The notes below the pieces were generated by a model. The model worked only from the letters and a program-made list of their open reading frames with translations, was not told the origin of the DNA and made no database searches. Positions 1-64,000 of a stretch of DNA of 64,000 nt are shown here, one piece after another. A program made the translations under genes and the position numbers. Origin of the DNA: Burkholderiales bacterium (GTDB taxonomy: Bacteria > Pseudomonadota > Gammaproteobacteria > Burkholderiales > Ga0077523). The DNA lies in the NCBI GenBank assembly GCA_019745565.1, contig JAIESW010000024.1, positions 129 to 64,128 of the forward strand. The letters are read 5' to 3'. Within the stretch, counting starts at the first letter, position 1; each line of letters begins with the position of its first letter.

Positions 1-216
1 GACGCCGTTCACGCCGCCGTCGCGCTCGTTGATGAGGGTGAGGTAATCGATGAAGCCGCCGAAGAACGCGGCGCCGTTCGCGCCGTAGGGGCCGACCCGG
101 TAGCTCGTGATGCCGATGAACTGGGACCCGGCCTGCTGGGCGAGGGCCGGAACCGTGGCCGCGACGCCGGCGGCGGCGAGAACCGCGGTGATGACTGCCT
201 GCTTCCAGGTCTTCAT
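1..216 (-). CDS. HAAT/LivK-family ABC substrate-binding protein (5' part only, continues off the left edge)
   Basis: ATG at 216 follows AGGAGG. Translates MKTWKQAVITAVLAAAGVAATVPALAQQ (signal peptide) ...YRVGPYGANGAAFFGGFIDYLTLINERDGGVNGV. Lies directly downstream of the permease genes on the same strand. Confidence 0.75.
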   Translation of the reverse strand, partial: MKTWKQAVITAVLAAAGVAATVPALAQQAGSQFIGITSYRVGPYGANGAAFFGGFIDYLTLINERDGGVNGV

Positions 217-305
217 GGTGCTCCTCCTTGATTTGTTCCGGTGGGCCGGGTATTCCTTAACGCCCGCTGGGCCGCGACCCGTTGACGCCGGGTCTCAAAG
301 TCGCG

Positions 306-1382
306 TCAGTGCGGGAACGGCCACAGTCTCAACTTCTCTTTCAGGATCTGCCAGAGTCGTGCGAGCCCGTGGGGCTCCACGATCAGGAAAAAGATGATCA
401 GCGCGCCGAACACCACGAGCTGCGCCATCGACGTCATGCCCGACGGCAGGTTGAGGTTGAGCGCGGCGGCGCCCTCCGTCAACAGGACGTCGAGGAAGAT
501 CGGCAGGAGGGTGATGAACGCGGCGCCGAGGAAGGATCCGAGGATGCTGCCGGCGCCGCCGATGATGACCATGAACAGGATGCGGAAGGACAGGTCGAGG
601 TTGAAGCCGTCCGGCTCCACGCTGCCGAGATAGGCGAAGGCGTAGAGCGCGCCGGCGACACCGCAGTAGAACGAACTGACCGCAAACGCGATCAGTTTGG
701 TGCGCATGATGCGGATCCCGATCACCTCCGCCGCCACGTCCATGTCGCGCACCGCCATCCAGGCGCGACCGATCGAGCTGCGCACCATGTTCTTCGCCGC
801 CAGCGCCATCAACGCGACGATCGTCAGTACCAGGAGGTACTTGCGTGGCGGGGAGTCGAATGCGAACCCGAGGATCTCGATGGGCTGCGCCGTAATCACG
901 CCGGAGGCGCTGTTGTTGGAGAACCACGAGACCTTGACCAGCAGCCACGGGATGAAGAACTGCGCGGCGAGCGTGGCCACCGCAAGATAGAAACCCTTGA
1001 TCCGCAGGCTCGGCAGGCCGAACGCGATGCCGATGAGCGCCGCGGTGAGGCCGCCGAGGATGAAGCTCACCAGGATCGGCATCCCCGGAATGCGGAGCTG
1101 GAAGTTGTATGCGGCTACAGCACCCACGGCCATGAACGCCGCGGTGCCCAGCGACAACTGCCCCGCATAGCCGGTGAGAATGTTGAGTCCGAGCGTGGCG
1201 AGCGCGAAGACCAGGAACGGGATCAGCAGGGCCGTGAGCCAGTAGCTGCTCGCGAACAGCGGGATGACCACGAACGCGACCGCGAGTAGCAGCCCGATCG
1301 CATACCGGTCCTGCCGGATCGGGAACAGCTGCTGGTCGGCGGCGTAAGTGGTCTTGAACTGACCGGATTCGCGGTAGAGCAT
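306..1382 (-). CDS. branched-chain amino acid-type (HAAT) ABC transporter permease, LivM-like
   Basis: 358-aa multi-TM ORF (…LNILTGYAGQLSLGTAAFMAVGAVAAY…), characteristic of LivM-family permeases. Operon context with LivH/LivG. Confidence 0.9.
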   Translation of the reverse strand: MLYRESGQFKTTYAADQQLFPIRQDRYAIGLLLAVAFVVIPLFASSYWLTALLIPFLVFALATLGLNILTGYAGQLSLGTAAFMAVGAVAAYNFQLRIPGMPILVSFILGGLTAALIGIAFGLPSLRIKGFYLAVATLAAQFFIPWLLVKVSWFSNNSASGVITAQPIEILGFAFDSPPRKYLLVLTIVALMALAAKNMVRSSIGRAWMAVRDMDVAAEVIGIRIMRTKLIAFAVSSFYCGVAGALYAFAYLGSVEPDGFNLDLSFRILFMVIIGGAGSILGSFLGAAFITLLPIFLDVLLTEGAAALNLNLPSGMTSMAQLVVFGALIIFFLIVEPHGLARLWQILKEKLRLWPFPH

Positions 1383-1417
1383 CGGACGGGATCAGTCGAG
1401 AGAAGTGGTGATGCTTG

Positions 1418-1512
1418 GCCCCCATCCCAACCTTCCCCCACGACTGCGTCGCGGGGAAAGGGGTGTACGGCTCCCTCCCCCGGCTTCGCCGGGGGAGGGT
1501 TGGGATGGGGGC
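1418..1512. repeat. REP-like nested palindromic element, copy 1
   Basis: GCCCCCATCCCAACC … GGTTGGGATGGGGGC outer stem enclosing two G5/C5 hairpins (TTCCCCCAC…GCGGGGAA; CCCTCCCCCGG…CCGGGGGAGGG). Sits between livH-like and livM-like. Confidence 0.9.
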
Positions 1513-1521
1513 AGCCGACGG

Positions 1522-2418
1522 CTAAACACGATCAATGTGCTTTTCACCGAACAGCCCTTCGGGCCGCACCAGCAGGAACAGCAGCGCCAGCATGTAAGCG
1601 AACCAGCCCTCGATGCCGCCGCCCAGATGGGGGCCGAGATAGACCTCCGCGAGCTTCTCCGCTGCGCCGATGATGAGTCCGCCGACGATCGCACCGAGGA
1701 TCGACTCGAACCCACCGAGGATCAGCACCGGCAGCGCCTTCAGCGCGACGAACGTCAATGCGAACTGCACACCGTTGCGCGCGCCCCATAGCAAACCGGC
1801 GACCAATGCCACGAAGCCCGCGACCGACCACACGATGGCCCAGATCTGCTTCAACGGGATGCCCACCGCGAGCGCAGCCTGATGATCGTCGGCCACCGCG
1901 CGCAGCGCTCGCCCGATACGGGTCTTGTTGAAGAACACGGCAAGCACGGCGACCAGGATGCCGGCTACCAGGGCCGCGATCAGATCGAACTTGCTCACCA
2001 GGATGCCGAACTGATCCATCAGCGCACCGATCGGTTCATCCTGCAGGCCGAGATCGAGGCGGCGTACCTCGGTGCCCCAGATGATCTGCGCCAGGCCTTC
2101 GATGAAGAACGCGAGACCGATGGTGGCCATGAACAGCGTGATCTGCGGCTGGTTCACCAGCGGGCGCAGCACCACGCGCTCGATGACGATGCCGAGCACC
2201 ACCATGACCGCGAGCGTCGCGGCGATCAGCACCCAGAAGGGCATGCCGGTCTTCTCCTGCAGGCCAACGAAGGTGAGTGCCGCAAAGAACACCATCCCGC
2301 CCTGGGCGAAGTTGAAGACGCCCGAGGCCTTGTAGATCAGCACGAAGCCGAGCGCCACGAGTGAATACATCACCCCCGCGAGCAGGCCACCGATAAGGAC
2401 TTCGAAGAAGAACTGCAT
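1522..2418 (-). CDS. HAAT ABC transporter permease, LivH-like
   Basis: 298-aa hydrophobic ORF (MQFFFEVLIGGLLAGVMYSLVALGFVLIYKASGVFNFAQG), the typical LivH N-terminus. Confidence 0.9.
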   Translation of the reverse strand: MQFFFEVLIGGLLAGVMYSLVALGFVLIYKASGVFNFAQGGMVFFAALTFVGLQEKTGMPFWVLIAATLAVMVVLGIVIERVVLRPLVNQPQITLFMATIGLAFFIEGLAQIIWGTEVRRLDLGLQDEPIGALMDQFGILVSKFDLIAALVAGILVAVLAVFFNKTRIGRALRAVADDHQAALAVGIPLKQIWAIVWSVAGFVALVAGLLWGARNGVQFALTFVALKALPVLILGGFESILGAIVGGLIIGAAEKLAEVYLGPHLGGGIEGWFAYMLALLFLLVRPEGLFGEKHIDRV

Positions 2419-2428
2419 CGCGCGGGCC

Positions 2429-3187
2429 CTAGTGAGCGACGCCGAGATAGGCGTCGATGACGGCTTGGTTGCTGCGGACCTCGTCCGGCGTACCGTCGCC
2501 GATCTTCTTGCCGTAGTCCAGCACCACCACGCGGTCGGAGATGTCCATCACCACGCCCATGTCGTGCTCGATCAGCACGATGGTGGTGCCGAACTCGTCG
2601 TTCACGTCGAGGACGAACCGGCACATGTCCTGTTTCTCCTCGATGTTCATGCCGGCCATGGGTTCGTCCAGCAGCAGCAGCCGTGGTTCCGCCGCCAGCG
2701 CACGGCCGAGTTCGACGCGTTTCTGCACGCCGTAGGGCAGGCGCCCCACCGGCACCTTGCGCACTGACTCGATCTGCAGGAAGTCGATGATTTGCTCGAC
2801 CTTCTCGCGCTGTTCCAGCTCCTCGCGGCGGTTCGGACCCACGTAGAACGCCTGGGCCAGCAGGTTGGCGCGCATCTTGAGGTTGCGCCCGGTCATGAGG
2901 TTGTCGAGCACGCTCATGCCCTTGAACAGCGCGATGTTCTGGAAGGTCCGCGCGATGCCCATGGTGGCCGCCTTGTGCGGGTCCATGGACGTGAAGGTCT
3001 GGCCGTCGAAGCGGATGCGGCCCTGCTGCGGCGTGTAGACGCCGTTGATGCAGTTCAACATCGAGCTCTTGCCCGCGCCGTTCGGCCCAATGATCGCGCG
3101 GATCTCGTGTTCCCTGACGTCGAAGCTGATGTCGGTGAGCGCCTTCACGCCGCCGAAGGCGAGGGAGATGTTGTCGACCGACAGCAT
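2429..3187 (-). CDS. HAAT ABC transporter ATP-binding protein, LivG-like
   Basis: Walker A GPNGAGKSS, signature and Walker B LLLLDEP. Start trimmed to MLSVDNISLAFGG because the track ORF (to 3319) reads through a REP element. Confidence 0.88.
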   Translation of the reverse strand: MLSVDNISLAFGGVKALTDISFDVREHEIRAIIGPNGAGKSSMLNCINGVYTPQQGRIRFDGQTFTSMDPHKAATMGIARTFQNIALFKGMSVLDNLMTGRNLKMRANLLAQAFYVGPNRREELEQREKVEQIIDFLQIESVRKVPVGRLPYGVQKRVELGRALAAEPRLLLLDEPMAGMNIEEKQDMCRFVLDVNDEFGTTIVLIEHDMGVVMDISDRVVVLDYGKKIGDGTPDEVRSNQAVIDAYLGVAH

Positions 3188-3221
3188 GGTGTCGCCGATG
3201 CGGCGCGCGGGGCTATGCACT

Positions 3222-3261
3222 CCCTCCCCCATCACAGATGGGGGAGGGCTGGGGTGGGGGC
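3222..3261. repeat. REP-like element, partial copy (one hairpin plus right arm)
   Basis: CCCTCCCCC-ATCACAGAT-GGGGGAGGG followed by CTGGGGTGGGGGC. No matching left arm. Confidence 0.8.
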
Positions 3262-3306
3262 CGGAAGTCACGCCACCTTCCTCCGATCGACACGGGTAAG
3301 CGCTTT

Positions 3307-3398
3307 GCCCCCATCCCAACCTTCCCCCACGCGCAGCGTGGGGGAAGGGGTGACCATCCCCTCCCCCAGCAGAGCTGGGGGAGGGCTAGGGTGGGGGC
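3307..3398. repeat. REP-like nested palindromic element, copy 2
   Basis: GCCCCCATCCCAACCTTCCCCCAC…GTGGGGGAAGGGGTGACCATCCCCTCCCCC…GGGGGAGGGCTAGGGTGGGGGC. Sits between the acyl-CoA ligase and livG-like. Confidence 0.9.
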
Positions 3399-3422
3399 AG
3401 CGGTGCAGACAGGTACGGTCGT

Positions 3423-5402
3423 TCACGCCGCCTTCCTCTCACGCTCTACCGGAAACGTCTTCGCATCCCGGATCTTCACGTCCGCCCGGATGGTCCCTGT
3501 GCGCCCATCTTCGAACTTGATCTGCCCCTCGATCTCGCAGTGCGTGTCGCCCGCGAACAGCGCGTTCACGAGCTGCGCATAGCGTTCCGCAATGAACCCG
3601 CGCCGCACCTTGCGCGTGCGCGTCAGTTCGCCGTCGTCGGCGTCGAGCTCCTTGTGCAGCACCAGGAAGCGCCGGATCTGCGAATTGCCGAGTTGCGCAT
3701 CGGAGGCCAGATCGCGGTTCACCTTCTCGACGCATTCCTGCACCAGGTCATACACGGCATCGCGCTGCGCAAGATCGGTGTAACCCGAATACGCGATGCC
3801 GCGCCGCTCCGCCCAGTTGCCTACCGACCCGAGGTCGATGTTGATGAAGGCGGTGCACATCTCGCGGTCGTGGCCGAAGGCCACCGCCTCCTTGATGTGG
3901 GGGAAGAACTTGAGCTTGTTCTCGATGTACTGCGGCGCGAACATCGTGCCGTCCTTGAGCTTCCCCACGTCCTTCGCGCGATCGATGATCTTGAGGTCGC
4001 CGTCGCGATCGAAGAAGCCGGCGTCGCCGGTCATGAACCAGCCGTCGGGCGTGATCGATTCCGCCGTGGCGTCGGGCCGCTTGTAGTACTCCTTCAGCAT
4101 GCCCGGTGACTTCACCTGCACTTCGCCGTTGGGCGCGATGCGGATCTCCACGCCCGGCAATGGCGGACCGACGCAGTCGAGCTTCACCTTGCCGGTGGGC
4201 TGCTTGCAGACGTACACGCCGGTCTCGGTCTGCCCGTAGAGCTGCTTGAGATTCACTCCGATGGAACGGTAGAAGTCGAACAGGTCCGGTCCGATCGCGG
4301 CGCCGCCGGTGTATGCCACGCGGATGCGCGACATCCCCAGCACGTTGCGCAACGGGCCATAGACCAGCAGGTCGCCGATGAAGTACAGCAGACGGTCGCC
4401 GAGGCTCACTTCAGCCGTGCGACCGTCCATGATCTTCGCGCCGCAACGCTTCGCCACGCCCATGAAGTAGTGGAAGAGCCGCTGCTTGAAGCGTGCTGCG
4501 TCCTCCATGCGGATCATGACCGTCGTGAGCAGGTTCTCGAACACGCGCGGCGGCGCGAAGTAATAAGTGGGTCCGATCTCGCGCAGATCGATGGGCACCG
4601 TCTCGCTCGATTCCGGACAATTCACGCAAAACCCGGCCACCAGCGCCTGCGCGTAGGAGAAGAGGTGGTCGCCGACCCAGGCCATGGGCAGGTACGACAG
4701 CACCTCGTCCTCGGCCGTGAAGCCGTCGAACGCGATGTCGCCGCTCGCGGCCGCGATCAGCGAAGCGTGCGTGTGACACACGCCCTTCGGATTGCCGGTG
4801 GTCCCGGAGGTATAGAGCATGACCGCCGTGTCGCGCGGCTGGCCCAGAGCAATCTCGTTGTCGTAGAAGCCAGGATGCGCGCGGTCGTGCTCGCGCCCCA
4901 GATCCTGCAGGCGGTCGAAGGACAGCAGTTCCGGGTCGGGATAGTTGCGCAGGCCGCGCGGGTCGTCGTAGATGATGTGCTTGAGGCGCGGATACTTCGC
5001 GCGGATCTCGAGCAGCTTGTCCACCTGCTCCTGATCCTCCACCACCGCGAACTCCACTTCGGCGTTCTCGAGGACGAACAGCATCTCCTGCGCGATCGCA
5101 TCCTGATAGAGCGGCACCGGAATGCCGCCCAGCGCCTGCGTGGCCGCCATGGACCAATACAGGCGGGGTCGGTTGTCGCCGATCACGGCGAGCGTCATCC
5201 CGCGCTTGAATCCGAGCGCGGCAAGTCCGCAGGCCGCAGCCCGCACTTCGTCCGCGACCTGGCGCCACGTCCATGACAGCCAGATACCGAGGTCCTTCTC
5301 GCGGATAGCGGTTCGGTCCCCACGGACTGCCGCGTGGTGCAGCAAGAGGCGCGGAAAGGTGTCCGCGGCGGCCGGATCGGTGCCGGGCTGGCTCAACTCC
5401 AC
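3423..5402 (-). CDS. AMP-dependent acyl-CoA synthetase/ligase (ABC-transporter-associated long-chain-fatty-acid-CoA ligase type)
   Basis: AMP-binding motif MLYTSGTTGNPKGV and GYxQTE-like LYGQTETG. Start uncertain (GTG 5402 or TTG 5396 after GGAGGAG; track ATG 5471 has no SD). Confidence 0.85.
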   Translation of the reverse strand: MELSQPGTDPAAADTFPRLLLHHAAVRGDRTAIREKDLGIWLSWTWRQVADEVRAAACGLAALGFKRGMTLAVIGDNRPRLYWSMAATQALGGIPVPLYQDAIAQEMLFVLENAEVEFAVVEDQEQVDKLLEIRAKYPRLKHIIYDDPRGLRNYPDPELLSFDRLQDLGREHDRAHPGFYDNEIALGQPRDTAVMLYTSGTTGNPKGVCHTHASLIAAASGDIAFDGFTAEDEVLSYLPMAWVGDHLFSYAQALVAGFCVNCPESSETVPIDLREIGPTYYFAPPRVFENLLTTVMIRMEDAARFKQRLFHYFMGVAKRCGAKIMDGRTAEVSLGDRLLYFIGDLLVYGPLRNVLGMSRIRVAYTGGAAIGPDLFDFYRSIGVNLKQLYGQTETGVYVCKQPTGKVKLDCVGPPLPGVEIRIAPNGEVQVKSPGMLKEYYKRPDATAESITPDGWFMTGDAGFFDRDGDLKIIDRAKDVGKLKDGTMFAPQYIENKLKFFPHIKEAVAFGHDREMCTAFINIDLGSVGNWAERRGIAYSGYTDLAQRDAVYDLVQECVEKVNRDLASDAQLGNSQIRRFLVLHKELDADDGELTRTRKVRRGFIAERYAQLVNALFAGDTHCEIEGQIKFEDGRTGTIRADVKIRDAKTFPVERERKAA

Positions 5403-5525
5403 TCCTCCATCTCGTTCTTCCGCGCCGCGGTCCCTACGGGCGGTTCTTCCCTTGCAGGCAGGGTGGGCCAAGCGTAGCAGAGTCGGGCACTATTGCACTG
5501 TCGCGATAACGACAATTGAAGCGCC

Positions 5526-6200
5526 GTGAACCTCGCCGAGACGCTCCATCTGCACGCCCGCTGGACCGCGGACCTGACCGCGGAACAGCGCTCGCGGGTG
5601 CTCGCCGATCTTGCGGTGCAGCAAGTCGTGGCGGGCGACCCGATCTGCGCGAAGGGTGAGGCTGTCGATGCATGGATCGGCATCCTGCACGGCCTGGCCA
5701 AGATCTCCAGTTCCGCGCCCGACGGGCGGACCTTGAGCTTCACCGGTGTGCCGCCCGGCGGGTGGTTCGGCGAGGGGTCGCTCTTGAAGTACGAACCGCG
5801 GCGCTACGACGCCTCGGCCTTGCGGGATAGCCTGGTGGCGCGATTGCCCCGGGCCACCTTCGACTGGCTGCTCGACAACAGCATATCGTTCAACCGGTTT
5901 CTTCTGATCCAGTTGAACGAGCGGCTGGCCCAGTTCATCGCCCGCCTCGAATACGAATACCCGCTCGAACCCGAGGCGAAGCTGGCCCGCTGCATCGCGG
6001 ACCTCTTCAACCCGATCCTCTATCCGGGCAGCGGTCCGCGCCTGGAGATCTCCCAGGCCGAGATCGCGTTGCTGGTGGGCACGTCGCGCCAGCGTGCCAA
6101 CCAGTCGCTGCAGGTGCTGGAGAAAGCCGGGCTCGTGAAGATCGAGTACGGCGCGATCCAGGTGCTGGACCTGGAGGGCCTGAGGAACTTCGGGCCCTGA
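5526..6200 (+). CDS. Crp/Fnr-family transcriptional regulator
   Basis: 224 aa. N-terminal cNMP-binding-like domain and C-terminal HTH (ISQAEIALLVGTSRQRANQSLQVLEKAGLV). Confidence 0.8.
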   Translation: MNLAETLHLHARWTADLTAEQRSRVLADLAVQQVVAGDPICAKGEAVDAWIGILHGLAKISSSAPDGRTLSFTGVPPGGWFGEGSLLKYEPRRYDASALRDSLVARLPRATFDWLLDNSISFNRFLLIQLNERLAQFIARLEYEYPLEPEAKLARCIADLFNPILYPGSGPRLEISQAEIALLVGTSRQRANQSLQVLEKAGLVKIEYGAIQVLDLEGLRNFGP

Positions 6201-6208
6201 GCGATCGG

Positions 6209-7060
6209 TCAGCCGTAGTTGTAGAAGCCGCGTCCGGTCTTGCGCCCGAGGTACCCGGCCTCGACCATTTCCACCAGCAGCGGGGCGGGGCGGTACTTCG
6301 AGTCCTTGAAGCCCTCGAAGAGCACCTGCATCACGGCCAGTTCCACGTCGACGCCGATCAGGTCGCACAGCGCCAGCGGGCCGATGGGGTGGTTGCAGCC
6401 CAGGCGCATGGCGTCGTCGATCTGCTGCGGGGTGGCCAGTCCTTCACCCAGCGCGAACACCGCTTCGTTGATCATCGGGCACAGCAGCCGGTTCACCACG
6501 AAGCCGGGCGAGTTCTTTACCTGGACCGGCGCCTTGCCGACCGCCTTGGAGATGGCCTCGGTGGCGGCATAGGTCTCGTCCGAGGTCTGCAGGCCGCGGA
6601 TCAGTTCCACCAGCTGCATCACCGGCACCGGGTTGAAGAAGTGCATGCCGATCACCTGGGCCGGGCGCTTGGTGGCCGCCGCGAGCTTGGTGATCGAGAT
6701 CGACGAGGTGTTGGACGCGATGATCGCGTCCGGCTTCGCGGCGGCGTCGAGCTTGGCGAAGATGTCGAGCTTGAGGGTAAGGTTCTCGGTGGCGGCCTCG
6801 ACGATCAGGTCGACATCGCCCAGGGCATCGAGCTTGGTGGAGGTGGTGATGCGGCCGAGCGCGGTGGCCTTGTCGGCGGCCGTCATCTTCTCCCTCTTGA
6901 CCAGGCGCTCGAGGCTGCCGTCCACGGTCTTCACGCCCTTGTCGAGGGCGGCCTGGGCCACGTCGGTCATTACGACGGCATGGCCCGCCACGGCGAAGGC
7001 CTGGGCGATGCCGTTGCCCATGGTGCCGGCGCCGACGACGCCGATGGTCTTGATCTGCAT
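6209..7060 (-). CDS. 3-hydroxybutyryl-CoA / 3-hydroxyacyl-CoA dehydrogenase
   Basis: 283 aa. Rossmann fold IGVVGAGTMGNGIAQ and typical HBD C-terminus (PLLVEMVEAGYLGRKTGRGFY). Confidence 0.9.
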   Translation of the reverse strand: MQIKTIGVVGAGTMGNGIAQAFAVAGHAVVMTDVAQAALDKGVKTVDGSLERLVKREKMTAADKATALGRITTSTKLDALGDVDLIVEAATENLTLKLDIFAKLDAAAKPDAIIASNTSSISITKLAAATKRPAQVIGMHFFNPVPVMQLVELIRGLQTSDETYAATEAISKAVGKAPVQVKNSPGFVVNRLLCPMINEAVFALGEGLATPQQIDDAMRLGCNHPIGPLALCDLIGVDVELAVMQVLFEGFKDSKYRPAPLLVEMVEAGYLGRKTGRGFYNYG

Positions 7061-7181
7061 AGGTCTCTACCTTCAATGAGGGGAATGGGCAGACGGAATT
7101 CTAATCGAGCGTTGCCGCCATTAACCCCGGTTCGGCCGGCGCCCCGTTTCAGTGGCTGCATCTCTCTTACAGGAGCCAGTC

Positions 7182-8003
7182 ATGAAACTTCGCCGCCTCG
7201 TTCTCGCCTGCGCGCTGATGGCCAGCGCCGTGCCCGCCTTCGCCGTCGGCAGCCTTGCCGACGTCACCATCTACGATCGTGCCTCCGGGCGCATCCTGCC
7301 GACGTACTTCAGCGACGGACGCTGGTATGTGGCGGGCAAGCCCGGGAACGAGTACGAGATCCGCATCCGCAACCAGTCGGGCGGCGATCTGCTCGCGGTG
7401 ACTTCCGTCGATGGCGTCAACGTCGTCACCGGCGAGACTGCTTCGCCCGGTCAGAGCGGCTACGTGCTGTCGGCCGGCAACTATCTCCCGATCAAGGGCT
7501 GGCGCAAGGACATGTCGAAGGTGGCGGCGTTCTACTTCACGCGCCTCGACGATTCCTATGCGGCCCGCACCGGCCGACCGGACAATGTCGGCGTCATCGG
7601 TGTCGCGGTGTTCAGGCGCAAGGTGGAGCCGCCGCTGGTCTACGAGGACGAACGGCAACGGCGCGAAGCGCCCATGGCCGGCGCCGCGAAAGACTCCGCC
7701 GCCGGCAGCAACGCCGACGCAGCACCCTCCAGCGTGCCCGCGCAACCGAGCGCCCGTGCGCAAAACGCCCCGGCGGAGAAACTGGAGAAGAGTCTTGGCA
7801 CGGGGCACGGCCGCATCCAGACTTCGCAGGTGCGCTACACGAGCTTCGAGCGCGAGTCGGAATCACCGAACGAAGTCATTGCGATCTGGTACGACAGCCA
7901 TGCGAATCTGGTCGCGCGTGGCGTGATTCCTCAACCGGTTCCGGTGCCACGCGATCCGCAGCCGTTTCCGGCGAGCTTCGTTCCGGATCCGCCGGTGCGG
8001 TGA
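7182..8003 (+). CDS. secreted protein of unknown function
   Basis: ATG after AGGAG. Signal peptide MKLRRLVLACALMASAVPAFA, a beta-rich N-domain, an Ala/Pro/Ser-rich linker and a conserved-looking C-terminal segment. Confidence 0.6.
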   Translation: MKLRRLVLACALMASAVPAFAVGSLADVTIYDRASGRILPTYFSDGRWYVAGKPGNEYEIRIRNQSGGDLLAVTSVDGVNVVTGETASPGQSGYVLSAGNYLPIKGWRKDMSKVAAFYFTRLDDSYAARTGRPDNVGVIGVAVFRRKVEPPLVYEDERQRREAPMAGAAKDSAAGSNADAAPSSVPAQPSARAQNAPAEKLEKSLGTGHGRIQTSQVRYTSFERESESPNEVIAIWYDSHANLVARGVIPQPVPVPRDPQPFPASFVPDPPVR

Positions 8004-8014
8004 TCGGCGCTGTT

Positions 8015-8068
8015 GCCCCCACCCTGACCCTCCCCCCACCTTCGGTGGGGGAAGGTTGGGATGGGGGC
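8015..8068. repeat. REP-like element, short single-hairpin form, copy 3
   Basis: GCCCCCACCCTGACCCTCCCCCCACC-TTC-GGTGGGGGAAGGTTGGGATGGGGGC. Sits between convergent genes. Confidence 0.85.
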
Positions 8069-8081
8069 CGGCCGTCGATCG

Positions 8082-9011
8082 CTACGCTCGAACCCCCATC
8101 CGCCGCTCCTTCGCCCGCACCAGCGCTGTGATCGTCGTATTCGCCGGCGTCGCAATTCCCAGTTCCCCACCGACCCGCACGATCGCCCCGTTGATCGCAT
8201 CGATCTCCGAGATTCGTCCGGCCATGTGATCCAGCAGCACCGACGGCCGCGCATTGGGAATCTTCGAACCGAAATCGCGCACGTAGCTTTCCGCGTCGGT
8301 GATATCCAGCTTCACACCCTTGGCCTTCCCCACCGCGAAGGCTTCGCGTGCGCAGTTCGCCGCTACGTTCCACGCATCGGGATCGTTCATCACTTCGCCG
8401 ATGGTGCGGTCCATGATGGAGCACGGCCCCGAGTAGGTGACGTTGCAGATCAGCTTCTCCCACACGAGCTGATCGATGTCGTCGAAGCACTTCACCTTGA
8501 ACCCGCCGGAACGCCAGACCTCCGCCACTGCTTCGAGCCGGGGCGTGACCGGCCCGGCGAATTCGCCTAGCCGCACGAGCTCCATCCCGTTGTGGTGCGC
8601 ATGCCCCGGCCCTTTCATGGAAGCGCCAAACCCGCCCACCACACCCACCAGTACGCGTTCGCGGCCGAGGATGCGCGCGCTGATGTCCGGTCCGCCCAAG
8701 CCATTCTGGATCGACAGCACCACCGTCTGCGGGCCGATCAATGCGCGCGCCGCTGTCGCGGCAGGCTCCACGTGCATGATCTTGGTGGCGATGATGACGA
8801 GGTCACTCGTGCCGACATCCGCCGCATCGGTGGTGGCCCGGATACGCACGATCCGGTCGCCGGAGATGCCTTCGAGCCGCAGACCGTGGGCGCGGATCGC
8901 ATCGATGTGATCGCGCCACGCATCGACGGCCCACACTTCGTGTCCGGCGCTCGCCAGCAGGCCCGCGTATACGCAGCCCATAGCCCCGCAGCCGACGATC
9001 GCGATTTTCAA
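8082..9011 (-). CDS. 2-dehydropantoate 2-reductase (ketopantoate reductase/ApbA) family oxidoreductase
   Basis: N-terminal KIAIVGCGAMGCVYAGLL Rossmann fold, about 309 aa. TTG start overlaps the upstream stop (TTGA). The track ORF to 9947 is an artefactual extension. Confidence 0.75.
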   Translation of the reverse strand: MKIAIVGCGAMGCVYAGLLASAGHEVWAVDAWRDHIDAIRAHGLRLEGISGDRIVRIRATTDAADVGTSDLVIIATKIMHVEPAATAARALIGPQTVVLSIQNGLGGPDISARILGRERVLVGVVGGFGASMKGPGHAHHNGMELVRLGEFAGPVTPRLEAVAEVWRSGGFKVKCFDDIDQLVWEKLICNVTYSGPCSIMDRTIGEVMNDPDAWNVAANCAREAFAVGKAKGVKLDITDAESYVRDFGSKIPNARPSVLLDHMAGRISEIDAINGAIVRVGGELGIATPANTTITALVRAKERRMGVRA

Positions 9012-9994
9012 GCGATTCTCTTCTCGAGGCTCGACGGGTTCACCACCCGGATCGGCTTGCCGTCGAGAAACGCGAGTACGTTCTCGATGGACTCGCCGTA
9101 GAACTGCTCGTACACCTCGCGGGTGCAGTAGCCCAGGTGCGGCGTCAGCACCACGTTGGGCAGCGTGCGCAGCGGATGCTCCTCGGGCAGCGGTTCCTGG
9201 TCGAAGACGTCCAGTGCTGCGATCAGGCGGCCTCGCCTCAGGTGATCCAGCAGCGCCTTCTCGTCGACGAGAGGTCCGCGCGACGTGTTGACGAGGATGG
9301 CGTGCGGCTTCATCCGATCGAGCTCCGTCGGCCCCACCACACCCCGCGTCCGGTCGGACAGGACCAGGTGCAGCGAGATCGCGTCGGCTTCGCCGAACAG
9401 CGTGGCCTTGTCCACGAGACGGGCATCGCACGCCACGGCCCGCTCGGCCGTCAGGTTCTGGCTCCACGCCATGACGTCCATGCCCAGAGCGTGACCGACA
9501 CGCGCGACGCGCGATCCGATCTTGCCCAGGCCGACGACCCCGAGCTTGCGGCCGGCGAGCATGGTGCCCAGCGGAACCTGATCCTGGAACCGCCCCGAGC
9601 GCAGCGCACGATCGGCTGCGGGAACGTGCCGCGCGGCGGCGAACAGCAATGCCAGCGCGATCTCGGCGGTGGTCGCGTTCGAGTGGTCGCTGCCGGTATT
9701 GCACACGACGATGCCGCGGGCCGTGCACGCGTCGAAGTCGAGCGTGCCCGAGCGCACACCGGTGAGGGCGATCATGCGCAGCCGCGGCAGGCGCGCGATC
9801 AGTCCCGCCGAGAACACGGTGCGCTCGCGCATCGCCACGACGATGTCGAAATTGACCAGGACACGGGCCGCCGCGTCCTGATCGGCGAAGGGCTCGGTGA
9901 GGATGACCACTTCCGCCCGACGCTCGAGGGCGGACCAGTCGGCGCACACGCGAGCGATGTTCTGCCAGTCGTCGAGGACGGCGATGCGGGTCAT
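9008..9994 (-). CDS. D-isomer-specific 2-hydroxyacid dehydrogenase family protein
   Basis: NAD site GVVGLGKIGSRVARVGHALGMDV and catalytic-region motifs (…NTSRGPLVDE…, …TPHLGY…). Start trimmed to MTRIAVLDDW. Confidence 0.8.
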   Translation of the reverse strand: MTRIAVLDDWQNIARVCADWSALERRAEVVILTEPFADQDAAARVLVNFDIVVAMRERTVFSAGLIARLPRLRMIALTGVRSGTLDFDACTARGIVVCNTGSDHSNATTAEIALALLFAAARHVPAADRALRSGRFQDQVPLGTMLAGRKLGVVGLGKIGSRVARVGHALGMDVMAWSQNLTAERAVACDARLVDKATLFGEADAISLHLVLSDRTRGVVGPTELDRMKPHAILVNTSRGPLVDEKALLDHLRRGRLIAALDVFDQEPLPEEHPLRTLPNVVLTPHLGYCTREVYEQFYGESIENVLAFLDGKPIRVVNPSSLEKRIA

Positions 9995-10101
9995 GGCATC
10001 GGGAAGTTCCGAATGAACGAGAACCGGATACTCCAGCATCCGCCGACGCGTGTCGACGGATGCCAACGTACTCTACGATGTCAGCTGCGCTGCGGTCGGT
10101 A

Positions 10102-10965
10102 TCAACCCCGGCCTTCGCGCACGAGCCGGAAATCGTAGACGGCTTCGCTGAACGGCCGCTCCGAGGACTGCCCGTCCGGAGTCCGGCCGGCCGGCAGATC
10201 GCGGAATTCGACGACCAGCGAATCCTTCACCCCGAACACGGCGTCCGATTCGAGGTACTTGTCCCCCTTGACGAACAGGTGCGTGATGATGGGTTCGTAC
10301 CCCGGCGCCGACACCTTCGTGTGGACGTGCGCAGGCCGATACGGATGCCGCCCCATGCCGAGCAGCATCTTGCCTACCGGGCCGTCGGTCGGGATCGGGT
10401 AGCTCACCGGCTTGGTGGTGCGAAAGCCGAAGCGGCCCTGTGCATCCGTGGTGAACTTGCCGCGGGCGTACGAGGCGCCGGGACGCTGCACGTCGTAGAA
10501 GCCTTCGGAATCGTTTTGCCACACGTCCAGTTCGGCGCCCTCGATCGGCTTGCCGTCCACGTCGAGCACGCGTCCATGCACGTACGCCGGCATACCCGGC
10601 AGACCCTCGGCGATGTCGGCCCACATCGGCAGTTGCTTCGAGCCGGCCACGTAGAAGGGCCCGAGCACCGTGGTTTCGGTAGCACCGCCGGGCTTGCGAT
10701 GGTTGATCGCGTCCACCAGCATCGAGACGCCGAGCGTGTCGGACAGCAGGATGTACTCCTGGCGCTTGTCGTCGCACTTCTGTCCGGTCGCGGTGAGGAA
10801 CTGGATGCCCGCGAACCACTCGGCCTCGGTCAGTTCGGTCTCACGCACGAACGCATGCAGATGACGGATGAGGCTCGTCATGATCTGCCGGAAGCGCTCG
10901 TCCGCCTGGCCCTCGATGCGGGCGAGGACGGCGTCGGTCAATGTCTGTTCCAGCGAACTGCCCAT
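10102..10965 (-). CDS. hydroxyquinol (1,2,4-benzenetriol) 1,2-dioxygenase, intradiol family
   Basis: 287 aa. Intradiol dioxygenase core (…LGPFY…, …RPAHVHTKV…) with the hydroxyquinol-type N-terminal domain. Clustered with maleylacetate reductase. Confidence 0.8.
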   Translation of the reverse strand: MGSSLEQTLTDAVLARIEGQADERFRQIMTSLIRHLHAFVRETELTEAEWFAGIQFLTATGQKCDDKRQEYILLSDTLGVSMLVDAINHRKPGGATETTVLGPFYVAGSKQLPMWADIAEGLPGMPAYVHGRVLDVDGKPIEGAELDVWQNDSEGFYDVQRPGASYARGKFTTDAQGRFGFRTTKPVSYPIPTDGPVGKMLLGMGRHPYRPAHVHTKVSAPGYEPIITHLFVKGDKYLESDAVFGVKDSLVVEFRDLPAGRTPDGQSSERPFSEAVYDFRLVREGRG

Positions 10966-10996
10966 GGCGGGTCTCCGGGAAAGGGTGAGAGCGACT

Positions 10997-11377
10997 CTAC
11001 TTCAACGATTCGAGGTAGCGGATCAGCTTCGCGCGGACCCGCTCCTCGTCCTGGAAGTAGACCATCTGTGCCTTCGGGGCCACGGCGAGCGTGTCGGTGA
11101 GCCACTGGTCGAGCAGTTCCACGGTCCACGTCTTGCCCTTCAGCGCTTCCTTGATGCCGTCGGAGAACACGAATCCGTCCACGGCTGCGGCGGGGCGGCC
11201 GATCAACCCGAACAGGTTCGGACCCTGCCCGTGCTTCTCGCCCTTCTCGAACGTGTGGCACTGGCTGCACTGGCGGATGACCAGTTCCTTCGCGGCCGCC
11301 AGATCATCGGCGGCGAGCGCGGGCGCACTGCAGAAGGCGGCCGCGATCAGGCCGCCCGTGATGAGGTTCGACTTCAT
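10997..11377 (-). CDS. monohaem class I c-type cytochrome (periplasmic)
   Basis: 126 aa. Signal peptide MKSNLITGGLIAAAFCSAPALA, haem motif CSQCH, distal Met (AQMVYF). The track ORF to 12745 is an artefact. Confidence 0.85.
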   Translation of the reverse strand: MKSNLITGGLIAAAFCSAPALAADDLAAAKELVIRQCSQCHTFEKGEKHGQGPNLFGLIGRPAAAVDGFVFSDGIKEALKGKTWTVELLDQWLTDTLAVAPKAQMVYFQDEERVRAKLIRYLESLK

Positions 11378-11442
11378 GACGTTTCTCTCCACATCCTGAT
11401 GGGGTGAAGGGACCGGCCGGGTCCGGCCGGTCCCGATCGACA

Positions 11443-13173
11443 TCAACCGCGCACCGGTTCCTTGTTCGCGGCATTGGCGGCGCGATACGCGAAGCCGATG
11501 ATCGGCCCGAGCGTGCCGCCGCCGGCCCAGTAGGCACGGCCGGACGCCGACGCGACGCAGTTGCCGACGCCGTACAGGCCGGGGATCGGCTTGTCCTCGA
11601 TGTCGAGCACCTGCCCCTCCGGATTGGTCTTCGGCCCGCCCTTGGTGTCGAGCGTGCCGCCGGTCACGAAGGCCGCGTAGTACGGCCCCTTGTCGCTGAG
11701 GGGCCACATGGTGGGGTTCTTCCGGTTCGGCTCCTCCTTCACGTTGCCGTTGAACAGCAGATCCACGCCGCGCTCGCCGCGATGGAAGTCGAGATCCTTG
11801 CCGTTGGCGGCGAACTCGTTGAAGCGCTTGATGGTGGCCTTGAGGTTCTGCACATAGTCGGCGGAGATGCGCATGCCGCCGTTGTGGCTCGCGTACTTCT
11901 GCAGACGTGCATCGATGTTCGCCGCCAGCTCCTCGAGTGTCGCGCCCTTGATGACGTGACGGTCGTCGGAGCCCGGCGGCACGATCAGGCGGCCGTACTC
12001 GTGACTCGCGGAATGGTCCTGGGCGCGCTGATCCCAGATGGAGGTGAGGATGAGATAGGGGAACTGGGCGTTGGCCCCGTCCCACTCGAAGAACTTCTGC
12101 GCGAGCTCGTTGTAGTGCAGCTTCTCGTTCACCACGCGCTTGCCGTTCTTGTCGACGAAGATCATCGAGTCGCCGGCCACCGAGAAGCAGCCGATCATCG
12201 ACGGATCCTTGGCGATCGCCTTCTCGAACGAGATGGGACACATCCAGGCGTAGTTCATGTTGCGCAGCTGCACGCCGAGCGTGCTGGAGATGCGGATGAA
12301 GTCGCCCTCGTTCGTCATGGCCGCGCAGCCGCCGTAGGCCGGGATGGACAGGAAGTTCTTGCGCAGCTCGGGATCGTGGGTGAAGCCGCCGGTGGCGAAG
12401 ATCACGGCCTTGCGCGCCTTCACGCGCAGCACGCCGTCGTCGTTCTTCACCTCTACGCCGATCACTTCGCGCTTGTCGTTGAGAATGACCTTCTGCACCC
12501 GATGGCTGGTGCGCACCGTGACCCCGTCGCGGCGGCACGCCGTGGACAGCGTGCGCGTCGCCACCTGACCGCCGTCGGACATCGAGGGTGCTCCGTCTTT
12601 GGGGAACAGCACGCGCCCGGTGGCACCGATAGTCTCCATCTCCGCGAAGTAGTCCGGCACCGGGGCCACGTGGCGGTAGGGCAGCGCGCCCTTCTCGGAC
12701 AGCAGCTCGGTGCCTACCGAAGAGCTGTCGTAGATCGCCTCGCACATGGCGTACTCCCAGTCGGAAAGACCGAGCTTGGGAGCGTTCGGATCGAAGCTCT
12801 GGGGCTGGGACAGCCGTGCGACGTAGCGGAGGAAGTGCTCCTTGGAGTCGGGGATGCCCGCCTTCTGCATCGCGGCATTGTTCGGGACCCAGTACCAGTA
12901 TGCGGCCTTGAACGACGTGCCGCCCAGCGTCGCGGCCTTCTCGTACACCGCGACCTTGTTCCCGAGCCAGCGCGAGAACAGCGCCACCGGCAGTCCTGCA
13001 CCGCCGCCGCCGCAGACGACGATGTCGAACTCCTGATCGAAGGTCGCGGCCAGCGCTTCCTTCGCACTCAGCGTAACCGTGCCGAACGTGGCTGCCGCAG
13101 TCCCCGCGGTCGCCGCCTTCAGAAAACCGCGTCTTGCCTTGTCTGCCTGCTGCTCGATCTCCTTGCCGGACAT
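11443..13173 (-). CDS. Tat-exported FAD-dependent oxidoreductase (FAD_binding_2 / flavocytochrome-c flavin-subunit / KstD-like family)
   Basis: Twin-arginine signal KARRGFLKAATAGTAAATFG and dinucleotide fold DIVVCGGGGAGL. 576 aa. C-terminal GLYGVGNC typical of the succinate dehydrogenase/fumarate reductase flavoprotein superfamily. Confidence 0.8.
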   Translation of the reverse strand: MSGKEIEQQADKARRGFLKAATAGTAAATFGTVTLSAKEALAATFDQEFDIVVCGGGGAGLPVALFSRWLGNKVAVYEKAATLGGTSFKAAYWYWVPNNAAMQKAGIPDSKEHFLRYVARLSQPQSFDPNAPKLGLSDWEYAMCEAIYDSSSVGTELLSEKGALPYRHVAPVPDYFAEMETIGATGRVLFPKDGAPSMSDGGQVATRTLSTACRRDGVTVRTSHRVQKVILNDKREVIGVEVKNDDGVLRVKARKAVIFATGGFTHDPELRKNFLSIPAYGGCAAMTNEGDFIRISSTLGVQLRNMNYAWMCPISFEKAIAKDPSMIGCFSVAGDSMIFVDKNGKRVVNEKLHYNELAQKFFEWDGANAQFPYLILTSIWDQRAQDHSASHEYGRLIVPPGSDDRHVIKGATLEELAANIDARLQKYASHNGGMRISADYVQNLKATIKRFNEFAANGKDLDFHRGERGVDLLFNGNVKEEPNRKNPTMWPLSDKGPYYAAFVTGGTLDTKGGPKTNPEGQVLDIEDKPIPGLYGVGNCVASASGRAYWAGGGTLGPIIGFAYRAANAANKEPVRG

Positions 13174-13267
13174 GTTCCTCTCCCCTTGTGATCTCTGGTT
13201 GAACGACTCAGGTTGAATGGGACGGTCTGGTACGGGGCACTGATGTGCCGTTCGCCGTCTTGGAACT

Positions 13268-14470
13268 TCAAACGCGCTCCAGCACCGCCGCGATGCCCTG
13301 GCCGACGCCGATGCACATGGTCGTCAGCGCATAGCGCAGCTTGCGGTGCTGCAGTTCGTGGGTGGCGGTCGCGACCAGGCGTGCGCCGCTCATGCCGAGC
13401 GGGTGGCCCAGGGCGATGGCCCCGCCGTTGGGATTCACGCGCGGGTCGTCATCCGCGATGCCGAGTTGCCGCAGCACCGCGAGACCCTGTGCCGCGAAGG
13501 CTTCGTTCAACTCGATCACGTCGAGCTGTTCCTGCTTGAGCCCGAGGCGCGCGAACAGCTTCTGCGAGGCCGGCACCGGCCCGATGCCCATGATGCGCGG
13601 TGCGCAGCCGGCGGTGGCGACGCCGACCACGCGAGCGAGCGGTGTGAGGCCGTGCTTCTTCGCCGCGGCCTCGCTGGCGAGGATCAGGGCGCAGGCGCCG
13701 TCGTTTACACCCGAGGCGTTGCCTGCGGTCACGGTGCCGTCCGGTTTCACGATCGGCTTCAGCTTCGCGAGTGCTTCCATGGAGGTTTCGCGCGGGTGCT
13801 CGTCCTGGCTCACGACCACCGGATCACCCTTCTTCGCCGGGATGGTCACCGGCACGATCTCCTGCGCCAGCCGGCCGTTCTTCTGGGCGGCGGACGCGCG
13901 GGCCTGGGAACGCAATCCGAACGCATCCTGGTCGGCGCGCGATACCCCGAAGTCGGCCGCGACGTTCTCCGCGGTTTCGGGCATCGAATCGACCCCGTAC
14001 ATCTGCTTCATCGTCGGATTGACGAAACGCCAGCCGATGGTGGTGTCGTACACCGCGGTGGTGCGCGAGAAGGCGTTGTCCGCCTTCGGCATGACGAAGG
14101 GGGCGCGCGACATGCTCTCGACGCCGCCGGCGATGATCAGCTCGGCTTCGCCTGCCTTGATCGCGCGTGCAGCGATACCTACCGCATCCATGCCCGACCC
14201 GCACAAGCGATTGATGGTGCTGGCCGGAATCTCCTTCGGCAGTCCGGCCAGCAGCAGCGCCATGCGCGCCACATTGCGGTTGTCCTCGCCGGCTTGGTTG
14301 GCGCACCCGAACACCACATCGTCCACGGCGCTCCAGTCGACGTTGCCGTAGCGCTCCATCAACGCCTTGAGCGGAACCGCACCGAGGTCATCCGGGCGCA
14401 CCGACGAGAGCGAGCCGCCGTAACGGCCGATGGGGGTGCGCACTGCAGCGCAGATGAAGGCTTCCGGCAT
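13268..14470 (-). CDS. pcaF: 3-oxoadipyl-CoA thiolase / acetyl-CoA C-acyltransferase
   Basis: 400 aa. Thiolase motifs (…[12 protein letters not shown]…, C-terminal …CIGVGQGIA…) and a PcaF/PaaJ-like N-terminus [19 protein letters not shown]. Sits in the 3-oxoadipate gene context. Confidence 0.8.
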
Positions 14471-14473
14471 GGT

Positions 14474-15496
14474 TCAGTCCTTGGGTGGTTCACGCAGCAC
14501 CAGGCGGCGCTGCACGGGGAAGAAATGGAGGTCGAAGCGGTGGGATACGTAGCCCCACAGCCCGCGCGGAAAGCGGATCGTGACGACGATGGCGAGCAGG
14601 CCCAAGCCCACGAGGTACCAGGTGCCGTACTCGGAGAAATACTTGTTGAGCAGCCAGAACAGCACGACGCCGACGATGGGCCCCTCGATCGTGCCGATGC
14701 CGCCGATCATCACGATGAAGATGGTGAAGGCGGTCCAGTTCACGGTGAACGCCGCGTCCGGCGAGATGCGCAGGTTGCCGAGGAAGTAGAGCGCGCCCGC
14801 GAGCCCGGCGCCGAAGGCGGCAACCACGTACACGCCGAGCTTCGTCGCGCGCACGTTGACCCCCTGGCTTTCGGAGGCGATCTCGCTGTCGCGGATGGCG
14901 AGCAGCGCGAGGCCCTGGCGCGAACGCAGGAACCAGTAGACCAGGGCCACCGACGCCACCGCCGAGATGAGACACAACCAGAACGTGACCGACACGCGCG
15001 TGGCCTTTTCGATACCACGCAGCGCCGTGAGGCTGGTGCCGGAACCGCCGCCCACCGCGGAGACGTTGGCGATGGACAGGCGGAACACCTCCGCGATCAC
15101 CCAGGTGCCGATGGCGAAGTAGCCGCCCTGCAGCCGGAAGGCGATCTTCGAGACCGGAATGGCCACCAACATCGTGAGCACCGCCGCGATCGGTACCGCG
15201 ACGAACGGATTCACGCCCATGAAGTTGCCCATCACCACCAGTGCGTAGCCGCCGAGGCCCAGAAACGCCTGCTGGCCGATGGACACCATGCCGCCGTAGC
15301 CGGCCAAGAGGTTCCACATCATGGCGAAGATGAGATAGCAGGCCATCTCGTTGAACTCGCGCATCCAGCCGTGATCGGCCCACCAGGGAAAGGTGGCGAG
15401 GAAGACGACGAACACCGCGGCCAACGCACCGCCCGTGCGGCTCGCACGCGTGGCGCGCGAGACCTCGAAGGCGATGGCGGGTGCGTTCGTGGTCAT
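14474..15496 (-). CDS. HAAT ABC transporter permease, LivM-like (second system)
   Basis: Starts MTTNAPAIAF. The ATG overlaps the upstream stop (ATGA). Multi-TM, with NLLAGYGGMVSIGQQAFLGLGGYA. Confidence 0.88.
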   Translation of the reverse strand: MTTNAPAIAFEVSRATRASRTGGALAAVFVVFLATFPWWADHGWMREFNEMACYLIFAMMWNLLAGYGGMVSIGQQAFLGLGGYALVVMGNFMGVNPFVAVPIAAVLTMLVAIPVSKIAFRLQGGYFAIGTWVIAEVFRLSIANVSAVGGGSGTSLTALRGIEKATRVSVTFWLCLISAVASVALVYWFLRSRQGLALLAIRDSEIASESQGVNVRATKLGVYVVAAFGAGLAGALYFLGNLRISPDAAFTVNWTAFTIFIVMIGGIGTIEGPIVGVVLFWLLNKYFSEYGTWYLVGLGLLAIVVTIRFPRGLWGYVSHRFDLHFFPVQRRLVLREPPKD

Positions 15497-16371
15497 CGCG
15501 TCTTCGGGAACAGGCCCGAGGGTCGGAACAGCAGCATCGCGAGGAACACCACATGGCCCGCCCAGATGCCCCAGCCCGGGTCGATGCGGAAGCCGATCGC
15601 CTGGGTGACGCCGAGTATCACGCCGCCGGCGAAGGTGCCGTAGAACGAACCCATGCCGCCGATGATCACGGCCTCGAACGCGTACAACAGGAGTGCCGGG
15701 CCGTCGGAAGGCGAAACCGTCGTCTTCATGCCGTGCAGCGTTCCCGCGATCGCCACGAGCGCAAAGGCAATCCCCGTGGCGAGCGCGTAGACGTGTCGAT
15801 GATCGAGGCCCATCAGCTCGGCGGCATCGCGATCGTCGCTGACCGCACGAAAGGCACGACCCAATGCCGTGCGGCCGAACAGCCATTGCATGGCGACCGC
15901 CATGACCACGGCGACGCCGAAGATGAGCAGGGGCAGCGTGCCGACCGCGAGTCCGCCGCCGATCTCGACGCTCGCGATGTTGAGTCCGCCCGAGTCGATG
16001 GAGCGTGGGTCGGCGCTGTAGACCTCCTGCAGGACGTTCTGGATGACGATCGCGAGGCCGAAGGTGACGACGAGCGAGGGCAGCGGATCCTTGCCGAGCG
16101 TGCCGTTGAGCACGAAGCGCTGGAGGCCGTAGCCGGCGGCGAAGGCGATCGGGAGCAGGACGCCCATGGCGATCCACGGCGCAGCGGCCGGCGGAAGTCC
16201 GAGCGCGAGGGCCAGGGAGAAGGCACCGAAGGCAGCGAGGATGATGAAGTCGCCGTGCGCGGTGTTGGTGAGGCGCATGACGCCGAAGATGAGCGATTGA
16301 CCCATGGCGAAGAGCGCGTACAACCCGCCGAGGAGGACGCCTTGGACGATGGTGTCGAGCCACGCGGTCAT
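15493..16371 (-). CDS. HAAT ABC transporter permease, LivH-like (second system)
   Basis: 292-aa hydrophobic ORF (…GGLYALFAMGQSLIFGVMRLTNTAHGDF…). Confidence 0.88.
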   Translation of the reverse strand: MTAWLDTIVQGVLLGGLYALFAMGQSLIFGVMRLTNTAHGDFIILAAFGAFSLALALGLPPAAAPWIAMGVLLPIAFAAGYGLQRFVLNGTLGKDPLPSLVVTFGLAIVIQNVLQEVYSADPRSIDSGGLNIASVEIGGGLAVGTLPLLIFGVAVVMAVAMQWLFGRTALGRAFRAVSDDRDAAELMGLDHRHVYALATGIAFALVAIAGTLHGMKTTVSPSDGPALLLYAFEAVIIGGMGSFYGTFAGGVILGVTQAIGFRIDPGWGIWAGHVVFLAMLLFRPSGLFPKTR

Positions 16372-16529
16372 GCGAGGACCTTGTTACCTATGCCGCGCGA
16401 GACACATCCCAAAGGAAAGCGCTCAACGCGGCGGAATGCCAAGGCGAAAGCCTCGTGCTTGGGCCAACGGTGGCTGGTCTCGCAGTGCGGGGGTTCCGCC
16501 GCGTTCTGTGTCTTCAGCTTGTCCATGGC

Positions 16530-17234
16530 CTACACCCCGAAGTAAGCCTGCGAGATCTGCTCGCGACTCAAGGCTTGCGAGGAACCCGACAGAGTCACCC
16601 GCCCCTCCTGCAGGCAGTACAACCGGTTCGACACCCGCTGCGCCACGCTCACGTCCTGTTCCACGATGATCACGGTCAAGCCTCCCGAGCACACCGCCGG
16701 CAGCGTGTCGTAGATCTCCTTCACCACGATCGGTGCGAGGCCCAGCGAGATCTCGTCGCAGATGAGCAGCTTCGGGTTGCTCATCAGTGCACGCCCGATC
16801 GCCACCATCTGCTGTTGTCCACCGGACAACGCCGTGCCGGGATTGCGCCGCTTCTCCTTGAGGATGGGGAACAGCCCGAACACGGTCTCGAGGTTCCACG
16901 GCCCGGTGCGCTTGGCATACGCACCCATCAGCAGGTTCTCTTCCACGCTCAGGCTCGGGAACAGACGGCGGCCTTCCGGCACCAGCGCCACGCCGCGCTG
17001 CACGATCCTGCCTGCGGGCAGGCCGCCGATCGCTTCGCCTTCGAACATCACGGCATCGCGCTTCGCCTTCAGCAGGCCGGCCACGGTCTTGAGGAAGGTG
17101 GACTTGCCGGCACCGTTCGCGCCGATGATCGCAACGATCTCGCCCTGGGCGATCTCGAAGTCGACGCCGAACAGCGCCTGGAAGTCTCCGTAGAAGCTTT
17201 CCAGGCCCCGGGTGGCCAGCAGCGGAGCGGTCAT
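16530..17234 (-). CDS. HAAT ABC transporter ATP-binding protein, LivF-like
   Basis: 234 aa. Walker A GANGAGKST, signature LSGGQQQM, Walker B LLICDE. Confidence 0.9.
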   Translation of the reverse strand: MTAPLLATRGLESFYGDFQALFGVDFEIAQGEIVAIIGANGAGKSTFLKTVAGLLKAKRDAVMFEGEAIGGLPAGRIVQRGVALVPEGRRLFPSLSVEENLLMGAYAKRTGPWNLETVFGLFPILKEKRRNPGTALSGGQQQMVAIGRALMSNPKLLICDEISLGLAPIVVKEIYDTLPAVCSGGLTVIIVEQDVSVAQRVSNRLYCLQEGRVTLSGSSQALSREQISQAYFGV

Positions 17235-17953
17235 GCTTCCAGACCCATGTAGACGCGCCGCACTTCGGCGTCATTCATCACGGCTTCCGGTTCCCCTTCC
17301 GCAAGCTTCTGGCCGAAATTGATGACGAACAACCGGTCCGCGACTGCGAGCAGCGCGTGCACCACGTGCTCGATCCAGACCATCGTGACGCCCTGGGCCT
17401 TGATGCGATGGATCTCCTCCACCAGTTCCTTCGCTTCGTGCTCGGTCAGGCCGCCGGCGATCTCGTCGAGCAGTAGAACCTTGGGGCTGGTCGAGAGCGC
17501 GCGCGCCAGTTCGAGGCGCTTGCGGTCCAGCAACGTGAGGCTGCCGGCGAGACGGTTCGCCTTCGACAGCAGTCCGGTCTCGCGCAGGATCTCGACGGCG
17601 CGATCGTAGGTGTCCTTCTCGGGTCGCTGCGACCCGAAGGACGCGGCGGCCACCAGGTTCTCGAACACCGTCATCGCGCCGAAAGGCTGCGGGATCTGGT
17701 ACGAGCGGCCGATGCCGAGGCGGCAGCGGCGGTGCGGCGGCTCGCGGCTCACGTCACGACCGTCGAACGATACGCGGCCGGCGTCGGTGCGCACATCACC
17801 GCTGATCAGGTTGAACAGCGTCGTCTTGCCGGCGCCGTTGGGACCGAGGATGCCGAGCGTCTCGCCGTGGTCGACCGCCAACGTGATGTTGTCGGTGACC
17901 TTGAGTGCGCCGAAGCTCTTGCTCACGCTGTCGAGCGCGAGTATCGCGGACAT
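17231..17953 (-). CDS. HAAT ABC transporter ATP-binding protein, LivG-like
   Basis: Starts MSAILALDSVSKSFG. Walker A GPNGAGKTT, Walker B LLLDEIAGG. 4-nt overlap with livF-like. Confidence 0.88.
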   Translation of the reverse strand: MSAILALDSVSKSFGALKVTDNITLAVDHGETLGILGPNGAGKTTLFNLISGDVRTDAGRVSFDGRDVSREPPHRRCRLGIGRSYQIPQPFGAMTVFENLVAAASFGSQRPEKDTYDRAVEILRETGLLSKANRLAGSLTLLDRKRLELARALSTSPKVLLLDEIAGGLTEHEAKELVEEIHRIKAQGVTMVWIEHVVHALLAVADRLFVINFGQKLAEGEPEAVMNDAEVRRVYMGLEA

Positions 17954-18014
17954 CCGGGTCTCCTGGATCGTTGTGGCGCGGAGCGAGTCGTTCGCCCTCC
18001 GCCGATCTCTCGGG

Positions 18015-18050
18015 GGCCTGCGCGCGGGATCTGAGCCCGCGGCGCAGGCC
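18015..18050 (-). other. intercistronic GC-rich hairpin after the binding-protein gene
   Basis: GGCCTGCGCGCGGG-ATCTGAG-CCCGCGGCGCAGGCC (14 bp, one bulge), located between the SBP stop and the livG-like start. No U-tract. Confidence 0.5.
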
Positions 18051-18057
18051 GCTGCCG

Positions 18058-19338
18058 TTACATCAGCTTCATCTTCCCGCCTGCCGGAATGGCCGGTGCC
18101 TGGGAGTTGTTGACGATCACAAGGTCGTACTTGTTCTTCGTCCCCTTGACCCACTGCCCCAGCACGAGCGGCGTCTTGCTCACGTTCTTGAACGGGCCCC
18201 CGCCGCCCCACTTCACGTCGCCGACTACGGTCTTCAGGTTGGTCGCGGCGACTGCGTCGCGCAGCGACGCGGCATCACCGGGATCCTTGGCGCGCTTCAA
18301 TGCGTCCACGGCTACCTCGAACAGCGCGTGCGCGAACCCGATCGGCTGGGTCCACTGCTTCTTGGTCGCGCCTTCATAGGAATCGGCGAGTGCCTTCGCA
18401 CTTTGCTTCGTGAGCGAAGAGGTGAACGGATGCGACGGTGACCACCATACTTCCGTGGTGAGTCCGTCGCCGAGATCGCCGAGTGCCTCGATGGCGGCGG
18501 GGAACAGCAGCGCCTTGCCGAGCGTCACCACCTTGGGCTTGAAGCCCTGCTGCTTCGCCTGGGTGAGGAAGGTCTTCGCATCCGGCGGGATCACGACGCC
18601 TGTGACGATCTCGACGTTGTCCTTCTTGAACGCCGCGATCTGCGCGGAGAAGTCGTTGTTCATGTTCTGGAAGCGGCCCGGGTCGGTGAGGCTGTAGCCC
18701 TCCTTCGACAGCGGTCCGGGGAAGCCGCGCTCCTTGTCGCCCCACGCGTTGCCGTCGCCGTCGTTGGGGAACAGGCCGCCCACTTTCTTGTTGGTCGGCA
18801 CCGAGTTCCAGCCGGCGAGGAAGTTGGCGATGACGTCCTCGAGACCCCAGAAGATGTGATAGGTCCAGGTGAAGCCCTTGGCCGGATCGCCCTTGCGGCC
18901 GAAGAACCACGGCTGCCACGGCACGACGGTGGAGATGCACGGGATCTCGTTCAGTTCGCACGCGTCCGACACCGGGTTCGCGGTTTCGGGCGTGGACGAG
19001 ACCAGCATCAGGTGGACCTTGTCCTTGAGGATGAGGTCGTTCGCCACTTCGCCGGCGCGGTTCGGGTTGGACTGGCTGTCCTTCTGGATGATCCTGACCG
19101 GTACCCTCTTGCCGCCGAGATCGAGGCCGCCGCCGAACAGCTTGTTCATCTGTTCGATCGTGAACTTGTCGGCTTCGCCGAAGGGTGCGAGCGGGCCGGT
19201 CTGCGGCGACACGAAGCCGATCTTGATCTCCTTCACGTCCGCGAACACGAGGTTCGGCATGCCGAGTGCTGCGGCGCCGGCGGCGATCCCGCCGGCCTGG
19301 ATCAGCGCGCGACGGCGCTGGAAGCTTGGGTTGCTCAT
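18058..19338 (-). CDS. HAAT-family periplasmic substrate-binding protein with twin-arginine-like signal
   Basis: Starts MSNPSFQRRRALIQAGGIAAGAAALGMPNLVFA. LivK-like fold length (about 426 aa). First gene of the transporter block. Confidence 0.85.
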   Translation of the reverse strand: MSNPSFQRRRALIQAGGIAAGAAALGMPNLVFADVKEIKIGFVSPQTGPLAPFGEADKFTIEQMNKLFGGGLDLGGKRVPVRIIQKDSQSNPNRAGEVANDLILKDKVHLMLVSSTPETANPVSDACELNEIPCISTVVPWQPWFFGRKGDPAKGFTWTYHIFWGLEDVIANFLAGWNSVPTNKKVGGLFPNDGDGNAWGDKERGFPGPLSKEGYSLTDPGRFQNMNNDFSAQIAAFKKDNVEIVTGVVIPPDAKTFLTQAKQQGFKPKVVTLGKALLFPAAIEALGDLGDGLTTEVWWSPSHPFTSSLTKQSAKALADSYEGATKKQWTQPIGFAHALFEVAVDALKRAKDPGDAASLRDAVAATNLKTVVGDVKWGGGGPFKNVSKTPLVLGQWVKGTKNKYDLVIVNNSQAPAIPAGGKMKLM

Positions 19339-19407
19339 GTCTGTTGCTCCTCCTTCTGGTTGTGACTGCTCTTGTTGCGGTGACAAGGCTTCTCTCGTTG
19401 CGGCGAG

Positions 19408-20469
19408 TCAGTTCGGACGCTTGCCCTCCCAGGCGTCTTGCAGCAGCTGGCGGATGGCGCCGCGTTCGATCGGGCGCGGATTCCAGTAAACGTTGGTGGT
19501 GGCGAGCTCGGCGGCGCGGTCCAGACCGTCCGCGGGCATGCCGATGTCCTTGAGCGCCGTCGGTGCACCGAGGCGTTGCGCCAGATCGAAGACGCCGCGG
19601 GCCGCGCTCGACTCGTTGCCCATTGCCGCGACGATCCGTGTCATCGCTTCCGAGGCAGCGGGCGCGTTGTAGGCGAGCGCGTGCGGCAGCACGATGGTGT
19701 GGGTTTCGGCATGGGGCAGATTGAAAGTGCCACCCAGCGTGTGACACAGCTTGTGGTGCAGCGACATGCCGACCGACCCCAACACGGCGCCGCACAGCCA
19801 GGCGCCGTACAGGCAGTGGCTGCGAGCATCGCTATCGCCTGGCGACGCGACGACCCGTGGCAGACCCGTCGCGAGCGCGCGGATGCCTTCCTCAGCGAGC
19901 AGCGAGTGGATCGGGTCCGCATCCTGCGCATAGAGACCTTCGGCGGCGTGGGCGATCGCGTTGATGCCGCTCGTCACGGACAGACCCACCGGGAGTCCGA
20001 GGGTGAGATTCGGGTCGTAGATCACCGTCTGCGGCAGCACACGCGGATCGCGCCCGGTCTTCTTGACCCCGCCTTCGGTGATGCCCCAGATCGGCGTCAT
20101 CTCCGAGCCGGCATAGGTGGTGGGAATGGCGAGAATCGGCAGCGTCGATTCCAGCGCGATCGCCTTGCCCAGGCCCGTGGTGGAGCCGCCGCCGATGGCG
20201 ACGGCGCAATCGGCGCCGACTTTCGTGGCTTCCGCGCGCGCGGCGCGGGCGGTCTCGATCGGCACGTGCATCACGGCGCGGTCGAACACGCCGGCGCAGC
20301 GGGTGCCGAGGCGCTCCGCGATCATCTCCGCGGACACGCGTTGCTCGGGCGTGGAAAGCACCAGCGCGCGCTTGGCACCGAGCAGATCCACCTCGCGCTC
20401 GAGTTGCTGCAGGCAGCCGGCACCGAACACGACGCGCGGGATGCGCGCCTGGAAGACGAAGGGGCTCAC
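19408..20469 (-). CDS. maleylacetate reductase (iron-containing alcohol dehydrogenase family)
   Basis: About 353 aa. Motifs AIGGGSTTGLGKAIA and HKLCHTLGGTFNLPHAETH. GTG start overlaps the pcaJ stop (GTGA). Confidence 0.85.
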   Translation of the reverse strand: MSPFVFQARIPRVVFGAGCLQQLEREVDLLGAKRALVLSTPEQRVSAEMIAERLGTRCAGVFDRAVMHVPIETARAARAEATKVGADCAVAIGGGSTTGLGKAIALESTLPILAIPTTYAGSEMTPIWGITEGGVKKTGRDPRVLPQTVIYDPNLTLGLPVGLSVTSGINAIAHAAEGLYAQDADPIHSLLAEEGIRALATGLPRVVASPGDSDARSHCLYGAWLCGAVLGSVGMSLHHKLCHTLGGTFNLPHAETHTIVLPHALAYNAPAASEAMTRIVAAMGNESSAARGVFDLAQRLGAPTALKDIGMPADGLDRAAELATTNVYWNPRPIERGAIRQLLQDAWEGKRPN

Positions 20470-21122
20470 GCAGGCAGCGCTTCGGAAGCGTGCAGCAGCG
20501 GCACGCCCGTCAGGCGTTGCAATTCGTCGAACGGGAGGCCGTCGACGCACTCCACCACCTTCAGCCCTTGAGGCGTGACGTCGATCACCGCGAGGTCGGT
20601 GTAGATGCGATTGACGCAGCCGATGCCGGTCAGCGGATAGGTGCAGCGCTCGACGATCTTGCTCTCGCCGCTCTTGGTCTGGTGCTCCATCATCACGTAG
20701 ACCTGCTTCGCGCCGATGGCGAGGTCCATCGCGCCGCCGACCGCGGGAATGGCGTCGGGGCCGCCCGTGTGCCAGTTGGCGAGATCGCCGGTCACCGATA
20801 CCTGGAACGCGCCGAGCACGCAGACGTCCAGATGGCCGCCGCGCATCATCGCGAACGAGTCGCCGTGGTGGAAATAGCAGCCGCCGGTGAGCAGCGTGAC
20901 CGGCTGCTTGCCGGCGTTGATGAGATCCGGGTCCTCCTCGCCTTCGGCCGGCGCGGGGCCCATGCCGAGCAGACCGTTTTCGCTGTGCAGGAAGATCTCG
21001 CGATCCTTCGGGAGGTGGTTGGCCACCAGCGTCGGCAGGCCGATGCCGAGATTCACGTAGGCACCTTCGCGGATGTCGCGCGCGACGCGGGCGGCGATCT
21101 GATCACGAGTGAGTCGCTTCAT
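20466..21122 (-). CDS. pcaJ: 3-oxoadipate CoA-transferase subunit B
   Basis: 218 aa. MKRLTRDQIAARVARDI… and SENGLLGMGP with the catalytic Glu motif of family I CoA-transferase beta subunits. Confidence 0.88.
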   Translation of the reverse strand: MKRLTRDQIAARVARDIREGAYVNLGIGLPTLVANHLPKDREIFLHSENGLLGMGPAPAEGEEDPDLINAGKQPVTLLTGGCYFHHGDSFAMMRGGHLDVCVLGAFQVSVTGDLANWHTGGPDAIPAVGGAMDLAIGAKQVYVMMEHQTKSGESKIVERCTYPLTGIGCVNRIYTDLAVIDVTPQGLKVVECVDGLPFDELQRLTGVPLLHASEALPA

Positions 21123-21147
21123 GTCGTTGCTCCTTCTCCGCGGGAAG

Positions 21148-21837
21148 TCACGCGACAGCGCGGGCGCCGGACGGCGCGGCCACCTGCACGACCCGTTGCA
21201 CGAAGATGCCGGGCGTGATCACGGTTTCGGGATCGAGTGCGCCGAGCGGTACCACTTCCGATACCTGCGCGATGGCGCACTTCGCCGCGCTGGCCATGAT
21301 CGGACCGAAGTTGCGCGCGGTCTTGCGATACACGAGGTTGCCCCAGCGATCGCCCTTCAGTGCCTTGATCAGTGCGAAGTCCGCGTGGATCGGGTACTCA
21401 AGCACGTAGGGACGCCCATCGATGATGCGGGTCTCCTTGCCTTCGGCGAGTTGCGTGCCGTAGCCCGTCGGCGTGAAGAACGCGCCGATGCCCGCACCGG
21501 CCGCGCGAATGCGCTCCGCGAGATTGCCCTGCGGTACCAGTTCGAGCTCGATGTCGCCGGCGCGGTAAAGCCCGTCGAAGACCTGCGAGTCCACCTGACG
21601 CGGGAACGAACAGATGATCTTGCGCACCCGGCGCGCCTTGAGCAGTGCCGCGAGGCCGACCTCGCCGTTGCCGGCGTTGTTGTTGACGATGGTGAGGTCC
21701 TTGGCGCCCTGCACGATGAGTGCGTCGATCAGCTCGGCAGGCTGCCCCGCGGCACCGAAGCCGCCGATCATGACGGTGGCGCCGTCGAAGACATCGGCGA
21801 CGGCGGCGTCGAGGGATGGGACGGTTTTGTCGATCAT
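21148..21837 (-). CDS. pcaI: 3-oxoadipate CoA-transferase subunit A
   Basis: Starts MIDKTVPSLDAAVADVFDGATVMIGGFG, the typical alpha-subunit N-terminus. The track ORF extends into a REP element. Confidence 0.88.
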   Translation of the reverse strand: MIDKTVPSLDAAVADVFDGATVMIGGFGAAGQPAELIDALIVQGAKDLTIVNNNAGNGEVGLAALLKARRVRKIICSFPRQVDSQVFDGLYRAGDIELELVPQGNLAERIRAAGAGIGAFFTPTGYGTQLAEGKETRIIDGRPYVLEYPIHADFALIKALKGDRWGNLVYRKTARNFGPIMASAAKCAIAQVSEVVPLGALDPETVITPGIFVQRVVQVAAPSGARAVA

Positions 21838-21874
21838 GGGTGCGAGAGTCCTGTTTGTCTTGCCGGGCCGCGTT

Positions 21875-21964
21875 GCCCCCACCCTAGCCCTCCCCCGGCA
21901 GAGCCGGGGGAGGGGATGTACGCCCCTTCCCCCACCGCAGGTGGGGGAAGGTTGGGATGGGGGC
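21875..21964. repeat. REP-like nested palindromic element, copy 4 (inverted orientation)
   Basis: Its reverse complement is near-identical to copy 2. Sits between the ALDH stop and the pcaI start. Confidence 0.9.
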
Positions 21965-21979
21965 AGGCGATATCAGGCG

Positions 21980-23449
21980 TCATCGCGGGTAGTAAGGCGG
22001 AATCTGCGCATCCACATTCACCCAGACGCTCTTCGCCTGGGTGTACTCCCGCATCACTTCGAACCCCATCTCCCGCCCGTATCCGGAACTCCCGGTCCCG
22101 CCGAACGGTGACGCAGGGTTCACCCGCTTGTAGCAGTTGATCCACACCATCCCGCTTTTCATCTCTCTCGCGAACTTGTGCGCACGCTGCAGGTTCGTCG
22201 TCCACAACCCGCCGCCCAGCCCATACTCGGTGCCGTTCGCGATGGCCAGCGCTTCCTCGTCGGTCTTGAACGTCGTGACGGTCACGAACGGCCCGAACAC
22301 TTCCTCCTGCGACACGCGATCGGTCGGCTTCGCGCGCACGATGGTCGGTTCGACGTAGCAGCCTTTCGACAGCTCGGCGCGCGCGGGCGGCTTGCCGCCG
22401 AGCAGCACCTGCCCGCCCTGCTCCTGCGCCACCTGTACGTATGACAGCACGCGATCGCGATGCCCGGTCGACGTGAGCGGACCCATCTCGGTGCCCGGCT
22501 CCACCGGATTGCCGAGCTTGATGGACTTCGCCAGCCCGATGAACTTCTCCAGGAACTCATCGGCGATTTTCTCGTGCAGCACCAGGCGCGAGCCGGCGAT
22601 GCAAGCCTGGCCCTGGTTGTGGAAGATCGCGAAGGCGGCACCGCCGACCGCAGCAGGAATGAACGCATCCTCGAACACGATGTTCGCACCCTTGCCGCCC
22701 AACTCGAGTTGCACCTTCTTCAGGTTGCCGGCCGAGGCCTGCACGATGCGCCTACCCACGGCAGTGGAGCCGGTGAACGCGATCTTGGCGATCTCGGGAT
22801 GCTCGGCGATGTATTGGCCCGCGACTTGACCGAGTCCCGGCACGATGTTGACCACGCCCTCGGGAAAGCCCACTTCCGCCATCAGCTGCGCGATCTTGAG
22901 ACTGGACAGCGGCGTGAGCTCCGCCGGCTTCATCACCACGCAGTTGCCGGCCGCGAGCGCCGGAGCCATCTTCCAGCTCGTGAACATGAGCGGAAAATTC
23001 CACGGCACCACCTGCCCCACCACGCCGAGCGGCTCGCGCAGCATGTAGTTGAGGAAGCCCGCTTCCACCGGAATCACGGAACCTTCCAGCTTGTCGGCCA
23101 TGCCGCCGAAATAGCGGAACGTCACCGCGGTCCGCGGCACGTCGAGGCCGCGGGTATCGCGCAGCGGGTGGCCGGTGTCGAGCGATTCGAGCAGCGCCAG
23201 TTCCTCGGCCTTCTCCTCGATCCTGTCGGCGAGCTTGAGGATGAGCCGGCCGCGATCCATCGCCGCCATGCGGCTCCACTTCGGGAATGCGGCTTTGGCG
23301 GCGGCGACGGCCTTGTCGATGTCGGCCTTGCCCGCCATGGCGACTTCGGCGAGCGTGCTGTTGTCGTGCGGGTTGACCGTCGCGAGCGTCGCACCGTCCT
23401 CGGCGGGAACGAACTTGCCGGCGATGAAGAGCTTGTCCTGGATTTCCAT
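21980..23449 (-). CDS. NAD(P)-dependent aldehyde dehydrogenase, probable 4-hydroxymuconic semialdehyde dehydrogenase
   Basis: 489 aa from MEIQDKLFIAGKFV. ALDH motifs ELGGKG and catalytic Cys region NQGQACIAGSR. Position between the hydroquinone dioxygenase genes and the maleylacetate-processing genes. Confidence 0.8.
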   Translation of the reverse strand: MEIQDKLFIAGKFVPAEDGATLATVNPHDNSTLAEVAMAGKADIDKAVAAAKAAFPKWSRMAAMDRGRLILKLADRIEEKAEELALLESLDTGHPLRDTRGLDVPRTAVTFRYFGGMADKLEGSVIPVEAGFLNYMLREPLGVVGQVVPWNFPLMFTSWKMAPALAAGNCVVMKPAELTPLSSLKIAQLMAEVGFPEGVVNIVPGLGQVAGQYIAEHPEIAKIAFTGSTAVGRRIVQASAGNLKKVQLELGGKGANIVFEDAFIPAAVGGAAFAIFHNQGQACIAGSRLVLHEKIADEFLEKFIGLAKSIKLGNPVEPGTEMGPLTSTGHRDRVLSYVQVAQEQGGQVLLGGKPPARAELSKGCYVEPTIVRAKPTDRVSQEEVFGPFVTVTTFKTDEEALAIANGTEYGLGGGLWTTNLQRAHKFAREMKSGMVWINCYKRVNPASPFGGTGSSGYGREMGFEVMREYTQAKSVWVNVDAQIPPYYPR

Positions 23450-23456
23450 GGTTCGT

Positions 23457-23855
23457 TCAGTCCGCGATGCGCACGCGGCCGTCCTCGATCGTGAGCGGCA
23501 CCGCCAACAGAGAGTCACCCTCGCAGGGACCATCCTCGCAGTAGCCATCTTCGAAGCGGAACGTCGCGCAGTGCACCGAGCAATAGAGGTAGCTGTGCTC
23601 GAACAGCGTGAAGCGATCGGGGGCCACGTTGAGCGGGACGCCGAAGTGCGGGCACTTGTTGAGATAACCCCACACCGCGTCGCCGGAACGCAGCACCACC
23701 AGCCGGAACGTGTCGTGCCCTTCGCCGAAGTTGAACTCGCGCGCGCCGCCGTCCGGCACGTGCTCGAGTGCGCACAACACCGTGCCCGCCGCCGGCGCGA
23801 AGGGGCGCTCGGTCCAGTGCGGCACGGGGTTCGGCAGTTCCATCGGGGCGTTCAT
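23457..23855 (-). CDS. small Rieske [2Fe-2S] domain protein
   Basis: 132 aa. Cluster ligands CPH(F) …21 aa… CSVH. No oxygenase catalytic domain. Confidence 0.8.
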   Translation of the reverse strand: MNAPMELPNPVPHWTERPFAPAAGTVLCALEHVPDGGAREFNFGEGHDTFRLVVLRSGDAVWGYLNKCPHFGVPLNVAPDRFTLFEHSYLYCSVHCATFRFEDGYCEDGPCEGDSLLAVPLTIEDGRVRIAD

Positions 23856-23923
23856 GGGGTGAGGGAGGGCGTCCGGACCGCTCGAAGCCGTGCGGTCCGT
23901 TCCTCCTGAGCTTGCGCGGTCGC

Positions 23924-24946
23924 CTAGAACTCGACCGGGTAGGGCTTGAGCTTCCCGCTCTCGTAGAGCTGGGGCAGGTCCATCCGCGCGTTCTCCCACA
24001 CCAGCAGCATCGAACGCTTGGTGGCGAAGCCCTGGTGACGGATGTCGGCCGGCATCGCGGCGACGTCGCCGGCTTTCATCAGCACGCGCGCGCGCGGCTT
24101 GCCGGTTTCCTTGTCCGAGACGTCCCACTCGATCTCGTCGGAGAGCTGGATGAACCACTCCACGCGATCGTTGCCGTGGATGATCGGCAGGATGTACTCC
24201 TCGGTGGTCGGACAGTACAGCGATTCGCGGCACACCGAAGTGACCGACGGATTCCACGTGACGTCGGACCGGCTGAGGTACTTGAACAGGTTGAAGCCGT
24301 GCAGCTTGCCTTCGAAGCCGGGCTCGACTTCGATCACCGGTTCGTCCTGAGCCACGTCGGCGAAGGCGCGATTCACCGGGAGATCATCGCGCAGCGGCGA
24401 ATCCCCCGGCAGGCCGGGCATGCGCTTGGTCGCGACGCGCGAGCGCTCGATCGCTTCGAGGTTGTCCCCGCTCTTGGTACCGGCCCACGTCTTGCCGGTC
24501 TCCTCCGGTGCGGCGAACGGATCGAAGCCGGCGTTGCACCAGTCCTTCAGGATCGCCTTGCAGGTCGCCATGGCGATCGGCGAGTCGAACTCCTCGACGT
24601 AGGAAAGACCGGCCTGGTGGTACGCCGGGTTGTAGCGACCGGCGAAGAACTCCACGCGGCCGTACAGGTTGCGGCTGCCGAACATGCCGTCGAAGTTGAC
24701 GAGGCCGTAGAAGAAGCCCCATGCGACGTCGCGCATCAGCGCGCGCAGGAAGGCATCGGCGGACATGCGATGCTGCATCGGCCCCTGCTTCGTGGGCCAG
24801 GTGACGGTGACGAAGTACTCGTCGCGCTGGAAATGGAACTTGCCCAGATCGAACTGGCGGAAGCCGGTCTTCGCATCGGGCTCGCTCGCCTGGACGGCGG
24901 GCTGCGGACGGGCGGCAGGTTTTGCAGCGGTTTCGAGCATGGCCAT
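23924..24946 (-). CDS. hydroquinone 1,2-dioxygenase large subunit (HapD/PnpD-type), putative
   Basis: 340 aa (about 38 kDa), directly after a 164-aa partner. Sizes and gene order match the two-subunit Fe(II) hydroquinone dioxygenases, followed by ALDH and maleylacetate reductase. Identity is recalled, not searched. Confidence 0.65.
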   Translation of the reverse strand: MAMLETAAKPAARPQPAVQASEPDAKTGFRQFDLGKFHFQRDEYFVTVTWPTKQGPMQHRMSADAFLRALMRDVAWGFFYGLVNFDGMFGSRNLYGRVEFFAGRYNPAYHQAGLSYVEEFDSPIAMATCKAILKDWCNAGFDPFAAPEETGKTWAGTKSGDNLEAIERSRVATKRMPGLPGDSPLRDDLPVNRAFADVAQDEPVIEVEPGFEGKLHGFNLFKYLSRSDVTWNPSVTSVCRESLYCPTTEEYILPIIHGNDRVEWFIQLSDEIEWDVSDKETGKPRARVLMKAGDVAAMPADIRHQGFATKRSMLLVWENARMDLPQLYESGKLKPYPVEF

Positions 24947-24961
24947 GGTTGATTGCTCCGA

Positions 24962-25456
24962 TCAGTGCGCGCAGATCTCGGCCCACTTCTGGACCGTGAG
25001 ATCGCCGGCGATGGTCTGCTGGATCATCACCGACGGCCTGGCCGCGGTGAACTGGTAGGCGGCACCCTTGGGCAGCAATGCCTGATGGCCGCGTTTGAGA
25101 TGAATGCGGCCCATCTTGCGACCCGACGGCGCACCGGACAGCTTCACGGTGCCGTCCTTGCCGGCGGGCACTGAAGCATCCGCGAGTTCCACGAAGGACA
25201 CGGTGACCTCGCCGTCCAGCACGACCACGAACTCGTCATGACCGGCCGTGAACCAGTCGGAGGTTCCTTCGGCGCGAATGGTCTCGATCACGTACTCGAA
25301 GTTCTTCGCGACCGCGACCTTCTCCCACGGCTTCGACTTCGAGGCGACCTCGAACACGTTCGAATAGCAGTAGTACTTCGGGTTGTCGTTGATGATGCTC
25401 AACTTCCCCTTCTCGAACTGCTTCAGGGACCCGAAGACGGTGGTGTATTGCGACAT
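24962..25456 (-). CDS. hydroquinone 1,2-dioxygenase small subunit (HapC/PnpC-type), putative
   Basis: 164 aa from MSQYTTVFGSLKQFEKGK. First gene after the divergent IclR promoter region. Track ORF trimmed. Confidence 0.6.
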   Translation of the reverse strand: MSQYTTVFGSLKQFEKGKLSIINDNPKYYCYSNVFEVASKSKPWEKVAVAKNFEYVIETIRAEGTSDWFTAGHDEFVVVLDGEVTVSFVELADASVPAGKDGTVKLSGAPSGRKMGRIHLKRGHQALLPKGAAYQFTAARPSVMIQQTIAGDLTVQKWAEICAH

Positions 25457-25571
25457 GCTGGCGTTTCCTCCCCATCGATCCCGGACTCGTACGCCCGGGG
25501 CGTTTTCGGTCTGGCCGGCCACCACGCCGACCGCGATCACGGCATCGCCATCGGCCGCGAATTGGTGCAGA

Positions 25572-25677
25572 GTTCGCATTCCGAACGGCTGTTCTTTATT
25601 TGAACGCAGTCTAGGCAGGCGCAAAAATGCCTGTCAAGCTGTTTTTCGATTAGAGAACACATGTTCGTAATTAGAAC
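25572..25677. promoter_or_regulatory. three GTTC-N7-GAAC boxes in the divergent hqd-operon/iclR control region (candidate IclR operators)
   Basis: GTTCGCATTCCGAAC (25572-25586), GTTCTTTATTTGAAC (25591-25605), GTTCGTAATTAGAAC (25663-25677), plus the overlapping GAACACATGTTC (25655-25666). This is the locally most AT-rich stretch of the window. Confidence 0.55.
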
Positions 25678-25714
25678 TTTTGGCGGGTGTCGCGACGCCT
25701 GCGGGTGAGGGGAC

Positions 25715-26536
25715 ATGATGGAAACGGGCGAAGGCCGGGCGGCCGAACTCGAGGAAGGCGGCGAAGGCGATCCGCGGCCGGGCGACGGCTACGTGCAGTC
25801 GTTTGCGCGCGGCCTCGCGGTGATCCGCGCATTCAATGCCGACCGGCCGAGCATGACGCTGTCGGAAGTGGCCGATGCCGCCGGTCTCACGCGTGCGGGC
25901 GCGCGGCGCATCCTGCTGACCCTGGTGCAGCTCGGCTACGTGGCGCTGGACGGCCGCCAGTTCCGGTTGACGGCGCGCATCCTCGATCTGGGCTTCGCCT
26001 ACCTGTCGTCCATGCCGTTCTGGAATCTCGCGGAGCCGATCATGGAGGAGCTCGTCAACGAGGTGCACGAGTCGTGTTCCGCTTCCGTGCTCGACAACGC
26101 GGACATCGTCTACGTCCTGCGCATCCCCACGTCGAAGATCATGACCATCAGCCTCGGGCTCGGCAGTCGGCTGCCGGCGTTCTGCACGTCGATGGGCCGC
26201 GTGCTGCTGGCCGGACTGACCGATGCTGAGATCGACGCGGTCCTGCGCAAATCCGATCTGCGGCCGCGCACCGATCGCACCGTGACCGATCGCGCGGAAC
26301 TGAAGAAGCTGATCTGCGAAGTCCGCGAGAAGGGGTGGGCCATGGTCAACCAGGAACTCGAGGAGGGCCTGGTCTCCATCAGCGCGCCGATCCGCGATCG
26401 CAACGGCCGGATCATCGCGGCTATGAACATCAGCGGCCAGGCGAACCGCACGCCGGCCGCCCAGATGGTGAAGAAGTTCCTGCCGCCGCTGCGCGCCGCG
26501 GCGGATCGGATCAGCGGGTTGTTGCAGCGGCGGTGA
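25715..26536 (+). CDS. IclR-family transcriptional regulator (PcaR/PobR-like)
   Basis: 273 aa. HTH (LSEVADAAGLTRAGARRILLTLVQLGYV) plus the IclR effector domain. Divergent from the aromatic operon. Confidence 0.88.
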   Translation: MMETGEGRAAELEEGGEGDPRPGDGYVQSFARGLAVIRAFNADRPSMTLSEVADAAGLTRAGARRILLTLVQLGYVALDGRQFRLTARILDLGFAYLSSMPFWNLAEPIMEELVNEVHESCSASVLDNADIVYVLRIPTSKIMTISLGLGSRLPAFCTSMGRVLLAGLTDAEIDAVLRKSDLRPRTDRTVTDRAELKKLICEVREKGWAMVNQELEEGLVSISAPIRDRNGRIIAAMNISGQANRTPAAQMVKKFLPPLRAAADRISGLLQRR

Positions 26537-26564
26537 TCGACGCGTCCTGAAAAGGGTTGCAGCG

Positions 26565-26683
26565 GCCCCCATCCCAACCTTCCCCCACGCATGTGCGTGG
26601 GGGAAGGAGTGCCTGCTGTTCGCGATATGCCGATCGGAGGCACTCCTTCCCCCGTCGCAGGCGGGGGAAGGCTGGGATGGGGG
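26565..26683. repeat. REP-like element, copy 5, with extra central hairpin
   Basis: Same terminal arms and G5/C5 hairpins, plus the inserted stem GGAGTGCCT…AGGCACTCC. Sits between the convergent iclR and SDR genes. Confidence 0.85.
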
Positions 26684-26700
26684 AAAACTCCTCCTCGATC

Positions 26701-27459
26701 TTACCCTCGACCCACGAACGGCATCTTGGTCGCCATCACCGTCATGGTGAGCACGTTCGACTCGAGCGGCAGGTTCGCCATCAGCAGCACCGAATCCGCG
26801 ACGTGCTGCACGTCCATCAGCGGCTCCACCGCGATCTCACCGTTGGCTTGAGGGACGCCTTTCGCAGCGCGCGCGATCATCGCAGTGGCGGCATTGCCGA
26901 TGTCGATCTGGCCGGCGGCGATGTTGTACTTGCGGCCGTCCAGCGCGGTGGACTTGGTGAGGCCCGTGATCGCATGCTTGGTCGACGTGTAGGGCGCCGA
27001 GTTCGGCCGCGGCGCATGGGCCGAGATCGAGCCGTTGTTGATGATCCGTCCGCCCTGCGGGTTCTGCTCCTTCATGATGCGGAACGCCGCCTGCGTGCAC
27101 AGGAAGGGGCCGGTCAGATTGATGTCGACCACGTTCTTCCATTGCTCGAACGTGAGGTCTTCCAGCAGCACGCCCGGCGCGCTCACGCCGGCGTTATTGA
27201 ACAGGACATCCACCCGGCCCCACGTCGCCTTCACTTTCGCGAAGAGCGCGTTCACCGAATCGGGCTGGGTGACGTCGGTAGGGACCGCGAGCGCGCGATC
27301 CGCGGCGGCGCCGGATTCCGCGATGGCCTCGGCCAGCGGCTCCGGCCGCCGGCCGGCCAGTGCGACCCGATAGCCGTTCTTCAGCAGGGTGACGGCGACG
27401 GCCTTGCCGATGCCCGTGCCGGCGCCGGTGACGACGGCGACTTTTCCTGATGCGGTCAT
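26701..27459 (-). CDS. SDR-family oxidoreductase
   Basis: Starts [21 protein letters not shown] (TGxxxGxG). Catalytic YxxxK region (PYTSTKHA). 252 aa. Confidence 0.88.
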
Positions 27460-27547
27460 GCTTCTCCCCCTCCATTGAACTTCAGTCCTGCGCGCATGGT
27501 AGCGCACGGCGCCGCGCTCACCCTTCCGCGCGGAGCACAACGCCCCT

Positions 27548-28522
27548 TCAGTGGAGGCGCGGTTTCTTGAGAAAGTCGCTGCGGTCGCCCGATTGCACCC
27601 GCATCCGGCTCAAGTTGCCGTCGCGGCTCAGGGTGAGCGCGACTTCGGTGCCCGCCGGGCCGAGCCGCCAGATCTTGCGCAACATGTCGGCGAGCGACAC
27701 GACGCGCTCTCCGGCCACCTCGGTCACGATATCGCCGGCGCGCATGCCGGCGCGTTGTGCCGGACCGTTGTCGGCGAGGCCCGCGACCACCAGCTGATTG
27801 TCGGCCTCCTGCGTATACATCCCGAGCCATGGGCGCGACGGTAGCGACGAGCGTCCGGTGTTCACGAGATCGTCGAGAATCGGTGCAAGCAGGTCCACGG
27901 GCACGAACATGTTGCCCTGCATGGTGTTGCCGTCCACCTCTTCCTGCACCAGCAACGAGCCGATGCCGATCACGCGCCCGTCGATGCTCACCAGCGGCGC
28001 ACCGCTCCAGTGCGGGTGCGCGGGCACGGTGAAGAGCGCCTCGTCCAGCAGGTACTCCCAGTAGCCGGCGAATTCGCGCTTGGCGTGCAGCCGCGCCCGC
28101 AAGGCATGTCCACGGCCCCCATGGCCGACGACGAAAACGTCGTCGTCGACGTTGACCTGGGCGCTAGTTCCGCGCGGCAGTGGCGCGACTCCGAGCTTGC
28201 CGAGCGGCAGGATCAGCCCGAAACCGGTCGCGAAGTCATAGGCAAGCGGATGCCCCGGCACCACCGTGCCCCGATTGCTGGTGAGCCAGATGGATTCGGC
28301 TTCCGTGATGAGATAGCCGATCGTGAGCGTGAGCCCGTCCTCCCGGATCACTACGCCGCTGCCGAAGCGCTCGGTGCCGAGAATGGAAGCCGTGAAGGCA
28401 TCCTCGGGGATCTCGGCGCGCAGCTTGACGACGCCGTCCAGCGCCGACGCAAGGTCGAAGCGCAGTTCACCGGCACTCGGTTGCAATTCGGGCGGAAACG
28501 ACCAGCTGTCGGGTTCGGCCAT
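27548..28522 (-). CDS. trypsin-like serine protease with C-terminal PDZ domain (S1C/HtrA-like), no signal peptide seen
   Basis: GSGVVI…, HWSGAPLV (GxSGxP-like Ser region), PDZ-like segment ([27 protein letters not shown]). Confidence 0.7.
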
Positions 28523-28625
28523 GACGTCGCGATCTTACTGGAGCCTGACGAATGTAGGGGCCGGCCTGCAAGGGCACAAGAGAAACTGTCAGAATCACCG
28601 TCGTGTTCCAGGAGGAATCTCCAGC

Positions 28626-29480
28626 ATGAAGATGGTGTCGTTGCCCTCGGGCGCGAAGGTGCCCGCCCTCGGCCTGGGGACGTGGCGCATGGGTGAGAAT
28701 GCGCGAGCGCGCAAGCAGGAGGTCGCTGCGGTCCGTTTCGCACTCGAAGCCGGCTACCGGCTGATCGACACAGCGGAAATGTACGGTGAGGGCGGCGCGG
28801 AAGAGGTGATCGGCGCCGCTCTGGCCGACGCGATCGGCAACCGCATCGTGCGCCGTGAGGAACTCTTCATTGTGAGCAAGGTGTATCCGCACAACGCCAG
28901 TCGCCAGGGTGTCGTCAGCGCGTGCGAGCGCAGCCTGAAGCGCCTCGGGATCGAGCACATCGATCTGTATCTGCTCCACTGGCGCGGACAGCATGCCCTG
29001 TCGGCCGCCGTGGAAGGGTTCGAGGCGCTCCGGGCGGCAGGGCGCATCCGGCACTGGGGTGTCAGCAATCTCGACGCCGAGGACATGGAGGAGCTGTGGC
29101 GAGCGAAGGGCGGCAGCGCCTGCGCCGCGAACCAGGTCTACTACTCCGCTTCGGAACGCGGTGTCGAGTTCGATCTGCTGCCCTGGCAGCGCCGGCATCG
29201 CGTGCCGTTGATGGCCTATTGTCCGATCGACCAGGGCGCCGCGGCGAAGGACCGGACCCTCGGCGCAATCGGTGCCGGGCGCGGCGCCACGGCGGCGCAG
29301 GTGGCGCTCGCCTGGGTGCTGCGGCATCCGGATGTGATCGCGATCCCGAAGGCGGTGCGCGAGGAGCACCTGCGCGAGAACCTCGCCGCGGCCGCGATCG
29401 AACTCACGGCTGAGGAACTCACCGAGATCGACCGCGCTTTCCCCCCGCCCAACCGCAAGCGCCGCCTGGCGATGGCCTGA
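28626..29480 (+). CDS. aldo/keto reductase
   Basis: Starts MKMVSLPSGAKVPALGLGTW, with LIDTAEMYG and IAIPKAV motifs. The track ORF start (28323) overlaps the protease gene and was trimmed. Confidence 0.88.
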   Translation: MKMVSLPSGAKVPALGLGTWRMGENARARKQEVAAVRFALEAGYRLIDTAEMYGEGGAEEVIGAALADAIGNRIVRREELFIVSKVYPHNASRQGVVSACERSLKRLGIEHIDLYLLHWRGQHALSAAVEGFEALRAAGRIRHWGVSNLDAEDMEELWRAKGGSACAANQVYYSASERGVEFDLLPWQRRHRVPLMAYCPIDQGAAAKDRTLGAIGAGRGATAAQVALAWVLRHPDVIAIPKAVREEHLRENLAAAAIELTAEELTEIDRAFPPPNRKRRLAMA

Positions 29481-29503
29481 ATCCGGAGTTCCAAAGCGAA
29501 TCC

Positions 29504-29983
29504 ATGCTCGACGCCATCCGCGATTTCTTCGAGAAGCATGTCGGGACTTCTCCGAAGCCCGGCACCGATCGTCGCTCCATCGAGGTCGCGACCGCCGCGC
29601 TGCTGGTGGAAGTGGTCCGCATGGACGGCGACATCGAACCGGCGGAGCGTGAAGCCGTCCTGCACGCGGTGCATGCGAGTTTCGGATTGTCGGGGACCGA
29701 GGCCGACGAGCTGATGCGCCTTGCCGAACAGGAGGCGCGGCAGGCCGCGGACCTTTACCAGTTCACCTCCCTGCTCAATCGTCATTTCTCCGCCGAGCAG
29801 AAGGAGCGGGTGATCGAGCAGCTCTGGCGCGTCGCCTTCGCCGATGCGGAACTGAGCGCCTGGGAGCAGCACCTGGTGCGCAAGGTGGCCGATCTGCTGT
29901 ACGTGCCGCACAGCGCGTACATAGCCGCGAAGTTGCGGGCTCGCGCGGCGGCCGGGCTCAAGCCCGGGGTTGCAGACGCCTGA
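29504..29983 (+). CDS. TerB-family (tellurite-resistance TerB / DjlA N-domain-like) protein
   Basis: 159 aa. Paired helical repeats with acidic metal-binding-type motifs (VVRMDGDIEPAEREAV…, VAFADAELSAWEQHLV…). Confidence 0.6.
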   Translation: MLDAIRDFFEKHVGTSPKPGTDRRSIEVATAALLVEVVRMDGDIEPAEREAVLHAVHASFGLSGTEADELMRLAEQEARQAADLYQFTSLLNRHFSAEQKERVIEQLWRVAFADAELSAWEQHLVRKVADLLYVPHSAYIAAKLRARAAAGLKPGVADA

Positions 29984-30160
29984 GGCGGTCGAACTCCACG
30001 ATCCCCGCGGAAGGAGCGGCCGCGGCAAGCACGAGGTTCGCAATCCCTTGGTGAACGATGCAGACCGTGGGCCGCTCGGACGTACCTTGGCTCGCGAGAC
30101 CGCCACAATGGTCGGGCAACCGTGCAGAATGCCGGGATAACGACGATGTGAGGAGTTCAG

Positions 30161-31381
30161 TTGGAGGAGACCGACCGGTCCGTCACGGACTCGGCTGTGG
30201 CGTGGTGGCGCTTGGCAGCGGCATTGATGCTATCCGCCGTCGGTGGTGTGGGTATGTGGTCCGTGGTGGTGGCACTGCCGACCGTCCAGGCGGAGTTCGG
30301 CGTCGCGCGCGGCGACGCATCGCTGCCGTACACGCTCACCATGATCCTGTTCGGATTCGGCAGCATCCTGATGGGCCGGTGGTCGGACCGGCGCGGGATC
30401 ATGCATCCGGTGATCGGTGGCGCCTTGGCTCTGGCCCTCGGTTACATGGTGGCCGGCAATGCCTCGAGCCTGTGGCAGTTCGCCATCGTGCAAGGCGTAC
30501 TGATCGGCGTCGGCAGTTCCGCCACCTTCGCGCCGCTGCTGGCCGACACCTCGCAATGGTTCGAGCGCCGGCGCGGCATCGCGGTGGGCATCTTCGCGAG
30601 CGGCAACTATCTCGCGGGCACGCTCTGGCCGCCGGTCGTGCAGCATTTCATCGAGTCGGTCGGTTGGCGCAACACCTATTTCGGGATCGGCATCTTCTGT
30701 CTTGCGGCCATGCTGCCGCTCGCCCTGGCGTTGCGTCGTCATCCGCCGGCGCACGCGCCAGCGGCCGTGACGGGCGGCGCCGGCTCGCCCGAAGGGCTGG
30801 GGCTGACATCGCGCTCGTTGCAGGGACTCCTGCTGGTGGCGGGCTTCGCCTGCTGCGTGGCGATGTCGATGCCGCAGGTCCACATCGTCGCGTACTGCTC
30901 CGATCTCGGGTACGGCCCGGCGCGCGGGGCGCAGATGCTCTCGGTGATGCTCGCGTGCGGCATCGTGAGCCGGCTCACCTTCGGCTGGATCTCCGATCGC
31001 ATCGGTGGTCTGCGCACGCTCATCCTGGGCTCGGCGCTGCAAGGCCTCGCGCTGCTGCTGTTCATCCCGTTCAACGGGCTGGTGTCGCTCTACGTGATCT
31101 CGGCGATGTTCGGCCTGTTCCAGGGCGGCATCGTCCCTTCGTACGCGATCATCATCCGCGAATACTTCTCGCCGAAGGAAGCCGGGACACGCGTCAGCGC
31201 GACCATCACGGCCACCATCTTCGGCATGGCTTTCGGCGGCTGGATGTCGGGCGTGATCTTCGACCTGAGCGGCTCCTACCGCGTGGCCTTCGTGCACGGT
31301 GTGCTCTGGAATGCGGTCAACCTCGCGATCGCCGGTTTTCTGCTGATGCGCCTTGGCCGGCGCAATCTCGTGCGCGCGTAG
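30161..31381 (+). CDS. MFS transporter (oxalate/formate antiporter-like)
   Basis: 406 aa, about 12 TM segments. TTG start 6 nt after GAGGAG. Confidence 0.8.
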   Translation: MEETDRSVTDSAVAWWRLAAALMLSAVGGVGMWSVVVALPTVQAEFGVARGDASLPYTLTMILFGFGSILMGRWSDRRGIMHPVIGGALALALGYMVAGNASSLWQFAIVQGVLIGVGSSATFAPLLADTSQWFERRRGIAVGIFASGNYLAGTLWPPVVQHFIESVGWRNTYFGIGIFCLAAMLPLALALRRHPPAHAPAAVTGGAGSPEGLGLTSRSLQGLLLVAGFACCVAMSMPQVHIVAYCSDLGYGPARGAQMLSVMLACGIVSRLTFGWISDRIGGLRTLILGSALQGLALLLFIPFNGLVSLYVISAMFGLFQGGIVPSYAIIIREYFSPKEAGTRVSATITATIFGMAFGGWMSGVIFDLSGSYRVAFVHGVLWNAVNLAIAGFLLMRLGRRNLVRA

Positions 31382-31384
31382 CCG

Positions 31385-32053
31385 TCAGCGCGCCTCGCGG
31401 GCGGCGCGCACTCGTTTTGCGAGGCGGTCGAGATGGCGATCGGCGATGCCGTGCTGCGCGAGCGCGGCCGCGGTTTCGAGCAGATAGTCGGCACACGCGC
31501 CGTAGTGGCCATGGGCCGCGAGCGCGACCGCGACGATCCGCTCGTCGTCGAGGCGTCCGCAGTACGCGGCATGACGTCGATCGACCACGAAGGCGATGGC
31601 ACGCACCGGTCCGCCGTCCGTATGCACGTCGAGCCAGCGCGGACGGTAGGCCCCGAGCACCATCTCGCGGCGCCACAGCAGGCGCAGATCGTCCTGGAGT
31701 CCCACCGGTTCGAGACGATAGACCACGCCGCCGCACTGTCCCCCCCGATCGAGGCCGAGCACCAGACCCGGCGTTTCGGGCGTGCCGCGGTTTACCTGCG
31801 ACCACAGATAGAAACCGCGATGGACGCCGAAGGCCCGCGCGACACGCCGCTCCGCGAACCGCAGCAACGGATTCCAGATGAGCGATCCGTATCCGAAGAT
31901 CCACACCGGCGCATCCGGCGGATGCCGTGCCATGGTGGCCTTCAGCGACGCATCGAGCGCGTCGTCGGGCATCAGCATGGCGCCGTGACCGGCTGCGTGC
32001 ATCGCCTTGCGTACGGCGTCGGCTTCCAGATGCTTGCGGTCGATGCGGGTCAT
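31385..32053 (-). CDS. chaC: ChaC-family gamma-glutamylcyclotransferase
   Basis: VWIFGYGSLIWNP… GLVLGLD…GG motifs. 222 aa. Confidence 0.8.
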   Translation of the reverse strand: MTRIDRKHLEADAVRKAMHAAGHGAMLMPDDALDASLKATMARHPPDAPVWIFGYGSLIWNPLLRFAERRVARAFGVHRGFYLWSQVNRGTPETPGLVLGLDRGGQCGGVVYRLEPVGLQDDLRLLWRREMVLGAYRPRWLDVHTDGGPVRAIAFVVDRRHAAYCGRLDDERIVAVALAAHGHYGACADYLLETAAALAQHGIADRHLDRLAKRVRAAREAR

Positions 32054-32282
32054 CAGCGCTTCTTCTCGACTTTTCCGGGCACGATCTCAAGCGGACCCAC
32101 TACCGCGCCGACGCTGCGAAAGCCACGTAGGGCTGCAAGCCCGCCATCACCGCCTCTCACTCGGCGGATTTCTGTCGGCAATGCTACGACATCGCGGGTT
32201 GTTCTCTCCACAATCGATCACGTTGAAACGGCAGCCCGGCGGCTCACCCCCGCCGCTGCCCTGGCGTTCGTGGCGTGGAGAA

Positions 32283-32318
32283 CCCGGGACCGCGTGAGGT
32301 ATGCTCTGCGGTCCCGGG
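32283..32318 (+). other. strong hairpin in the CBS 5' leader
   Basis: CCCGGGACCGC-(14 nt loop)-GCGGTCCCGGG, a perfect 11-bp stem 46 nt upstream of the ATG. Confidence 0.45.
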
Positions 32319-32363
32319 CGGCATGCGCGTCGCCGGGCTTCAGTTCACGTCCCGAGACCTCCC

Positions 32364-33731
32364 ATGCCCGCCAACGTCCACGACAGCATCCTCGGCACCA
32401 TCGGCCACACGCCGCTCGTGCGCCTGAACCGCATCACGCGTGACATCAAGGCCACGGTATATGCAAAGGTCGAGACCTTCAATCCCGGCCACAGCATCAA
32501 GGACCGCATGGCGCTCAAGATGATCGAGGATGCGGAGCGCAACGGACTCATCAAGCCCGGCGGCACCATCATCGAAGGCACCAGCGGCAATACCGGCATG
32601 GGCCTCGCCATCGCGGCCATCGTGAAGGGCTACAAGTGCATCTTCACCACGACCGACAAGCAATCGCGCGAGAAGGTGGATGCACTGCGCGCGTTCGGCG
32701 CCGAGGTGATCGTCTGCCCGACGGACGTCGAACCCGAGGACCCGCGTTCCTACTACTCCGTGTCCTCGCGGCTCGTGAAGGAGACGCCGAACGCCTGGAA
32801 GGCGAACCAGTACGACAACCTCAGCAACTCGCAGGCGCACTACGAGAGCACCGGCCCCGAGATCTGGGAACAGACCGAAGGCAGGATCGACCATCTCGTG
32901 GTCGGCGTGGGCACCGGTGGCACCATCTGCGGGACCGGGCGCTATCTCAAGGAGAAGAAGCCCGGCATCAAGGTTTGGGGCATCGACACCTACGGCTCCG
33001 TGTTCAAGAAGTACAAGGAGACCGGCGTCTTCGACAAGCAGGAGATCTATCCCTATGTGACCGAAGGGATCGGCGAGGACTTCCTGCCGGAGAACGTCGA
33101 CTTCTCGGTGATCGACCATTTCGAGAAGGTGACCGACCGCAACGCCGCCATCTGGACGCGCGAGATCGTGAAGCAGGAGGGCATCTGGGTCGGCAACTCG
33201 GCCGGTTCCGCCATGGCCGGCCTGCTGCAGCTCAAGGATCGGTTCAAGGCCGGCGAGACCGTCGTGGTGATCTTCCATGACCATGGCACACGCTACGTGG
33301 GGAAGATGTTCAACCCCGAGTGGATGCGCATGATGGGCTACGAGAACATCGGCGGCCCCACCGCGCGCGACCTCGTGAAGAACAAGAAAGTCACCGATGT
33401 GGTGGGCGTCGAGGACACCGACACGGTCGACCAGGCGGTGCAGCGCATGCGCGCCAACGACTTCTCGCAGATCCCGGTCCTGCGGCACGAACGCATCGTC
33501 GGTTCGCTGTCGGAGCTGCATGCCTACGCGTCCATCGTTAAGGATCCGAAGACGCACACGGCGCCGGTACGCTCCATCATGGGGCCGCCGTTCCGCTACG
33601 TGGACATCGAGACGCCGGTGCCGCTGCTGGCGCCGATGATCACGCCGGAGAGTCCGGCCGTGCTGGTGCGCGACTTCCCCGAAGGGAAGACCTACATCCT
33701 CACCGGGTACGACGTCCTGGCGGCGATGTAA
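32364..33731 (+). CDS. cystathionine beta-synthase (PLP fold-type II domain plus tandem CBS domains)
   Basis: Starts MPANVHDSILGTIGHTPLV, with the PLP Lys motif NPGHSIKDR and GTSGNTG. C-terminal CBS pair. Track start trimmed. Confidence 0.85.
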   Translation: MPANVHDSILGTIGHTPLVRLNRITRDIKATVYAKVETFNPGHSIKDRMALKMIEDAERNGLIKPGGTIIEGTSGNTGMGLAIAAIVKGYKCIFTTTDKQSREKVDALRAFGAEVIVCPTDVEPEDPRSYYSVSSRLVKETPNAWKANQYDNLSNSQAHYESTGPEIWEQTEGRIDHLVVGVGTGGTICGTGRYLKEKKPGIKVWGIDTYGSVFKKYKETGVFDKQEIYPYVTEGIGEDFLPENVDFSVIDHFEKVTDRNAAIWTREIVKQEGIWVGNSAGSAMAGLLQLKDRFKAGETVVVIFHDHGTRYVGKMFNPEWMRMMGYENIGGPTARDLVKNKKVTDVVGVEDTDTVDQAVQRMRANDFSQIPVLRHERIVGSLSELHAYASIVKDPKTHTAPVRSIMGPPFRYVDIETPVPLLAPMITPESPAVLVRDFPEGKTYILTGYDVLAAM

Positions 33732-34752
33732 TCCCGAGTTCGTACCAGCCACGCGTCGCGTTCACCACGCGAACCACGAGTAACATCAGCGGCACCTCGA
33801 TCAACACGCCGACCACCGTGGCGAGTGCGGCTCCCGACTTGAAACCGAACAGGCTGATCGCTGCTGCCACGGCCAACTCGAAGAAGTTAGAAGCGCCGAT
33901 CAGCGCGGATGGGCCGGCGACGCTGTGTTGCTCACCGGCCCATCGGTTGAGACCATAGGTCAGTGCTGCGTTGAAGATGACCTGCACGACGATCGGTACC
34001 GCGAGCAATGCGATCACCAGGGGTTGTTCCAGGATGGGGTCACCCTGGAAAGCGAAGAGCAGGACGAGCGTAAGCAGCAGCGCGCCGATCGACCAGGGTT
34101 GCAGTCGCGCGAGCAGAGAATCGAGGGCAGCCGGTCCTCCCCGAGCCAGCATGGTGCGGCGCCAAACCTGCGCTGCAACCAGGGGCACCACGACATAGAG
34201 GATCACGGACGTGAGCAGCGTCGCCCAGGGAACGACGATTGATGCCACACCGAGCAGCAGCCCCACGAGCGGTGCGAACGCGAAGATCATGATCGTGTCG
34301 TTGAGGGCAACCTGCGACAGCGTGAACAACGGATCGCCGCGGGTGAGCCGGCTCCAGACGAACACCATCGCCGTGCAAGGCGCTGCCGCCAGCAGGATCA
34401 GTCCGGCCACATAGCTGTCGAGCTGCTCGGCAGGCAGCCACGGCGCGAACAGTTGCTTGACGAACAGCCACGCGAGCAACGCCATGGAGAACGGTTTCAC
34501 CAGCCAGTTCACGAACAGCGTGACGCCGATGCCGCGGGCGTGACGACGGATCCGGCCAAGCGCACCGAAATCGACCCTGAGCAGCATCGGCACGATCATC
34601 AGCCAGATGAGGGCGCCGACGGGCAGGTTGACGTGCGCCAGTTCCATCGCGCCGAGGGCACGCACGGGACCCGGCAGTACATGACCGACAGCAATGCCGC
34701 CGACGATGCACAGCACGACCCACAGGCTCAGCCAGCGCTCGAACAGCGTCAT
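33700..34752 (-). CDS. acr3: arsenite efflux transporter ACR3
   Basis: 350 aa. MTLFERWLSLWVVLCI… and LLAAAPCTAMVFVW (conserved Cys) are typical ACR3 features. Last gene of the ars operon. Confidence 0.9.
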   Translation of the reverse strand: MTLFERWLSLWVVLCIVGGIAVGHVLPGPVRALGAMELAHVNLPVGALIWLMIVPMLLRVDFGALGRIRRHARGIGVTLFVNWLVKPFSMALLAWLFVKQLFAPWLPAEQLDSYVAGLILLAAAPCTAMVFVWSRLTRGDPLFTLSQVALNDTIMIFAFAPLVGLLLGVASIVVPWATLLTSVILYVVVPLVAAQVWRRTMLARGGPAALDSLLARLQPWSIGALLLTLVLLFAFQGDPILEQPLVIALLAVPIVVQVIFNAALTYGLNRWAGEQHSVAGPSALIGASNFFELAVAAAISLFGFKSGAALATVVGVLIEVPLMLLVVRVVNATRGWYELGITSPPGRRTR

Positions 34753-34768
34753 CGACTATGCGGCCGCT

Positions 34769-35227
34769 TCAGGTGCCGGTTGGCACCAGACGCTTGTGCA
34801 TGAACGTGGCGCTGGCCGGGCACAGTGATGCGAACTCGTACGTCCGCCGTATCGCCTGCGGCGCGGAGCTTCGGTCGGTGCGCGCATACCCGAGGCTTTC
34901 GAAGAAGGGTTCCGCGGTGCTCGTGAGCAGGTAGACGTCGCTCGCACCTGCGGATCGCGCGCAACGCTCGGCGGCACTCACCAGCGCCCTGCCCAATCCC
35001 CGGGAGCGGGTGAGCGGGGCGACGACGAGGGAGCGCAGCAGAGCGCTGTCGCCATGCAGTTCCACTCCGACCACGGCGTCGAGTGCCTCCGGCGACCCGA
35101 CACCGAAGAACGTCTCGAGATGGGCGCTGGTGAGATCGGTCGTGGGCAACCCCGCATTCGCCAGCAACCGCTCAACCGCGCCCAGCGCCGGCTTCTCCAA
35201 GATGTCGACGGCCGCGGCGGTGCTCAT
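34769..35227 (-). CDS. arsN: arsenic-resistance GNAT N-acetyltransferase, ArsN2-like
   Basis: 152 aa. GNAT core LRSLVVAPLTRSRGLGRALV and C-terminal EFASLCPASATFM. The ATG overlaps the arsC stop (ATGA). Confidence 0.7.
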   Translation of the reverse strand: MSTAAAVDILEKPALGAVERLLANAGLPTTDLTSAHLETFFGVGSPEALDAVVGVELHGDSALLRSLVVAPLTRSRGLGRALVSAAERCARSAGASDVYLLTSTAEPFFESLGYARTDRSSAPQAIRRTYEFASLCPASATFMHKRLVPTGT

Positions 35228-35721
35228 CGGCGACCGATGTCGCTCAGCCGCTGCGCGAGCGCGAGACGATCGAGCGACGCGAGCGGAAGGTTCACGAACA
35301 GTTGGATACGTGTGCGCAGGAGCGTGTAGGCGTTGAGGAACGCTCGTCTCCGGAGAGCTTCGTCGCCTTGCACGGCGGCCGGATCCTCGACGCCCCAGTG
35401 GGCAGTGATCGGCTGCCCCGGCCATACCGGGCACACTTCGCCCGCCGCGTTGTCGCAGACGGTGCACACGAAGTCGAGCGGCGGCGAACCAGGCTGGGAG
35501 AACTCCTCCCAAGGCTTGCTGCGCAGCCCTTCGGTCGCCAGCCGGTTCCTGGTGAGGATCTCGAGTGCCAGCGGATGGACCGCTCCCGTCGGATGGCTGC
35601 CCGCACTGAACGCGCGGAAGCGAGGCTTGCCGAGATGCGCCAGTAGCGCTTCAGCGAGAATCGAACGTGCGGAATTCCCCGTGCACAGGAACAGCACGCT
35701 CAGCGATGGGGCGTCGGTCAC
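35224..35721 (-). CDS. arsC: arsenate reductase, LMW-PTPase (thioredoxin-coupled) type
   Basis: P-loop LCTGNSARS (CX5R) with downstream Cys residues (CTVCD…CP). GTG start 4 nt after the arsI stop. Confidence 0.85.
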   Translation of the reverse strand: MTDAPSLSVLFLCTGNSARSILAEALLAHLGKPRFRAFSAGSHPTGAVHPLALEILTRNRLATEGLRSKPWEEFSQPGSPPLDFVCTVCDNAAGEVCPVWPGQPITAHWGVEDPAAVQGDEALRRRAFLNAYTLLRTRIQLFVNLPLASLDRLALAQRLSDIGRR

Positions 35722-35725
35722 CGGG

Positions 35726-36199
35726 TCATGCCTTGGCCGGTGCGCGAGGGCGCACTTCGATCTTCGCGGGTACCGCGACGGCGGGTGTGCAGCATGCACC
35801 GGGTTTCGCTTCTTCCTTGCGCGTGCCGTCGAAGGTGGGTACTTCGCCCAGCGTATGGAAGGTCTCCCAGGCGATGCCTGTGGGGTCGGTCACCCAGTAC
35901 TTGTTCGAGCGTGCGTAGCAGCAGGCCACATCCTGCTCGGCGACCGCCGCGACCTCCGCCCGCGCGAGCTGCGCCTTCAGCGCTTCCAGTTCCGCATCGT
36001 CGTCGGTCTGGATGCCGAGGTGATTGAGGCCCGCCGGGTTGCCCCGTTGCGAGATCGCGAAGTTCACGCGAGGGTCGTCGAGCTGCCACTTCGCGTAGTC
36101 GTCCTTCACGACGGTCGGGCTCGACCCGAACAGGGCGGAATAGAAGCGGGTGCTGGCGGCGAGATCGTCGACCGCTACATGGACGTGGAAGCGTTTCAT
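35726..36199 (-). CDS. arsI: ArsI/CadI-family glyoxalase-fold protein (candidate C-As lyase)
   Basis: 157 aa. VOC fold with vicinal Cys pair VACCYA, then DPTGIAWETF, and a second C-terminal CC, as in ArsI. Confidence 0.7.
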   Translation of the reverse strand: MKRFHVHVAVDDLAASTRFYSALFGSSPTVVKDDYAKWQLDDPRVNFAISQRGNPAGLNHLGIQTDDDAELEALKAQLARAEVAAVAEQDVACCYARSNKYWVTDPTGIAWETFHTLGEVPTFDGTRKEEAKPGACCTPAVAVPAKIEVRPRAPAKA

Positions 36200-36558
36200 C
36201 GTTTGACCTTTCGCGAGGTGTTGCGGGGTTTTGTTGCAGGCGCGCAAACGGTGCCCGGTGCGCAGGCCGTGCCGTCCGCCGCGCAACAGTTCTCGGTGAG
36301 GAACTCGAGCAACTGGTTCATGGCCGGGTAGTTCGCGGCGTAGTAGATGTACCGGCCGTCCTGGCGCGACGTTACGAGGCCGGCATGGGCCAGCTCCTTG
36401 AGATGAAAGGACAGGGTGGCGGGCGCCAAGCCCAGTCCCTGGGCGATCTCGCCAGCCGCCAGGCCGCTCTCGCCCTGCTGCACGAGCACCCGGAACACGG
36501 CGAGACGGGTTTCCTGGGCCAGTGCGGCCAGGGCGAGCACTGCGGTCTTGTTTTCCAT
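36196..36558 (-). CDS. arsR: ArsR/SmtB-family metalloregulator with C-terminal Cys cluster
   Basis: 120 aa from MENKTAVLALAALAQETRLAVFRVL. wHTH present, no ELCVCDL motif, C-terminal NCCAADGTAC. Stop overlaps the arsI start (ATGA). Confidence 0.88.
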   Translation of the reverse strand: MENKTAVLALAALAQETRLAVFRVLVQQGESGLAAGEIAQGLGLAPATLSFHLKELAHAGLVTSRQDGRYIYYAANYPAMNQLLEFLTENCCAADGTACAPGTVCAPATKPRNTSRKVKR

Positions 36559-36580
36559 ATTTCGATAATCATCGAAATAT
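36557..36580. promoter_or_regulatory. candidate ArsR operator (perfect 10-4-10 inverted repeat)
   Basis: ATATTTCGAT-AATC-ATCGAAATAT overlaps the arsR start codon, in an AT-rich patch upstream of the ars operon. Confidence 0.7.
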
Positions 36581-36671
36581 CGAAGTCTTGTCAAGCCTGG
36601 AATCCGGGACATGAGCCGGATGCCGGTACACTCGCGACCTTTTCGGTTTCCAGTCCAACGAGAGGTCGAGC

Positions 36672-37730
36672 ATGGGTGCAGCGAGGATCGCCGTCATCGC
36701 CGGAGACGGCATCGGGAAGGAAGTGATGCCCGAGGGTGTGCGCGTTGTCGACGCGGCCGCACGTAAGTTCGGCATCGACCTCGCGTTCGACCATTTCGAC
36801 TGGAGCTGCGACAACTACGATCGGCACGGCTGGTGGATGCCGCCCGACTGGCGCGACAGGATCGGCGGCCACGACTGCATATTCTTCGGCGCCACCGGCT
36901 GGCCGGCGAAGGTTCCCGACCACAAGTCGCTGTGGGATTCGCTGATCCTGTTCCGCCGCGGCTTCGATCAATACGTGAACCTCCGACCGGTGCGACTGCT
37001 GCCGGGCATTCCGTGCCCGCTGGCGGGCCGCAAGCTGGGCGACATCGACTACTACGTGGTGCGCGAGAACACCGAGGGCGAGTATTCGGCGGTCGGCGGG
37101 CGGTTGTTCGAGGGCACCGAGCGCGAGATGGCGATGCAGCAGTCGATCTTCACGCGCAAGGGCGTGGACCGGATCATGAAGTTCGCTTTCGACCTCGCGA
37201 TGCAGCGGCCGCGCAAGCTGGTGACGTCCGCTACCAAGTCGAACGGCATCTCCATCACCATGCCCTACTGGGACGAGCGCTTCGCCGCGATGGGCGGGCA
37301 GTACCCCGACGTGAAGACCAGCCAGTACCACATCGACGGCCTCACCATCCAGCTCGTGCTGAACCCGCAGCGCTTCGACGTGATCGTCGCCTCCAACCTG
37401 TTCGGGGACATCATCTCCGACCTCGGGCCTGCCACCGCCGGCACCATCGGTGTGGCTCCGTCGGGCAACATCAATCCGGAGCGGAAATTTCCTTCACTGT
37501 TCGAACCGGTCCATGGCTCGGCACCCGATATTTACGGCAAGAGGATCGCCAATCCGGTGGGACAGATCTGGTCGGGCGCGATGATGCTGGAGCACCTCGG
37601 GCACCGCCCGGCGGCGGCTGCCATCGTGAGTGCGATCGAGAAGGTGCTCGCCGATGGCCCGCGGACGCCCGACGTGGGCGGCACGGCGAGCACCGAGGAC
37701 ATGGGGAAGGCGATCGCGGCAAGCTTGTAA
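36672..37730 (+). CDS. tartrate dehydrogenase/decarboxylase-like (isopropylmalate/isocitrate dehydrogenase superfamily)
   Basis: 352 aa. IAVIAGDGIGKEV, VRENTEGEYS, NLFGDIISDL motifs. Length and N-terminus resemble TtuC. Confidence 0.75.
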   Translation: MGAARIAVIAGDGIGKEVMPEGVRVVDAAARKFGIDLAFDHFDWSCDNYDRHGWWMPPDWRDRIGGHDCIFFGATGWPAKVPDHKSLWDSLILFRRGFDQYVNLRPVRLLPGIPCPLAGRKLGDIDYYVVRENTEGEYSAVGGRLFEGTEREMAMQQSIFTRKGVDRIMKFAFDLAMQRPRKLVTSATKSNGISITMPYWDERFAAMGGQYPDVKTSQYHIDGLTIQLVLNPQRFDVIVASNLFGDIISDLGPATAGTIGVAPSGNINPERKFPSLFEPVHGSAPDIYGKRIANPVGQIWSGAMMLEHLGHRPAAAAIVSAIEKVLADGPRTPDVGGTASTEDMGKAIAASL

Positions 37731-37734
37731 AGCG

Positions 37735-37827
37735 GCCCCCATCCCAACCTTCCCCCGCGCTGGCGCGCGGGGGAAGGGGTGTACATCCCCTCCCCCAGCT
37801 TTGCTTGGGGAGGGTTAGGGTGGGGGC
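37735..37827. repeat. REP-like nested palindromic element, copy 6
   Basis: GCCCCCATCCCAACCTTCCCCCGCGC…GCGCGGGGGAAGGGGTGTACATCCCCTCCCCC…GGGGAGGGTTAGGGTGGGGGC. Sits between convergent genes. Confidence 0.9.
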
Positions 37828-37962
37828 TTCACGTGCTGCTTGATTTCGCAGACGGTATCTTCCCCCGGCGTGCCGGGGGAACGAGTGCCTGCGGTTACGG
37901 ATTTCCCGAGGGGGCTGCAGATGCCGTATCACTGCCGGCCGGTGACCCGACGGTGTTTCGCG

Positions 37963-39651
37963 CTACCGGATCAATCGCCCAGGCAATGCGCCGGTGTGCT
38001 CGTCGTTACACACCGTCTCCACCCCCGCCACGAACGTGTGCCGGTATCCCTGCGCGCGCTGCATCAGCCGCTTGCCGCCCGCGGGCAGGTCGTACACCAC
38101 CTCGTGCGGCATGACCTTCAGCCGGTCGAAGTCGATCACGTTCACGTCCGCGCGATAGCCGGGTTTCAACAGGCCACGATCGAGCAGCCCGTAGGAGTGG
38201 GCCGAGGCAGAGGTTTGCTTCCGCACCAGATACTCCAGCGGAATGCGTTCGCCGCGTTTGCGATCCCGTGCCCAGTGCGTGAGCACGAAAGTGGGCGCGC
38301 TCGCATCGCAGATGGTGCAGACGTGCGCGCCGCCGTCGCCGAGACCCATGACCGTGCAATCGTCGTCGATCATCTCGCGGATGACTTCGAGATCGCCCCA
38401 GTAGTAGTTCTCGAAGGTGTGGGTCAGCAGCCGCTTGCCGTCGTCGGCCAGCATGGTGTCGAGCGCCAGCGACCAGGGATCCACATTCATCCGGGCCGCG
38501 CGCGCGGCGATGCTGTCATTCGTGTTCGGTTCGTAGTCGTAGCTCGAGTCGAGCGAATAGGTGCGTGGGAGCGCTGCATCGATCATGCGTGTGTGATCTT
38601 CATCGGGTCGATCCTGCACGAGGACGCGCCGCAGATCCGGATCGCGCATGATGCGGTCGTAGCGCTCGCGCGGACTTAGGTTCGACAGGGCGATCCACGC
38701 CGGATGGGTCGAGAACGGATTCAAGCTCGTCTCGAGACCCCACATGACGCCGATGGGGCGGCTGCCCACCTGACCGGTGAAGTCCAGTCCGGCGGCGCGG
38801 GCGGCGCGGATGCGGTCGCGCGTGTCGCGCCAGAGGTCGGGCGCGTTGCTGACCTGAACCAGCAGGATCGACAGGGGCCGTCCGGCTGCGACAGCGGCGG
38901 CCTGCAGGATGTCGAACTCGCCTTCGCCGAAATCGGAGTTCACCTCGATCACGCCGCGTCCGGCGCGCTTCATCGCCGCGGCCAGTCCGAACAGTTCGCG
39001 TTCGCGGGCGGAGAGGCTCGGCGTCGAGCGGCCGTCGCGCGCGCGATGCTTGATGGTGCGGGATGTGGTGAAGCCCAGTGCGCCCGCTTGCAGCGACTGC
39101 TCCAGGAGTTCGCCCATGGTGGCGATCTCGGCATCCGTGGGTTGCGAGGCGTGATCCAGGCCGCGCTCGCCCATCGCGAAGTAGCGCAGCGCCGCGTGCG
39201 GCACTTGCGCGCCGATGTCCATTACCTTCGGTGTGCGGTCGAGAACGTCGAGGTAGTCGGGAAAGGATTGCCAGTCGAACTTGACGCCCTCGGCCAGCAC
39301 GGTGCCGGGAATGTCCTCGATGCCTTCCATCAGGTTGATGAGCGCCGGCGCCGTGCCCGGACGCACCGGCGCGAAGCCCACGCCGCAATTGCCCATCACC
39401 GCCGTGGTCACGCCATGGCACGAGGACGGCGTCAGGTACGGATCCCACGTGGCCTGACCGTCGTAGTGGGTGTGGATGTCGACGAAGCCGGGGGTGACCA
39501 GCAGGCCGCGCGCGTCGATCTCGCGCCGGCCGGGGCCGATGGTGCCGCCCACGGCAGTGATGGTGCCGCCGTCGATGGCGATGTCGGCTTCGCGACGCGG
39601 CGCGCCGCTTCCGTCCACGACGGTACCGCCGCGGATCACGAGCTGATGCAT
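37963..39651 (-). CDS. N-acyl-D-amino-acid deacylase (D-aminoacylase) family amidohydrolase
   Basis: 562 aa. [16 protein letters not shown]… [11 protein letters not shown] metal-binding motif. Confidence 0.8.
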
Positions 39652-39714
39652 CGAAACTCCCTCCTCAACTTGTTATCGGATCGTCGGAGGGTCCATGCCC
39701 TGCGCGATCGTCCT

Positions 39715-40368
39715 TCAGAACTCGGCGTCCAGCTCTTCGAGATCGTCCGGTTCGCCTTGGGCCGCCGCCAGCCATTCCTGCATGGCGGGAAGCGCAAGTA
39801 TGCGCTCGCAGTAGGCCTTGCCGGCGGGGTCGAGCGGCACTTCGTAGGTGTCGAAGCGCGTGCATTCGGGCGCGAACATGGCATCGGCCATGGACAGCGG
39901 CCCGAACAGGTACGGGCCGCCATACGCCGTGAGGCACTCGCGCCAGATGGTGACGATGCGTCCGATGTCCGCCTGCGCACCGGCCCAGACCTTGAAGCCC
40001 GGGTAACTCCCGCGCAGGTTCATGGGCAGCGCCGCGCGCAGGTTGCTGAAGCCGGAATGCAATTCCCCGCATACCGCGCGACAGTGCGCGCGGGCCTTGC
40101 GATCGGCGGGCAGCAGCCCGGCTTTGGGAAAGGTTTCGTGCAGGTATTCGGCAATGGCGAGCGTGTCCCAGACCGTCACCCCGTCGTGCTCGAGCTTCGG
40201 CACCAGGAAGGACGGGGACAGCGCGAGCAACTCGGCGCGCACCGAGGGGTCATCGCTGGGGATCACGCGCTCGGTGAAGTCGAGGCCGGCCATCCGGCAG
40301 AGAAGCCAGCCGCGGAGCGACCAGGCCCCGTAGTTGCGGCTGTTGATGGTGAGCGTTGCCTTGGACAT
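39715..40368 (-). CDS. glutathione S-transferase family protein
   Basis: 217 aa. Thioredoxin-like N-domain (…VPKLEHDGVTVWDTLAIAEYL…). Confidence 0.75.
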   Translation of the reverse strand: MSKATLTINSRNYGAWSLRGWLLCRMAGLDFTERVIPSDDPSVRAELLALSPSFLVPKLEHDGVTVWDTLAIAEYLHETFPKAGLLPADRKARAHCRAVCGELHSGFSNLRAALPMNLRGSYPGFKVWAGAQADIGRIVTIWRECLTAYGGPYLFGPLSMADAMFAPECTRFDTYEVPLDPAGKAYCERILALPAMQEWLAAAQGEPDDLEELDAEF

Positions 40369-40538
40369 GGTGGAGGGCCTGCTGGGCGATGACTGCTGGC
40401 GATGATGACAGGGGGATGTCGCTGCGGTGCATCAACTTGAGGCAGAATGGCGCTGCCGATCGGGACCTGCCTGACCTTTTTACCTTCGGCAAGGGTCGGG
40501 AGGATTATGACGCTGCGGTGCGGGATAGAACAACACGC

Positions 40539-41756
40539 ATGATTTATCAGGCCTACCAGACGCAAGCCGACCTCTTCGAGCCGATCCGGGCGCTGGCTCG
40601 TGACACTGCCAAAGCCCTGGCGCCCTACGGCGGCGCCGGGTCGGGCGCCCGGGTGGCGCGCCGCTGGGCCGCTGCCTGCGAACTGCTGTCGCGCGCGGCG
40701 TTGAGCCACCACCGCCCCGACTTCGGGATTCCCCAGGTCGTGTGCGACGGAAAGGACGTCGCCGTGACCGAGGAAGCCGCGCTGGTGACCCCTTTCGCGA
40801 CCCTGCTGCGCTTTCGCAAGGACACGACGATCGAGCAGCCGCGGGTGCTGGTGGTGGCGCCGTTGTCCGGCCATTTCGCCACCCTGCTGCGCGGAACGGT
40901 CCAGACGCTGCTGCCCGAGCACGATGTCTACATCACCGACTGGCACAACGCTCGCGACGTCGGAGCCGAGCACGGCAAGTTCGGCCTCGACGAATACACC
41001 GACCACGTCATCCGCTTCCTGGAGCATCTCGGGCCCGGTGCGCACGTGGTTGCGGTTTGCCAGCCCTGCGTCTCGACGCTTTCCGCAGTGGCCGTGATGG
41101 CGGCGTCGGGCAATCCGGCGCAGCCGCGCAGCATGACGCTGATGGCGGGTCCGATCGACACCCGCATCAACCCGACACGAGTCAACGAGCTCGCGACCGG
41201 AAAGTCGATCGACTGGTTCGAGCGCAACCTCATCTCCACGGTGCCGGCGAAGTTCGCAGGCGGTGGCCGCCGCGTATACCCCGGCTTCGTGCAGCTGACA
41301 GCATTCATGTCCATGAATCTCGACCGGCACATCAAGGCGCACGTCGAGATGTACGAGCACCTGGCCGCGGGCGACTACGACAAGGCGCAGGTCACCAAGG
41401 ACTTCTACGACGAATACTTCGCGGTGCTCGATCTCACCGCCGAGTTCTACCTCGAGACCGTGCGCACGGTGTTCCAGGAATGCGCGCTGGCGCGGGGCGA
41501 ACTCCGGTGGCGCGGGGAGAAGGTGGAGCCGAAGGCGATCCGTCGCACGGCCTTGCTGACGGTCGAAGGCGAGAAGGACGACATCTGTGCACTCGGGCAG
41601 ACCCTCGCGGCCCAGGATCTGTGCAGCGGCATCCGGCCGTACATGAAGCGCCACCACATGCAGGCCGGCGTCGGGCACTACGGCGTGTTCAGCGGCAAGC
41701 GCTGGCAGAACCAGATCTACCCGATCGTGCGCAACACGATCCTCGCGAGCGCTTGA
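40539..41756 (+). CDS. phaZ: intracellular polyhydroxyalkanoate (PHB) depolymerase
   Basis: 405 aa from MIYQAYQTQADLFEPIR, the characteristic PhaZ N-terminus. Track ORF trimmed. Confidence 0.8.
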   Translation: MIYQAYQTQADLFEPIRALARDTAKALAPYGGAGSGARVARRWAAACELLSRAALSHHRPDFGIPQVVCDGKDVAVTEEAALVTPFATLLRFRKDTTIEQPRVLVVAPLSGHFATLLRGTVQTLLPEHDVYITDWHNARDVGAEHGKFGLDEYTDHVIRFLEHLGPGAHVVAVCQPCVSTLSAVAVMAASGNPAQPRSMTLMAGPIDTRINPTRVNELATGKSIDWFERNLISTVPAKFAGGGRRVYPGFVQLTAFMSMNLDRHIKAHVEMYEHLAAGDYDKAQVTKDFYDEYFAVLDLTAEFYLETVRTVFQECALARGELRWRGEKVEPKAIRRTALLTVEGEKDDICALGQTLAAQDLCSGIRPYMKRHHMQAGVGHYGVFSGKRWQNQIYPIVRNTILASA

Positions 41757-41765
41757 AGCGGATGA

Positions 41766-41783
41766 GCCCCGCCCGAGCGGGGC
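41766..41783. terminator. short hairpin between convergent phaZ and the secreted-protein gene
   Basis: GCCCCGC-CCGA-GCGGGGC. No T-run. Confidence 0.35.
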
Positions 41784-41813
41784 CCGATGGTGCGATGGTG
41801 CCGAGTCAGGCGG

Positions 41814-42329
41814 TCACTTGTTCCAGGTGGCGTAGCCGCTGGTGGTGCCGTCGGACCAGTTGATCTGCGTGACGCCAACGAAGGTGTTGTTGGTGCCGAC
41901 GATACCCTTGTACTTGCCGGTGCCGGCCGTGAAGGTGAACGTGCCTGGTCCGCGGCCACCCGGGCCGGGCGTGCCGGCGTTCTTCCACGACAGGACGGCT
42001 TGATCGCCATCTACATCTTGCATCACGCAGTAGCCGCCGGCGTTGGTCTTGCCCGCATTGAAGTCTGCGTCGAAGTAGGCAGGGCAGCGGACTCCGGCCA
42101 GGTGCATCAGACCGCCCGCACCCTTGTCGCTGAAGAACGAGCCGCTGAACTCTCCCACCCAGTACCAGTGGCCCTTCTCCAGCTCGAGCGCCTTGCCGAC
42201 ACCGAACCAGCCGAACGTTCCGACGGGCTTCTCCTGCGCAACTGCGGTTCCGGCGAGCGCCATTGCGACGGCTCCGAGCAGCGCTGCGGCGGTACGGGCT
42301 CCTCCCGACGGTTTCTTGTTGCTGTTCAT
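41814..42329 (-). CDS. small secreted protein of unknown function
   Basis: 171 aa. Signal peptide …AAALLGAVAMALAGTAVAQ. Gly/Thr-rich beta-type sequence with two Cys. Confidence 0.5.
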   Translation of the reverse strand: MNSNKKPSGGARTAAALLGAVAMALAGTAVAQEKPVGTFGWFGVGKALELEKGHWYWVGEFSGSFFSDKGAGGLMHLAGVRCPAYFDADFNAGKTNAGGYCVMQDVDGDQAVLSWKNAGTPGPGGRGPGTFTFTAGTGKYKGIVGTNNTFVGVTQINWSDGTTSGYATWNK

Positions 42330-42488
42330 TCGATCGCTCCCAAGGTTCGTGAAGTGGGCGGTCCCCGTGCATGGGTCCCGCGACGGGGCGCGGTCAGAAC
42401 GGCGGTCCACACCCGACGCGGATTGTCGTGGGACGGTACTTACGAATGACTTACGAATAACGGTGGGATGGATCTGCCGCCGGCGGGG

Positions 42489-43439
42489 TCACGTCACCAG
42501 ATTCTGAGGCCGACCCGCAGCCCAGGCCTCGACGTTGTCGATCAACTGGTCGGCCAGCGCCTGCATTGCCGCGTTCGAGGCCCAGGCGACATGCGGCGTC
42601 AGGATGAAGTTGGGACGCCGGAGGTCGAGCAGCGGATGTCCGTCGCGCGGCGGCTCCGTGGTGAGCACGTCGAAGCCTGCCCCGGCGATCAGACCTTCGT
42701 CGAGCGCCTGGATCAACGCGCTTTCGTTCACCAATCCGCCGCGCGAGGTGTTGATGAGCAGCGCGCTGCGCTTCATCGCCCTCAACTGTTCGATGCCGAT
42801 GAGGTCTCGTGTGGCGGGCGTGAGCGGGCAGTGGAGCGACAGCACGTCGGACTCTGCCAGCACCTGATCGAAGGGCGTGAACTCGAGGCCTTCCATTTTC
42901 GGCGGCGCGTGGTCCGCGAACAGGACGCGCATGCCGAAACCGCGGCCGATCGCGGCGGTGGCCTGGCCGATCGCCCCTTCGCCGATGATGCCCAGCGTGG
43001 AGCCGTGCAGATCGCCGATGTCGTGCGTGAAGAAGCAGAAATTCTTCGACTGCTGCCAGACGCCGCTCTCCACGTCCCGGCGATAGGCCAGCAGATTACG
43101 ACGCAGCGCCAGGATCAGCGCGAACGCGTGCTCGGGCACCGTGTGGATCGCATAGTTGCGGATGTTCGCGACGGCGATGCCGTGGGCGCGGCAGGCCGCG
43201 ACGTCGACGACGTCGTAGCCGGTGGCGGACACCGCGATCATGCGAAGCTGCGGCAGCTGCGCGAGCGCGGGTTCGCGCAATTCAACCTTGTTGACGAGCG
43301 CGATGGTGGCGTCGCGCAGCCGCGGCACGACATCTTCCGGAGCCGTGGACGGAAACTCGTTCCAGGTGTGCTCGAAACGCGGGCGGCGGATGTGGGCCTT
43401 GATCGAATCGCGTTCGAGCAGGACGACGCGGTGGCTCAC
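42489..43439 (-). CDS. D-2-hydroxyacid dehydrogenase (glycerate dehydrogenase/hydroxypyruvate reductase-like)
   Basis: 316 aa. NAD motif GIIGEGAIGQATAAIGRGFGMRV, then NTSRGGLV and TPHVAW. GTG start overlaps the aminotransferase stop (GTGA). Confidence 0.8.
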   Translation of the reverse strand: MSHRVVLLERDSIKAHIRRPRFEHTWNEFPSTAPEDVVPRLRDATIALVNKVELREPALAQLPQLRMIAVSATGYDVVDVAACRAHGIAVANIRNYAIHTVPEHAFALILALRRNLLAYRRDVESGVWQQSKNFCFFTHDIGDLHGSTLGIIGEGAIGQATAAIGRGFGMRVLFADHAPPKMEGLEFTPFDQVLAESDVLSLHCPLTPATRDLIGIEQLRAMKRSALLINTSRGGLVNESALIQALDEGLIAGAGFDVLTTEPPRDGHPLLDLRRPNFILTPHVAWASNAAMQALADQLIDNVEAWAAGRPQNLVT

Positions 43440-44662
43440 CGGTGGTCGCCGGCAGCCGCCGTTGCGGTCGACACCACCTTCGTCTTCGCTGCCGCATCGC
43501 TGCCGCGCCAGTAATTCTGCGCGGCGGCGACGCCGCTGCCCGGTTCGATGCGCATGCCGGCGTCCTGCATCGCCATCTCCGCGCCGCCGAGCGCGCCCAG
43601 CAGCATCAGTTCGTTGAGATCGCCGATATGGGCGATGCGGAACACCTTGCCTGCTACTTTCGCGAGGCCGGTGCCGAGCGAGAGGTTGTAGCGGCGGAAT
43701 GCGATATCGATGATGCGGGCGCTGTCGATCCCTTCCGGCACCACGATCGCGGAGACCGTATCGGAGTACCACTTCGGCGCGCGTGCGCAGAGACCTAGCT
43801 GCCAGCCGTCGAGGATCGCCGCACGGACGCCGGCGGCCAGGCGACGGTGACGCTGGAAGACGTTCTCCAGTCCTTCCTCTTCGATCATCGCGAGCGATTC
43901 ACGCAGGCCGCGCAGCAGCATCAGTGCCGGGGTGTAGGGGAAGTATCCGGTGGCGTTCGACTTCATCATGTTGCCGAAGTCGAAGAAGTAGCGCGGCTGC
44001 GCCGACTTCTCCTGCGCGGCGAGCGCCTTCTCGCTGACGCAGACGATGCCGAGGCCGGCGGGCAGCATCAGGCCCTTCTGGGAAGCGGCGACGCAGGCGT
44101 CGATGCCCCATTCGTCCATACGTAGGTCGATGCTGGCGAGCGAGCTCACCGCGTCAACGAGCAGCAGGGCCGGATGCTGCGCGGCGTCGAGCGCGCGCCG
44201 CACTGCGGCAACGTCGCTGGTGACGCCGGTGGATGTTTCGTTGTGCGTGACGAGCACTGCCTTGATGGCGTGCGCCCTGTCCTTCTCCAGGATCTCGAGG
44301 AAGCGCTCGACCGGTGTGCCTTCACCCCATTCGGCGTCGAGGAGCTCGGCCTTGAACCCGAGGCGCTTCACCATTTCCACCCAGTTGTGGCTGAACTGCC
44401 CATGCCGCGCGGCCAGCACCAGGTCGCCGGGCGACAGGAGGTTGGTGAGCGCAGCCTCCCAGCCCCCGGTGCCGGTGGCCGGGAACACGATGGGCGTGCC
44501 CGATGTGGTCTTGAAAACCTTCTTCAGCCCACCGAGGACGGCGTGCCCGAGTTCGGGAAACTGCGGGGACCGATGGTCCTCCATCGCACCCAGCATCGCG
44601 TTCTGGACGCGGTCGGGCACGTTGGTGGGTCCGGGGATGAACAGGAAGTTGCGGCCGGCCAT
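43436..44662 (-). CDS. class V aminotransferase (serine-glyoxylate / alanine-glyoxylate type)
   Basis: 408 aa. MAGRNFLFIPGPTNVPDRV… and the PLP Lys context ASQKGLMLPAGLG. Confidence 0.8.
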   Translation of the reverse strand: MAGRNFLFIPGPTNVPDRVQNAMLGAMEDHRSPQFPELGHAVLGGLKKVFKTTSGTPIVFPATGTGGWEAALTNLLSPGDLVLAARHGQFSHNWVEMVKRLGFKAELLDAEWGEGTPVERFLEILEKDRAHAIKAVLVTHNETSTGVTSDVAAVRRALDAAQHPALLLVDAVSSLASIDLRMDEWGIDACVAASQKGLMLPAGLGIVCVSEKALAAQEKSAQPRYFFDFGNMMKSNATGYFPYTPALMLLRGLRESLAMIEEEGLENVFQRHRRLAAGVRAAILDGWQLGLCARAPKWYSDTVSAIVVPEGIDSARIIDIAFRRYNLSLGTGLAKVAGKVFRIAHIGDLNELMLLGALGGAEMAMQDAGMRIEPGSGVAAAQNYWRGSDAAAKTKVVSTATAAAGDHR

Positions 44663-44743
44663 TGAGGCATGCTCCAGGATGGGAGTCGCGCGAGTCGTGC
44701 ATGATACTAGGCCGCTTCCCGATCACTCCGGCAAAGGCCTGCC

Positions 44744-45157
44744 ATGTCCGACGTCGTCATCACGGTTGCCGACCTGCGCTTCACCGCCCGCTACGAGGCA
44801 GCGCTCGCCCCTGTCACGTGCCGGGTCTTTCGTAGCGCGCTGCCGTTCGCCAACAAGCTGATCCAGACCCGCTGGAGCGGCGAGGCGGCGTGGGTGCCGC
44901 TGGGCGATCTCGATCTGCGCATCCCGGTCGAAAACGCCACGAGCCATCCCTCGCGCGGCGACATTCTGTTCTATCCGCTGGGGGCGAGCGAGACCGAACT
45001 GCTGTTCCCCTACGGCAGCTGTCGTTTCTCCAGCAAGGTCGGGCAGCTCGCCGGCAATCACTTCCTGACCTTGACCTCCGGGCTGGAACTGTTGACCGAA
45101 CTCGGCCGGCGCGTATTGTGGGAAGGCGCTCAGCCGATTCGCATCGAAGCGGCCTGA
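44744..45157 (+). CDS. DUF3830-like (cyclophilin-like fold) protein
   Basis: 137 aa. MSDVVITVADLRFTARYE… WSGEAAWVPL… GDILFYP pattern as I recall for DUF3830. Confidence 0.5.
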   Translation: MSDVVITVADLRFTARYEAALAPVTCRVFRSALPFANKLIQTRWSGEAAWVPLGDLDLRIPVENATSHPSRGDILFYPLGASETELLFPYGSCRFSSKVGQLAGNHFLTLTSGLELLTELGRRVLWEGAQPIRIEAA

Positions 45158-45179
45158 ACCGCGCGCCGAGGTTTTCCGG

Positions 45180-45755
45180 GTGAAGAGCGCGCGCGAGTTG
45201 CTGGAACGCTATGTCGAAGCGAAGGACGACAACCGTCCGGCGTTGATGGCGCAGGTCTACCGACCGGACGCGGTTCTCAACTTCTCGATCGCCACCGACG
45301 AGATCCGCTTTCCCGGCGAAGTACACGGCGTCGAGGCGATCACCCGTACGCTCATCGTGGATTTCGGCGAGCGCTTTGTGCAGTGCAGAACGTACTACGT
45401 CAGCGAGGCGCCGCCGGCGGACGGCGACGACGGCACGGTGGTCCTGCCCTGGCTGGTGATCATGCGCGAGGCGGCGGGCGGCGCGCTGCGCGTCGGCAAG
45501 GGCCACTATCGTTGGCAGTTCGAGCGCGACGGCGCTGGCCGGCTGTGGGTCCGGGCGATGCACATCTTCATCGTGCGGATGGCCGCGATTCCGCCCGCGG
45601 ATGGCGAAGGGCTGATGACCGCGCGCCCGGAACTGCCCTATCCCTGGCTGCAGCCGGAAGAGTTGCGCCGCGTCGCCGATCGGCTGCTCGAACGCCAGCC
45701 GGAACTGCAGTTCCTGCGCGACTTTCGCGAACCGGTGGCCGCGCCGCACGCGTAG
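45180..45755 (+). CDS. hypothetical protein, NTF2/SnoaL-like N-domain
   Basis: 191-aa ORF, GTG start, high GC3, 22 nt after the DUF3830 gene. No recognisable catalytic motif. Confidence 0.45.
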   Translation: MKSARELLERYVEAKDDNRPALMAQVYRPDAVLNFSIATDEIRFPGEVHGVEAITRTLIVDFGERFVQCRTYYVSEAPPADGDDGTVVLPWLVIMREAAGGALRVGKGHYRWQFERDGAGRLWVRAMHIFIVRMAAIPPADGEGLMTARPELPYPWLQPEELRRVADRLLERQPELQFLRDFREPVAAPHA

Positions 45756-46073
45756 TGCCCTGGTTTTGCGTCGCTCAGATCGGGTGCGATTTATCGAGTT
45801 GACGCACCATCAGTGTGCGACTACCTTATTCCGCAGCAAGCACTAGAACTTGCGCGGCAACACGTTAGGCGCTGGCGCCCGCGTGGCACGTTGCGTGCGA
45901 ATTGCGCTCGTCGTTATACCGAAGGAGTCGGTGGAGTACTGTGCTTCGCGCGTGTTCATCCTCCGCGGGCCGGTTCCTCCCTGCTGGTCCGACTCCCCGG
46001 CTGTCCACCTCGAAGCAGAAAAATCAGCCGGCGTCGGTCGGTACTGAACAATTCGATCCAACGGGAGGGAAGC

Positions 46074-46955
46074 GTGGCGAAGGAAATCTTTTGCGCCTTC
46101 GGCGTCGACGTCGATGCCGTGGCAGGCTGGATCGGTTCCTACGGCGGTGAGGATTCGCCCGACGACATTTCGCGCGGCCTGTTCGCCGGCGAGGTCGGCA
46201 CGCCGCGTCTGGTCAACCTGTTCAAGCGTTTCGGGATCAAGACAACGTGGTTCATCCCGGGCCATTCGATCGAGACCTTTCCCGCGCAGACCGCGATGGT
46301 GGTAGAGGCCGGCCACGAGATCGGCATCCACGGCTACACCCACGAGAATCCGATCTCGATGACGCCGTCGCAGGAAGAAGAGGTCCTCGACAAGTGCATC
46401 GACCTGGTGACCAAGGTGTCGGGCCGTCGCCCGACCGGTTACGTGGCGCCGTGGTGGGAGTTCAGCACCGTCACCAACGAACTGCTGCTCAAGAAGGGCA
46501 TCAAGTACGACCACAGCCTGATGCACAAGGACTTCGAGCCGTACTACGTGCGCGTGGGCGACAAGTGGACGCTCATCGACTACTCGAAGAAGCCGAGCGA
46601 ATGGATGCGCCCGCTGACGCGCGGCGTGGAGACCGACCTCATCGAGATTCCCGGCAGCTGGTACCTCGACGACCTGCCGCCGATGATGTTCATCAAGAAG
46701 GCGCCCAACTCGCACGGCTTCGTCAATCCGCATCATCTCGAGGAGATGTGGCGCGACCAGTTCGACTGGGTCTATCGCGAGATGGACTACGCGGTGTTCA
46801 CCTTCACCATCCATCCGGACGTGTCGGGTCGCCCGCAGGTGCTGTTGATGCTGGAGCGCCTGTTCCACTACATCACCCGACACCCGGGCGTGAAGTTCAC
46901 TACCTTCGACGAGATCGCCAACGACTTCGCCCGCCGCAACCCGCGCAAGAAGTAG
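46074..46955 (+). CDS. polysaccharide deacetylase (NodB-homology/CE4) family amidohydrolase, PuuE/cyclic-imide-hydrolase-like architecture
   Basis: GTG start 6 nt after GGGAGGGA. 293 aa. [13 protein letters not shown]… [12 protein letters not shown] metal-site-like motifs. Track start 45813 trimmed. Confidence 0.7.
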
Positions 46956-46996
46956 CGCTGCGTCCCCCCGAACCGGCAGCTTCAGAAGCGCAAGGC

Positions 46997-48010
46997 ATGG
47001 AAAGCTGGCGCAATCGCAAGACGCTGATCCTGAGCCGTGCCGAGATGATCGGCCTGCTCACGCCCGCGGAATACAACGGGTGCGTCGAGCAGGCCTATCG
47101 CATGCACGGCGAACGGCGCTTCTACATGGATCCGAAGGGCCACATCGTGCTGGACAAGTATCCGGGCGAGTGGGAGGCGATGCCGTCGTACATCGAGGAG
47201 CCGGAAGCGGCGGCCTGCAAGTGGGTGTCGATCCGCGAGCGCAACCGCGAGAAGTTCGACCTGCCCACGGTGTTCTCGATCCTGATCTACACGCACCCGG
47301 AAACCGGTTTTCCGCTGGCCATCTGCGACGGCAGTCATCACACCGTGATGCGCACCGGCTCGGCCGCCGCGGTGTCGACCAAGTGGCTCGCCCGCAAGGA
47401 TTCGAAGATTCTCGCGATCGTCGGCGCCGGACACATGGCGGCCGGCGTGCTCGCCACCTGCAACGAGATCTTCCCGTGGGAGGAAGTGCGCGTCTGGAGC
47501 CGCTCTCAGGGCACGCTCGATCATTTCGTGAAGCAGCAGCAGCCGCTGTTTCCGAAGTTGAAGCTGTTGCCGTCCACCAACATCGAGCAGGTGGTGCGCG
47601 GCGCCGACGTGCTGGTGACGGTGACCCCGGCCCGCGCGCCGATCGTGAAGAACGAGTGGATCACCGAGGGCATGCACATCGCTGCGCTCGGCGCGGACAA
47701 GGGCGGCGATCAGGAACTGGAAGGCACCATCCTCCAGCGCGCCCGCATCTTCGTGGACGACATCCGGCAATGCCGTACCGACGGCGAGATCAACGTGCCG
47801 CTGTCGCAGAAGCTGATCCGGGAACAGGACATCGCCGGAGAGATCGGCGAAGTGATCGTCGGCAAGAAGAAGGGGCGCACCTCCGAGAAGGAGATCACCC
47901 TGTTCGACTCCACCGGCATCGCACTGCAGGATTCGGCAACCATCCCCCTCGAGTACGAGCGGGCCCTGGCCGCCGGAGTGGGTATCGAGAAGAAGATGAT
48001 TTCGACCTAG
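46997..48010 (+). CDS. ornithine cyclodeaminase / mu-crystallin family protein
   Basis: 337 aa. Rossmann fold ILAIVGAGHMAAG and family-typical DSTGIALQD near the C-terminus. Confidence 0.8.
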   Translation: MESWRNRKTLILSRAEMIGLLTPAEYNGCVEQAYRMHGERRFYMDPKGHIVLDKYPGEWEAMPSYIEEPEAAACKWVSIRERNREKFDLPTVFSILIYTHPETGFPLAICDGSHHTVMRTGSAAAVSTKWLARKDSKILAIVGAGHMAAGVLATCNEIFPWEEVRVWSRSQGTLDHFVKQQQPLFPKLKLLPSTNIEQVVRGADVLVTVTPARAPIVKNEWITEGMHIAALGADKGGDQELEGTILQRARIFVDDIRQCRTDGEINVPLSQKLIREQDIAGEIGEVIVGKKKGRTSEKEITLFDSTGIALQDSATIPLEYERALAAGVGIEKKMIST

Positions 48011-48039
48011 TCGTTGTGTGCCCCCAACAGGAGACGATC

Positions 48040-49374
48040 ATGACCGACAAACCGCAGGACGAAAGCTCGATCAACGCGACGACGACCGAGGCCGGCACGC
48101 CGGCCTCGGATGGACGCCGCAAGTTCCTCAAGACCGCTGCCCTCACCGCGGGCGCCGCGGGTGCGGGCATGATCGACGGTTTCCCGCTGGTGTGGTCGCA
48201 GACCACGAAGGACATCAAGCTGGTGCAGGTGGGCGGCTCCTACTCCGCGATCAAGGAGATCGCCGAGCAGGCCACCAAGGATCTCGGCTTCAAGGTCGAG
48301 ATGCAGACCGCGCCGCACGACGCGCTGCTCAACCGGCTGCTCACCCAGCCGCAGTCGATCGACATCGCCGACATCGAGTACTTCTTCCAGCATTTCCTCC
48401 TGCCCAAGGGCACCCTGCACCCGATGGAGGCGAAGAGGATCAAGCTGTGGGACAAGGTGGTGCCGATCTTCAGCAAGGGCGAGTACCCCGACGGGCGCAA
48501 GGTATCGACCCAGGGCGTGCTGCCCTTCGAGGTGCAATACCTCGAGAAGCCCGGCGACAAGAAGTTCGCCACCAAGCCCACCGAGTACATCACCGGCATC
48601 CCGACCGTGTACAACGCCGACACGCTCGGCATCCGCCCTGACCTCGCCAAGCGCAAGATCGAAAGCTGGGCCGAGCTGCTCAATCCGGAATGGAAAGGCA
48701 AGACCTCGATCGTGTCCGTGCCCGGCATCGGCATCATGGATGCTGCCATGGCCATCGAAGCGCGCGGCGACCTGAAGTACAAGGACAAGGGCAACATGAC
48801 CAAGGAGGAAATCGACAAGACCATCGAGATCCTCATCAAGGCGAAGAAGGCCGGGCAGTTCCGCGCCTTCTGGGGTACCTTCGACGAGTCGGTCAACCTC
48901 ATGGCCGCGGGCGAGACGGTGGTGCAATCGATGTGGTCGCCGGCGGTGACCGCGGTGCGTTCGCGCGGCATCCCCTGCTTCTATGCACCGCTCAAGGAAG
49001 GCTACCGTGCGTGGGCCAGCTGCATCGCGCCGATGGCGCACCTGAAGGGGCCCAAGCTCGACGCGGCCTACGAGTACATCAACTGGTACATGAGCGGCTG
49101 GCAGGCCGGCTTCATCGCGAAACAGGGCTACTACAGCTCGGTGCCGGAGATGGCCAAGAAGTTCATGACCGAGGACGAGTACGGCTTCTGGTACGAGGGC
49201 AAGGCCGCCAAGGGCGACATCAAGGACCCGTACGGCAACCTTATGGAGAAGGCGGGTGCGGTGCGCGACGGCGGCGCCTTCTGGGACCGCATGGGCAAGG
49301 TCGCCTGCTGGAACACGCTGATGGACGAGAACCGCTACATGGTCAGCAAGTGGAACGAGTTCCTCGCATCTTAA
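48040..49374 (+). CDS. ABC transporter substrate-binding protein (PotD/PotF-like family 1) with Tat signal
   Basis: 444 aa. Twin-arginine DGRRKFLKTAALTAGAAGAG. SD GGAGA upstream. Confidence 0.8.
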   Translation: MTDKPQDESSINATTTEAGTPASDGRRKFLKTAALTAGAAGAGMIDGFPLVWSQTTKDIKLVQVGGSYSAIKEIAEQATKDLGFKVEMQTAPHDALLNRLLTQPQSIDIADIEYFFQHFLLPKGTLHPMEAKRIKLWDKVVPIFSKGEYPDGRKVSTQGVLPFEVQYLEKPGDKKFATKPTEYITGIPTVYNADTLGIRPDLAKRKIESWAELLNPEWKGKTSIVSVPGIGIMDAAMAIEARGDLKYKDKGNMTKEEIDKTIEILIKAKKAGQFRAFWGTFDESVNLMAAGETVVQSMWSPAVTAVRSRGIPCFYAPLKEGYRAWASCIAPMAHLKGPKLDAAYEYINWYMSGWQAGFIAKQGYYSSVPEMAKKFMTEDEYGFWYEGKAAKGDIKDPYGNLMEKAGAVRDGGAFWDRMGKVACWNTLMDENRYMVSKWNEFLAS

Positions 49375-49468
49375 TGACCATCTGAAGCAGCAAACGCCGG
49401 CGGCCTCGCCCGATTCCGCGAGTGCTGCCGGTGCTTCACCCCAAGAGCACAAGAAGGGCATCCACGCA

Positions 49469-50329
49469 GTGAAGCTCTCCCGCAGTCAGACCTCCGCCCT
49501 GCAGGTTGCACCCATGGCGCTGGTGCTCCTGCTTTTCTTCGGCGTACCGCTGCTGGTGGTGGTCGCCTTCAGCTTCTTCGACTACGACGGCATCAACACC
49601 AACCCGGCATTCGTGTGGGCTAACTACGCGGAGCTGTTCGGCTCGAAGGTCACGCTGGCGCTGTACCTGAAGACGCTTTATTTCGCGGCGATCGTCTGGG
49701 TGATCACGCTGCTGATCGGGTTCACGGTCTCGTACTTCCTGGTCTTCCACGTGCGCAGCGTCCTGTGGCAGATGGGGCTGTTCCTGCTGTGCACAGTGCC
49801 CTTCTGGACCTCGAACATCATCCGCATGATCTCGTGGATCCCGTTCCTCGGGCGCAACGGCATCTTCAACCAGGCCTTGATGGGGGCGGGGATCACCCAC
49901 GAGCCGCTGGAGTTTCTGTTGTTCTCGGATTTCGCGGTGATCGTCGCTTACGTCCACCTGTTCACGCTGTTCATGATCGTGCCGATCTTCAACTCGATGG
50001 CGCGCATCGACCGGTCGCTGATCGAGGCCGCCCGCGACGGCGGCAGCAGCGGCGGGCGCATCATCTGGGAGATCGTGGTGCCGCTGTCCAAGACCGGCAT
50101 CGCGCTCGGCTCGATCTTCGTCATCACCCTGGTGATGGGCGACTTCTTCGTGGTCAAGGTCATGAGCGGCAGCCACAGCGCCTCGGTGGCGATGGCCATG
50201 TCGAACCAGATCGCGATGGTCCAGTATCCGCCCGCCGCCGCCAGCGCGGTGCTGTTGCTCATCATCGTGTCACTCATGGTCGCGGCGATCCTGCGCGTGG
50301 TCGACGTGCGCAAGGAACTCGCGAGGTAG
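49469..50329 (+). CDS. ABC transporter permease (PotB-like)
   Basis: 286 aa, 6 TM, EAA-loop region SLIEAARDGG. Confidence 0.85.
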   Translation: MKLSRSQTSALQVAPMALVLLLFFGVPLLVVVAFSFFDYDGINTNPAFVWANYAELFGSKVTLALYLKTLYFAAIVWVITLLIGFTVSYFLVFHVRSVLWQMGLFLLCTVPFWTSNIIRMISWIPFLGRNGIFNQALMGAGITHEPLEFLLFSDFAVIVAYVHLFTLFMIVPIFNSMARIDRSLIEAARDGGSSGGRIIWEIVVPLSKTGIALGSIFVITLVMGDFFVVKVMSGSHSASVAMAMSNQIAMVQYPPAAASAVLLLIIVSLMVAAILRVVDVRKELAR

Positions 50330-50333
50330 CCCG

Positions 50334-51209
50334 ATGGCCGGCCCTGCCCCCGCCCAGCCGCAGTTCGGCAAACGGCCGAAGAGTTTCTACTTCCTGGCCG
50401 GTTTCTTCGCCCTGTTCGTGGCTTTCCTGTACGGGCCCATGTCCGCCATCTACATCCTGTCGTTCCAGGGGCCCACCGGCGGACTGACCTTCCCCATGCG
50501 CGGTGTGTCGCTGCATTGGTTCCACGCGCTGTTCGCGCAGGAGCGAACCGGGGATTTCGCCGGCGCATTCGCCCGCTCGCTGTTGCTGGCGGCGCTGGTG
50601 CTCAGCGTGACGGTGGTCATGTCGATCCTCGCCGGCATGGCCTTCCGGCGCCGCTTCTTCGGTTCGACCTTCGTGTTCTACCTGGCGATCGCCAGTCTGA
50701 TCATGCCCGGCATCCTGGTCGGCCTGGGCATCGGCCTCACTTTCCAGCTGTTCGAGATCCAGACGTCCTGGTTCACTTCGGCGCTCGGCGCACAGCTCAC
50801 CTGGACGTTGCCGTTCGGCCTGCTGATCATGTTCGCGGTACTGAGCCGGTTCAACCGCGCCTTCGAGGAAGCGGGGCGCGACCTGGGTGCCAGCAACTGG
50901 CAGATCTTCTGGCTGGTGGTGGTGCCCATCCTCCTGCCCGGCATCATCGGCGTTGCGCTGTTCGGCTTCACGCTCTCCTACGACGAGTTTCCGCGCACGC
51001 TGCTGACCGCCGGTGCACAGAACACGCTGCCCATGGAGATCTGGGGGATGACTACCAACGTGACCTCGCCGGCTCTGTACGCGTTGGGTACCGTAACCAC
51101 CGTGGTCTCCTTCATCGCGATTACGCTGGCGTTGGGTTCGATCGCGTTGATCCAACGCCGTCGGGCGCGACGCCCGGCACCCGAGACGCAATCCGGCCCG
51201 GCCGCGTGA
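50334..51209 (+). CDS. ABC transporter permease (PotC-like)
   Basis: 291 aa, multi-TM, EAA loop FEEAGRDLGAS. Confidence 0.85.
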   Translation: MAGPAPAQPQFGKRPKSFYFLAGFFALFVAFLYGPMSAIYILSFQGPTGGLTFPMRGVSLHWFHALFAQERTGDFAGAFARSLLLAALVLSVTVVMSILAGMAFRRRFFGSTFVFYLAIASLIMPGILVGLGIGLTFQLFEIQTSWFTSALGAQLTWTLPFGLLIMFAVLSRFNRAFEEAGRDLGASNWQIFWLVVVPILLPGIIGVALFGFTLSYDEFPRTLLTAGAQNTLPMEIWGMTTNVTSPALYALGTVTTVVSFIAITLALGSIALIQRRRARRPAPETQSGPAA

Positions 51210-51246
51210 TGCGAACGCGACCGCCGCGCAAGTCACCGTTTGTGGA

Positions 51247-52386
51247 GTGAGCATGGAGCCAGGAAAGAACAGCGCATCTGCCCGTGGCGCGATCGAGTTG
51301 GTGAGCGTCACCAAGCGCTTCGGCGACACGGTGGCGGTGCGCAATATCGATCTCAAGATCCCGGGCGGGGCCTACTGCTGCCTGCTCGGCCCGTCCGGCT
51401 GCGGCAAGACGACCATCCTGCGCATGATCGCCGGACACGAGGATCCCACCGACGGCGATGTGCTGATCGACAACGAGAACGTGGTGGGCAAGGCGCCCGT
51501 GGAGCGCGGCACGGCGATGATGTTCCAGAGCTACGCGTTGTTCCCGCATCTCACTTGTCGCGACAACGTCGCTTTCAACCTCAAGGTGCGCGGCGTGGCG
51601 AAGGCGGAACGCCAGGAACGTGCACTGGAGATGCTGGCGCGGGTGCGCATGCGCGAATTCGCCGATCGCCTGCCCGCGCAATTGTCCGGCGGCCAGCAGC
51701 AGCGCATCGCGCTCGCCCGCTCGCTGATCACGAATCCGCGCGTGCTGCTGCTCGACGAACCGCTGTCGGCGCTCGACGAGTTCCTGCGCCTGCAGATGCG
51801 CGGTGAACTGAAACGGATCCAGACCGAGTTCGGCATCAGTTTCATCCACGTGACCCATACGCAGATGGAGGCGATCGCGCTGGCCGACATGGTTGTCGTG
51901 ATGGATCAGGGGCGCATCGAGCAGGCGGACTCGGCGCGCCACGTCTTCGAACGGCCGCGCACGCCCTATGTCGCGCGCTTCATCGGCGGGCAGAACGTGA
52001 TGACGGGCAAGGTGCTGGAGCGACGCTCGGGTGCGGTGCTGATCGATACCGGGGGCAAGCAGTTGCTGGTGAGCGCACCCGAGACGCTGCCCGAGATCGG
52101 TGCGTCGTTCGGCATCGCCGTCCGGCGCGACCGCGTCCGGCTGCAGCGCAGCGAGGGTGCACCCGCGGGCTCCACGCTGAACTCGATCGGCGGGCGAGTG
52201 AGCGCGCTGGAGTACCAGGGTTCATGGCTCAAGATAACCATCGAGGATGCAGGCGGCGAAGACTTCGTCGTGAACGAGGCCGATAGCACCTTCTTCGCCA
52301 CACCGGTGGAAGTGGGTGACATCGTGAGTGCCAGCTGGGCACCCGAGGAAGTGCACTACCTGTCCGCTGCATCGGTGTCACGCTGA
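51247..52386 (+). CDS. ABC transporter ATP-binding protein (PotA-like)
   Basis: Walker A GPSGCGKTT, signature LSGGQQQR, Walker B LLLDEP, C-terminal TOBE-like domain. True start may be ATG 51253. Confidence 0.88.
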   Translation: MSMEPGKNSASARGAIELVSVTKRFGDTVAVRNIDLKIPGGAYCCLLGPSGCGKTTILRMIAGHEDPTDGDVLIDNENVVGKAPVERGTAMMFQSYALFPHLTCRDNVAFNLKVRGVAKAERQERALEMLARVRMREFADRLPAQLSGGQQQRIALARSLITNPRVLLLDEPLSALDEFLRLQMRGELKRIQTEFGISFIHVTHTQMEAIALADMVVVMDQGRIEQADSARHVFERPRTPYVARFIGGQNVMTGKVLERRSGAVLIDTGGKQLLVSAPETLPEIGASFGIAVRRDRVRLQRSEGAPAGSTLNSIGGRVSALEYQGSWLKITIEDAGGEDFVVNEADSTFFATPVEVGDIVSASWAPEEVHYLSAASVSR

Positions 52387-52697
52387 TGTGCGGCCTGTGC
52401 GGCGTGTTCCTGACGGAAACGAGCTGGAGCGACGCCTCGGTCGGCTCGGTCGAGACCGGGGCGCGCACGCGCCGGCATGAACGCCTGCACCGCGTGGCGC
52501 TCGCCAATCGCGTCCTCAAGCCCTTCGGATCCAGGCTGTCGGACTGGAACGGCGTGTCCTATCTGGTGAGCGGTCCGACCGGACAGACGTCCATCGTTCC
52601 GAGCGTCGCGTCGGTATGGCCGGTGGTCGAGCAATTGCGCAAGGTGCGTCTCGATCCGCTCGACGAAGGTCTGATCGAAGCGCTCGAGCGCGACTGA
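52386..52697 (+). CDS. hypothetical 103-aa protein beginning MCGLCG
   Basis: ATG shares one nt with the potA-like stop (TGATG) and ends 8 nt before the COG0523 gene. GC3-rich codon usage throughout. No family recognised. Confidence 0.55.
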   Translation: MCGLCGVFLTETSWSDASVGSVETGARTRRHERLHRVALANRVLKPFGSRLSDWNGVSYLVSGPTGQTSIVPSVASVWPVVEQLRKVRLDPLDEGLIEALERD

Positions 52698-52705
52698 CCG
52701 CGACG

Positions 52706-53731
52706 ATGAGTTCCGCACGAACGCTCACGCCGGTAAACGTCCTCACCGGTTTTCTCGGGAGCGGCAAGACCACGCTGCTGCAACGCCTGCTGCGTTCACC
52801 CCGGCTCGATCGCACGGCCGTGCTGATCAACGAGTTCGGCGAGGTCGGACTGGATCATCTGCTGGTGCAGCGGGTCGACGATGCCGTCGTGCTGCTGGAG
52901 AGCGGTTGCATCTGTTGCACCATCCGTGGCGATCTGACCGGTGCGTTGCGCGGCTTGCTTGACCGGCGCGACCGGGTCGAGATTCCCGCCTTCGATCGCG
53001 TGGTGATCGAAACCACCGGCCTGGCCGATCCCGGACCGATCCTGTACACGCTGCTGAACGAACCGGTGCTGCAACACCATTTCCAGCTGGGCAACGTCAT
53101 CACGACGGTGGACGCTGTGAACGCCGCGCTGCACCTGTCGAAGAATCCCGAAGGCATGAAGCAGGTGGCAGCCGCCGATCACCTGCTGGTCACGAAGACC
53201 GACCTCGCCAGCGACGAGCAGATTGCCGCGGTGCGCGCAGTGCTCGCACAGGTGAATCCTTCGGCGCATGTACGCGACGCCATCGACGAGCCGCTCGATG
53301 TCGACGGCCTGCTCGACGTGCGTCCGCCGAAGTCAGCGCCGGCCTTCGTTCCTGCCGGTGACGCGGGCGCGACCGACACGCTGCACGCATTGCGCAGGCA
53401 CAGCCAGGACATTTCCAGTTTCAGCCTGGTGCTCGACGAGCCGCTGGACTGGACCGCCTTCGGCGTCTGGTTGAGTCTGCTGCTGCATCGGTACGGCGAC
53501 GACGTGTTGCGCGTGAAGGGCATCCTGAGCGTGCAGGGCAGCGCTGCCCCGGTATTCATGAATGCCGTGCAGCACGTGGTGCATCCGCCGCAGCATCTGG
53601 AGACCTGGTCGACCGAAGATCGTCGATCGCGGATCGTGTTCATCACGCGCGGCATCGATCATGGGCGGCTGCGACGATCGCTCGAAGCGTTTTGCCGCCT
53701 GCGCGTGGCGGAGCTGTCGGTCTCGGCCTAG
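52706..53731 (+). CDS. COG0523 (CobW/YjiA/ZigA-type) G3E-family GTPase metallochaperone
   Basis: P-loop GFLGSGKTTLL, metal motif GCICCT, ETTGLADP. 341 aa. Track start trimmed to MSSARTL. Confidence 0.85.
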   Translation: MSSARTLTPVNVLTGFLGSGKTTLLQRLLRSPRLDRTAVLINEFGEVGLDHLLVQRVDDAVVLLESGCICCTIRGDLTGALRGLLDRRDRVEIPAFDRVVIETTGLADPGPILYTLLNEPVLQHHFQLGNVITTVDAVNAALHLSKNPEGMKQVAAADHLLVTKTDLASDEQIAAVRAVLAQVNPSAHVRDAIDEPLDVDGLLDVRPPKSAPAFVPAGDAGATDTLHALRRHSQDISSFSLVLDEPLDWTAFGVWLSLLLHRYGDDVLRVKGILSVQGSAAPVFMNAVQHVVHPPQHLETWSTEDRRSRIVFITRGIDHGRLRRSLEAFCRLRVAELSVSA

Positions 53732-53765
53732 CGCCGTCCTTGGAACCCTGAGGAGATTCTGCACC

Positions 53766-55154
53766 ATGGCATCCGCGGACAGCACCAAGACGTCGGGCAT
53801 CCGTGCGAACCGCTTGCCCGAAGAGGTGTACGCACGCAACTTCGCTGATGCACATCCGGCGCTCACGCCGAACCAGGCGCTGGTGGAGAGCGACCGCTGT
53901 CTGTTCTGCTACGACGCACCGTGCGTACAGGCCTGTCCCACCGGGATCGACATTCCCAGCTTCATCCGCAAGATCGCCACCGGCAACATCAAGGGGTCGG
54001 CCCAGGACATCCTGAGCGAAAACGCGTGCGGCGCGCTGTGCGCGCGGGTCTGTCCGACCGAAGTGCTGTGCGAAGGCAGCTGCGTGCGTAATCTCCAGGA
54101 GCACAAGCCGGTGGCGATCGGTGCCTTGCAGCGCTACGCCACGGACTGGGTGTTCGATCGTGGCGTCCAGGTCTTTCAGCGCGCGGCCGACACCGGTCGT
54201 CGCATCGCTGTCGTCGGTGGCGGGCCGGCGGGGCTCTCCTGTGCGCATCGTCTTGCGACCCTGGGACACTCGGTGACCGTGTTCGAAGCGCACGACAAGC
54301 TCGGCGGCTTGAACGAATACGGCGTGGCCGCCTACAAGGTGGCGGGCGGGATCGCCCAGCGCGAAGTTGACTACCTGCTCGAAGTGGGCGGGATCGAGGT
54401 CCGGTTCGGGCAACGCTTGGGGAAGGAGCTGTCGCTGGCCGCGTTGCGGCGCGACTTCGACGCGGTGTTCCTCGGCATCGGACTTGGCGCGGTCAATGCA
54501 CTGGGCATCGACGAGCCGGCCATCGACGGCGTGTACGACGCCATCGACTACATCGCGGACCTGCGCCAGAGCCAGGCGCTGGCGACGCTGCCGGTCGGCC
54601 GCAGTGTGGTGGTGATCGGCGGCGGCATGACCGCCATCGACATCGCGACGCAGATCCGGCGCCTGGGCGCCGAAGACGTCACCATCGTCTATCGGCGCGG
54701 TCCGGAACAGATGGGTGCGAGCACCAAGGAACAGGATTGGGCTCAAACCAACGGCGTGCGCATCAAGCATTGGGCGCGGCCCACCGGTTTGCTGTCGGAT
54801 GGTGGCCATCTCGCCGGCGTAGCGTTCGAGTACACCCGACTGGACGACCAGCAACGCCTCGCCGGCACTGGCGAGCGCTTCGAGTTGCCCGCGGACATGC
54901 TGTTCAAGGCCATCGGCCAGGTGCTGGTGCGTGACTCGCTCGATGGTCAGGTCGGGTTGCTCGACACTGCGTCGGGACGCATCGCCGTGGATGCGGAGCG
55001 CAGGACCTCGCTGCCCGGGGTGTGGGCCGGCGGTGACTGTGTTGCAGGGGGCCGCGATCTCACCGTCGAAGCGGTGCAGGACGGCAAGCTCGCCGCGCTG
55101 TCGATCGACCGGGCCTTGCGTCCGGCGCAGGCTTCAGGAGTTCGCCATGGCTGA
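53766..55154 (+). CDS. preT: NAD-dependent dihydropyrimidine dehydrogenase subunit PreT (GltD-like)
   Basis: 462 aa. N-terminal Fe-S Cys motifs (CLFCYDAPCVQACP; CARVCP) and FAD/NAD folds VVGGGPAGLSCA and VIGGGMTAID. Confidence 0.85.
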   Translation: MASADSTKTSGIRANRLPEEVYARNFADAHPALTPNQALVESDRCLFCYDAPCVQACPTGIDIPSFIRKIATGNIKGSAQDILSENACGALCARVCPTEVLCEGSCVRNLQEHKPVAIGALQRYATDWVFDRGVQVFQRAADTGRRIAVVGGGPAGLSCAHRLATLGHSVTVFEAHDKLGGLNEYGVAAYKVAGGIAQREVDYLLEVGGIEVRFGQRLGKELSLAALRRDFDAVFLGIGLGAVNALGIDEPAIDGVYDAIDYIADLRQSQALATLPVGRSVVVIGGGMTAIDIATQIRRLGAEDVTIVYRRGPEQMGASTKEQDWAQTNGVRIKHWARPTGLLSDGGHLAGVAFEYTRLDDQQRLAGTGERFELPADMLFKAIGQVLVRDSLDGQVGLLDTASGRIAVDAERRTSLPGVWAGGDCVAGGRDLTVEAVQDGKLAALSIDRALRPAQASGVRHG

Positions 55155-56469
55155 TCTCAGCAGTTCCTTCGTCGGCATCCGCTCGCCCAATCCGTTCTGG
55201 CTCGCCTCCGCGCCGCCGACCGACAAGGCATACAACGTCAACCGTGCTTTCGAAGCCGGCTGGGGTGGCGTGGTGTGGAAGACGTTGGGCGAGGACCCGC
55301 CCATCGTCAACGTGAGCGGTCCGCGCTACGGCGCTTTGCTCGGGACCGCGCGCAACCTGATCGGCTTCAACAACATCGAACTGATCACCGATCGGCTGCT
55401 GGACGTGAACCTGCGCGAGATCCGGCAAGTGAAGCGCGACTGGCCCGACCGCGCGCTCGCGGTGTCGCTGATGGTTCCTTGCGAAGAGCGCGCGTGGAAA
55501 ACCATCCTGCCGATGGTGGAAGACACCGGTGCCGACGGGATCGAACTCAACTTCGGCTGTCCGCACGGCATGTCGGAGCGGGGCATGGGTTCCGCGGTGG
55601 GTCAGGTGCCGGAGTACGTGGAGATGGTGGTGCGCTGGTGCAAGGAAAACTCGCGCCTGCCCGTCATCGTCAAGCTCACACCGAACGTGACCAATATCCT
55701 GGCGCCCGCGCGTGCCGCGCAACGCGGTGGCGCCGACGCTGTCTCGCTCATCAACACGGTGAGCGCGATCATGAGCGTCGATCTGGACGGCATGACGCCC
55801 AGTCCGAGCGTGGGAGGCCGCGGTGCGCATGGCGGCTACTGCGGTCCGGCGGTGAAGCCCATCGCCTTGCGCATGCTGGGCGAGATCGCGCGCGATCCGG
55901 AATGCCGCGGTGTGCCCTTGTCCGGGATCGGCGGCATCGCCACGTGGCGCGACGCCGCCGAGTTCATGGCGTTGGGCGCATCCAACGTGCAGGTATGCAC
56001 TGCCGCCATGGTGTACGGCTTCAAGGTGGTGGAAGACATGATCGACGGTCTCGTGAACTGGATGGATGCCAAGGGTTATCGCTCCGTCCCGGAGTTCGTC
56101 GGCAAGGCTGTGCCCAACTTCGTGGACTGGGAGCAGCTCGATCTCAACTACACGGTCAAGGCGCGCATCGACCAGAGCCTGTGCATCCGGTGCGGCCGCT
56201 GCCACATCGCGTGCGAGGATACGTCGCACCAGGCGATCACGCGCGAGCGCGACGGCAAGCGGCATTTCGAAGTCATCGATGCCGAATGCGTGGGCTGCAA
56301 CCTGTGCGTGAACGTATGTCCGGTAGATCAGTGCATCACGCTCGAGTCGCTGCCGGTGGGTACGCCGGATCCGCGGACCGGTCAGCCGGTGCGCAGCTAT
56401 GCGAACTGGACCTCGCACCCGAACAATCCGGCGCAGCGCGCGCCTGCCGCGACGGCGCCGGTCAAGTGA
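55147..56469 (+). CDS. preA: NAD-dependent dihydropyrimidine dehydrogenase subunit PreA (DHOD-like plus 2x[4Fe-4S])
   Basis: 440 aa. ELNFGCPHGM and C-terminal ferredoxin motifs CIRCGRCHIAC and CVGCNLCVNVCP. 8-nt overlap with preT. Confidence 0.88.
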   Translation: MADLSSSFVGIRSPNPFWLASAPPTDKAYNVNRAFEAGWGGVVWKTLGEDPPIVNVSGPRYGALLGTARNLIGFNNIELITDRLLDVNLREIRQVKRDWPDRALAVSLMVPCEERAWKTILPMVEDTGADGIELNFGCPHGMSERGMGSAVGQVPEYVEMVVRWCKENSRLPVIVKLTPNVTNILAPARAAQRGGADAVSLINTVSAIMSVDLDGMTPSPSVGGRGAHGGYCGPAVKPIALRMLGEIARDPECRGVPLSGIGGIATWRDAAEFMALGASNVQVCTAAMVYGFKVVEDMIDGLVNWMDAKGYRSVPEFVGKAVPNFVDWEQLDLNYTVKARIDQSLCIRCGRCHIACEDTSHQAITRERDGKRHFEVIDAECVGCNLCVNVCPVDQCITLESLPVGTPDPRTGQPVRSYANWTSHPNNPAQRAPAATAPVK

Positions 56470-56526
56470 ACCCGTGGAACCTGGTGATGCGCGCGCCAGG
56501 CGCGTGACGAGTCGGAGGAAATCGAG

Positions 56527-57765
56527 ATGTCGCTCACCATCAATGCGGAACGGCTGTGGGACTCCCTCATGGAGCTTGCCAAGATCGGCGCCACGGACAA
56601 GGGCGGAGTACGCCGCCTGGCGTTGACCGATCTCGACCGTCAGGGGCGCGACCTGGTGATCCGCTGGTGCAAGGAGGCCGGTTGCACCGTCAAGGTGGAC
56701 GCCGTGGGCAATATCTTCGCGCGGCGTGCCGGGCAGGACGACAGCCTCCCGCCGATCATCACCGGGAGCCATATCGACACCCAGCCCTCCGGCGGCAAGT
56801 TCGATGGCAACTACGGCGTTCTTTCGGGCCTCGAGGTGATCCGCACGCTGAACGACAAGGGCGTCAAGACGCGGGCGCCGATAGAGGTGGCGGTGTGGAC
56901 CAACGAGGAGGGCTCGCGCTTCACGCCGGTGATGATGGGGTCCGGTGTCTTCGTCGGTGCGTTCCCGCTCGACATGGTGCTGCAGCGTCCTGACATCGAC
57001 GGCATCACGGTGGGCACCGCGCTGAACCAGATCGGTTATGCGGGCACCGAGCCGGTGGGTGGTCGTCCGGTCGGGGCCTATTTCGAAGCGCACATCGAAC
57101 AGGGGCCGATCCTCGAGGACGAGGACAAGGTGGTGGGGGTCGTGGTGGGTGCGCTGGGCTTGCGGTGGTACGACGTGGTGATCACCGGCCAGGATGCTCA
57201 TGCGGGTCCGACACCCATGCGCTTGCGCAAGGATGCGCTGCTGGTGGCGTCTCGCATCGTGCACGAGGTCAACGCCATCGCCTATCGCTTCCAGCCGAAC
57301 GGCCGCGGAACGGTGGGCTTCATGCAGGTGAAACCCAACTCGCGCAACGTCATTCCGGGCGAAGTGCGATTCTCGGTCGATCTGCGGCACGCGGAGGACG
57401 CCGAGCTCGAACGCATGGAACAGGAGATGCGCGCAGCCTGCGATCGCCTGGCCCAGGCGGAGCATTGCACGGCGAACGTCGAGCGCGTGGCCAACTACCC
57501 GGCATGCAAGTTCGACGAGAGCTGCGTGGCGCAGGTGCGCAAGGGCGCGCAGGATGCGGGATTCAGCCACATGGATATAGTCAGCGGTGCCGGGCACGAC
57601 GCGATCTACATGGCTCGCGTCTGCCCGACGAGCATGATCTTCGTGCCCTGCGAAGGCGGCATCAGCCACAACGAGATCGAGAACGCCAAGGCGGAACATC
57701 TGGCGGCCGGGTGCAACGTACTGCTGCACGCCATGGTCGAGCGCGCAGGCATCGCCCATCGATGA
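56527..57765 (+). CDS. M20-family Zn amidohydrolase: N-carbamoyl-amino acid / beta-ureidopropionase / allantoate amidohydrolase type
   Basis: 412 aa. GSHIDTQPSGGKFDG and WTNEEGSRF motifs of the AmaB/AllC group. Confidence 0.82.
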   Translation: MSLTINAERLWDSLMELAKIGATDKGGVRRLALTDLDRQGRDLVIRWCKEAGCTVKVDAVGNIFARRAGQDDSLPPIITGSHIDTQPSGGKFDGNYGVLSGLEVIRTLNDKGVKTRAPIEVAVWTNEEGSRFTPVMMGSGVFVGAFPLDMVLQRPDIDGITVGTALNQIGYAGTEPVGGRPVGAYFEAHIEQGPILEDEDKVVGVVVGALGLRWYDVVITGQDAHAGPTPMRLRKDALLVASRIVHEVNAIAYRFQPNGRGTVGFMQVKPNSRNVIPGEVRFSVDLRHAEDAELERMEQEMRAACDRLAQAEHCTANVERVANYPACKFDESCVAQVRKGAQDAGFSHMDIVSGAGHDAIYMARVCPTSMIFVPCEGGISHNEIENAKAEHLAAGCNVLLHAMVERAGIAHR

Positions 57766-58748
57766 AACCGAAGGTCGTCCTGCTCGCCACCGGCGGCACC
57801 ATCGCCTCGCGCTACGACCCGGCGCTGGGCCGAACCGTCGCCTCGCAACGCGCCGAGGATCTGCTGAAGATGCTGCCGCAGGCCGGCGAGGTCGTGGACC
57901 TCGAAGTCATCGATCATGCGACGGTGGCGAGCTTCGACATGACGGTGCAGTTCGCCTTCGGTCTGACACGGCGCATCAATGAACTGGCCGCGCGCGCCGA
58001 CGTCGCCGGGATCGTCGTGACCCACGGCACCGATACCATGGAGGAAACGAGCTATCTCGCGGATCTCCTGCTCGCATCCGACAAGCCCGTGGTGTTCACG
58101 GGCGCGCAGCGTGCCCACGACGATCCGCAGGCCGACGGACCGCTCAATCTGCTGAACGCGTTGCGCGTGGCGGCGGCGTCTGCGGCGCGCGGCCTCGGCG
58201 CGGTGGTGTGCTTCAACGGCACCATCCACGCGGCGCGCGACGTGACCAAGGCGCATACCAGCGCGGTGGAGACGTTCCAGTCGCCGGATCACGGACCGCT
58301 GGGTGAAGTGGATGGCGCGAGTGTCGTGGTGCACCGCCGGCCGGGCCTGCGCCGCAGCTTCACGGTCGACCGCCTCGAGGAGAGGGTCACGCTGTTCCGG
58401 CTGGCTCTCGGCGTCGATCTCGAAGACCTGCGCGCGATCGTCGCCCGCAAACCCGCGGGCATCGTGATCGAAGCCTTCGGACGCGGCAACGGGCCCAGTG
58501 CGCTGACCCCGATCGTGCGCCAGGCGACCGAGGACGACATCGTCGTATGCGTGGCGTCGCGCTGCGGTACCGGGCGCGTGAAACCCGTTTACGGCGGGGG
58601 CGGCGGCGGGCGCGACCTGGAGGATGCCGGCGCCCGCTTCGCCGGCGATTTGCGCGGACCGAAGGCGCGGCTGGCGCTGATGGTTCTGCTGTCGTCGGCC
58701 GACACCCGCACGCGCGTCAACGAAGTGCTCGCCCAACTCGCTCCCTGA
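57762..58748 (+). CDS. L-asparaginase family protein
   Basis: 328 aa. LATGGTIAS nucleophile motif and HGTDTMEET. ATGA overlap with the carbamoylase stop. Confidence 0.82.
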   Translation: MKPKVVLLATGGTIASRYDPALGRTVASQRAEDLLKMLPQAGEVVDLEVIDHATVASFDMTVQFAFGLTRRINELAARADVAGIVVTHGTDTMEETSYLADLLLASDKPVVFTGAQRAHDDPQADGPLNLLNALRVAAASAARGLGAVVCFNGTIHAARDVTKAHTSAVETFQSPDHGPLGEVDGASVVVHRRPGLRRSFTVDRLEERVTLFRLALGVDLEDLRAIVARKPAGIVIEAFGRGNGPSALTPIVRQATEDDIVVCVASRCGTGRVKPVYGGGGGGRDLEDAGARFAGDLRGPKARLALMVLLSSADTRTRVNEVLAQLAP

Positions 58749-58786
58749 CGGGAGCCTCTGCCTTTCGCTCGAACGAGGAGACCCAA

Positions 58787-60199
58787 ATGGCTGCAACCCT
58801 GATCAGGAACGGCAGGATCGTCACCGCGGTGGACGACTATACGGCGGACATTCTCGTGAAGGACGGCAAGGTCGAAACCATCGGTCGCAACGTCCAGGTT
58901 GGCGGCGATGTCGAGGTGCACGACGCAGCGGGACTGCTGGTGCTGCCCGGCGGCGTGGACGTGCACACCCACCTCGACTGGGAGTTCGGACCGACGTACA
59001 CCGTGGACACCTTCGGCACCGGCACCAAGTCCGCGGCGTTCGGCGGAACGACGACGCTCATCGATTTCTGCAATCAGACCGCCGGCTTCAGTCCGCTGAA
59101 GGGCCTCGAGAACTGGCACAAGCGCCGCGAGAGTGCGTGCGTGGACGTCGGCGCGCACATGATCATGCTGGACGTGAACGATCAGAGCCTGATCGACATG
59201 AAGACGCTCATCGCCAAGGAGGGGGTGACGAGCTTCAAGCTGTTCATGGCCTATCCGGGTGTGCTGATGGTGGACGATGGTGCCTTGTTCAAGGCCATGC
59301 GCGTGGCCGGCGGCAACGGCGCCATGACCTGCATCCACGCCGAGAACGGGCCGGTGATCCAGGTACTGGTGCAGGAGGCGGTCGCGCAAGGTCTGAAGGC
59401 ACCGAAGTACCACGCGAGCACGCGGCCGTCCATTCTCGAAGGCGAGGCGACGCACCGCGCGATCCGGCTCGCGGAACTCGCCGGAGCGCCGCTCTACATC
59501 GTACATCTGTCCGCGGGCGAAGCGCTGCATGCGGTGACCGAGGCGCGCGACCGCGGCATTCCGGTGCATGCCGAGACCTGCCCGCACTACCTGTTCCTCA
59601 CTGCGGAGGAGTACGAGCGGCCGGGTTTCGAAGGCGCCAAGTACGTCATGACCCCGCCGCTGCGCGACCACCACCACCAGCACCAGCTCTGGCGCGGCCT
59701 GAAGACCGACGACCTGCAGGTGGTCTCCACGGACCATTGCCCGTTCTGCTTCAACGAACAGCCCTACGGCATCAAGTACTCCAAGCAACAGGGCATCGAC
59801 AGCTTCAGCAAGATTCCGAACGGCGCGCCCGGCGTGGAGACGCGGCTGCCGCTGATCTTCGACGGCGCGGTCACCAAGAACGGCATGTCGATCAACCGCT
59901 TCGTCGAGATCACGTCGACCGCACCGGCCAAGCTCTTCGGGCTGTTCCCGCGCAAGGGCACCATCGCGGTCGGTTCCGACGGCGACATCGTGCTGTTCGA
60001 TCCGAAGGAACAATGGACCATCCGTGCCGCAGAGCAGCACAGCAGGATCGACTACACGCTGTTCGAAGGTCGCCCGGTCACCGGACGCGTGAAGAAGGTG
60101 TTCCTGCGCGGTCAATGCATCGTGGATGGGGCGAACTGGCGCGGGCGCGAGGGCATGGGCCAGTACCTGCGGCGGGCCGAGTCCGGCGCGATACGCTGA
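58787..60199 (+). CDS. dihydropyrimidinase / D-hydantoinase
   Basis: 470 aa. GGVDVHTHLD metal motif and SFKLFMAY (carboxylated Lys context). Track start trimmed. Confidence 0.88.
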   Translation: MAATLIRNGRIVTAVDDYTADILVKDGKVETIGRNVQVGGDVEVHDAAGLLVLPGGVDVHTHLDWEFGPTYTVDTFGTGTKSAAFGGTTTLIDFCNQTAGFSPLKGLENWHKRRESACVDVGAHMIMLDVNDQSLIDMKTLIAKEGVTSFKLFMAYPGVLMVDDGALFKAMRVAGGNGAMTCIHAENGPVIQVLVQEAVAQGLKAPKYHASTRPSILEGEATHRAIRLAELAGAPLYIVHLSAGEALHAVTEARDRGIPVHAETCPHYLFLTAEEYERPGFEGAKYVMTPPLRDHHHQHQLWRGLKTDDLQVVSTDHCPFCFNEQPYGIKYSKQQGIDSFSKIPNGAPGVETRLPLIFDGAVTKNGMSINRFVEITSTAPAKLFGLFPRKGTIAVGSDGDIVLFDPKEQWTIRAAEQHSRIDYTLFEGRPVTGRVKKVFLRGQCIVDGANWRGREGMGQYLRRAESGAIR

Positions 60200-60204
60200 A
60201 GGCT

Positions 60205-60229
60205 CGCCGCCGGCTGCCGGCCGGCGGCG
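60205..60229. terminator. hairpin between the convergent dihydropyrimidinase and small secreted-protein genes
   Basis: CGCCGCCGGC-TGCCG-GCCGGCGGCG. No T-run. Confidence 0.4.
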
Positions 60230-60241
60230 CGGTCTGCCCGG

Positions 60242-60592
60242 CTATTTCTTCTTCCAGCGGCTCGCGCACTGCACCGGCGAGTTGCGGATGAGCATCTTCG
60301 GCTCGCGCGCATCGGCCCAATGGATGACGTCGTGGGATGTGCCCGAGGTGCTGTTCTTCACCGTCGGCTCCTGGGCGGCCTGCACGTCGCCCTCGATTAC
60401 GTCGTCGACCTTCGGCACCGGCGGTGTCTTCACCGAGAACAGCCCGTAGGCGTAGTTGGGGTCGCCGTCGGGCAGCTTAAGGACGAAATAGCCGCAAGTC
60501 GGGTCAGCCCAGCTCACCACGCCCTCGGCCGCGAATCCCGCGGCGGGCAGCAGACAAGCCAATGCACCAGCACACAGCAACCGCTTCTTCAT
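60242..60592 (-). CDS. small secreted protein of unknown function
   Basis: 116 aa. Signal peptide MKKRLLCAGALACLLPAAGFA. Lys-rich C-terminus. Confidence 0.5.
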   Translation of the reverse strand: MKKRLLCAGALACLLPAAGFAAEGVVSWADPTCGYFVLKLPDGDPNYAYGLFSVKTPPVPKVDDVIEGDVQAAQEPTVKNSTSGTSHDVIHWADAREPKMLIRNSPVQCASRWKKK

Positions 60593-60975
60593 TCGCGTTC
60601 TCCTCCCTCCGGACCACCGCGCCGCAACATGGACGCGCCGTGAATCCTACCTTGACTTATGTAGGTGACATCGAAAGAATTCGGCGCAGCAGGCGTGAAC
60701 AAAGTGCACCCGACGTCAGATCGGCAAGCACGGGCAGGCATCGAGGGGAGGTTCAGTACTTTTTCCTGGACCGGTCGGCGATCCGCCGTGCATGCGGCTG
60801 CCGCCGCGTCGGTTCGTCGCCGCTACGACGGCGGGCGGACCCCTTCTTGACCTGAGCCCTAGGCGCAGTGCGATGACGCGCGCGGGCACGCGTGCCCCGG
60901 GGGACCCGCAGGCACCGACCCGCTCGACCAGGCCGAAAGTCCGTGGTTCGAGTCAACTCAGGAGGGGTCGTCAAC

Positions 60976-62664
60976 ATGCATATCACGTTGAAAACGATGG
61001 TGGTCGCACTCGGCTTTGCAGGGATGGCGAGTGCGGCGTTCGCAGGACCGGTGAGCGAACAGATGCTCGCTCAGGATCCGAGCGATTCGTGGCTGCACAC
61101 CAACGGCAACTGGGCGGGCCACCGCTACAGCGTGCTGTCGCAACTCAACAACCGCAACGCCAAGGACCTCAAGGTCGCCTGGACGACTTCGGTCGGCGCG
61201 AAGACCGATTCGCAGGCCACACCGCTGTATCACGACGGGCTCATCTACTTCCCGCAGGACAACAAGGTGTTCGCGATCGACGCCGACAACGGCAAGATCG
61301 CGTGGAAGTACGAGCACAAACTGCCGGACGACTGGGGCGGCTACAACGTGCCGTTCTTCACCGGCAAGCACCGCGGTGTCGCCATTCTCGGCGAGAACGT
61401 GTACTTCCTGTCGAACGACAACAAGCTGCATGCCCTGAACTACAAGACCGGCAAGCCCAAGTTCGTCGCCGACTACCAGAAGGACGGCATCGTCTATCCG
61501 AAGGACTTCGCCAAGGCCGGCGACGCGAACGGGTACATCAGCACGGTGGGTCCGATGGCAGTGCCCGGCGCCATCATCCTCCCGATGAACGGCACCGACA
61601 CCGGCGGCCTCGAAGGCTTCGTGCTCGGCGTGAGCCCCGAAGACGGGAAGTTGCTGTGGAAGGCCAACATGATCCCGCGGCCTGATGAGCCGGGCGGTGA
61701 CACGTGGCCTGCAGGCAGCCAGAAGTACGGTGGCGCCGGTCCGTGGATCGCGGGTTCCTATGATCCGGATCTCAAGATGTACTTCACCGGAACGGCCAAC
61801 GCCTACGAGTGGAACCCGAAGAACCGGGGCGGCGGCGAGATGGACAATGTCGGTGCGGCGAGCATCGTCGCGGTCAGCACGGACAGCGGCAAGGTCAACT
61901 GGCGCTACGTCGGCGTGCCGGGCGATCCCTGGGACTTCGACATCCCGCAGACGCCGATGGTGATCACCATCGACGGCAAGAAGACGATCGTGCAGCCGAA
62001 CAAGACCGGTTACATCCATCACCTGGATGCCAAGACCGGCAAGTACCTCAAGGCCGATCTTTTCATCGACAAGATCAACTGGATCAAGGGGTACGACAAG
62101 AACGGCCGTCCCATCGACATGATTCCGCTGCCGAAGGAAGGCGGCGATCCGGTGGAGATCGCTCCTGCGTTGCTCGGCGGGGTGAACATGTACCCCAACG
62201 CCTACAACCCGAACACGGGCAACCTGTATCTGGCCGCCACCGAGTCGTCGATGAAGTACGGCTTCGAGGACATCAAGCTGATCAGCAACGTCCGTCACTT
62301 CGGCGCGTATCAGGAGTTCAACTTCGGCGACGAAGTGGACAAGGCCGTCAACGTGAAGACCGGCAAGGAAGTGTGGCGCGACACGCAGGTCGGCAAGCCC
62401 GGCTATGCGGGCGGCATGCTGACCACCGCGGGCAATCTCGTGGTCTACACGACGCAGGGTGGCCGCTTCACCGTGGCGGACGCGCGTACGGGCGAGAAGC
62501 TCTATGAGCTGAACACGGGCATCGCCGCCAAGTCGGGCCCGATCACGTTCATGCACAAGGGCAAGCAGCTCATCGTGCAGCCTCTGGGCGGAACGCCCGG
62601 CTTCGGTCGCGACGAAGCGAACGGGGTCGAGTTCGGCCACGCGATCATCGCGTTCACGCGATAG
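60976..62664 (+). CDS. PQQ-dependent dehydrogenase, methanol/ethanol (quinoprotein ADH) family, divergent
   Basis: ATG 7 nt after AGGAGG. Signal peptide MHITLKTMVVALGFAGMASAAFA. 8-bladed propeller-type repeats align by eye with ExaA/XoxF (…KLPDD…HRGVAILG…, …DPWDFDIPQ…, …GGMLTTAGNLVVYT…). Confidence 0.8.
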   Translation: MHITLKTMVVALGFAGMASAAFAGPVSEQMLAQDPSDSWLHTNGNWAGHRYSVLSQLNNRNAKDLKVAWTTSVGAKTDSQATPLYHDGLIYFPQDNKVFAIDADNGKIAWKYEHKLPDDWGGYNVPFFTGKHRGVAILGENVYFLSNDNKLHALNYKTGKPKFVADYQKDGIVYPKDFAKAGDANGYISTVGPMAVPGAIILPMNGTDTGGLEGFVLGVSPEDGKLLWKANMIPRPDEPGGDTWPAGSQKYGGAGPWIAGSYDPDLKMYFTGTANAYEWNPKNRGGGEMDNVGAASIVAVSTDSGKVNWRYVGVPGDPWDFDIPQTPMVITIDGKKTIVQPNKTGYIHHLDAKTGKYLKADLFIDKINWIKGYDKNGRPIDMIPLPKEGGDPVEIAPALLGGVNMYPNAYNPNTGNLYLAATESSMKYGFEDIKLISNVRHFGAYQEFNFGDEVDKAVNVKTGKEVWRDTQVGKPGYAGGMLTTAGNLVVYTTQGGRFTVADARTGEKLYELNTGIAAKSGPITFMHKGKQLIVQPLGGTPGFGRDEANGVEFGHAIIAFTR

Positions 62665-62688
62665 GGGCAGGCCCAAGCGCAGCAAACC

Positions 62689-62720
62689 GGGCGCGCGCGC
62701 GAGCGCGCGCCTCTTTTTTT
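62689..62720 (+). terminator. rho-independent terminator after the PQQ dehydrogenase gene
   Basis: GC hairpin GGGCGCGCGCGC-GAGC-GCGCGCGCC followed by a run of 7 T. Confidence 0.75.
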
Positions 62721-62764
62721 CGCGGGACCGTGCGAGGTCCCGCCGGCTACAGGGAGTCTGCAGC

Positions 62765-63178
62765 ATGCAAGGCATTTCGAAGAAGCGGTGGGGTCGCTGG
62801 GTGGTCGCGTTGTCGTTCGGTTTCGCGGCCGGCGCGGCGCTCGCGGACGACGCGATTCCCGAGTCCAATCCGTATTCCGGTGACGAGAAGGCGATGCGCG
62901 AGGGCAAGTCGTGGTATCGCGGCGTGTGCGCCGCCTGCCACGGCGGTCGTGCGGACGGGGCCGGCGAGCGCGGCAACGGCGCCGACCTGCGCAAGTTCGA
63001 GCTCGGCTTCAAGGGCTTCGTTCACGTCGTGCTCGAGGGGCGCCAGCAGCCCGGACGCACCATGGCGATGCCGGCCTGGAAGGGCGTCCTCAAGAACGAC
63101 GACATCTACAAGATCGGCGCCTACCTTGAAACCATGGCGATCGAGGGTGCCAACTGGAAGGAGGGCAACAGGCACTGA
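62765..63178 (+). CDS. monohaem class I c-type cytochrome
   Basis: 137 aa. Signal peptide, haem motif CAACH, distal Met context TMAMPAW. Confidence 0.82.
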   Translation: MQGISKKRWGRWVVALSFGFAAGAALADDAIPESNPYSGDEKAMREGKSWYRGVCAACHGGRADGAGERGNGADLRKFELGFKGFVHVVLEGRQQPGRTMAMPAWKGVLKNDDIYKIGAYLETMAIEGANWKEGNRH

Positions 63179-63397
63179 GGTGCGCGGGACGATGCGCGTC
63201 CCGCGGCCGGCGGCTTTGCCTGCGGGAACTCCCGCGGGCATTGCTGATCTTCATCGTATGGATCGACTTGGGCGGCGGGAGCAAGCTGCCCTCGCGGTCG
63301 GGTGAGCGCCTGGCCTGCGAATTGCTGTAGAGAAGCTCAAGAAGCCGCCGAAGGGTCCGAAACCCGAGGCAGGGGGGAGTCGAATGGAGATGTCGCC

Positions 63398-63817
63398 ATG
63401 GACGCTGCCCCGCTTTCCTCGTTGCTCACCGAGCTCTTCACCGCGATCCAGCTCGTTTCCGGTTACGGAATCCCGGAGCGCATGCCGGAGGTGCATTTCG
63501 TGCCCCAGCAGATCATCCAGGAGAAGTTCTGCAACGGGCCGTGTCGCATCCGGGCGGTCTATCAACCGGAGATGGGTGTCTACATCGACGAACGGCTCGA
63601 CGTGGTGCACAACACCTTCGAGCGGTCGATCCTGGTGCACGAACTGGTGCACCACCTCCAGGCCACGTCGGGCATGTTCGGCGCCAGCGTGAGCGAATGC
63701 GAGCGCGCCACGCACGACGAGCGCGAGGCCTACGAGATCCAGAACCGCTACCTCAGCAGCATGAAGGACGAGCACCGCATGCCGCTGCCGCGGTTCGCGC
63801 GGGCCTGCAGCGGCTGA
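63398..63817 (+). CDS. small HExxH-motif protein of unknown function
   Basis: About 139 aa from MDAAPLSS. HELVHH putative zinc motif. Start uncertain (track 63302 is a GTG). Confidence 0.45.
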   Translation: MDAAPLSSLLTELFTAIQLVSGYGIPERMPEVHFVPQQIIQEKFCNGPCRIRAVYQPEMGVYIDERLDVVHNTFERSILVHELVHHLQATSGMFGASVSECERATHDEREAYEIQNRYLSSMKDEHRMPLPRFARACSG

Positions 63818-64000
63818 GCGCTGGACGCGCAGCGTGGCAGTCTTCCTGATCCGGCCGCCCGGGCGGCGGCCGCTCCCGGACCGGATGTCGCACCGACATT
63901 GCGGGGCGATGCGAAGCGCATGAAATGCTGAAGGGAAGGAGTTCCCGGTCGATTACTACGAGGTATGGAGATTTCTCCCGACCCTGCCGGCAGCCTCCTC

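Follow-up and report, generated by a model that had tools for sequence, protein, structure and literature searches.

Bacterial clusters for hydroquinone degradation such as pnp and hap contain enzymes that generate hydroquinone, and the locus described here raises the question of where its hydroquinone comes from. According to the preliminary description of the 64,000-nucleotide stretch analysed (the window), a hydroquinone-generating enzyme is missing, and the importer, the flavoprotein/cytochrome c pair and two reductases are candidates for a new upper pathway. The block at 8082-25456 holds a full set of genes for hydroquinone import and breakdown, most of it ordinary for a bacterial operon, together with an inserted gene for a periplasmic flavoenzyme. 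This flavoenzyme is a close relative of cyclohexanone dehydrogenase (CDH) and probably forms hydroquinone from a ring ketone that is not aromatic, by a route not yet described.

Organization of the gene block

The block consists of 18 co-directional genes, all on the minus strand and read from 25456 down to 8082 (Table 1). The intergenic gaps are 158 nt or less, and four junctions have 4-nt overlaps. Genes were also called independently on contig L161, in which the large subunit of hydroquinone dioxygenase (HQDO) is identical to that of the window; the 13 genes that begin with the small subunit and end with the thiolase have the same lengths there as in the window. Each gene assignment made previously for this block is backed by sequence evidence. 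Judged from gene spacing and a single consensus promoter match, the block would be transcribed as a single long operon or as a small number of them, controlled by the divergent PcaR-type IclR regulator. The promoter match lies between the small-subunit gene and the divergent regulator gene, in a region where a single sigma-70-like match is no more than expected by chance. Many related loci also have an IclR homologue encoded divergently from HQDO.

Table 1. Features of the block and of its divergent upstream region
Feature	Position	Strand	Evidence
IclR-type regulator, PcaR/PcaU/PobR family	25715..26536	+	TIGR02431, 343 bits (cut-off 284.75); Pfam IclR_C, HTH_IclR
Sigma-70-like promoter match TTGACA-18-TAGACT	25608..25637	-	Consensus match only; sole match in block
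HQDO small subunit (PnpC/HapC/HqdA type), 164 aa	24962..25456	-	PDB 5m21_A, E=1.7e-54; 4zxa_A, E=6e-54
HQDO large subunit (PnpD/HapD/HqdB type), 340 aa	23924..24946	-	PF18191, E=1.8e-60; PDB 4zxa_W, E=2e-160
Small Rieske [2Fe-2S] protein	23457..23855	-	PF00355
Aldehyde dehydrogenase (ALDH), putative PnpE/HapE role	21980..23449	-	PF00171, E=3e-175
3-Oxoadipate CoA-transferase subunit A (PcaI)	21148..21837	-	TIGR02429, 390 bits (cut-off 128.5)
3-Oxoadipate CoA-transferase subunit B (PcaJ)	20466..21122	-	TIGR02428, 311 bits (cut-off 243.55)
Maleylacetate reductase (MAR)	19408..20469	-	PDB 3jzd, E=4e-158; 3hl0, E=1.5e-124; 3w5s, E=3.5e-122; Fe-ADH Pfam domains
HAAT-family periplasmic binding protein, RRR signal	18058..19338	-	PF13458
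LivG ATPase	17231-17953	-	Translation; Pfam ABC_tran on identical gene order in L161
LivF ATPase	16530-17234	-	Translation; Pfam ABC_tran on identical gene order in L161
LivH permease	15493-16371	-	Translation; Pfam BPD_transp_2 on identical gene order in L161
LivM permease	14474-15496	-	Translation; Pfam BPD_transp_2 on identical gene order in L161
3-Oxoadipyl-CoA thiolase (PcaF)	13268..14470	-	PRK09050, 742 bits (605); TIGR02430, 713 bits (597)
Tat-exported FAD flavoprotein, CDH family	11443..13173	-	FAD_binding_2; PDB 8AM3, E=3e-262, 66.6% identity
Periplasmic mono-haem c-type cytochrome	10997..11377	-	Signal peptide and CSQCH haem motif read from sequence
Hydroxyquinol (1,2,4-benzenetriol) 1,2-dioxygenase	10102..10965	-	PDB 3n9t (PnpC), E=2.5e-92; 8r2x; 1tmx, E=1.3e-81
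D-2-hydroxyacid dehydrogenase family protein	9008..9994	-	PF02826, PF00389; under every NCBIfam cut-off
ApbA/PanE (ketopantoate reductase-like) oxidoreductase	8082..9011	-	PF02558, PF08546; TIGR00745

Lower pathway for hydroquinone and hydroxyquinol

The large subunit of HQDO shares 67.4% identity with PnpD (PDB 4zxa; E=2e-160), with identical HGNDRVE and DIRHQG motifs, and the small subunit shares 55.6% identity with HqdA (E about 1e-54 to PnpC/HqdA). By this comparison, the pair is a genuine two-subunit dioxygenase of the PnpCD/HapCD type, as suggested previously. By homology, HQDO with its Rieske partner converts hydroquinone to 4-hydroxymuconic semialdehyde. Inactivation of HQDO and its reactivation via ferredoxin have been discussed (PMC3222310). 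Rieske homologues are found in at least 19 of the 80 closest HQDO loci, which were sampled from metagenomes, and the one in the Caballeronia NK8 operon shares 51% identity with the window protein. We infer that the Rieske protein is a conserved accessory of HQDO clusters, with a role in keeping the dioxygenase iron reduced.

The semialdehyde would be oxidised by ALDH to maleylacetate, which MAR would reduce to 3-oxoadipate, and PcaIJ and PcaF would yield succinyl-CoA and acetyl-CoA. The substrate of ALDH is assigned from synteny, because a family-specific model does not exist; its orthologues (69-85% identity) directly follow HQDO in 51 of the 80 related loci. Hydroxyquinol 1,2-dioxygenase, which matches catechol dioxygenases at only about 1e-37 in the PDB search, would let 1,2,4-benzenetriol join at the maleylacetate step. 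All enzymes from hydroquinone or hydroxyquinol to succinyl-CoA and acetyl-CoA are therefore assigned by sequence, and the lower pathway is complete, as proposed.

The closest hydroquinone lower pathways are pnpCDEFG of Pseudomonas sp. WBC-3, hapCDEFG of P. fluorescens ACB and hqdAB of Sphingomonas sp. TTNP3. The window shares with them the two-subunit HQDO (67% and 56% identity to solved structures), an ALDH of the 4-hydroxymuconic semialdehyde dehydrogenase type, MAR and a hydroxyquinol 1,2-dioxygenase of the PnpG/PnpC type. It differs from them in that the upstream enzymes PnpA/PnpB and HapA/HapB are absent, in that PcaIJF, the HAAT ABC importer, the Rieske protein and the CDH-cytochrome c insertion are added, and in that the regulator is of the IclR (PcaR) type instead of LysR.

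The importer and the source of hydroquinone

The window ORFs were scanned with Pfam, except for a few short stretches lacking a convincing ORF. None of those scanned encodes an FAD_binding_3 monooxygenase, a Baeyer-Villiger monooxygenase or an esterase, in agreement with the reported absence of PnpAB- and HapAB-type enzymes. A molybdenum hydratase/dehydrogenase, an obvious diketone hydrolase and a hydroxylase are likewise not found among them.

The idea that an enzyme for hydroquinone formation has to be missing is not supported. In about 30 of the 80 HQDO loci, HQDO is encoded together with the same HAAT binding protein and permeases; CDH and any other upstream enzyme are absent from these loci, and their binding-protein orthologues are 62-82% identical to that of the window. 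An upper pathway is therefore not required for this cluster, and the importer is part of the core module rather than a member of a new upper pathway; its companion in related loci is HQDO, not CDH. The conserved synteny suggests that the importer most likely takes up hydroquinone itself. Hydroquinone, and possibly also hydroxyquinol, is proposed as the ligand of the binding protein, whose PDB matches are limited to distant Leu/Ile/Val-binding proteins and give no clue to the ligand.

A CDH-family flavoprotein with a cytochrome c

The flavoprotein is closely similar to the only characterised cyclohexanone dehydrogenase, that of Alicycliphilus denitrificans K601 (Alide2_4318; PDB 8AM3; EC 1.3.99.14). 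Both have a Tat signal (RRGFLK in the window protein; motif SRRxFLK) and belong to one clade of the family tree. The eight residues for catalysis, gating and FAD linkage (Y195, Y376, Y570, G574, W113, Y415, F496 and C305) are all retained. These four catalytic residues, three gate residues and one Cys that binds FAD do not vary across the window protein and 74 homologues. An upper step is most plausibly assigned to the flavoprotein/cytochrome c pair, and the 67% identity to a characterised CDH makes the proposal of an upper pathway specific. The flavoprotein had not been recognised as a CDH in the preliminary description.

The cytochrome c is proposed to be the electron acceptor of the flavoprotein. 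Its Pfam matches are weak and under the gathering cut-offs, and its NCBIfam match to cytochrome c-550 is weak as well. In 26 of 80 loci, CDH is followed by a cytochrome c, and in all 26 CDH bears a Tat signal; the two features occur together only in the clade that includes both the window and the K601 enzymes.

KstD shares the FAD_binding_2 fold and the alpha,beta-desaturation mechanism with the flavoprotein, but the similarity is distant (E about 1e-42 to 1e-37), and the pocket is steroid-sized in KstD and 'little bigger than' cyclohexanone in CDH. The NCBIfam models for ChcC1/ChcC2 (4-oxocyclohexanecarboxylate desaturases) are among the best sub-threshold matches of the flavoprotein (NF053676 second, NF053677 ninth). 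These KstD-like FAD desaturases of Sinomonas/Corynebacterium cyclohexanicum aromatise an alicyclic 4-oxo compound to 4-hydroxybenzoate in the cyclohexanecarboxylate pathway. Conversion of such a compound to a phenol matches the logic of the route proposed below, but ChcC1/ChcC2 are cytoplasmic and act on a carboxylated substrate, whereas the window enzyme is periplasmic and would form hydroquinone. The scores (232 bits, with a cut-off of 1000) are far too low for family membership, so that the window flavoprotein belongs to a different family.

CDH genes in ring-cleavage operons

The genes for PcaF, CDH and cytochrome c form, in this order, a 3.5-kb insertion between those for LivM and hydroxyquinol dioxygenase. 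In at least 10 related loci, LivM directly abuts hydroxyquinol dioxygenase without PcaF between them; the large subunit is 83-85% identical to that of the window in three of these. CDH is missing from most related HQDO clusters, indicating that the core does not need it. The cluster may import and burn free hydroquinone/hydroxyquinol from plant, humic or quinone sources without any upper pathway, the CDH-cytochrome c pair being an independent inserted K601-type module for alicyclic ketones, the product of which, 2-cyclohexenone, is handled by genes elsewhere. The importer-bearing loci without CDH, the direct LivM junction and the identity of the active site to that of the cyclohexanone-specific K601 enzyme agree with this explanation. 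In K601, CDH functions in anaerobic cyclohexanol degradation through 1,3-cyclohexanedione, without an aromatic intermediate, and this pathway counts against an aromatising reaction. Other homologues occur in such contexts too, one beside a K601-like molybdenum hydroxylase (L011) and one with a PQQ alcohol dehydrogenase and an FAH-family hydrolase (L022).

The K601 gene adjoins the gene for a molybdenum hydratase/dehydrogenase, whereas the window gene lies in an aerobic hydroquinone cleavage operon, is followed by cytochrome c, and has neither this enzyme nor an obvious diketone hydrolase among the ORFs scanned. Among 80 species-representative CDH loci, HQDO, hydroxyquinol dioxygenase or MAR is encoded within 10 kb of CDH in 34, and in 24 of the 48 full-length ones. 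These homologues lie within or beside hydroquinone/hydroxyquinol cleavage operons of Proteobacteria and Actinomycetota, in differing gene orders. The order is HQDO small subunit, HQDO large subunit, CDH, cytochrome c, NTF2 and ALDH in Piscinibacter defluvii (L024), and HQDO small subunit, HQDO large subunit, CDH, ALDH and CoA-transferase in two Actinomycetota (L036 and L037), with MAR next in L036. CDH is likewise inside the HQDO operon in L050, L039 and Pseudoduganella L021. Metagenomic locus L137 and plasmid pNK83 of the cultured strain Caballeronia sp. NK8 have one and the same order: divergent AraC, OMP, CDH, cytochrome c, NTF2, HQDO small and large subunits, ALDH, MAR and hydroxyquinol dioxygenase; Rieske is the last gene of the pNK83 operon. 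Neither operon contains any other non-cleavage enzyme. Such repeated placement in at least two phyla is not expected from chance insertion, and use of free hydroquinone with an unrelated CDH module is considered rather unlikely.

A 155-aa NTF2/SnoaL-like partner follows CDH in 51 loci. It is absent from the window, and the window version may therefore be incomplete or work differently.

Proposed route from a ring ketone to hydroquinone

The flavoprotein is proposed to be an aromatising alpha,beta-desaturase, and we judge the chances to be slightly better than even that it converts a para-oxygenated cyclohexanone in the periplasm to hydroquinone for subsequent import and degradation. The covalently flavinylated, Tat-exported enzyme would remove hydrogens from the alpha and beta positions of a small cyclic ketone and pass the electrons through the c-type cytochrome to the respiratory chain. 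The para-oxygenated nature of this ketone is the weakest step of the scheme. 1,4-Cyclohexanedione would need one desaturation, and 4-hydroxycyclohexanone two, to give a keto tautomer of hydroquinone, which would aromatise and enter the core pathway via the importer. To our knowledge, neither ketone has an established natural source. CDH desaturates cyclohexanones, and its authors explain one structure by a second desaturation and tautomerisation to phenol (PMC10966990). The only para-substituted substrate tested, 4,4-dimethylcyclohexanone, is poor (PMC10966990); activity on 4-substituted oxygenated cyclohexanones is not reported for any CDH.

The second desaturation invoked by these authors also fits a scheme, which we regard as improbable, in which CDH aromatises cyclohexanone (via cyclohexenone to phenol) or 1,3-cyclohexanedione (to resorcinol), and a hydroxylase encoded elsewhere supplies hydroquinone/hydroxyquinol to both dioxygenases. 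CDH is accompanied by an approximately 600-aa FAD aromatic hydroxylase in loci of Pseudonocardia, Geodermatophilus, Labrys and Methylibium, all of which except Methylibium also have hydroxyquinol dioxygenase and/or MAR; a carveol-dehydrogenase-like SDR is added in several Pseudonocardia and Geodermatophilus loci. HpaB-type hydroxylases are encoded near CDH in L041 and L076. A hydroxylase is, however, lacking not only among the window ORFs scanned but also in the compact operons in which CDH adjoins HQDO (NK8/L137, L024, L036/L037 and L050), and para-hydroxylation of phenol is uncommon.

The terminal reductases

If hydroquinone is formed by the aromatising desaturase, the flavoprotein/cytochrome pair would be the missing upper pathway, and the two terminal reductases would lie outside it. 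A new multi-step upper pathway for a para-diphenolic precursor, composed of the importer, both reductases and the flavoprotein as previously envisaged, is hardly credible. Its genes are co-directional with short gaps, and the TTG start of the ApbA/PanE-like gene, as read directly, overlaps the upstream stop as TTGA. However, the importer goes with HQDO, not CDH, and neither reductase has a signal peptide, in contrast to the periplasmic flavoprotein. The ApbA/PanE-like reductase is found only in the closest relatives (L001, L002 and L008). The 2-hydroxyacid dehydrogenase is found only in L008 and is absent from L001 and L002, in which CDH is 95-96% identical to that of the window. By this gene distribution, both reductases are peripheral and not members of the upper pathway.

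Gene block and operon structure

Because the G+C content of the window is about 66%, genes are called by third-position G+C bias, and start codons are placed by inspection. The block under study contains 18 genes, all co-directional on the minus strand, which are separated by intergenic gaps of at most 158 nt and overlap by 4 nt at four junctions. All gene assignments of the preliminary description in this block are backed by sequence comparison, and the TTGA overlap that it reported for the two terminal reductase genes is real and can be read in the sequence. Contig L161 (ENA assembly ERZ17992267) codes for an identical hydroquinone 1,2-dioxygenase (HQDO) large subunit and has the same gene order as the window; the lengths of 13 products, from the HQDO small subunit to the thiolase, are equal in the window and in the independent gene call of L161. 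The HQDO large subunit is also found in ENA and Logan assemblies by exact-sequence look-up; the same look-up of the flavoprotein and PcaJ returns no record.

The gap between the HQDO small- and large-subunit genes is 15 nt. The block has a single sigma-70-like match. It precedes the small-subunit gene and faces the IclR gene, and one such match in the region is no more than the chance expectation. A convincing intrinsic terminator is not found in the minus-strand intergenic stretches of the block. This predicted promoter and terminator picture is compatible with one long transcript.

Coordinates of features in the window and in related records (L-numbers are loci or contigs used for comparison)
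Feature	Record	Position	Strand
Second HAAT-type ABC system, permeases	window	306-1382, 1522-2418	
Second HAAT-type ABC system, ATPase	window	2429-3319	
AMP-binding acyl-CoA ligase, 682 aa	window	3423-5471	
Crp-family regulator	window	5526-6200	
3-Hydroxybutyryl-CoA dehydrogenase	window	6209-7060	
283-aa ORF	window	7152-8003	+
18-gene block	window	25456-8082	-
ApbA/PanE-like reductase	window	8082-9011	-
2-Hydroxyacid dehydrogenase	window	9008-9994	-
PcaF-CDH-cytochrome c segment	window	14470-10997	-
Flavoprotein (CDH)	window	11443-13173	-
HQDO large subunit	window	23924-24946	-
HQDO small subunit	window	24962-25456	-
Sigma-70-like match	window	25637-25608	
Glutathione S-transferase	window	39715-40368	-
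PHB depolymerase C-terminal domain protein	window	40356-41756	+
SnoaL_4 protein	window	45180-45755	
Lower-G+C stretch	window	46955-49469	
ORF of unusual composition	window	48240-48971	-
PreT/PreA-like dihydropyrimidine dehydrogenase pair	window	53562-55154, 54931-56469	+
M20 peptidase-family hydrolase	window	56527-57765	+
Amidohydrolase	window	58547-60199	+
PQQ alcohol dehydrogenase	window	60892-62664	+
About 310-aa 'transporter'	L021	8967-9941	
About 310-aa 'transporter'	L030	8995-9912	
About 310-aa 'transporter'	L137	5777-6709	
About 310-aa 'transporter'	L165 (pNK83)	11037-11969	
About 310-aa 'transporter'	L166	11001-11933	
NTF2-like partner	L165 (pNK83)	14117-14563	
HQDO subunits	L165 (pNK83, NZ_AP024327.1)	16237-17759	
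YciI-like protein, 106 aa	L115	13819-14139	

Hydroquinone dioxygenase and lower pathway

The 340-aa and 164-aa proteins, for which a check against PnpD/PnpC-type subunits had been proposed, are by homology an HQDO of the PnpCD/HapCD/HqdAB type. The large subunit contains the PnpD N-terminal domain (Pfam PF18191, E=1.8e-60) and matches PnpD (4zxa_W) over residues 1-340 with 67.4% identity (E=2e-160) and 5m21_B with E=2e-128. The small subunit matches 5m21_A (E=1.7e-54) and 4zxa_A (E=6e-54). The HGNDRVE and DIRHQG stretches of the large-subunit cupin, which we take to be the iron-ligand stretches in the PnpCD structure, are identical to those of PnpD in the alignment. By analogy with the reactivation of extradiol dioxygenases by ferredoxin, which is discussed for HQDO (PMC3222310), the Rieske protein may maintain the oxygen-sensitive Fe(II) of HQDO in its reduced state. 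Nothing is found in the literature searched on what pnpX genes or Rieske proteins do in pnp clusters.

PcaI (TIGR02429), PcaJ (TIGR02428), PcaF (TIGR02430) and the divergent IclR regulator of the PcaR family (TIGR02431) all exceed the curated NCBIfam cut-offs by which they are judged, with 390, 311, 713 and 343 bits against 128.5, 243.55, 597 and 284.75, respectively. The Fe-ADH protein is identified as maleylacetate reductase (MAR) by full-length matches to 3jzd (E=4e-158), 3hl0 (E=1.5e-124) and 3w5s (E=3.5e-122). The intradiol dioxygenase matches the hydroxyquinol dioxygenases 3n9t (PnpC, E=2.5e-92), 8r2x (E=5.5e-86) and 1tmx (E=1.3e-81), but the best catechol 1,2-dioxygenase far more weakly (about 5e-37). 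The core of the block is a pathway of the pnpCDEFG/hapCDEFG kind, extended by PcaIJF, the importer and the Rieske accessory. This lower pathway is already known; its importer-bearing stand-alone architecture and the flavoprotein insertion are new variants.

The importer and the absence of a hydroquinone-generating enzyme

The preliminary description noted that the known modules feeding hydroquinone are missing, and this holds: neither the FAD monooxygenase and benzoquinone reductase pair (pnpAB) nor the Baeyer-Villiger monooxygenase and esterase pair (hapAB) is present among the window ORFs scanned with Pfam, which include no flavin monooxygenase, Baeyer-Villiger monooxygenase or esterase at all. 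The 80 related HQDO loci obtained by scanning the large subunit against metagenome contigs likewise show no PnpAB/HapAB-type enzyme in the gene families that recur beside HQDO. In these HQDO-centred loci, ALDH follows HQDO in 51 of 80; about 30 encode the binding protein (62-82% identical) and the permeases of the HAAT ABC importer, 27 encode MAR, at least 19 the Rieske protein, and 18 hydroxyquinol dioxygenase. The Tat flavoprotein, a homologue of cyclohexanone dehydrogenase (CDH), is encoded within 10 kb of HQDO at only two of the 80 loci (L094 and L137), a count that is a lower bound because a layout like that of the window places this gene just past the 10-kb flank.

Since the importer accompanies HQDO whether or not CDH is present, it is most economically explained as serving the uptake of hydroquinone, perhaps together with hydroxyquinol. 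The absence of a hydroquinone-generating enzyme is then normal for this clade, and the premise that such an enzyme must be missing from the cluster is not supported. A PDB sequence search with the binding protein retrieves only distant Leu/Ile/Val binders and gives no clue to its ligand. In at least ten HQDO-centred loci, no more than 387 nt separate the last permease gene from the gene for hydroxyquinol dioxygenase next to it, and in three of these loci the large subunit is 83-85% identical to that of the window; therefore, the PcaF-CDH-cytochrome c segment is a 3.5-kb insertion into a conserved, self-contained operon for hydroquinone uptake and catabolism. Accounts of hydroquinone catabolism usually treat it as the last part of xenobiotic pathways that start from nitrophenol, hydroxyacetophenone, alkylphenols or paracetamol. 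In the environment, many hydroquinone clusters stand alone as modules for uptake and cleavage, with an ABC importer of their own, which suggests that free hydroquinone is a substrate commonly available in soil.

LysR regulators, a porin, MFS transporters (nine loci) and a YciI-like protein (12 loci) also recur in the HQDO-centred loci and are absent from the window cluster.

The CDH flavoprotein

The Tat flavoprotein is a predicted member of the CDH family (EC 1.3.99.14) with an FAD_binding_2 fold (PF00890, E=1.5e-50). After removal of the Tat signal, the mature protein would begin at about residue 43. It is 66.6% identical (E=3e-262) to PDB entries 8AM3, 8AM6 and 8AM8, a match that rules out an anonymous fumarate-reductase-like protein. 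These entries represent CDH of Alicycliphilus denitrificans K601, the sole characterised member of the class, which converts cyclohexanone to 2-cyclohexenone and also accepts 3-methylcyclohexanone and, weakly, 4,4-dimethylcyclohexanone (PMC10966990). Its pocket is 'little bigger than' the substrate, and one crystal structure was explained by its authors by residual desaturation and tautomerisation to phenol (PMC10966990). The catalytic residues Tyr195, Tyr376, Tyr570 and Gly574, the gate residues Trp113, Tyr415 and Phe496, and Cys305, which lies beside the FAD 8-methyl group and forms the covalent flavin link (PMC10966990), are all kept in the window protein and do not vary among 74 aligned homologues. 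The next gene encodes a small protein, putatively periplasmic, in which a signal peptide and a CSQCH haem motif are recognised.

In an anaerobic cyclohexanol pathway of the K601 type, CDH would be expected to have MhyADH, a molybdenum hydratase/alcohol dehydrogenase, and a 1,3-cyclohexanedione hydrolase as neighbours. The window does not present this combination, and no molybdopterin-binding protein is found among the window ORFs scanned. The flavoprotein is unlikely to be a benzoquinone reductase or hydroquinone oxidase, because its C-H-abstracting catalytic set is fully conserved and oxidation of hydroquinone would oppose HQDO. Interconversion of 3-oxoadipate and maleylacetate is likewise disfavoured, because such a reaction would run in an anti-catabolic direction and the enzyme is located in the periplasm.

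Genomic context of CDH homologues

Scanning the flavoprotein against one genome per species returns 80 loci. The nearest are from uncultured Burkholderiales MAGs (96%, 95% and 92% identity), and the homologues of Alphaproteobacteria and Actinomycetota are 61-68% identical. When these loci are searched by tblastn with the window proteins, one block proves to be conserved across the Burkholderiales MAGs; it comprises hydroxyquinol dioxygenase, cytochrome c, CDH, PcaF, LivMHFG, the binding protein, MAR, PcaJI and ALDH. The two terminal reductases are detected in this search at L001, L002 and L008 only, and the 2-hydroxyacid dehydrogenase is missing even in L001 and L002.

HQDO, hydroxyquinol dioxygenase or MAR is encoded within 10 kb of CDH at 34 of the 80 loci (24 of the 48 full-length loci), and in several lineages the CDH gene lies inside a hydroquinone operon. 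A search of annotated plasmids shows this arrangement also on pNK83 of the cultured Caballeronia sp. NK8 (genes NK8_RS37680-37725), whose gene order recurs, up to the intradiol dioxygenase, in metagenome locus L137. The enzymes of both compact operons all serve ring cleavage except CDH, the cytochrome and an NTF2-like protein. Other cultured carriers are Piscinibacter defluvii SH-1, Pseudoduganella sp. UC29_106, Labrys sedimenti and Pseudonocardia spp. Both HQDO subunits of pNK83 are named 'hydroxyquinol 1,2-dioxygenase' in RefSeq; judged by similarity (57% and 68% to their window counterparts), they are PnpC- and PnpD-type subunits. Plasmid match H4 (Burkholderia sp. JP2-270, 44% identity) and more distant matches belong to other subfamilies and are not used.

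Gene orders at loci with CDH in a hydroquinone operon (S and L, small and large subunits)
Locus	Gene order
Piscinibacter defluvii L024	HQDO-S, HQDO-L, CDH, cytochrome c, NTF2-like, ALDH
Actinomycetota L036, L037	IclR; HQDO-S, HQDO-L, CDH, ALDH, CoA-transferase; then MAR in L036
L050	CDH, NTF2-like, HQDO-S, HQDO-L
L039, Pseudoduganella L021	related layouts
Caballeronia sp. NK8 pNK83	AraC; outer-membrane 'transporter', CDH, c-type cytochrome, NTF2 family protein, HQDO-S, HQDO-L, ALDH, MAR, intradiol dioxygenase, Rieske

CDH homologues of Burkholderiales and Gammaproteobacteria, including the window protein and the K601 enzyme, carry a Tat signal, and a cytochrome c gene follows CDH at 26 of the 80 loci, all in this group. 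Those of Alphaproteobacteria and Actinomycetota are without a signal, and their next gene encodes a 155-aa SnoaL_2/NTF2-like protein. This highly conserved partner, itself without a signal peptide, follows CDH in 51 loci, is found at L021, L024, most of L026-L080, L137 and pNK83, and also follows some Tat-exported CDHs. It has no characterised relative. The partner has no tblastn match in the window, so that the SnoaL_4 protein of the window is rejected for this role.

Other recurrent neighbours of CDH are HpaB-type hydroxylases, a carveol-dehydrogenase-like SDR and, in Alphaproteobacteria, a sugar-type ABC transporter with an AraC regulator. An FAD aromatic hydroxylase of about 600 aa occurs with hydroxyquinol dioxygenase and/or MAR at the loci of Pseudonocardia, Geodermatophilus and Labrys. 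A minority of loci provide contexts without cleavage genes. A molybdenum hydroxylase (molybdopterin-binding protein) adjoins CDH at L011, as in K601, and a PQQ alcohol dehydrogenase abuts CDH at L022, together with an FAH-family hydrolase and an FAD hydroxylase. PQQ-dependent alcohol dehydrogenases are typically periplasmic and cytochrome c-linked. That of the window is only 25% identical to the L022 protein, and no link to CDH is claimed for it.

Directly upstream of Tat-type CDH genes lies a gene for a protein of about 310 aa that has a signal peptide, ends in an aromatic residue and is called 'transporter' in RefSeq. It is likely an outer-membrane beta-barrel, so that the CDH substrate may have an uptake route of its own across the outer membrane. 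No protein of this type is encoded in the window.

Proposed upper pathway

The unassigned members of the cluster had been put forward as a new upper pathway. This idea is not supported for the importer, which goes with HQDO, but the flavoprotein/cytochrome pair is the one credible candidate, because CDH-family chemistry is the alpha,beta-desaturation of small cyclic ketones and because the CDH gene lies repeatedly inside hydroquinone/hydroxyquinol operons, in differing orders and in two phyla. A single desaturation would turn 1,4-cyclohexanedione, and two would turn 4-hydroxycyclohexanone, into a keto tautomer of hydroquinone; these substrates, which we infer, are the weakest link. Since CDH is periplasmic and has a cytochrome partner, the product would arise where the binding protein can capture it. 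Where present, the NTF2-like partner may perform a final tautomerisation or dehydration. The NTF2 fold has precedents for such activities in scytalone dehydratase and ketosteroid isomerase. Within the library searched, no paper is found that links CDH, cyclohexanedione or 4-hydroxycyclohexanone to hydroquinone catabolism.

We tentatively propose, with slightly less confidence than doubt, that CDH-family flavoproteins constitute a widespread, undescribed route from alicyclic compounds to hydroquinone/hydroxyquinol in at least two phyla of soil bacteria, by which oxygenated cyclohexanones are funnelled into ring cleavage. The partner of CDH would be a periplasmic cytochrome c in Beta-/Gammaproteobacteria and a conserved cytoplasmic NTF2/SnoaL-like protein, a possible aromatising tautomerase or dehydratase, in Alphaproteobacteria and Actinomycetota, and the role of CDH in anaerobic cyclohexanol degradation in K601 would be untypical of the family. 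This flavoenzyme family, described so far from one anaerobic cyclohexanol degrader, is repeatedly wired into hydroquinone operons. Should CDH form hydroquinone by aromatising oxygenated cyclohexanones, a second alicyclic-to-aromatic catabolic strategy would stand beside that from cyclohexanecarboxylate to 4-hydroxybenzoate, and an enzyme class now under engineering for selective desaturation would gain a physiological context. Caballeronia sp. NK8 is one of the cultured strains in which the proposal can be tested directly.

Other genes in the window

The 283-aa ORF, flanked by the 3-hydroxybutyryl-CoA dehydrogenase gene on one side and the cluster end on the other, shows coding-like G+C bias and has no Pfam match. 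The G+C content falls to about 62-63% in one stretch, and an ORF in it, of unusual codon-position composition (GC1 0.39, GC3 0.94) and with no Pfam match, may not be a real gene. The adjoining genes for the PHB depolymerase C-terminal domain protein and glutathione S-transferase are both unrelated to the cluster. The PreT/PreA-like pair, the M20 peptidase-family hydrolase and the amidohydrolase together look like a cluster for reductive pyrimidine catabolism. The genes for the acyl-CoA ligase, the Crp-family regulator and 3-hydroxybutyryl-CoA dehydrogenase are syntenic in L001 and L002 (91-98% identity), and the ligase and the dehydrogenase of window positions 1-7060 are also present in L008.

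Follow-up and report, generated by a model that had tools for sequence, protein, structure and literature searches.

A predicted exported cyclohexanone dehydrogenase-type flavoprotein and its cytochrome c neighbor in a hydroquinone/hydroxyquinol cluster of a Burkholderiales bacterium

In p-cresol methylhydroxylase (PCMH; PchF/PchC) and flavocytochrome c sulfide dehydrogenase (FccB/FccA), a flavoprotein with covalently bound FAD is served by a separately encoded periplasmic c-type cytochrome as electron acceptor, and PCMH forms the upper step of an aromatic pathway. This is the working logic that we propose here for a gene pair from a Burkholderiales genome, although the flavoprotein folds of those two systems (VAO type and disulfide-reductase type) are unrelated to that of the flavoprotein studied here. 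Fcc3 and UrdA resemble the latter in belonging to the FAD_binding_2 superfamily and in their periplasmic location, predicted in our case, but they are reductive, carry a fused tetraheme or FMN domain, and have a different active site. ChcC1 and ChcC2, desaturases of the KstD (3-ketosteroid delta-1-dehydrogenase) family, aromatize 4-oxocyclohexanecarboxylate to 4-hydroxybenzoate. They are the closest functional precedent for aromatization by ring desaturation; our protein is a member of neither group (NF053676, 232 bits against a cutoff of 1000; NF053677, 164 against 900). The KstDs themselves, such as KstD1 of Rhodococcus erythropolis (PDB 4C3X) and AcmB of Sterolibacterium denitrificans (PDB 7P18), share with it a common fold and a proposed mechanism in which a tyrosine acts as base on the alpha-proton and the beta-hydride passes to FAD.

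Much more similar in sequence is the cyclohexanone dehydrogenase (CDH) of Alicycliphilus denitrificans K601 (EC 1.3.99.14; PDB 8AM3/8AM6/8AM8; Singh et al. 2024, PMC10966990). Its catalytic residues are Tyr195, Tyr376, Tyr570, and Gly574 (PDB numbering), and the gate and pocket residues Trp113, Tyr415, Phe496, Leu530, and Phe352 enclose a C6 ring (PMC10966990). In the crystal structure, Cys305 lies 1.84 Å from the C8-methyl group of FAD with density bridging the gap (PMC10966990), and a covalent flavin link at this cysteine is likely. Two successive desaturations are reported for the enzyme: with 4,4-dimethylcyclohexanone a doubly unsaturated product was suspected, and formation of phenol by tautomerization was discussed (PMC10966990). 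In the published work, the protein was expressed with its leader attached, and the acceptor was the artificial dye DCPIP. Nowhere in the literature that we searched on CDH and MhyADH, the molybdoenzyme with which CDH acts in anaerobic cyclohexanol degradation in Alicycliphilus, was a signal peptide, the periplasm, or a cytochrome mentioned, and we found no paper that connects CDH with a periplasmic location, with a cytochrome, or with hydroquinone genes.

We analyzed a 64,000-nucleotide stretch of contig JAIESW010000024.1 from a Burkholderiales bacterium (the window), in which a flavoprotein gene and a cytochrome c gene lie between the genes for a thiolase and a hydroxyquinol dioxygenase, as an initial annotation had stated (Table 1). 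The same annotation had described a 576-residue flavoprotein with a twin-arginine signal and the FAD_binding_2 fold, and both features were borne out. The gene has an ATG start, a GGGGAGAGG ribosome-binding site, and a third-position GC content of 0.90; Pfam FAD_binding_2 covers residues 50 to 555 of its product (E=1.5e-50), which lacks a heme motif of its own. Across residues 12 to 575 the protein matches the CDH structures 8AM3/8AM6/8AM8 with E=2.9e-262, and it is 65 to 67% identical to the A. denitrificans enzyme over the full length, sharing even its RRGFL Tat motif.

Table 1. Features of the flavoprotein/cytochrome pair and of the surrounding cluster, in window coordinates.
Feature	Position	Strand	Evidence or remark
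Hydroxyquinol 1,2-dioxygenase (intradiol, ring cleavage)	10102..10965	minus	PDB 3N9T (PnpC) E=2.5e-92; 1TMX E=1.3e-81
Class I monoheme cytochrome c (126 aa), proposed to accept electrons from the flavoprotein	10997..11377	minus	mitochondrial/c2-type homology
Met105 codon, predicted sixth heme ligand	11063..11065	minus	aligned with axial Met of mitochondrial cytochrome c
Heme-binding motif CSQCH, the only one in the cytochrome	11255..11269	minus	residues 37-41
Predicted Sec-type signal peptide of the cytochrome, residues 1-22	11312..11377	minus	leader MKSNLITGGLIAAAFCSAPALA, A-L-A site; read from sequence
11-bp GC stem-loop in the 65-nt gap, no T tail	11409..11434	minus	MFE -31.1 kcal/mol, z=-2.6
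CDH-family flavoprotein, putative KstD-type ring-ketone alpha,beta-desaturase	11443..13173	minus	576 aa; FAD_binding_2 and CDH homology
Cys283 codon of the flavoprotein	12325..12327	minus	equivalent to CDH Cys305
FAD dinucleotide-binding motif DIVVCGGGGAGL	12991..13026	minus	flavoprotein residues 50-61
Predicted Tat leader of the flavoprotein, residues 1-42	13048..13173	minus	ARRGFLK motif, hydrophobic stretch, A-L-A site; read from sequence
3-Oxoadipyl-CoA thiolase PcaF	13268..14470	minus	TIGR02430, 713 bits (cutoff 597)
Liv-type ABC importer, five genes (binding protein, two ATPases, two permeases)	14490..19386	minus	NCBIfam matches
Maleylacetate reductase	19408..20550	minus	PDB 3HL0 (E=2.8e-124) and 3W5S, about 1e-124
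PcaI/PcaJ-type 3-oxoadipate CoA-transferase subunits	20466..21882	minus	Pfam CoA_trans
Aldehyde dehydrogenase, 4-hydroxymuconic-semialdehyde type	21980..23548	minus	Pfam Aldedh E=4e-175; accompanies hydroquinone dioxygenase in relatives
Two-subunit hydroquinone 1,2-dioxygenase, with large (23924-24946) and putative small (24962-25624) subunits	23924..25624	minus	PDB 4ZXA large subunit E=2.1e-160; Pfam PnpCD_PnpD_N

The catalytic set of CDH corresponds to Y175, Y354, Y548, and G552 in the window protein, and the gate and pocket set corresponds to W93, Y393, F474, L508, and F330. We compared 80 related loci and scored residue conservation over 81 sequences; the window protein agrees with CDH at each of the ten published residues (catalytic, gate, and pocket) and also at the FAD-linking Cys, and all of these are invariant in 81 of 81 family members. 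The cysteine in question is Cys283, to which the FAD is probably tied. Judged by its sequence, the flavoprotein is thus a member of the CDH family and not an orphan, and given this identity and the identical active site, its chemistry would be the oxidative alpha,beta-desaturation of a small ring ketone rather than the side-chain oxidation or the quinone or enoate reduction for which the initial annotation had allowed.

Two other assignments within the superfamily were considered. KstD is the name given to many homologues in JGI automatic annotation, and the best NCBIfam match of the window protein is indeed a KstD model (PRK12844), yet at 248 bits against a cutoff of 789; all KstD models score far under their cutoffs (PRK07843, 206 against 788; PRK12845, 164 against 793), and solved KstDs are matched at E=1e-37 to 1e-42, compared to 1e-262 for CDH. 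The three aromatic gate residues that close the CDH pocket around a C6 ring are all conserved, so that the pocket would fit a single ring and not a steroid, and no steroid catabolic genes occur among the window genes scanned. Unlike the KstDs, the protein also has a predicted Tat leader, a candidate FAD-linking cysteine, and what looks like a dedicated cytochrome c partner. On the family cutoffs and active-site residues, assignment as a KstD was rejected, and a steroid dehydrogenase is most improbable here. No more probable is a reductive flavocytochrome of the Fcc3, UrdA, or ArdA kind, in which a periplasmic quinone, enoate, or fumarate-like acceptor would be reduced. It shares the FAD_binding_2 superfamily, and Fcc3 and urocanate reductase appear as weak PDB matches (E about 1e-18); however, TIGR01813 gives 141 bits, under its cutoff of 285, and the active-site residues are the Tyr/Tyr/Tyr/Gly combination that CDH and KstD share. 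There is no multiheme domain. The partner is a single-heme mitochondrial-type class I cytochrome, and such cytochromes are high-potential proteins that make poor donors for reductions of the quinone or enoate type. An Fcc3/UrdA-type reductase assignment was rejected on the TIGR01813 cutoff and the active-site residues. Of the split periplasmic flavocytochrome that had been suggested from the sequence, the export signals and the dedicated-looking pair hold up, whereas the likeness to Fcc3 and UrdA extends to the superfamily level only; the active-site comparison suggested with it came out in favor of the CDH/KstD type.

Residues 13 to 19 of the flavoprotein read A-R-R-G-F-L-K and are followed by the hydrophobic stretch AATAGTAAATFGTVTL and an A-L-A site, with cleavage predicted after residue 42. 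The genome encodes TatC (234.6 bits), and the protein thus has the twin-arginine motif, hydrophobic stretch, A-x-A site, and translocase component expected of a Tat substrate. The RR.F motif (R14, R15, and F17) is present in every homologue with a cytochrome partner and absent from those without one; it is missing from four family members, encoded in Actinomycetota and Verrucomicrobiota genomes, and these four are the only ones whose loci lack a cytochrome c gene. The cytochrome combines an N-terminal CxxCH motif, a distal methionine, and a Sec leader, as expected for class I c-type cytochromes, and CcmE, for heme maturation, is encoded in the genome. It is homologous to mitochondrial and c2-type cytochromes c (E=1.6e-17) and falls under the cutoff of the CycA c-550 equivalog model (44.5 bits against 240). 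Both members of the pair are accordingly predicted to be exported, and a high-potential class I monoheme cytochrome c fits the role of electron acceptor and not that of donor.

The flavoprotein stop and the cytochrome start are separated by exactly 65 nt (11442..11378), the distance originally given for a Sec-type monoheme cytochrome with a CSQCH motif, and a GGAGAG ribosome-binding site precedes the cytochrome gene. The stem-loop in this gap is unique within the window; six relatives have one at the equivalent position with a different sequence. A homologous cytochrome c gene lies directly downstream of the flavoprotein gene in 76 of the 80 related loci, and the pairing is therefore not due to chance. 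Measured from the flavoprotein stop, the cytochrome start falls between -35 and +185 nt, with a 4-nt overlap of the genes in 31 loci, and all 74 downstream cytochrome open reading frames that could be called by our scan of these loci contain C..CH. Identity values for the cytochromes rise and fall with those for the flavoproteins (Pearson r=0.93, n=75), which is no strict test since the loci are related. The A. denitrificans CDH locus likewise has, 235 nt downstream, an uncalled 130-residue cytochrome c with a CAQCH motif that is 49% identical to the one in the window. The two proteins look like a dedicated functional pair. In most relatives the module includes two further genes, for a Phenol_MetA_deg outer-membrane channel and an NTF2-like protein; neither was found in the window or elsewhere in the genome, and the module of the window may therefore differ from that of its relatives. 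A sequence search of the PDB with the relatives' NTF2-like protein gave no match, and its predicted structure (pLDDT 81.8) matched NTF2-fold proteins of a general kind only, among them limonene epoxide hydrolase, PhzA/B, ketosteroid isomerase, and polyketide cyclases, so no specific reaction can be assigned to it.

The window contains genes for a two-subunit hydroquinone dioxygenase, a semialdehyde dehydrogenase, a maleylacetate reductase, and a hydroxyquinol dioxygenase, as in hydroquinone pathway clusters of the hapCDEFGHI or pnpCDEFG type, with the small dioxygenase subunit assigned only by its position and by homologues in relatives. Neither the cluster nor the ten outside neighbors scanned (positions 306-1382 and 26.7-41.8 kb) yielded a further enzyme that would form hydroquinone; the genes encountered encode, among others, an SDR, an MFS transporter, and an aldo-keto reductase, and no aromatic hydroxylase. 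The importer is kept beside the pathway genes in the clade of the window, in the Variovorax clade, and in P. putida PSE9; its binding protein has no solved relative at E<=1e-5 and therefore offers no clue to the ligand. Across the family, hydroquinone dioxygenase, aldehyde dehydrogenase, maleylacetate reductase, and hydroxyquinol dioxygenase genes lie within 10 kb of the pair in about 45 loci, and the pair adjoins hydroquinone or hydroxyquinol genes in at least five gene orders in uncultured Burkholderiales, Caballeronia, Pseudomonas, Pseudoduganella, and Variovorax, the last with the dioxygenase on one side of the pair and the aldehyde dehydrogenase on the other. The variable neighbors in the Pseudomonas and Caballeronia loci are unrelated genes. 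The hydroquinone-cluster context is present in every proteobacterial clade of the family tree. In Marinobacter and Methylibium the pair is accompanied by genes for an extradiol dioxygenase, an FAA-family hydrolase, and an aromatic-ring hydroxylase, which is likewise an aromatic ring-cleavage setting. Within 10 kb of the module, ring-cleavage genes are lacking in about 20 of the 80 loci. In a sample of 401 genomes of the order, hydroquinone dioxygenase is encoded by 9 of the 11 genomes with the enzyme and by 13 of the 390 without it; the two enzyme-bearing genomes that lack it are assemblies of 530 and 680 contigs. The link of the pair to the aromatic cluster is real and conserved, and the neighborhood survey proposed at the outset did not find the pair scattered over unrelated contexts without aromatic genes.

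If this setting were functionally meaningless, the enzyme might simply act as in Alicycliphilus, converting cyclohexanone to 2-cyclohexenone on the way to phenol as part of a cyclohexanol/cyclohexanone pathway. All catalytic and pocket residues match those of the cyclohexanone-active enzyme; residue for residue, the pocket is that of the cyclohexanone-specific enzyme, and nothing in the sequence points to a 4-oxygenated substrate. The genome also encodes a 61% identical homologue of the alpha/beta-hydrolase adjoining the Alicycliphilus cyclohexanol genes. However, no close MhyADH was found in the genome, where nothing comes nearer than CO-dehydrogenase-like paralogues of 37% identity encoded on a different contig, and none was found in the 80 related loci; most of the family, like the window, instead keeps company with hydroquinone/hydroxyquinol clusters, in several gene orders and with co-occurrence at the genome level. 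In the family tree, the Alicycliphilus enzyme stands by itself on a long branch, and the MhyADH association characterizes the Alicycliphilus pathway, not the CDH family. We therefore consider a plain cyclohexanone role unlikely.

The presence of both a hydroquinone and a hydroxyquinol dioxygenase in the cluster would also suit a periplasmic quinol:cytochrome c oxidoreductase, which would turn hydroxyquinol, or hydroquinone by way of its keto tautomer, into the quinone, whether to gain energy, to detoxify, or to convert hydroquinone to hydroxyquinol by hydration of benzoquinone. Desaturation of cyclohex-2-ene-1,4-dione would formally give benzoquinone, by chemical reasoning. Hydroquinone, however, is overwhelmingly in the enol form and needs no enzyme to reduce cytochrome c, extracellular oxidation of the next enzyme's substrate would be a waste, and the closest characterized chemistry is the desaturation of a saturated ketone. 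Such an oxidoreductase is quite improbable.

The reading that we favor, with a probability of roughly 60%, is a two-protein flavocytochrome in the periplasm, which acts as a desaturase on a small six-membered ring ketone and supplies the missing upper step of the cluster; the periplasmic redox step followed by import, as first suggested, remains the best-supported reading. Its parts differ in strength. That the two genes encode an exported CDH-type desaturase with the cytochrome c as acceptor is very likely. By close homology to the solved and assayed enzyme, the flavoprotein would fold with its FAD in the cytoplasm before Tat export; Y354, together with Y175, would remove the alpha-proton as tyrosine base, Y548 and the backbone of G552 would stabilize the enolate, and the beta-hydride would pass to FAD. 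Conservation and synteny suggest that the Sec-exported cytochrome would reoxidize the flavin and deliver its electrons to the respiratory chain; four heme-copper oxidase subunit I (COX1-family) genes are present in the genome. That the pair feeds the neighboring ring-cleavage pathway, as the gene context suggests, is probable. In this scheme, an alicyclic ketone would be aromatized, the simplest candidates being cyclohexane-1,4-dione, which would need one desaturation, and 4-hydroxycyclohexanone, which would need two; the product would tautomerize to hydroquinone, the adjacent ABC transporter would import it, and hydroquinone dioxygenase would cleave it, or hydroxyquinol dioxygenase its hydroxylated analogue. 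The choice of a 1,4-dioxygenated cyclohexanone as substrate is drawn purely from gene context and is doubtful; we found no paper on the catabolism of cyclohexane-1,4-dione or 4-hydroxycyclohexanone, and no natural source of either is established.

A bolder reading, which we rate as somewhat less likely than not, would see the main natural role of the CDH family in a periplasmic "alicyclic aromatase" route, so far undescribed, that leads into the hydroquinone pathway. A small ring ketone would enter through the outer-membrane channel and be aromatized by the Tat-exported desaturase and its own cytochrome c, which would supply respiration with electrons; a cytoplasmic NTF2-like enzyme would, in most lineages, finish the tautomerization, and hydroquinone would then enter the hapCDEFG-type pathway. 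The Alicycliphilus cyclohexanol pathway would be a derived offshoot, and cytochrome c would be the physiological acceptor missing from CDH biocatalysis work. For an enzyme that is being engineered for green alpha,beta-desaturation, the sequence indicates a periplasmic CDH with its cytochrome c acceptor encoded next door. The pair, a module carried by culturable strains, is a candidate for the missing hydroquinone-forming step in a cluster type common to Variovorax, Caballeronia, Pseudomonas, and many uncultured soil Burkholderiales, and, if this is true, it would represent a new entry into aromatic ring cleavage, from alicyclic ketones by aromatization and not from phenols by oxygenases.

Because the window is GC rich (64 to 68%), genes were chosen by third-position GC together with homology. 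The initial annotation had described a 576-aa FAD_binding_2 flavoprotein with a Tat signal, followed after 65 nt by a Sec-type CSQCH cytochrome c, and the ORFs and the Pfam and PDB searches agree with every element of this description. In the N-terminus of the flavoprotein (MSGKEIEQQADKARRGFLKAATAGTAAATFGTVTLSAKEALA, with predicted cleavage before ATF, so that the mature protein would comprise residues 43-576), a twin-arginine motif is followed by a hydrophobic stretch and then by an A-x-A cleavage site; downstream of the leader lies the FAD motif DIVVCGGGGAGL, and Pfam matches FAD_binding_2 with an E value of 1.5e-50. The intergenic gap contains a GGAGAG ribosome-binding site. The cytochrome has a Sec-type leader and one CSQCH motif by sequence reading; it gave only weak cytochrome c matches in Pfam, and a PDB search returned class I cytochromes c (E = 1.6e-17), with Met105 aligned to the axial Met of mitochondrial-type cytochromes c. 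An 11-bp GC stem-loop without a T tail lies right behind the flavoprotein stop codon (11409-11434, minus strand). Since the close relatives L001, L002, L003, L007, L008, and L013 keep a stem-loop at the equivalent position despite differing sequence, the structure is conserved; distant clades have a 4-nt overlap of the two genes in its place. The stem-loop may set the flavoprotein-to-cytochrome ratio.

Genes of the cluster containing the flavoprotein-cytochrome pair, in order from the head of the cluster
Gene	Place in cluster	Coordinates	Strand	Length	PDB match
Hydroquinone dioxygenase, small and large subunits	Head of cluster		minus		4ZXA, E = 2.1e-160
Aldehyde dehydrogenase	After hydroquinone dioxygenase subunits		minus		
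PcaI and PcaJ	After aldehyde dehydrogenase		minus		
Maleylacetate reductase	After PcaI/PcaJ		minus		3HL0, E = 2.8e-124
Liv-type ABC importer (five genes)	After maleylacetate reductase		minus		
PcaF	Between ABC importer and flavoprotein		minus		
Flavoprotein	After PcaF	13173..11443	minus	576 aa	8AM3, 8AM6, 8AM8, E = 2.9e-262
Cytochrome c	Between flavoprotein and hydroxyquinol 1,2-dioxygenase	11377..10997	minus	126 aa	Class I cytochromes c
Hydroxyquinol 1,2-dioxygenase	After cytochrome c		minus		3N9T, E = 2.5e-92
2-Hydroxyacid dehydrogenase, then PanE-like reductase	End of cluster	8082-10066	minus		

The best PDB matches of the flavoprotein, covering residues 12-575, are structures of the cyclohexanone dehydrogenase (CDH) of Alicycliphilus denitrificans K601 (PMC10966990). 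Ketosteroid dehydrogenases follow at E values of 1e-37 to 1e-42, and the fumarate reductase Fcc3 and urocanate reductase come after these at about 1e-18; every NCBIfam model for KstD (3-ketosteroid delta-1-dehydrogenase) or for a flavocytochrome c scored far under its cut-off. Of the proposed likeness to soluble flavocytochrome c reductases or dehydrogenases, that to the Fcc3/urocanate reductase type goes no further than the superfamily. Comparison of the active site with Fcc3, UrdA, and KstD had been suggested, but the residue set actually matched is that of CDH, for which catalytic residues (Tyr195, Tyr376, Tyr570, and Gly574), gate and pocket residues (Trp113, Tyr415, Phe496, Leu530, and Phe352), and a flavin link at Cys305, 1.84 Å from the FAD C8-methyl, have been described (PMC10966990); CDH numbering in the PDB is the native numbering plus 19, owing to a His tag. 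The equivalents in the window are Y175, Y354, Y548, and G552; W93, Y393, F474, L508, and F330; and C283. All ten are identical to those of CDH and invariant across 81 family members. On the PDB match and these identical residues, the flavoprotein is predicted to be a KstD-type alpha,beta-desaturase with a pocket that would fit a single C6 ring; it belongs to the CDH family and is neither a KstD nor an Fcc3-type enzyme.

Among 80 related loci from species-representative genomes, 75 carry a homologue of the window cytochrome directly downstream of the flavoprotein gene, with a start codon at -35 to +185 nt relative to the end of the flavoprotein gene and a 4-nt overlap in 31. In a 76th, from Variovorax robiniae, the cytochrome gene (L030:11650-12030) is split by a frameshift, either through a sequencing error or because the gene was recently inactivated. 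The remaining four (L053, L059, L074, and L075), from Actinomycetota and Verrucomicrobiota genomes, have no cytochrome, and both the RR.F motif and the leader are absent from their flavoproteins (that of L075 was read only from a tblastn match beginning at residue 45); because the two are missing from the same loci, we infer that the Tat signal and the cytochrome partner were gained or lost together. Cytochrome identity follows flavoprotein identity (r = 0.93, n = 75), although this is not a strict test, as the loci are related. With TatC, CcmE, and four haem-copper oxidase subunit I genes also encoded in the genome, these sequence data support the suggested export of the flavoprotein and its pairing with the cytochrome. 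The same genome encodes another cytochrome c, with 51% identity to the partner, at G000:C79:84007-84282 (L090), where the contig end interrupts it; genes resembling a CoA-transferase and an amidohydrolase are located upstream of it.

Alicycliphilus CDH itself has a Tat motif of the same type (SRRGFL), and a 130-aa CAQCH cytochrome, 49% identical to that of the window, is encoded 235 nt downstream of it (L081:11976-12368; K601, CP002657). This cytochrome has no Pfam annotation in one assembly and was called only as fragments in another. We found no mention of a signal, periplasm, twin-arginine, or cytochrome in the text of the papers on CDH and on MhyADH, the molybdoenzyme of the anaerobic cyclohexanol pathway of the same organism. 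The CDH crystals have about 60 disordered residues per 598-residue chain (PMC10966990), which would match a leader of about 41 residues together with the 20-residue tag. On the family tree, Alicycliphilus CDH stands by itself on a long branch. The alpha/beta-hydrolase adjoining the Alicycliphilus cyclohexanol genes has a homologue with 61% identity in the genome of the window (G000:C89:22491-23390), unlinked to the desaturase.

As first annotated, the pair is embedded between the thiolase and hydroxyquinol dioxygenase genes, and an IclR regulator (25715-26536) is divergent to the cluster. The minus strand within 8000-26000 has a single sigma-70-like match (25637-25608), heading the hydroquinone dioxygenase genes, and gave no terminator-like site between genes, a pattern in keeping with one long operon controlled by the divergent IclR regulator. 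In line with a missing upper pathway, no aromatic hydroxylase or other hydroquinone-forming enzyme was found in the cluster or in ten scanned neighbour genes (306-1382 and 26.7-41.8 kb). The 2-hydroxyacid dehydrogenase and PanE/ApbA-like reductase genes, coupled by a TTGA start/stop overlap, are outside the conserved module; beyond the window, they are found downstream of the hydroxyquinol dioxygenase, with other DNA intervening, just in the closest relatives (L001, L002, and L008 for the PanE-like gene, L008 for the dehydrogenase).

The link with ring cleavage extends well beyond the window. About 45 of the 80 loci combine, within 10 kb and in at least five arrangements, the dioxygenase and aldehyde dehydrogenase with maleylacetate reductase and the intradiol dioxygenase, and this context is present in every proteobacterial clade of the family tree. 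The window clade has the order PcaF, desaturase, cytochrome, intradiol dioxygenase; in Variovorax and Piscinibacter the pair separates the large dioxygenase subunit from the aldehyde dehydrogenase, in Caballeronia it is upstream of the dioxygenase, Pseudomonas has a Caballeronia-like order with an intervening LysR gene, and Pseudoduganella has another, separate order. Variovorax paradoxus, Pseudomonas umsongensis DSM 16611, and Caballeronia strains are carriers that can be cultured. In a sample of 401 genomes of the order, the enzyme occurs in 11 and the large dioxygenase subunit in 22; both are present in 9 of the 11 (the other two being assemblies of 530 and 680 contigs), compared with the dioxygenase in 13 of 390 enzyme-less genomes, counts in which related genomes are not independent, though the hits come from five families. 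Beside the pair in Marinobacter and Methylibium are instead an FAD aromatic-ring hydroxylase, a two-domain extradiol (glyoxalase-type) dioxygenase, and an FAA-family hydrolase, so that the surroundings are again those of aromatic ring cleavage. A BNR/RND/DUF1302/DUF1329 uptake set is also found there (L024:6127-18553 in Marinobacter lipolyticus, and L022 in Methylibium). Occurrence in unrelated contexts without aromatic genes, which would have counted against a role in aromatic catabolism, applies to about 20 loci with the core module alone; because the ring-cleavage link is conserved across loci, it does not apply to most of the family.

Relatives outside the window clade carry two further module genes, both absent from the window and from the rest of its genome. 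In 32 loci (e.g., L037:9020-9970), the desaturase gene has a Phenol_MetA_deg outer-membrane channel gene immediately upstream, and one is also encoded near Alicycliphilus CDH (L081:17135-18025). A 145-aa cytoplasmic SnoaL/NTF2-like protein is encoded right after the cytochrome in 46 loci among L021-L080 (e.g., L037:12136-12570 and L026:12083-12559) and directly behind the flavoprotein gene in three of the four cytochrome-less loci; it is very strongly conserved across phyla, with 65 to 100% identity to the query copies from Caballeronia and Variovorax. Fold prediction gives a generic NTF2 fold, as in limonene epoxide hydrolase, PhzA/B, and ketosteroid isomerase, and no solved sequence relative was found in the PDB.

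The function we infer for the pair is as follows. As in its close homologue CDH, whose structure has been solved and activity assayed, a tyrosine would take the alpha-proton, the enolate would be stabilised, and the beta-hydride would pass to an FAD that is probably cysteine linked. Conservation suggests that the folded flavoprotein would be exported by Tat and that the co-encoded cytochrome c would reoxidise the flavin and deliver the electrons to terminal oxidases. From gene context, the pair may be the missing upper step, converting an alicyclic ketone to a phenolic ring-cleavage substrate. The simplest chemistry would be one desaturation of cyclohexane-1,4-dione to cyclohex-2-ene-1,4-dione, which is hydroquinone in its keto form; 4-hydroxycyclohexanone would give the same product by two. 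CDH is suspected of double desaturation, with phenol formed via tautomerisation (PMC10966990), and the NTF2-like protein of relatives would fit a tautomerase role. Alternatively, cyclohexane-1,3-dione could be converted to resorcinol and then to hydroxyquinol. The proposal is weakest on what the substrate is: the pocket residues are the same as in the cyclohexanone enzyme and we found no literature on cyclohexane-1,4-dione or 4-hydroxycyclohexanone as substrates.

In its proposed outcome, the pair is like the aromatising desaturases ChcC1/ChcC2. Its working logic would be like that of the two-subunit periplasmic flavocytochromes c, p-cresol methylhydroxylase and flavocytochrome c sulfide dehydrogenase, with unrelated folds. 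Relative to the literature searched, what is new for the CDH family is its predicted periplasmic location and dedicated cytochrome c partner, and its predominant association with hydroquinone and hydroxyquinol catabolism.

Follow-up and report, generated by a model that had tools for sequence, protein, structure and literature searches.

Why should the genes of reductive pyrimidine breakdown share one array with a NodB-fold protein, an ABC importer, a COG0523 GTPase and an asparaginase-family enzyme? A preliminary description of the window (the whole stretch of DNA that was analysed, 64,000 nucleotides) had claimed a co-directional array of 13 genes at 46074-60199. This was borne out: all 13 genes exist as called, and every one lies on the plus strand. 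Their order from 5' to 3' is NodB, OCD-family, solute-binding protein, two permeases, ATPase, small ORF, COG0523, PreT, PreA, carbamoylase, asparaginase and dihydropyrimidinase (DHP); placing the DHP gene last, 3' of the asparaginase gene, amends the earlier account. The array is a mosaic, a merger of modules, and its extra genes are not random neighbours.

Extent of the unit and candidate control elements

The gene overlaps described earlier were exact, amounting to 1 nt between the ATPase gene and the small ORF, 8 nt between preT and preA and 4 nt between the carbamoylase and asparaginase genes; the remaining intergenic gaps measure 4-94 nt. A terminator scan of positions 44600-61000 returned four weak sites compared with 8.1 expected by chance, two of them upstream and one downstream of the array, and none of the four was convincing. 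We infer that the array is organised as a single transcript.

The unit probably starts earlier than the NodB gene. A gene encoding a SnoaL/NTF2-like protein of 191 aa (45180-45755, plus strand; Pfam SnoaL_4) is a constant upstream companion of the island, and each of the six related island loci (L090, L099, L001, L003, L101 and L103) has a homologue, 44-61% identical, immediately 5' of NodB. A DUF3830 protein of 137 aa (44744-45157, plus strand; PF12903, 108 bits), without a match in PDB or NCBIfam, is encoded upstream of the island in the window and in three of these six loci, namely L090 and L099 (81-82% identity) and L001 (60%); a homologue adjoins a DHP gene in L079. Because of this recurrence both genes probably belong to the unit, which would then comprise 15 genes. 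A leader of 318 nt separates the end of the SnoaL/NTF2-like gene from the NodB gene.

An inverted repeat, CGCACC-N5-TGTGCG, is located at 45802-45818 (plus strand) inside TTGACGCACC...GTGCGACTA. A pattern search found it in the window, L099, L001 and L003; the L090 copy is divergent and was missed by this search, and the intergenic sequence around the repeat is otherwise divergent among the loci. The repeat may be an enhancer (NtrC-like), an operator or a piece of a sigma-70-like promoter; it can also be read as a sigma-70-like -35/-10 pair. At 45884-45898 on the same strand there is a sigma-54-like -24/-12 element, TGGCACGTTGCGTGC. The pattern TGGCAC-N5-xTGC is kept in all five 'type A' loci (the window, L099, L001, L003 and L090), 150-197 nt before the NodB start. 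Its -12 box departs from the textbook form, and a search with the strict sigma-54 consensus, allowing one mismatch, did not find the element. Two rpoN genes and one ntrC gene scored above cut-off in the genome. The island is probably served by a sigma-54 promoter, and sigma-54/Ntr control is what these sequence features suggest. A second island type employs a GntR/FCD regulator instead, and therefore nitrogen status need not be the control.

The encoded proteins

Judged from its sequence, the NodB-fold metallohydrolase (46074-46955, 293 aa) is a close member of the HpPgdA/cyclic-imide-hydrolase family (PDB 3qbu/4ly4, E 1e-152). It aligns with 3qbu without gaps over 293 of 293 residues at 70% identity, and all eight active-site residues (D12, D14, H86, H90, V124, D199, D200 and H247) are conserved. 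With the PuuE model it reached only 72 bits, the cut-off being 425, and a PuuE identity was rejected.

The small ORF (52386-52697) encodes an MCGLCG protein of 103 aa from an unannotated family, with no match in Pfam or NCBIfam. The family comprises 603 cluster representatives at E<=1e-3. M1, C2, C5, W14, W78, D90 and P91 are invariant, and in 75 of 80 loci the homologue directly precedes COG0523. An AF2 model of the protein had a pLDDT of 80.8, and a Foldseek search of the PDB with this model gave nothing below E 0.1. It is presumably a partner of the COG0523 G3E GTPase of metallochaperone type (52706-53731; Pfam cobW and CobW_C), in which the motifs GFLGSGKT and GCICCT are present; CobW, ZigA and YjiA-type equivalogs were rejected for this GTPase, with scores under the cut-offs. 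The NodB, small-protein and COG0523 genes form a three-gene module, or trio, in 67 of 75 related loci from several phyla, and the client of the GTPase would be the NodB-fold enzyme. The trio is repeatedly accompanied by ABC importers, by amidase-signature enzymes (16 loci), by HyuA/HyuB (23/17 loci) and by an SDR pair (26 loci).

The importer had been called PotABCD-type. Its architecture fits: a periplasmic solute-binding protein with a Tat signal (48040-49374; Pfam SBP_bac_8, RRKFLK motif), PotB-like and PotC-like permeases (49469-50329 and 50334-51209; both BPD_transp_1) and a PotA-like ATPase with a TOBE domain (51253-52386; ABC_tran and TOBE_2). The identity did not hold, since all Pot equivalog scores were below cut-off (permeases 131 and 106 bits against the PotB and PotC models, far below 348 and 326; ATPase 326 bits against TIGR01187, cut-off 355.6) and the binding protein matched neither an NCBIfam model nor a PDB chain.

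PreT (53766-55154; Fer4_20 and Pyr_redox_2) and PreA (55147-56469; NF006183 equivalog, 716 bits, cut-off 335) correspond to the subunits of NAD-dependent dihydropyrimidine dehydrogenase. The M20 N-carbamoyl-amino-acid/beta-ureidopropionate amidohydrolase (56527-57765; TIGR01879, 443 bits, cut-off 204) scored 436 bits with the N-carbamoyl-beta-alanine amidohydrolase 8c46, 426 bits with the L-carbamoylase 8apz and 183 bits with the allantoate amidohydrolase 1z2l. The dihydropyrimidinase/D-hydantoinase (58787-60199; TIGR02033 equivalog, 568 bits, cut-off 393) belongs to an island lineage, 'DHP1': it shares 78-94% identity with island DHPs from other genomes but only 37-55% with those of canonical preTA operons. 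Island PreA sequences likewise cluster apart from canonical PreA (support 92/90). Because the island holds the only PreA, DHP and M20 carbamoylase of this genome (G000), uracil and thymine are very likely true substrates as well.

The OCD/mu-crystallin family NAD(P) enzyme (46997-48010; PF02423, 275 bits) is nearest to archaeal alanine dehydrogenase (PDB 1omo/1vll, 234 bits) and reached 334 bits with TIGR02371, short of the cut-off of 409. Its gene adjoins NodB in L001, L003, L090, L099, L101 and L103 and is also present in the hyuAB-racemase operon of L009. The asparaginase-family amidohydrolase (57762-58748; Pfam asparaginase N and C domains) is cytoplasmic, having no signal peptide, and keeps the TGGTIA and HGTDT motifs; for both type I and type II asparaginase its scores were below the cut-offs. 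We propose that it may act as a half-amidase. An asparaginase lies next to the trio in nine of 75 loci and an amidase-signature enzyme in 16, never both; since about two co-occurrences would be expected by chance and the loci are related, this mutual exclusion is no more than suggestive.

Island forms and possible substrates

The island (NodB, OCD, ABC importer, small protein, COG0523, carbamoylase, asparaginase and DHP) recurs in other Burkholderiales in two forms, with and without preTA. In at least six other loci the NodB, OCD, ABC, carbamoylase, asparaginase and DHP genes travel as a block, at 65-96% identity; preTA is variably present. The pair is found in L090 (genome G020), L099/L100 and L101. 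L003 and L103/L104 lack it, and the preTA junction of L001 is occupied by a PQQ dehydrogenase; preT is absent from L001, L003 and L103. The genomes of L001 and L003 have an additional, separate canonical preA-DHP locus, the DHP of which is 37-38% identical. Since the preTA-less island coexists with this locus in two genomes, a role of the island beyond standard pyrimidine breakdown is supported. Together with the merged array and the NodB protein of the cyclic-imide family, this upholds the earlier suggestion of a broader substrate range; a single exotic substrate needing all 13 products in series has no support. Cyclic imides are the best-supported candidate for an extra substrate class.

We propose, with a probability of about 0.6, that the array is a two-branch nitrogen-scavenging operon for small cyclic amides, with a single ABC importer and a single promoter region common to both branches. 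One branch would begin with the NodB-fold enzyme, for which the small MCxLCG protein and the COG0523 GTPase presumably supply the metal: it would open the ring of a cyclic imide similar to succinimide or glutarimide, and the resulting half-amide would be converted by the asparaginase-family enzyme to a dicarboxylate and ammonium. In the other, PreT/PreA would reduce uracil or thymine; the dihydropyrimidinase would open the reduced product, or else a hydantoin or dihydropyrimidine taken up by the cell, to a carbamoyl-amino acid, which the carbamoylase would split into a (beta-)amino acid, ammonium and CO2. An amino- or imino-acid product is probably oxidised or reduced by the OCD-family dehydrogenase, and the end step suggested earlier, deamination or cyclisation of the amino-acid product, would fall to the same enzyme; this role is the weakest link of the explanation.

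It might be argued that the NodB protein deacetylates peptidoglycan or polysaccharide, the function annotated for Helicobacter pylori HP0310, and is functionally unrelated to its catabolic neighbours. The names given in databases are, without exception, 'polysaccharide deacetylase', and for HP0310 there are genetic and crude-extract data, besides reports of acetyl-esterase activity on acetyl-xylan and pNP-acetate and of a peptidoglycan-related activity (PMC3688963; background PMC3084791). However, purified HpPgdA showed no activity on polysaccharides, acetyl-polyamines or allantoin; it lacks a signal peptide, and its pocket is closed and suited to small molecules (PMC3084791). The protein studied here also lacks a signal peptide, and in dozens of genomes its gene type belongs to tight operons that also encode importers and amidases. 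Its close homologues have been proven, or are named, as cyclic imidases: HxnM of Aspergillus nidulans, proven genetically and metabolically, is 64% identical to the cyclic imide hydrolase of Pseudomonas putida, and its nearest structure is 3qbu (PMC9304392). A deacetylase is therefore highly improbable, and the island provides a context in which an enzyme family still mislabelled "peptidoglycan deacetylase" can be tested.

Two other readings concern the island as a whole. According to one, which we consider unlikely, the hydrolases act in series on one heterocycle, for example an amino- or carbamoyl-substituted imide, hydantoin or dihydropyrimidine, the OCD-family dehydrogenase finishes the product (e.g. 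asparagine to aspartate) and preTA is a later add-on. The joint travel of the block and the separate lineage of the island DHP would agree with this, as would L009, where a hydantoin racemase and HyuA/HyuB join the same gene set, and two branches do not account for the SnoaL-like gene, a constant companion, or the DUF3830 gene, a frequent one. Yet among known natural compounds there is none that suits every step, and the trio mostly occurs without DHP, carbamoylase and OCD genes (present in 5, 4 and 3 of the 75 loci); in G000, the capture of preTA and the disappearance of the canonical hydrolases speak for ordinary dihydropyrimidines as substrates of the island DHP and carbamoylase. The other reading is an ordinary reductive pyrimidine (Pyd) operon: the importer would carry uracil and thymine, COG0523 would give zinc to the dihydropyrimidinase and carbamoylase, and the NodB, OCD and asparaginase proteins would be side-activities or hitch-hikers. 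The single-copy enzymes, the equivalog cut-offs passed by PreA and DHP, the metal dependence of DHP and M20 enzymes and the use of the homologous P. putida set PP_4034-4038 for uracil and hydantoin as nitrogen sources (bioRxiv 10.1101/2021.12.09.472016) speak for it. We nevertheless regard it as quite improbable: preTA-less islands occur in genomes with separate preA-DHP loci elsewhere, COG0523 and the small protein go with the NodB gene and not with DHP in 67 of 75 loci, and L061, L072, L076 and L077 pair the asparaginase with the trio without DHP and carbamoylase.

The two-branch operon may have arisen by capture of the preTA pair by a pre-existing, horizontally moving island (NodB-OCD-ABC-small-COG0523-carbamoylase-asparaginase-DHP), which would then have replaced the genus-typical CN-hydrolase-preT-preA-DHP2 operon in this genome. 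preTA lies inside the island here and in one genus-mate, G020; five genus-mates have preT-preA-DHP2, with DHP2 51-55% identical, and in G017, the sole genus-mate examined upstream, a CN-hydrolase gene precedes preT. Both the CN-hydrolase and DHP2 are missing from G000.

Comparison with known systems

With the Pyd clusters (PreT/PreA of Escherichia coli; hyuC, permease, pydB and pydXA at PP_4034-PP_4038 of P. putida KT2440, which is nitrogen-controlled) the island shares adjacent PreT/PreA, dihydropyrimidinase/D-hydantoinase and M20 carbamoylase genes. It differs in having an ABC importer in place of an NCS1 permease, in its separate DHP lineage, in interleaving the pathway genes with the imidase trio, the OCD enzyme and the asparaginase, and in that it can do without preTA. 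Classical hyu clusters similarly combine D-hydantoinase, carbamoylase and transporter but lack the trio, the OCD enzyme and the asparaginase.

The proposed imide chemistry resembles that of the imidase and half-amidase of Blastobacter sp., from cyclic imide to half-amide to amide hydrolysis, although the second enzyme of the island would be an asparaginase-family protein and not the described half-amidase. The NodB protein falls into the sequence family of the P. putida cyclic imide hydrolase, as judged via HxnM and 3qbu; no gene cluster, transporter or metallochaperone is described for these cyclic-imide systems in the papers searched. In A. nidulans, HxnM opens 3-hydroxypiperidine-2,6-dione and the amidase HxnN then releases nitrogen (PMC9304392). 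That system is eukaryotic, uses an amidase-signature second enzyme and lacks COG0523 and small-protein partners. An SDR makes the imide there, and the SDR pair of rhizobial and Thioclava trio operons may do likewise; unlike HxnM/HxnN nicotinate catabolism, the window contains no SDR or hydroxylase genes.

H. pylori possesses the same enzyme in HP0310 (PgdA; 70% identity, identical active site). A COG0523 gene lies close to it: HP0312 appears among the COG0523 members in PMC2770081 and served as a context anchor (PMC3084791). In the literature compared, HP0310 is read as a peptidoglycan deacetylase and virulence-related factor, and catabolic partners are not described. A COG0523 gene fixed beside one metalloenzyme gene has a precedent in Nha3 for Fe-type nitrile hydratase (PMC2770081). 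The island differs in its putative client, a CE4-fold hydrolase, and in the additional small Cys protein, likewise invariant, that is encoded between the client and COG0523 genes.

Gene content of the array

With a G+C content of about 65% the window yields noisy lists of raw open reading frames; the gene model was based on third-position G+C, scans with Pfam and NCBIfam models and inspection of start sites. It comprised 13 genes on the + strand between 46074 and 60199, encoding in this order a NodB-fold hydrolase, an OCD-family enzyme, a solute-binding protein (SBP) with a Tat signal, two permeases, an ABC ATPase, a protein of 103 aa, a COG0523 GTPase, PreT, PreA, an M20 carbamoylase, an asparaginase and a dihydropyrimidinase (DHP). 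The co-directional array reported in the preliminary description is real and the overlaps of 1, 8 and 4 nt given there are exact, with the amendment that the DHP gene is the final one. The remaining gaps measure 4-94 nt, and a terminator scan of the region 44600-61000 gave 4 sites, none of them convincing, where 8.1 were expected by chance.

Two further co-directional genes, encoding a DUF3830 protein (44744-45157) and a SnoaL-like protein (45180-45755), probably belong with the array. In six other island copies examined the SnoaL-like gene lay upstream in all six, in some of them with an intervening GntR gene, and the DUF3830 gene in three. Neither protein had a match in the NCBIfam search, and a sequence search of the PDB returned no relatives of the DUF3830 protein. 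A DUF3830 protein also adjoins a DHP in L079, a related locus of another genome. Divergent from the DUF3830 gene, on the - strand (42489-44662), are genes for a class-V aminotransferase and a 2-hydroxyacid dehydrogenase. This pair is syntenic only in the genus-mate G020 and absent beside other island copies, and for that reason it probably lies outside the island.

Of the reductive pyrimidine enzymes, PreA scored 716 bits with NF006183 (cut-off 335), and the adjoining PreT, whose gene overlaps preA by 8 nt, is a GltD-like subunit with Fer4_20 and Pyr_redox_2 domains. DHP scored 567.6 bits with the dihydropyrimidinase/D-hydantoinase model TIGR02033 (cut-off 393.25) and the M20 enzyme 443 bits with TIGR01879 (cut-off 204). 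The OCD enzyme belongs to the OCD/mu-crystallin family (PF02423, 275 bits); its nearest relative is the alanine dehydrogenase of A. fulgidus, and with the model for archaeal-type alanine dehydrogenases (TIGR02371) it reached 333.7 bits against a cut-off of 409.15. The asparaginase has both Pfam domains, the catalytic motifs TGGTIA and HGTDT and no signal peptide, and falls under the type I and type II cut-offs alike (160/260.5 bits for TIGR00519 and 193/314.3 bits for TIGR00520).

The importer had been described as being of the PotABCD type. Its architecture is indeed Pot-like, but the Pot equivalog scores are all below their cut-offs (PotA 326 bits against 355.6-482, PotB 131 against 348, PotC 106 against 326) and the SBP found neither an NCBIfam match nor a sequence relative in the PDB. 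Because the Pot cut-offs were not reached, the reading as a polyamine importer was rejected. A paralogue of the SBP with 56% identity is encoded elsewhere in the source genome (contig C85, about 98346-99755).

The NodB-fold protein and its two partners

The NodB-fold protein aligned with HP0310 of H. pylori, the 'PgdA' protein (HpPgdA; PDB 3qbu/4ly4), over the full length and without gaps (293/293 residues, 70% identity, E 1e-152). All eight active-site residues listed for HpPgdA (PMC9304392, suppl. Fig. 9) are kept at identical positions: the metal ligands D14, H86 and H90, the catalytic-water ligands D12 and H247, and D199, D200 and V124. The protein has no signal peptide and its N-terminus leads directly to the first catalytic motif, as is expected of a cytoplasmic enzyme. 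With the PuuE allantoinase model TIGR03212 it scored 72 bits (cut-off 424.6), and it retains the metal triad Asp-His-His where PuuE would have Glu-His-Trp.

HpPgdA itself was inactive on polysaccharides, acetyl-polyamines, acetyl-dipeptides and allantoin; its structure shows an occluded pocket fitting a small molecule, it lacks a signal peptide, and its gene has neighbours encoding 'polyamine importers' (PMC3084791). HxnM of A. nidulans is a member of the same family, has 3qbu as its closest structure and is 64% identical to the cyclic imide hydrolase AAY98498 of P. putida (PMC9304392). Deletion of its gene together with metabolite analysis established that HxnM cleaves the ring of 3-hydroxypiperidine-2,6-dione; an amidase then frees the nitrogen (PMC9304392). 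On account of the match to 3qbu, the conserved active site with its metal triad, the kinship with HxnM and the very low PuuE score we file the NodB-fold protein in the HpPgdA/cyclic-imide-hydrolase family, as a putative imide hydrolase. The kinship to the P. putida enzyme is drawn through HxnM and 3qbu and not from a direct alignment.

The NodB-fold gene forms a module with the genes for the 103-aa protein and the COG0523 GTPase. In a survey with the COG0523 protein as query and one genome per species (80 loci, 48-74% identity), a homologue of the small open reading frame lay directly 5' of the GTPase gene in 75 loci, and in 67 of these 75 a NodB homologue (69-93% identity) was found just upstream. 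Membership of the GTPase in the COG0523 family is clear from PF02492 (cobW GTPase domain, 157.6 bits), PF07683 (CobW_C, 85.5 bits), the Walker A motif GFLGSGKT and the CxCC motif GCICCT; its scores with the CobW, ZigA and YjiA-type equivalogs were all below the cut-offs (195/361, 131/332 and 114/600 bits). Most COG0523 GTPases are without a known client.

Pfam and NCBIfam scans found no model for the small protein. A profile search among 1.8 billion proteins returned 603 cluster representatives, nearly all of 95-125 aa, and the residues M1, C2, C5, W14, W78, D90 and P91 are invariant in the family. The AlphaFold model (mean pLDDT 80.8 overall) has a confident core formed by residues 29-103 and a disordered N-terminus that bears the cysteines; a Foldseek search of the PDB gave no neighbour. 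His13, part of an HW motif after the MCxLCG start and nearly invariant in the family, is replaced by Ser in the window copy (52386-52697) and by Asn in the related locus L001, although both keep C2, C5 and W14.

Forms, history and control of the island

The block NodB-OCD-SBP-permease-permease-ATPase-small-COG0523-carbamoylase-asparaginase-DHP recurs with 65-96% protein identity in Burkholderiales MAGs and metagenome contigs. It exists without preTA in L003, L103/L104 and L001, the last of which has a PQQ dehydrogenase gene (L001:12659-14692) at the exact junction held by preTA in the window. The form with preTA at this same junction is present in the window, in G020 (L090), in L099/L100 and in L101. 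The preliminary description had wished to see conservation of the 13-gene order compared among genomes; L090 has all 13 genes and the upstream genes as well. A PQQ dehydrogenase gene is also located just downstream of the island in the window (60976-62664).

The genomes of L001 and L003 possess an extra, separate preA (82% identical) beside a different DHP gene (37-38% identical). Among 25 genomes of the window's genus NodB occurs in 4 and PreA in 7. Five genus-mates carry a preT-preA-DHP2 operon whose DHP2 is 51-55% identical, and in G017, the one genus-mate examined upstream, a CN-hydrolase gene precedes preT. A search of the source genome revealed neither that CN-hydrolase nor DHP2, and PreA, DHP and the M20 carbamoylase are each single-copy there. 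In phylogenetic trees the island PreA sequences cluster (92/90), apart from canonical PreA; PreT is less resolved. The simplest history is that an accessory 'cyclic-amide' island moving between genera acquired preTA and that in the lineage of the source genome and G020 it later replaced the ancestral operon in pyrimidine catabolism. The existence of the two forms supports the idea of a merger and indicates that the original job of the island was not simply pyrimidine breakdown. On this history preTA offers a clear example of how an accessory island can capture a pair of core catabolic genes while the ancestral hydrolases are displaced.

No regulator gene adjoins the island in the window. The 318-nt leader upstream of the NodB-fold gene contains two elements. 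A sigma-54-like TGGCAC-N5-xTGC (45884-45898) is kept in 5/5 loci with this type of leader, and it is this conservation that speaks for it, as a search with the strict sigma-54 consensus found nothing. About 85 nt further upstream is an inverted repeat, CGCACC-N5-TGTGCG (45802-45818), kept in 4/5 of these loci and divergent in L090. To us the repeat looks like an enhancer site of the NtrC type; another reading is a sigma-70-like promoter. Two rpoN genes and one bona fide ntrC are present in the source genome, a MAG. Other island copies (L101:9839-10000; L103:4106-4267) have a divergent GntR/FCD gene and the palindrome TCTATATTCTATAGA instead, and this regulator has no close homologue in the source genome (best match 24-29% identical). 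The same island thus occurs with two alternative regulatory architectures. Nitrogen control is plausible but unproven: candidate elements and rpoN and ntrC are present, yet the repeat is ambiguous and other copies use GntR/FCD.

Substrates and a possible cyclic-imide route

The partners of the module were tallied in the 75 loci from maps made by tblastn with reference proteins and from Pfam counts, as all-against-all clustering of six-frame reading frames from the 80 loci had merged unrelated genes via overlaps. Most frequent were a Pot-like SBP (30/75) and a pair of SDRs (26/75), followed by a GntR regulator and HyuA (23/75 each), HyuB (17/75), an amidase-signature enzyme (16/75), asparaginase (9/75), DHP (5/75), M20 enzyme (4/75) and OCD (3/75). 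The common alphaproteobacterial layout is that of an annotated Thioclava plasmid: a divergent GntR gene, then ABC ATPase, two permeases, two SDRs, SBP, ATPase, NodB, small protein, COG0523, a second SBP and asparaginase. Thus an amide hydrolase, from one or the other of two unrelated families, repeatedly comes after the enzyme that opens the ring, as would be predicted for a two-step route from imide to half-amide to acid and ammonium. The two families were found together in 0 loci where about 2 were expected, and the loci are related, which makes this mutual absence only suggestive. In an alphaproteobacterial MAG (L009:407-6304) an OCD-family gene belongs to a divergent operon with a hydantoin racemase and HyuA/HyuB of the ATP-dependent hydantoinase/oxoprolinase type, adjoining NodB-small-COG0523-asparaginase-DHP-carbamoylase.

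What the island degrades has to be judged from these components. Allantoin or another ureide was suggested by the PuuE-like fold, by NCBIfam names of the type 'allantoate amidohydrolase' and by the class-V aminotransferase upstream. This allantoin/ureide reading was rejected, as the PuuE score is far too low, HpPgdA does not act on allantoin and G020 is the one relative in which the aminotransferase keeps its position. Moreover, the M20 enzyme is far closer to carbamoylases of N-carbamoyl-beta-alanine (PDB 8c46, 436 bits) and L-carbamoyl-amino-acids (8apz, 426 bits) than to the allantoate (1z2l, 183 bits) and ureidoglycolate (4pxe, 203 bits) amidohydrolases. Pyrimidines are very probably genuine substrates in the source organism, and cyclic imides appear to be the best extra class. 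The proposal that pyrimidine/hydantoin genes have merged with a broader set therefore stands to the extent that the merger is true and exceeds a Pyd operon; nothing in the evidence calls for one exotic compound.

A more far-reaching and tentative reading is given a probability of roughly 0.3. The island may represent a complete, previously undescribed bacterial route of cyclic-imide assimilation, with uptake by the ABC importer and degradation by an imidase of the HpPgdA family and a 'half-amidase' of the asparaginase family. The metal centre of the imidase would be matured by the new small Cys protein and a dedicated COG0523 GTPase, and in some Burkholderiales the route would have become physically joined to reductive pyrimidine catabolism, controlled by nitrogen through sigma-54.

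A probable operon here unites an HpPgdA-family enzyme, two conserved partners, a candidate second-step amidase, an importer and well-understood ring-opening enzymes, with natural variants that have or lack preTA. Here the function of HpPgdA-family enzymes, of their COG0523 partner and of the small Cys protein can be tested in a physiological context. The family has at least 7,940 database proteins at E<=1e-40, nearly always labelled as cell-wall deacetylases, and the solved structure and failed assays of HpPgdA point to a small-molecule substrate. If the proposed route is true, most PgdA-like 'polysaccharide deacetylases' would in reality be imidases serving catabolism, and their place as clients of COG0523 GTPases would be defined.
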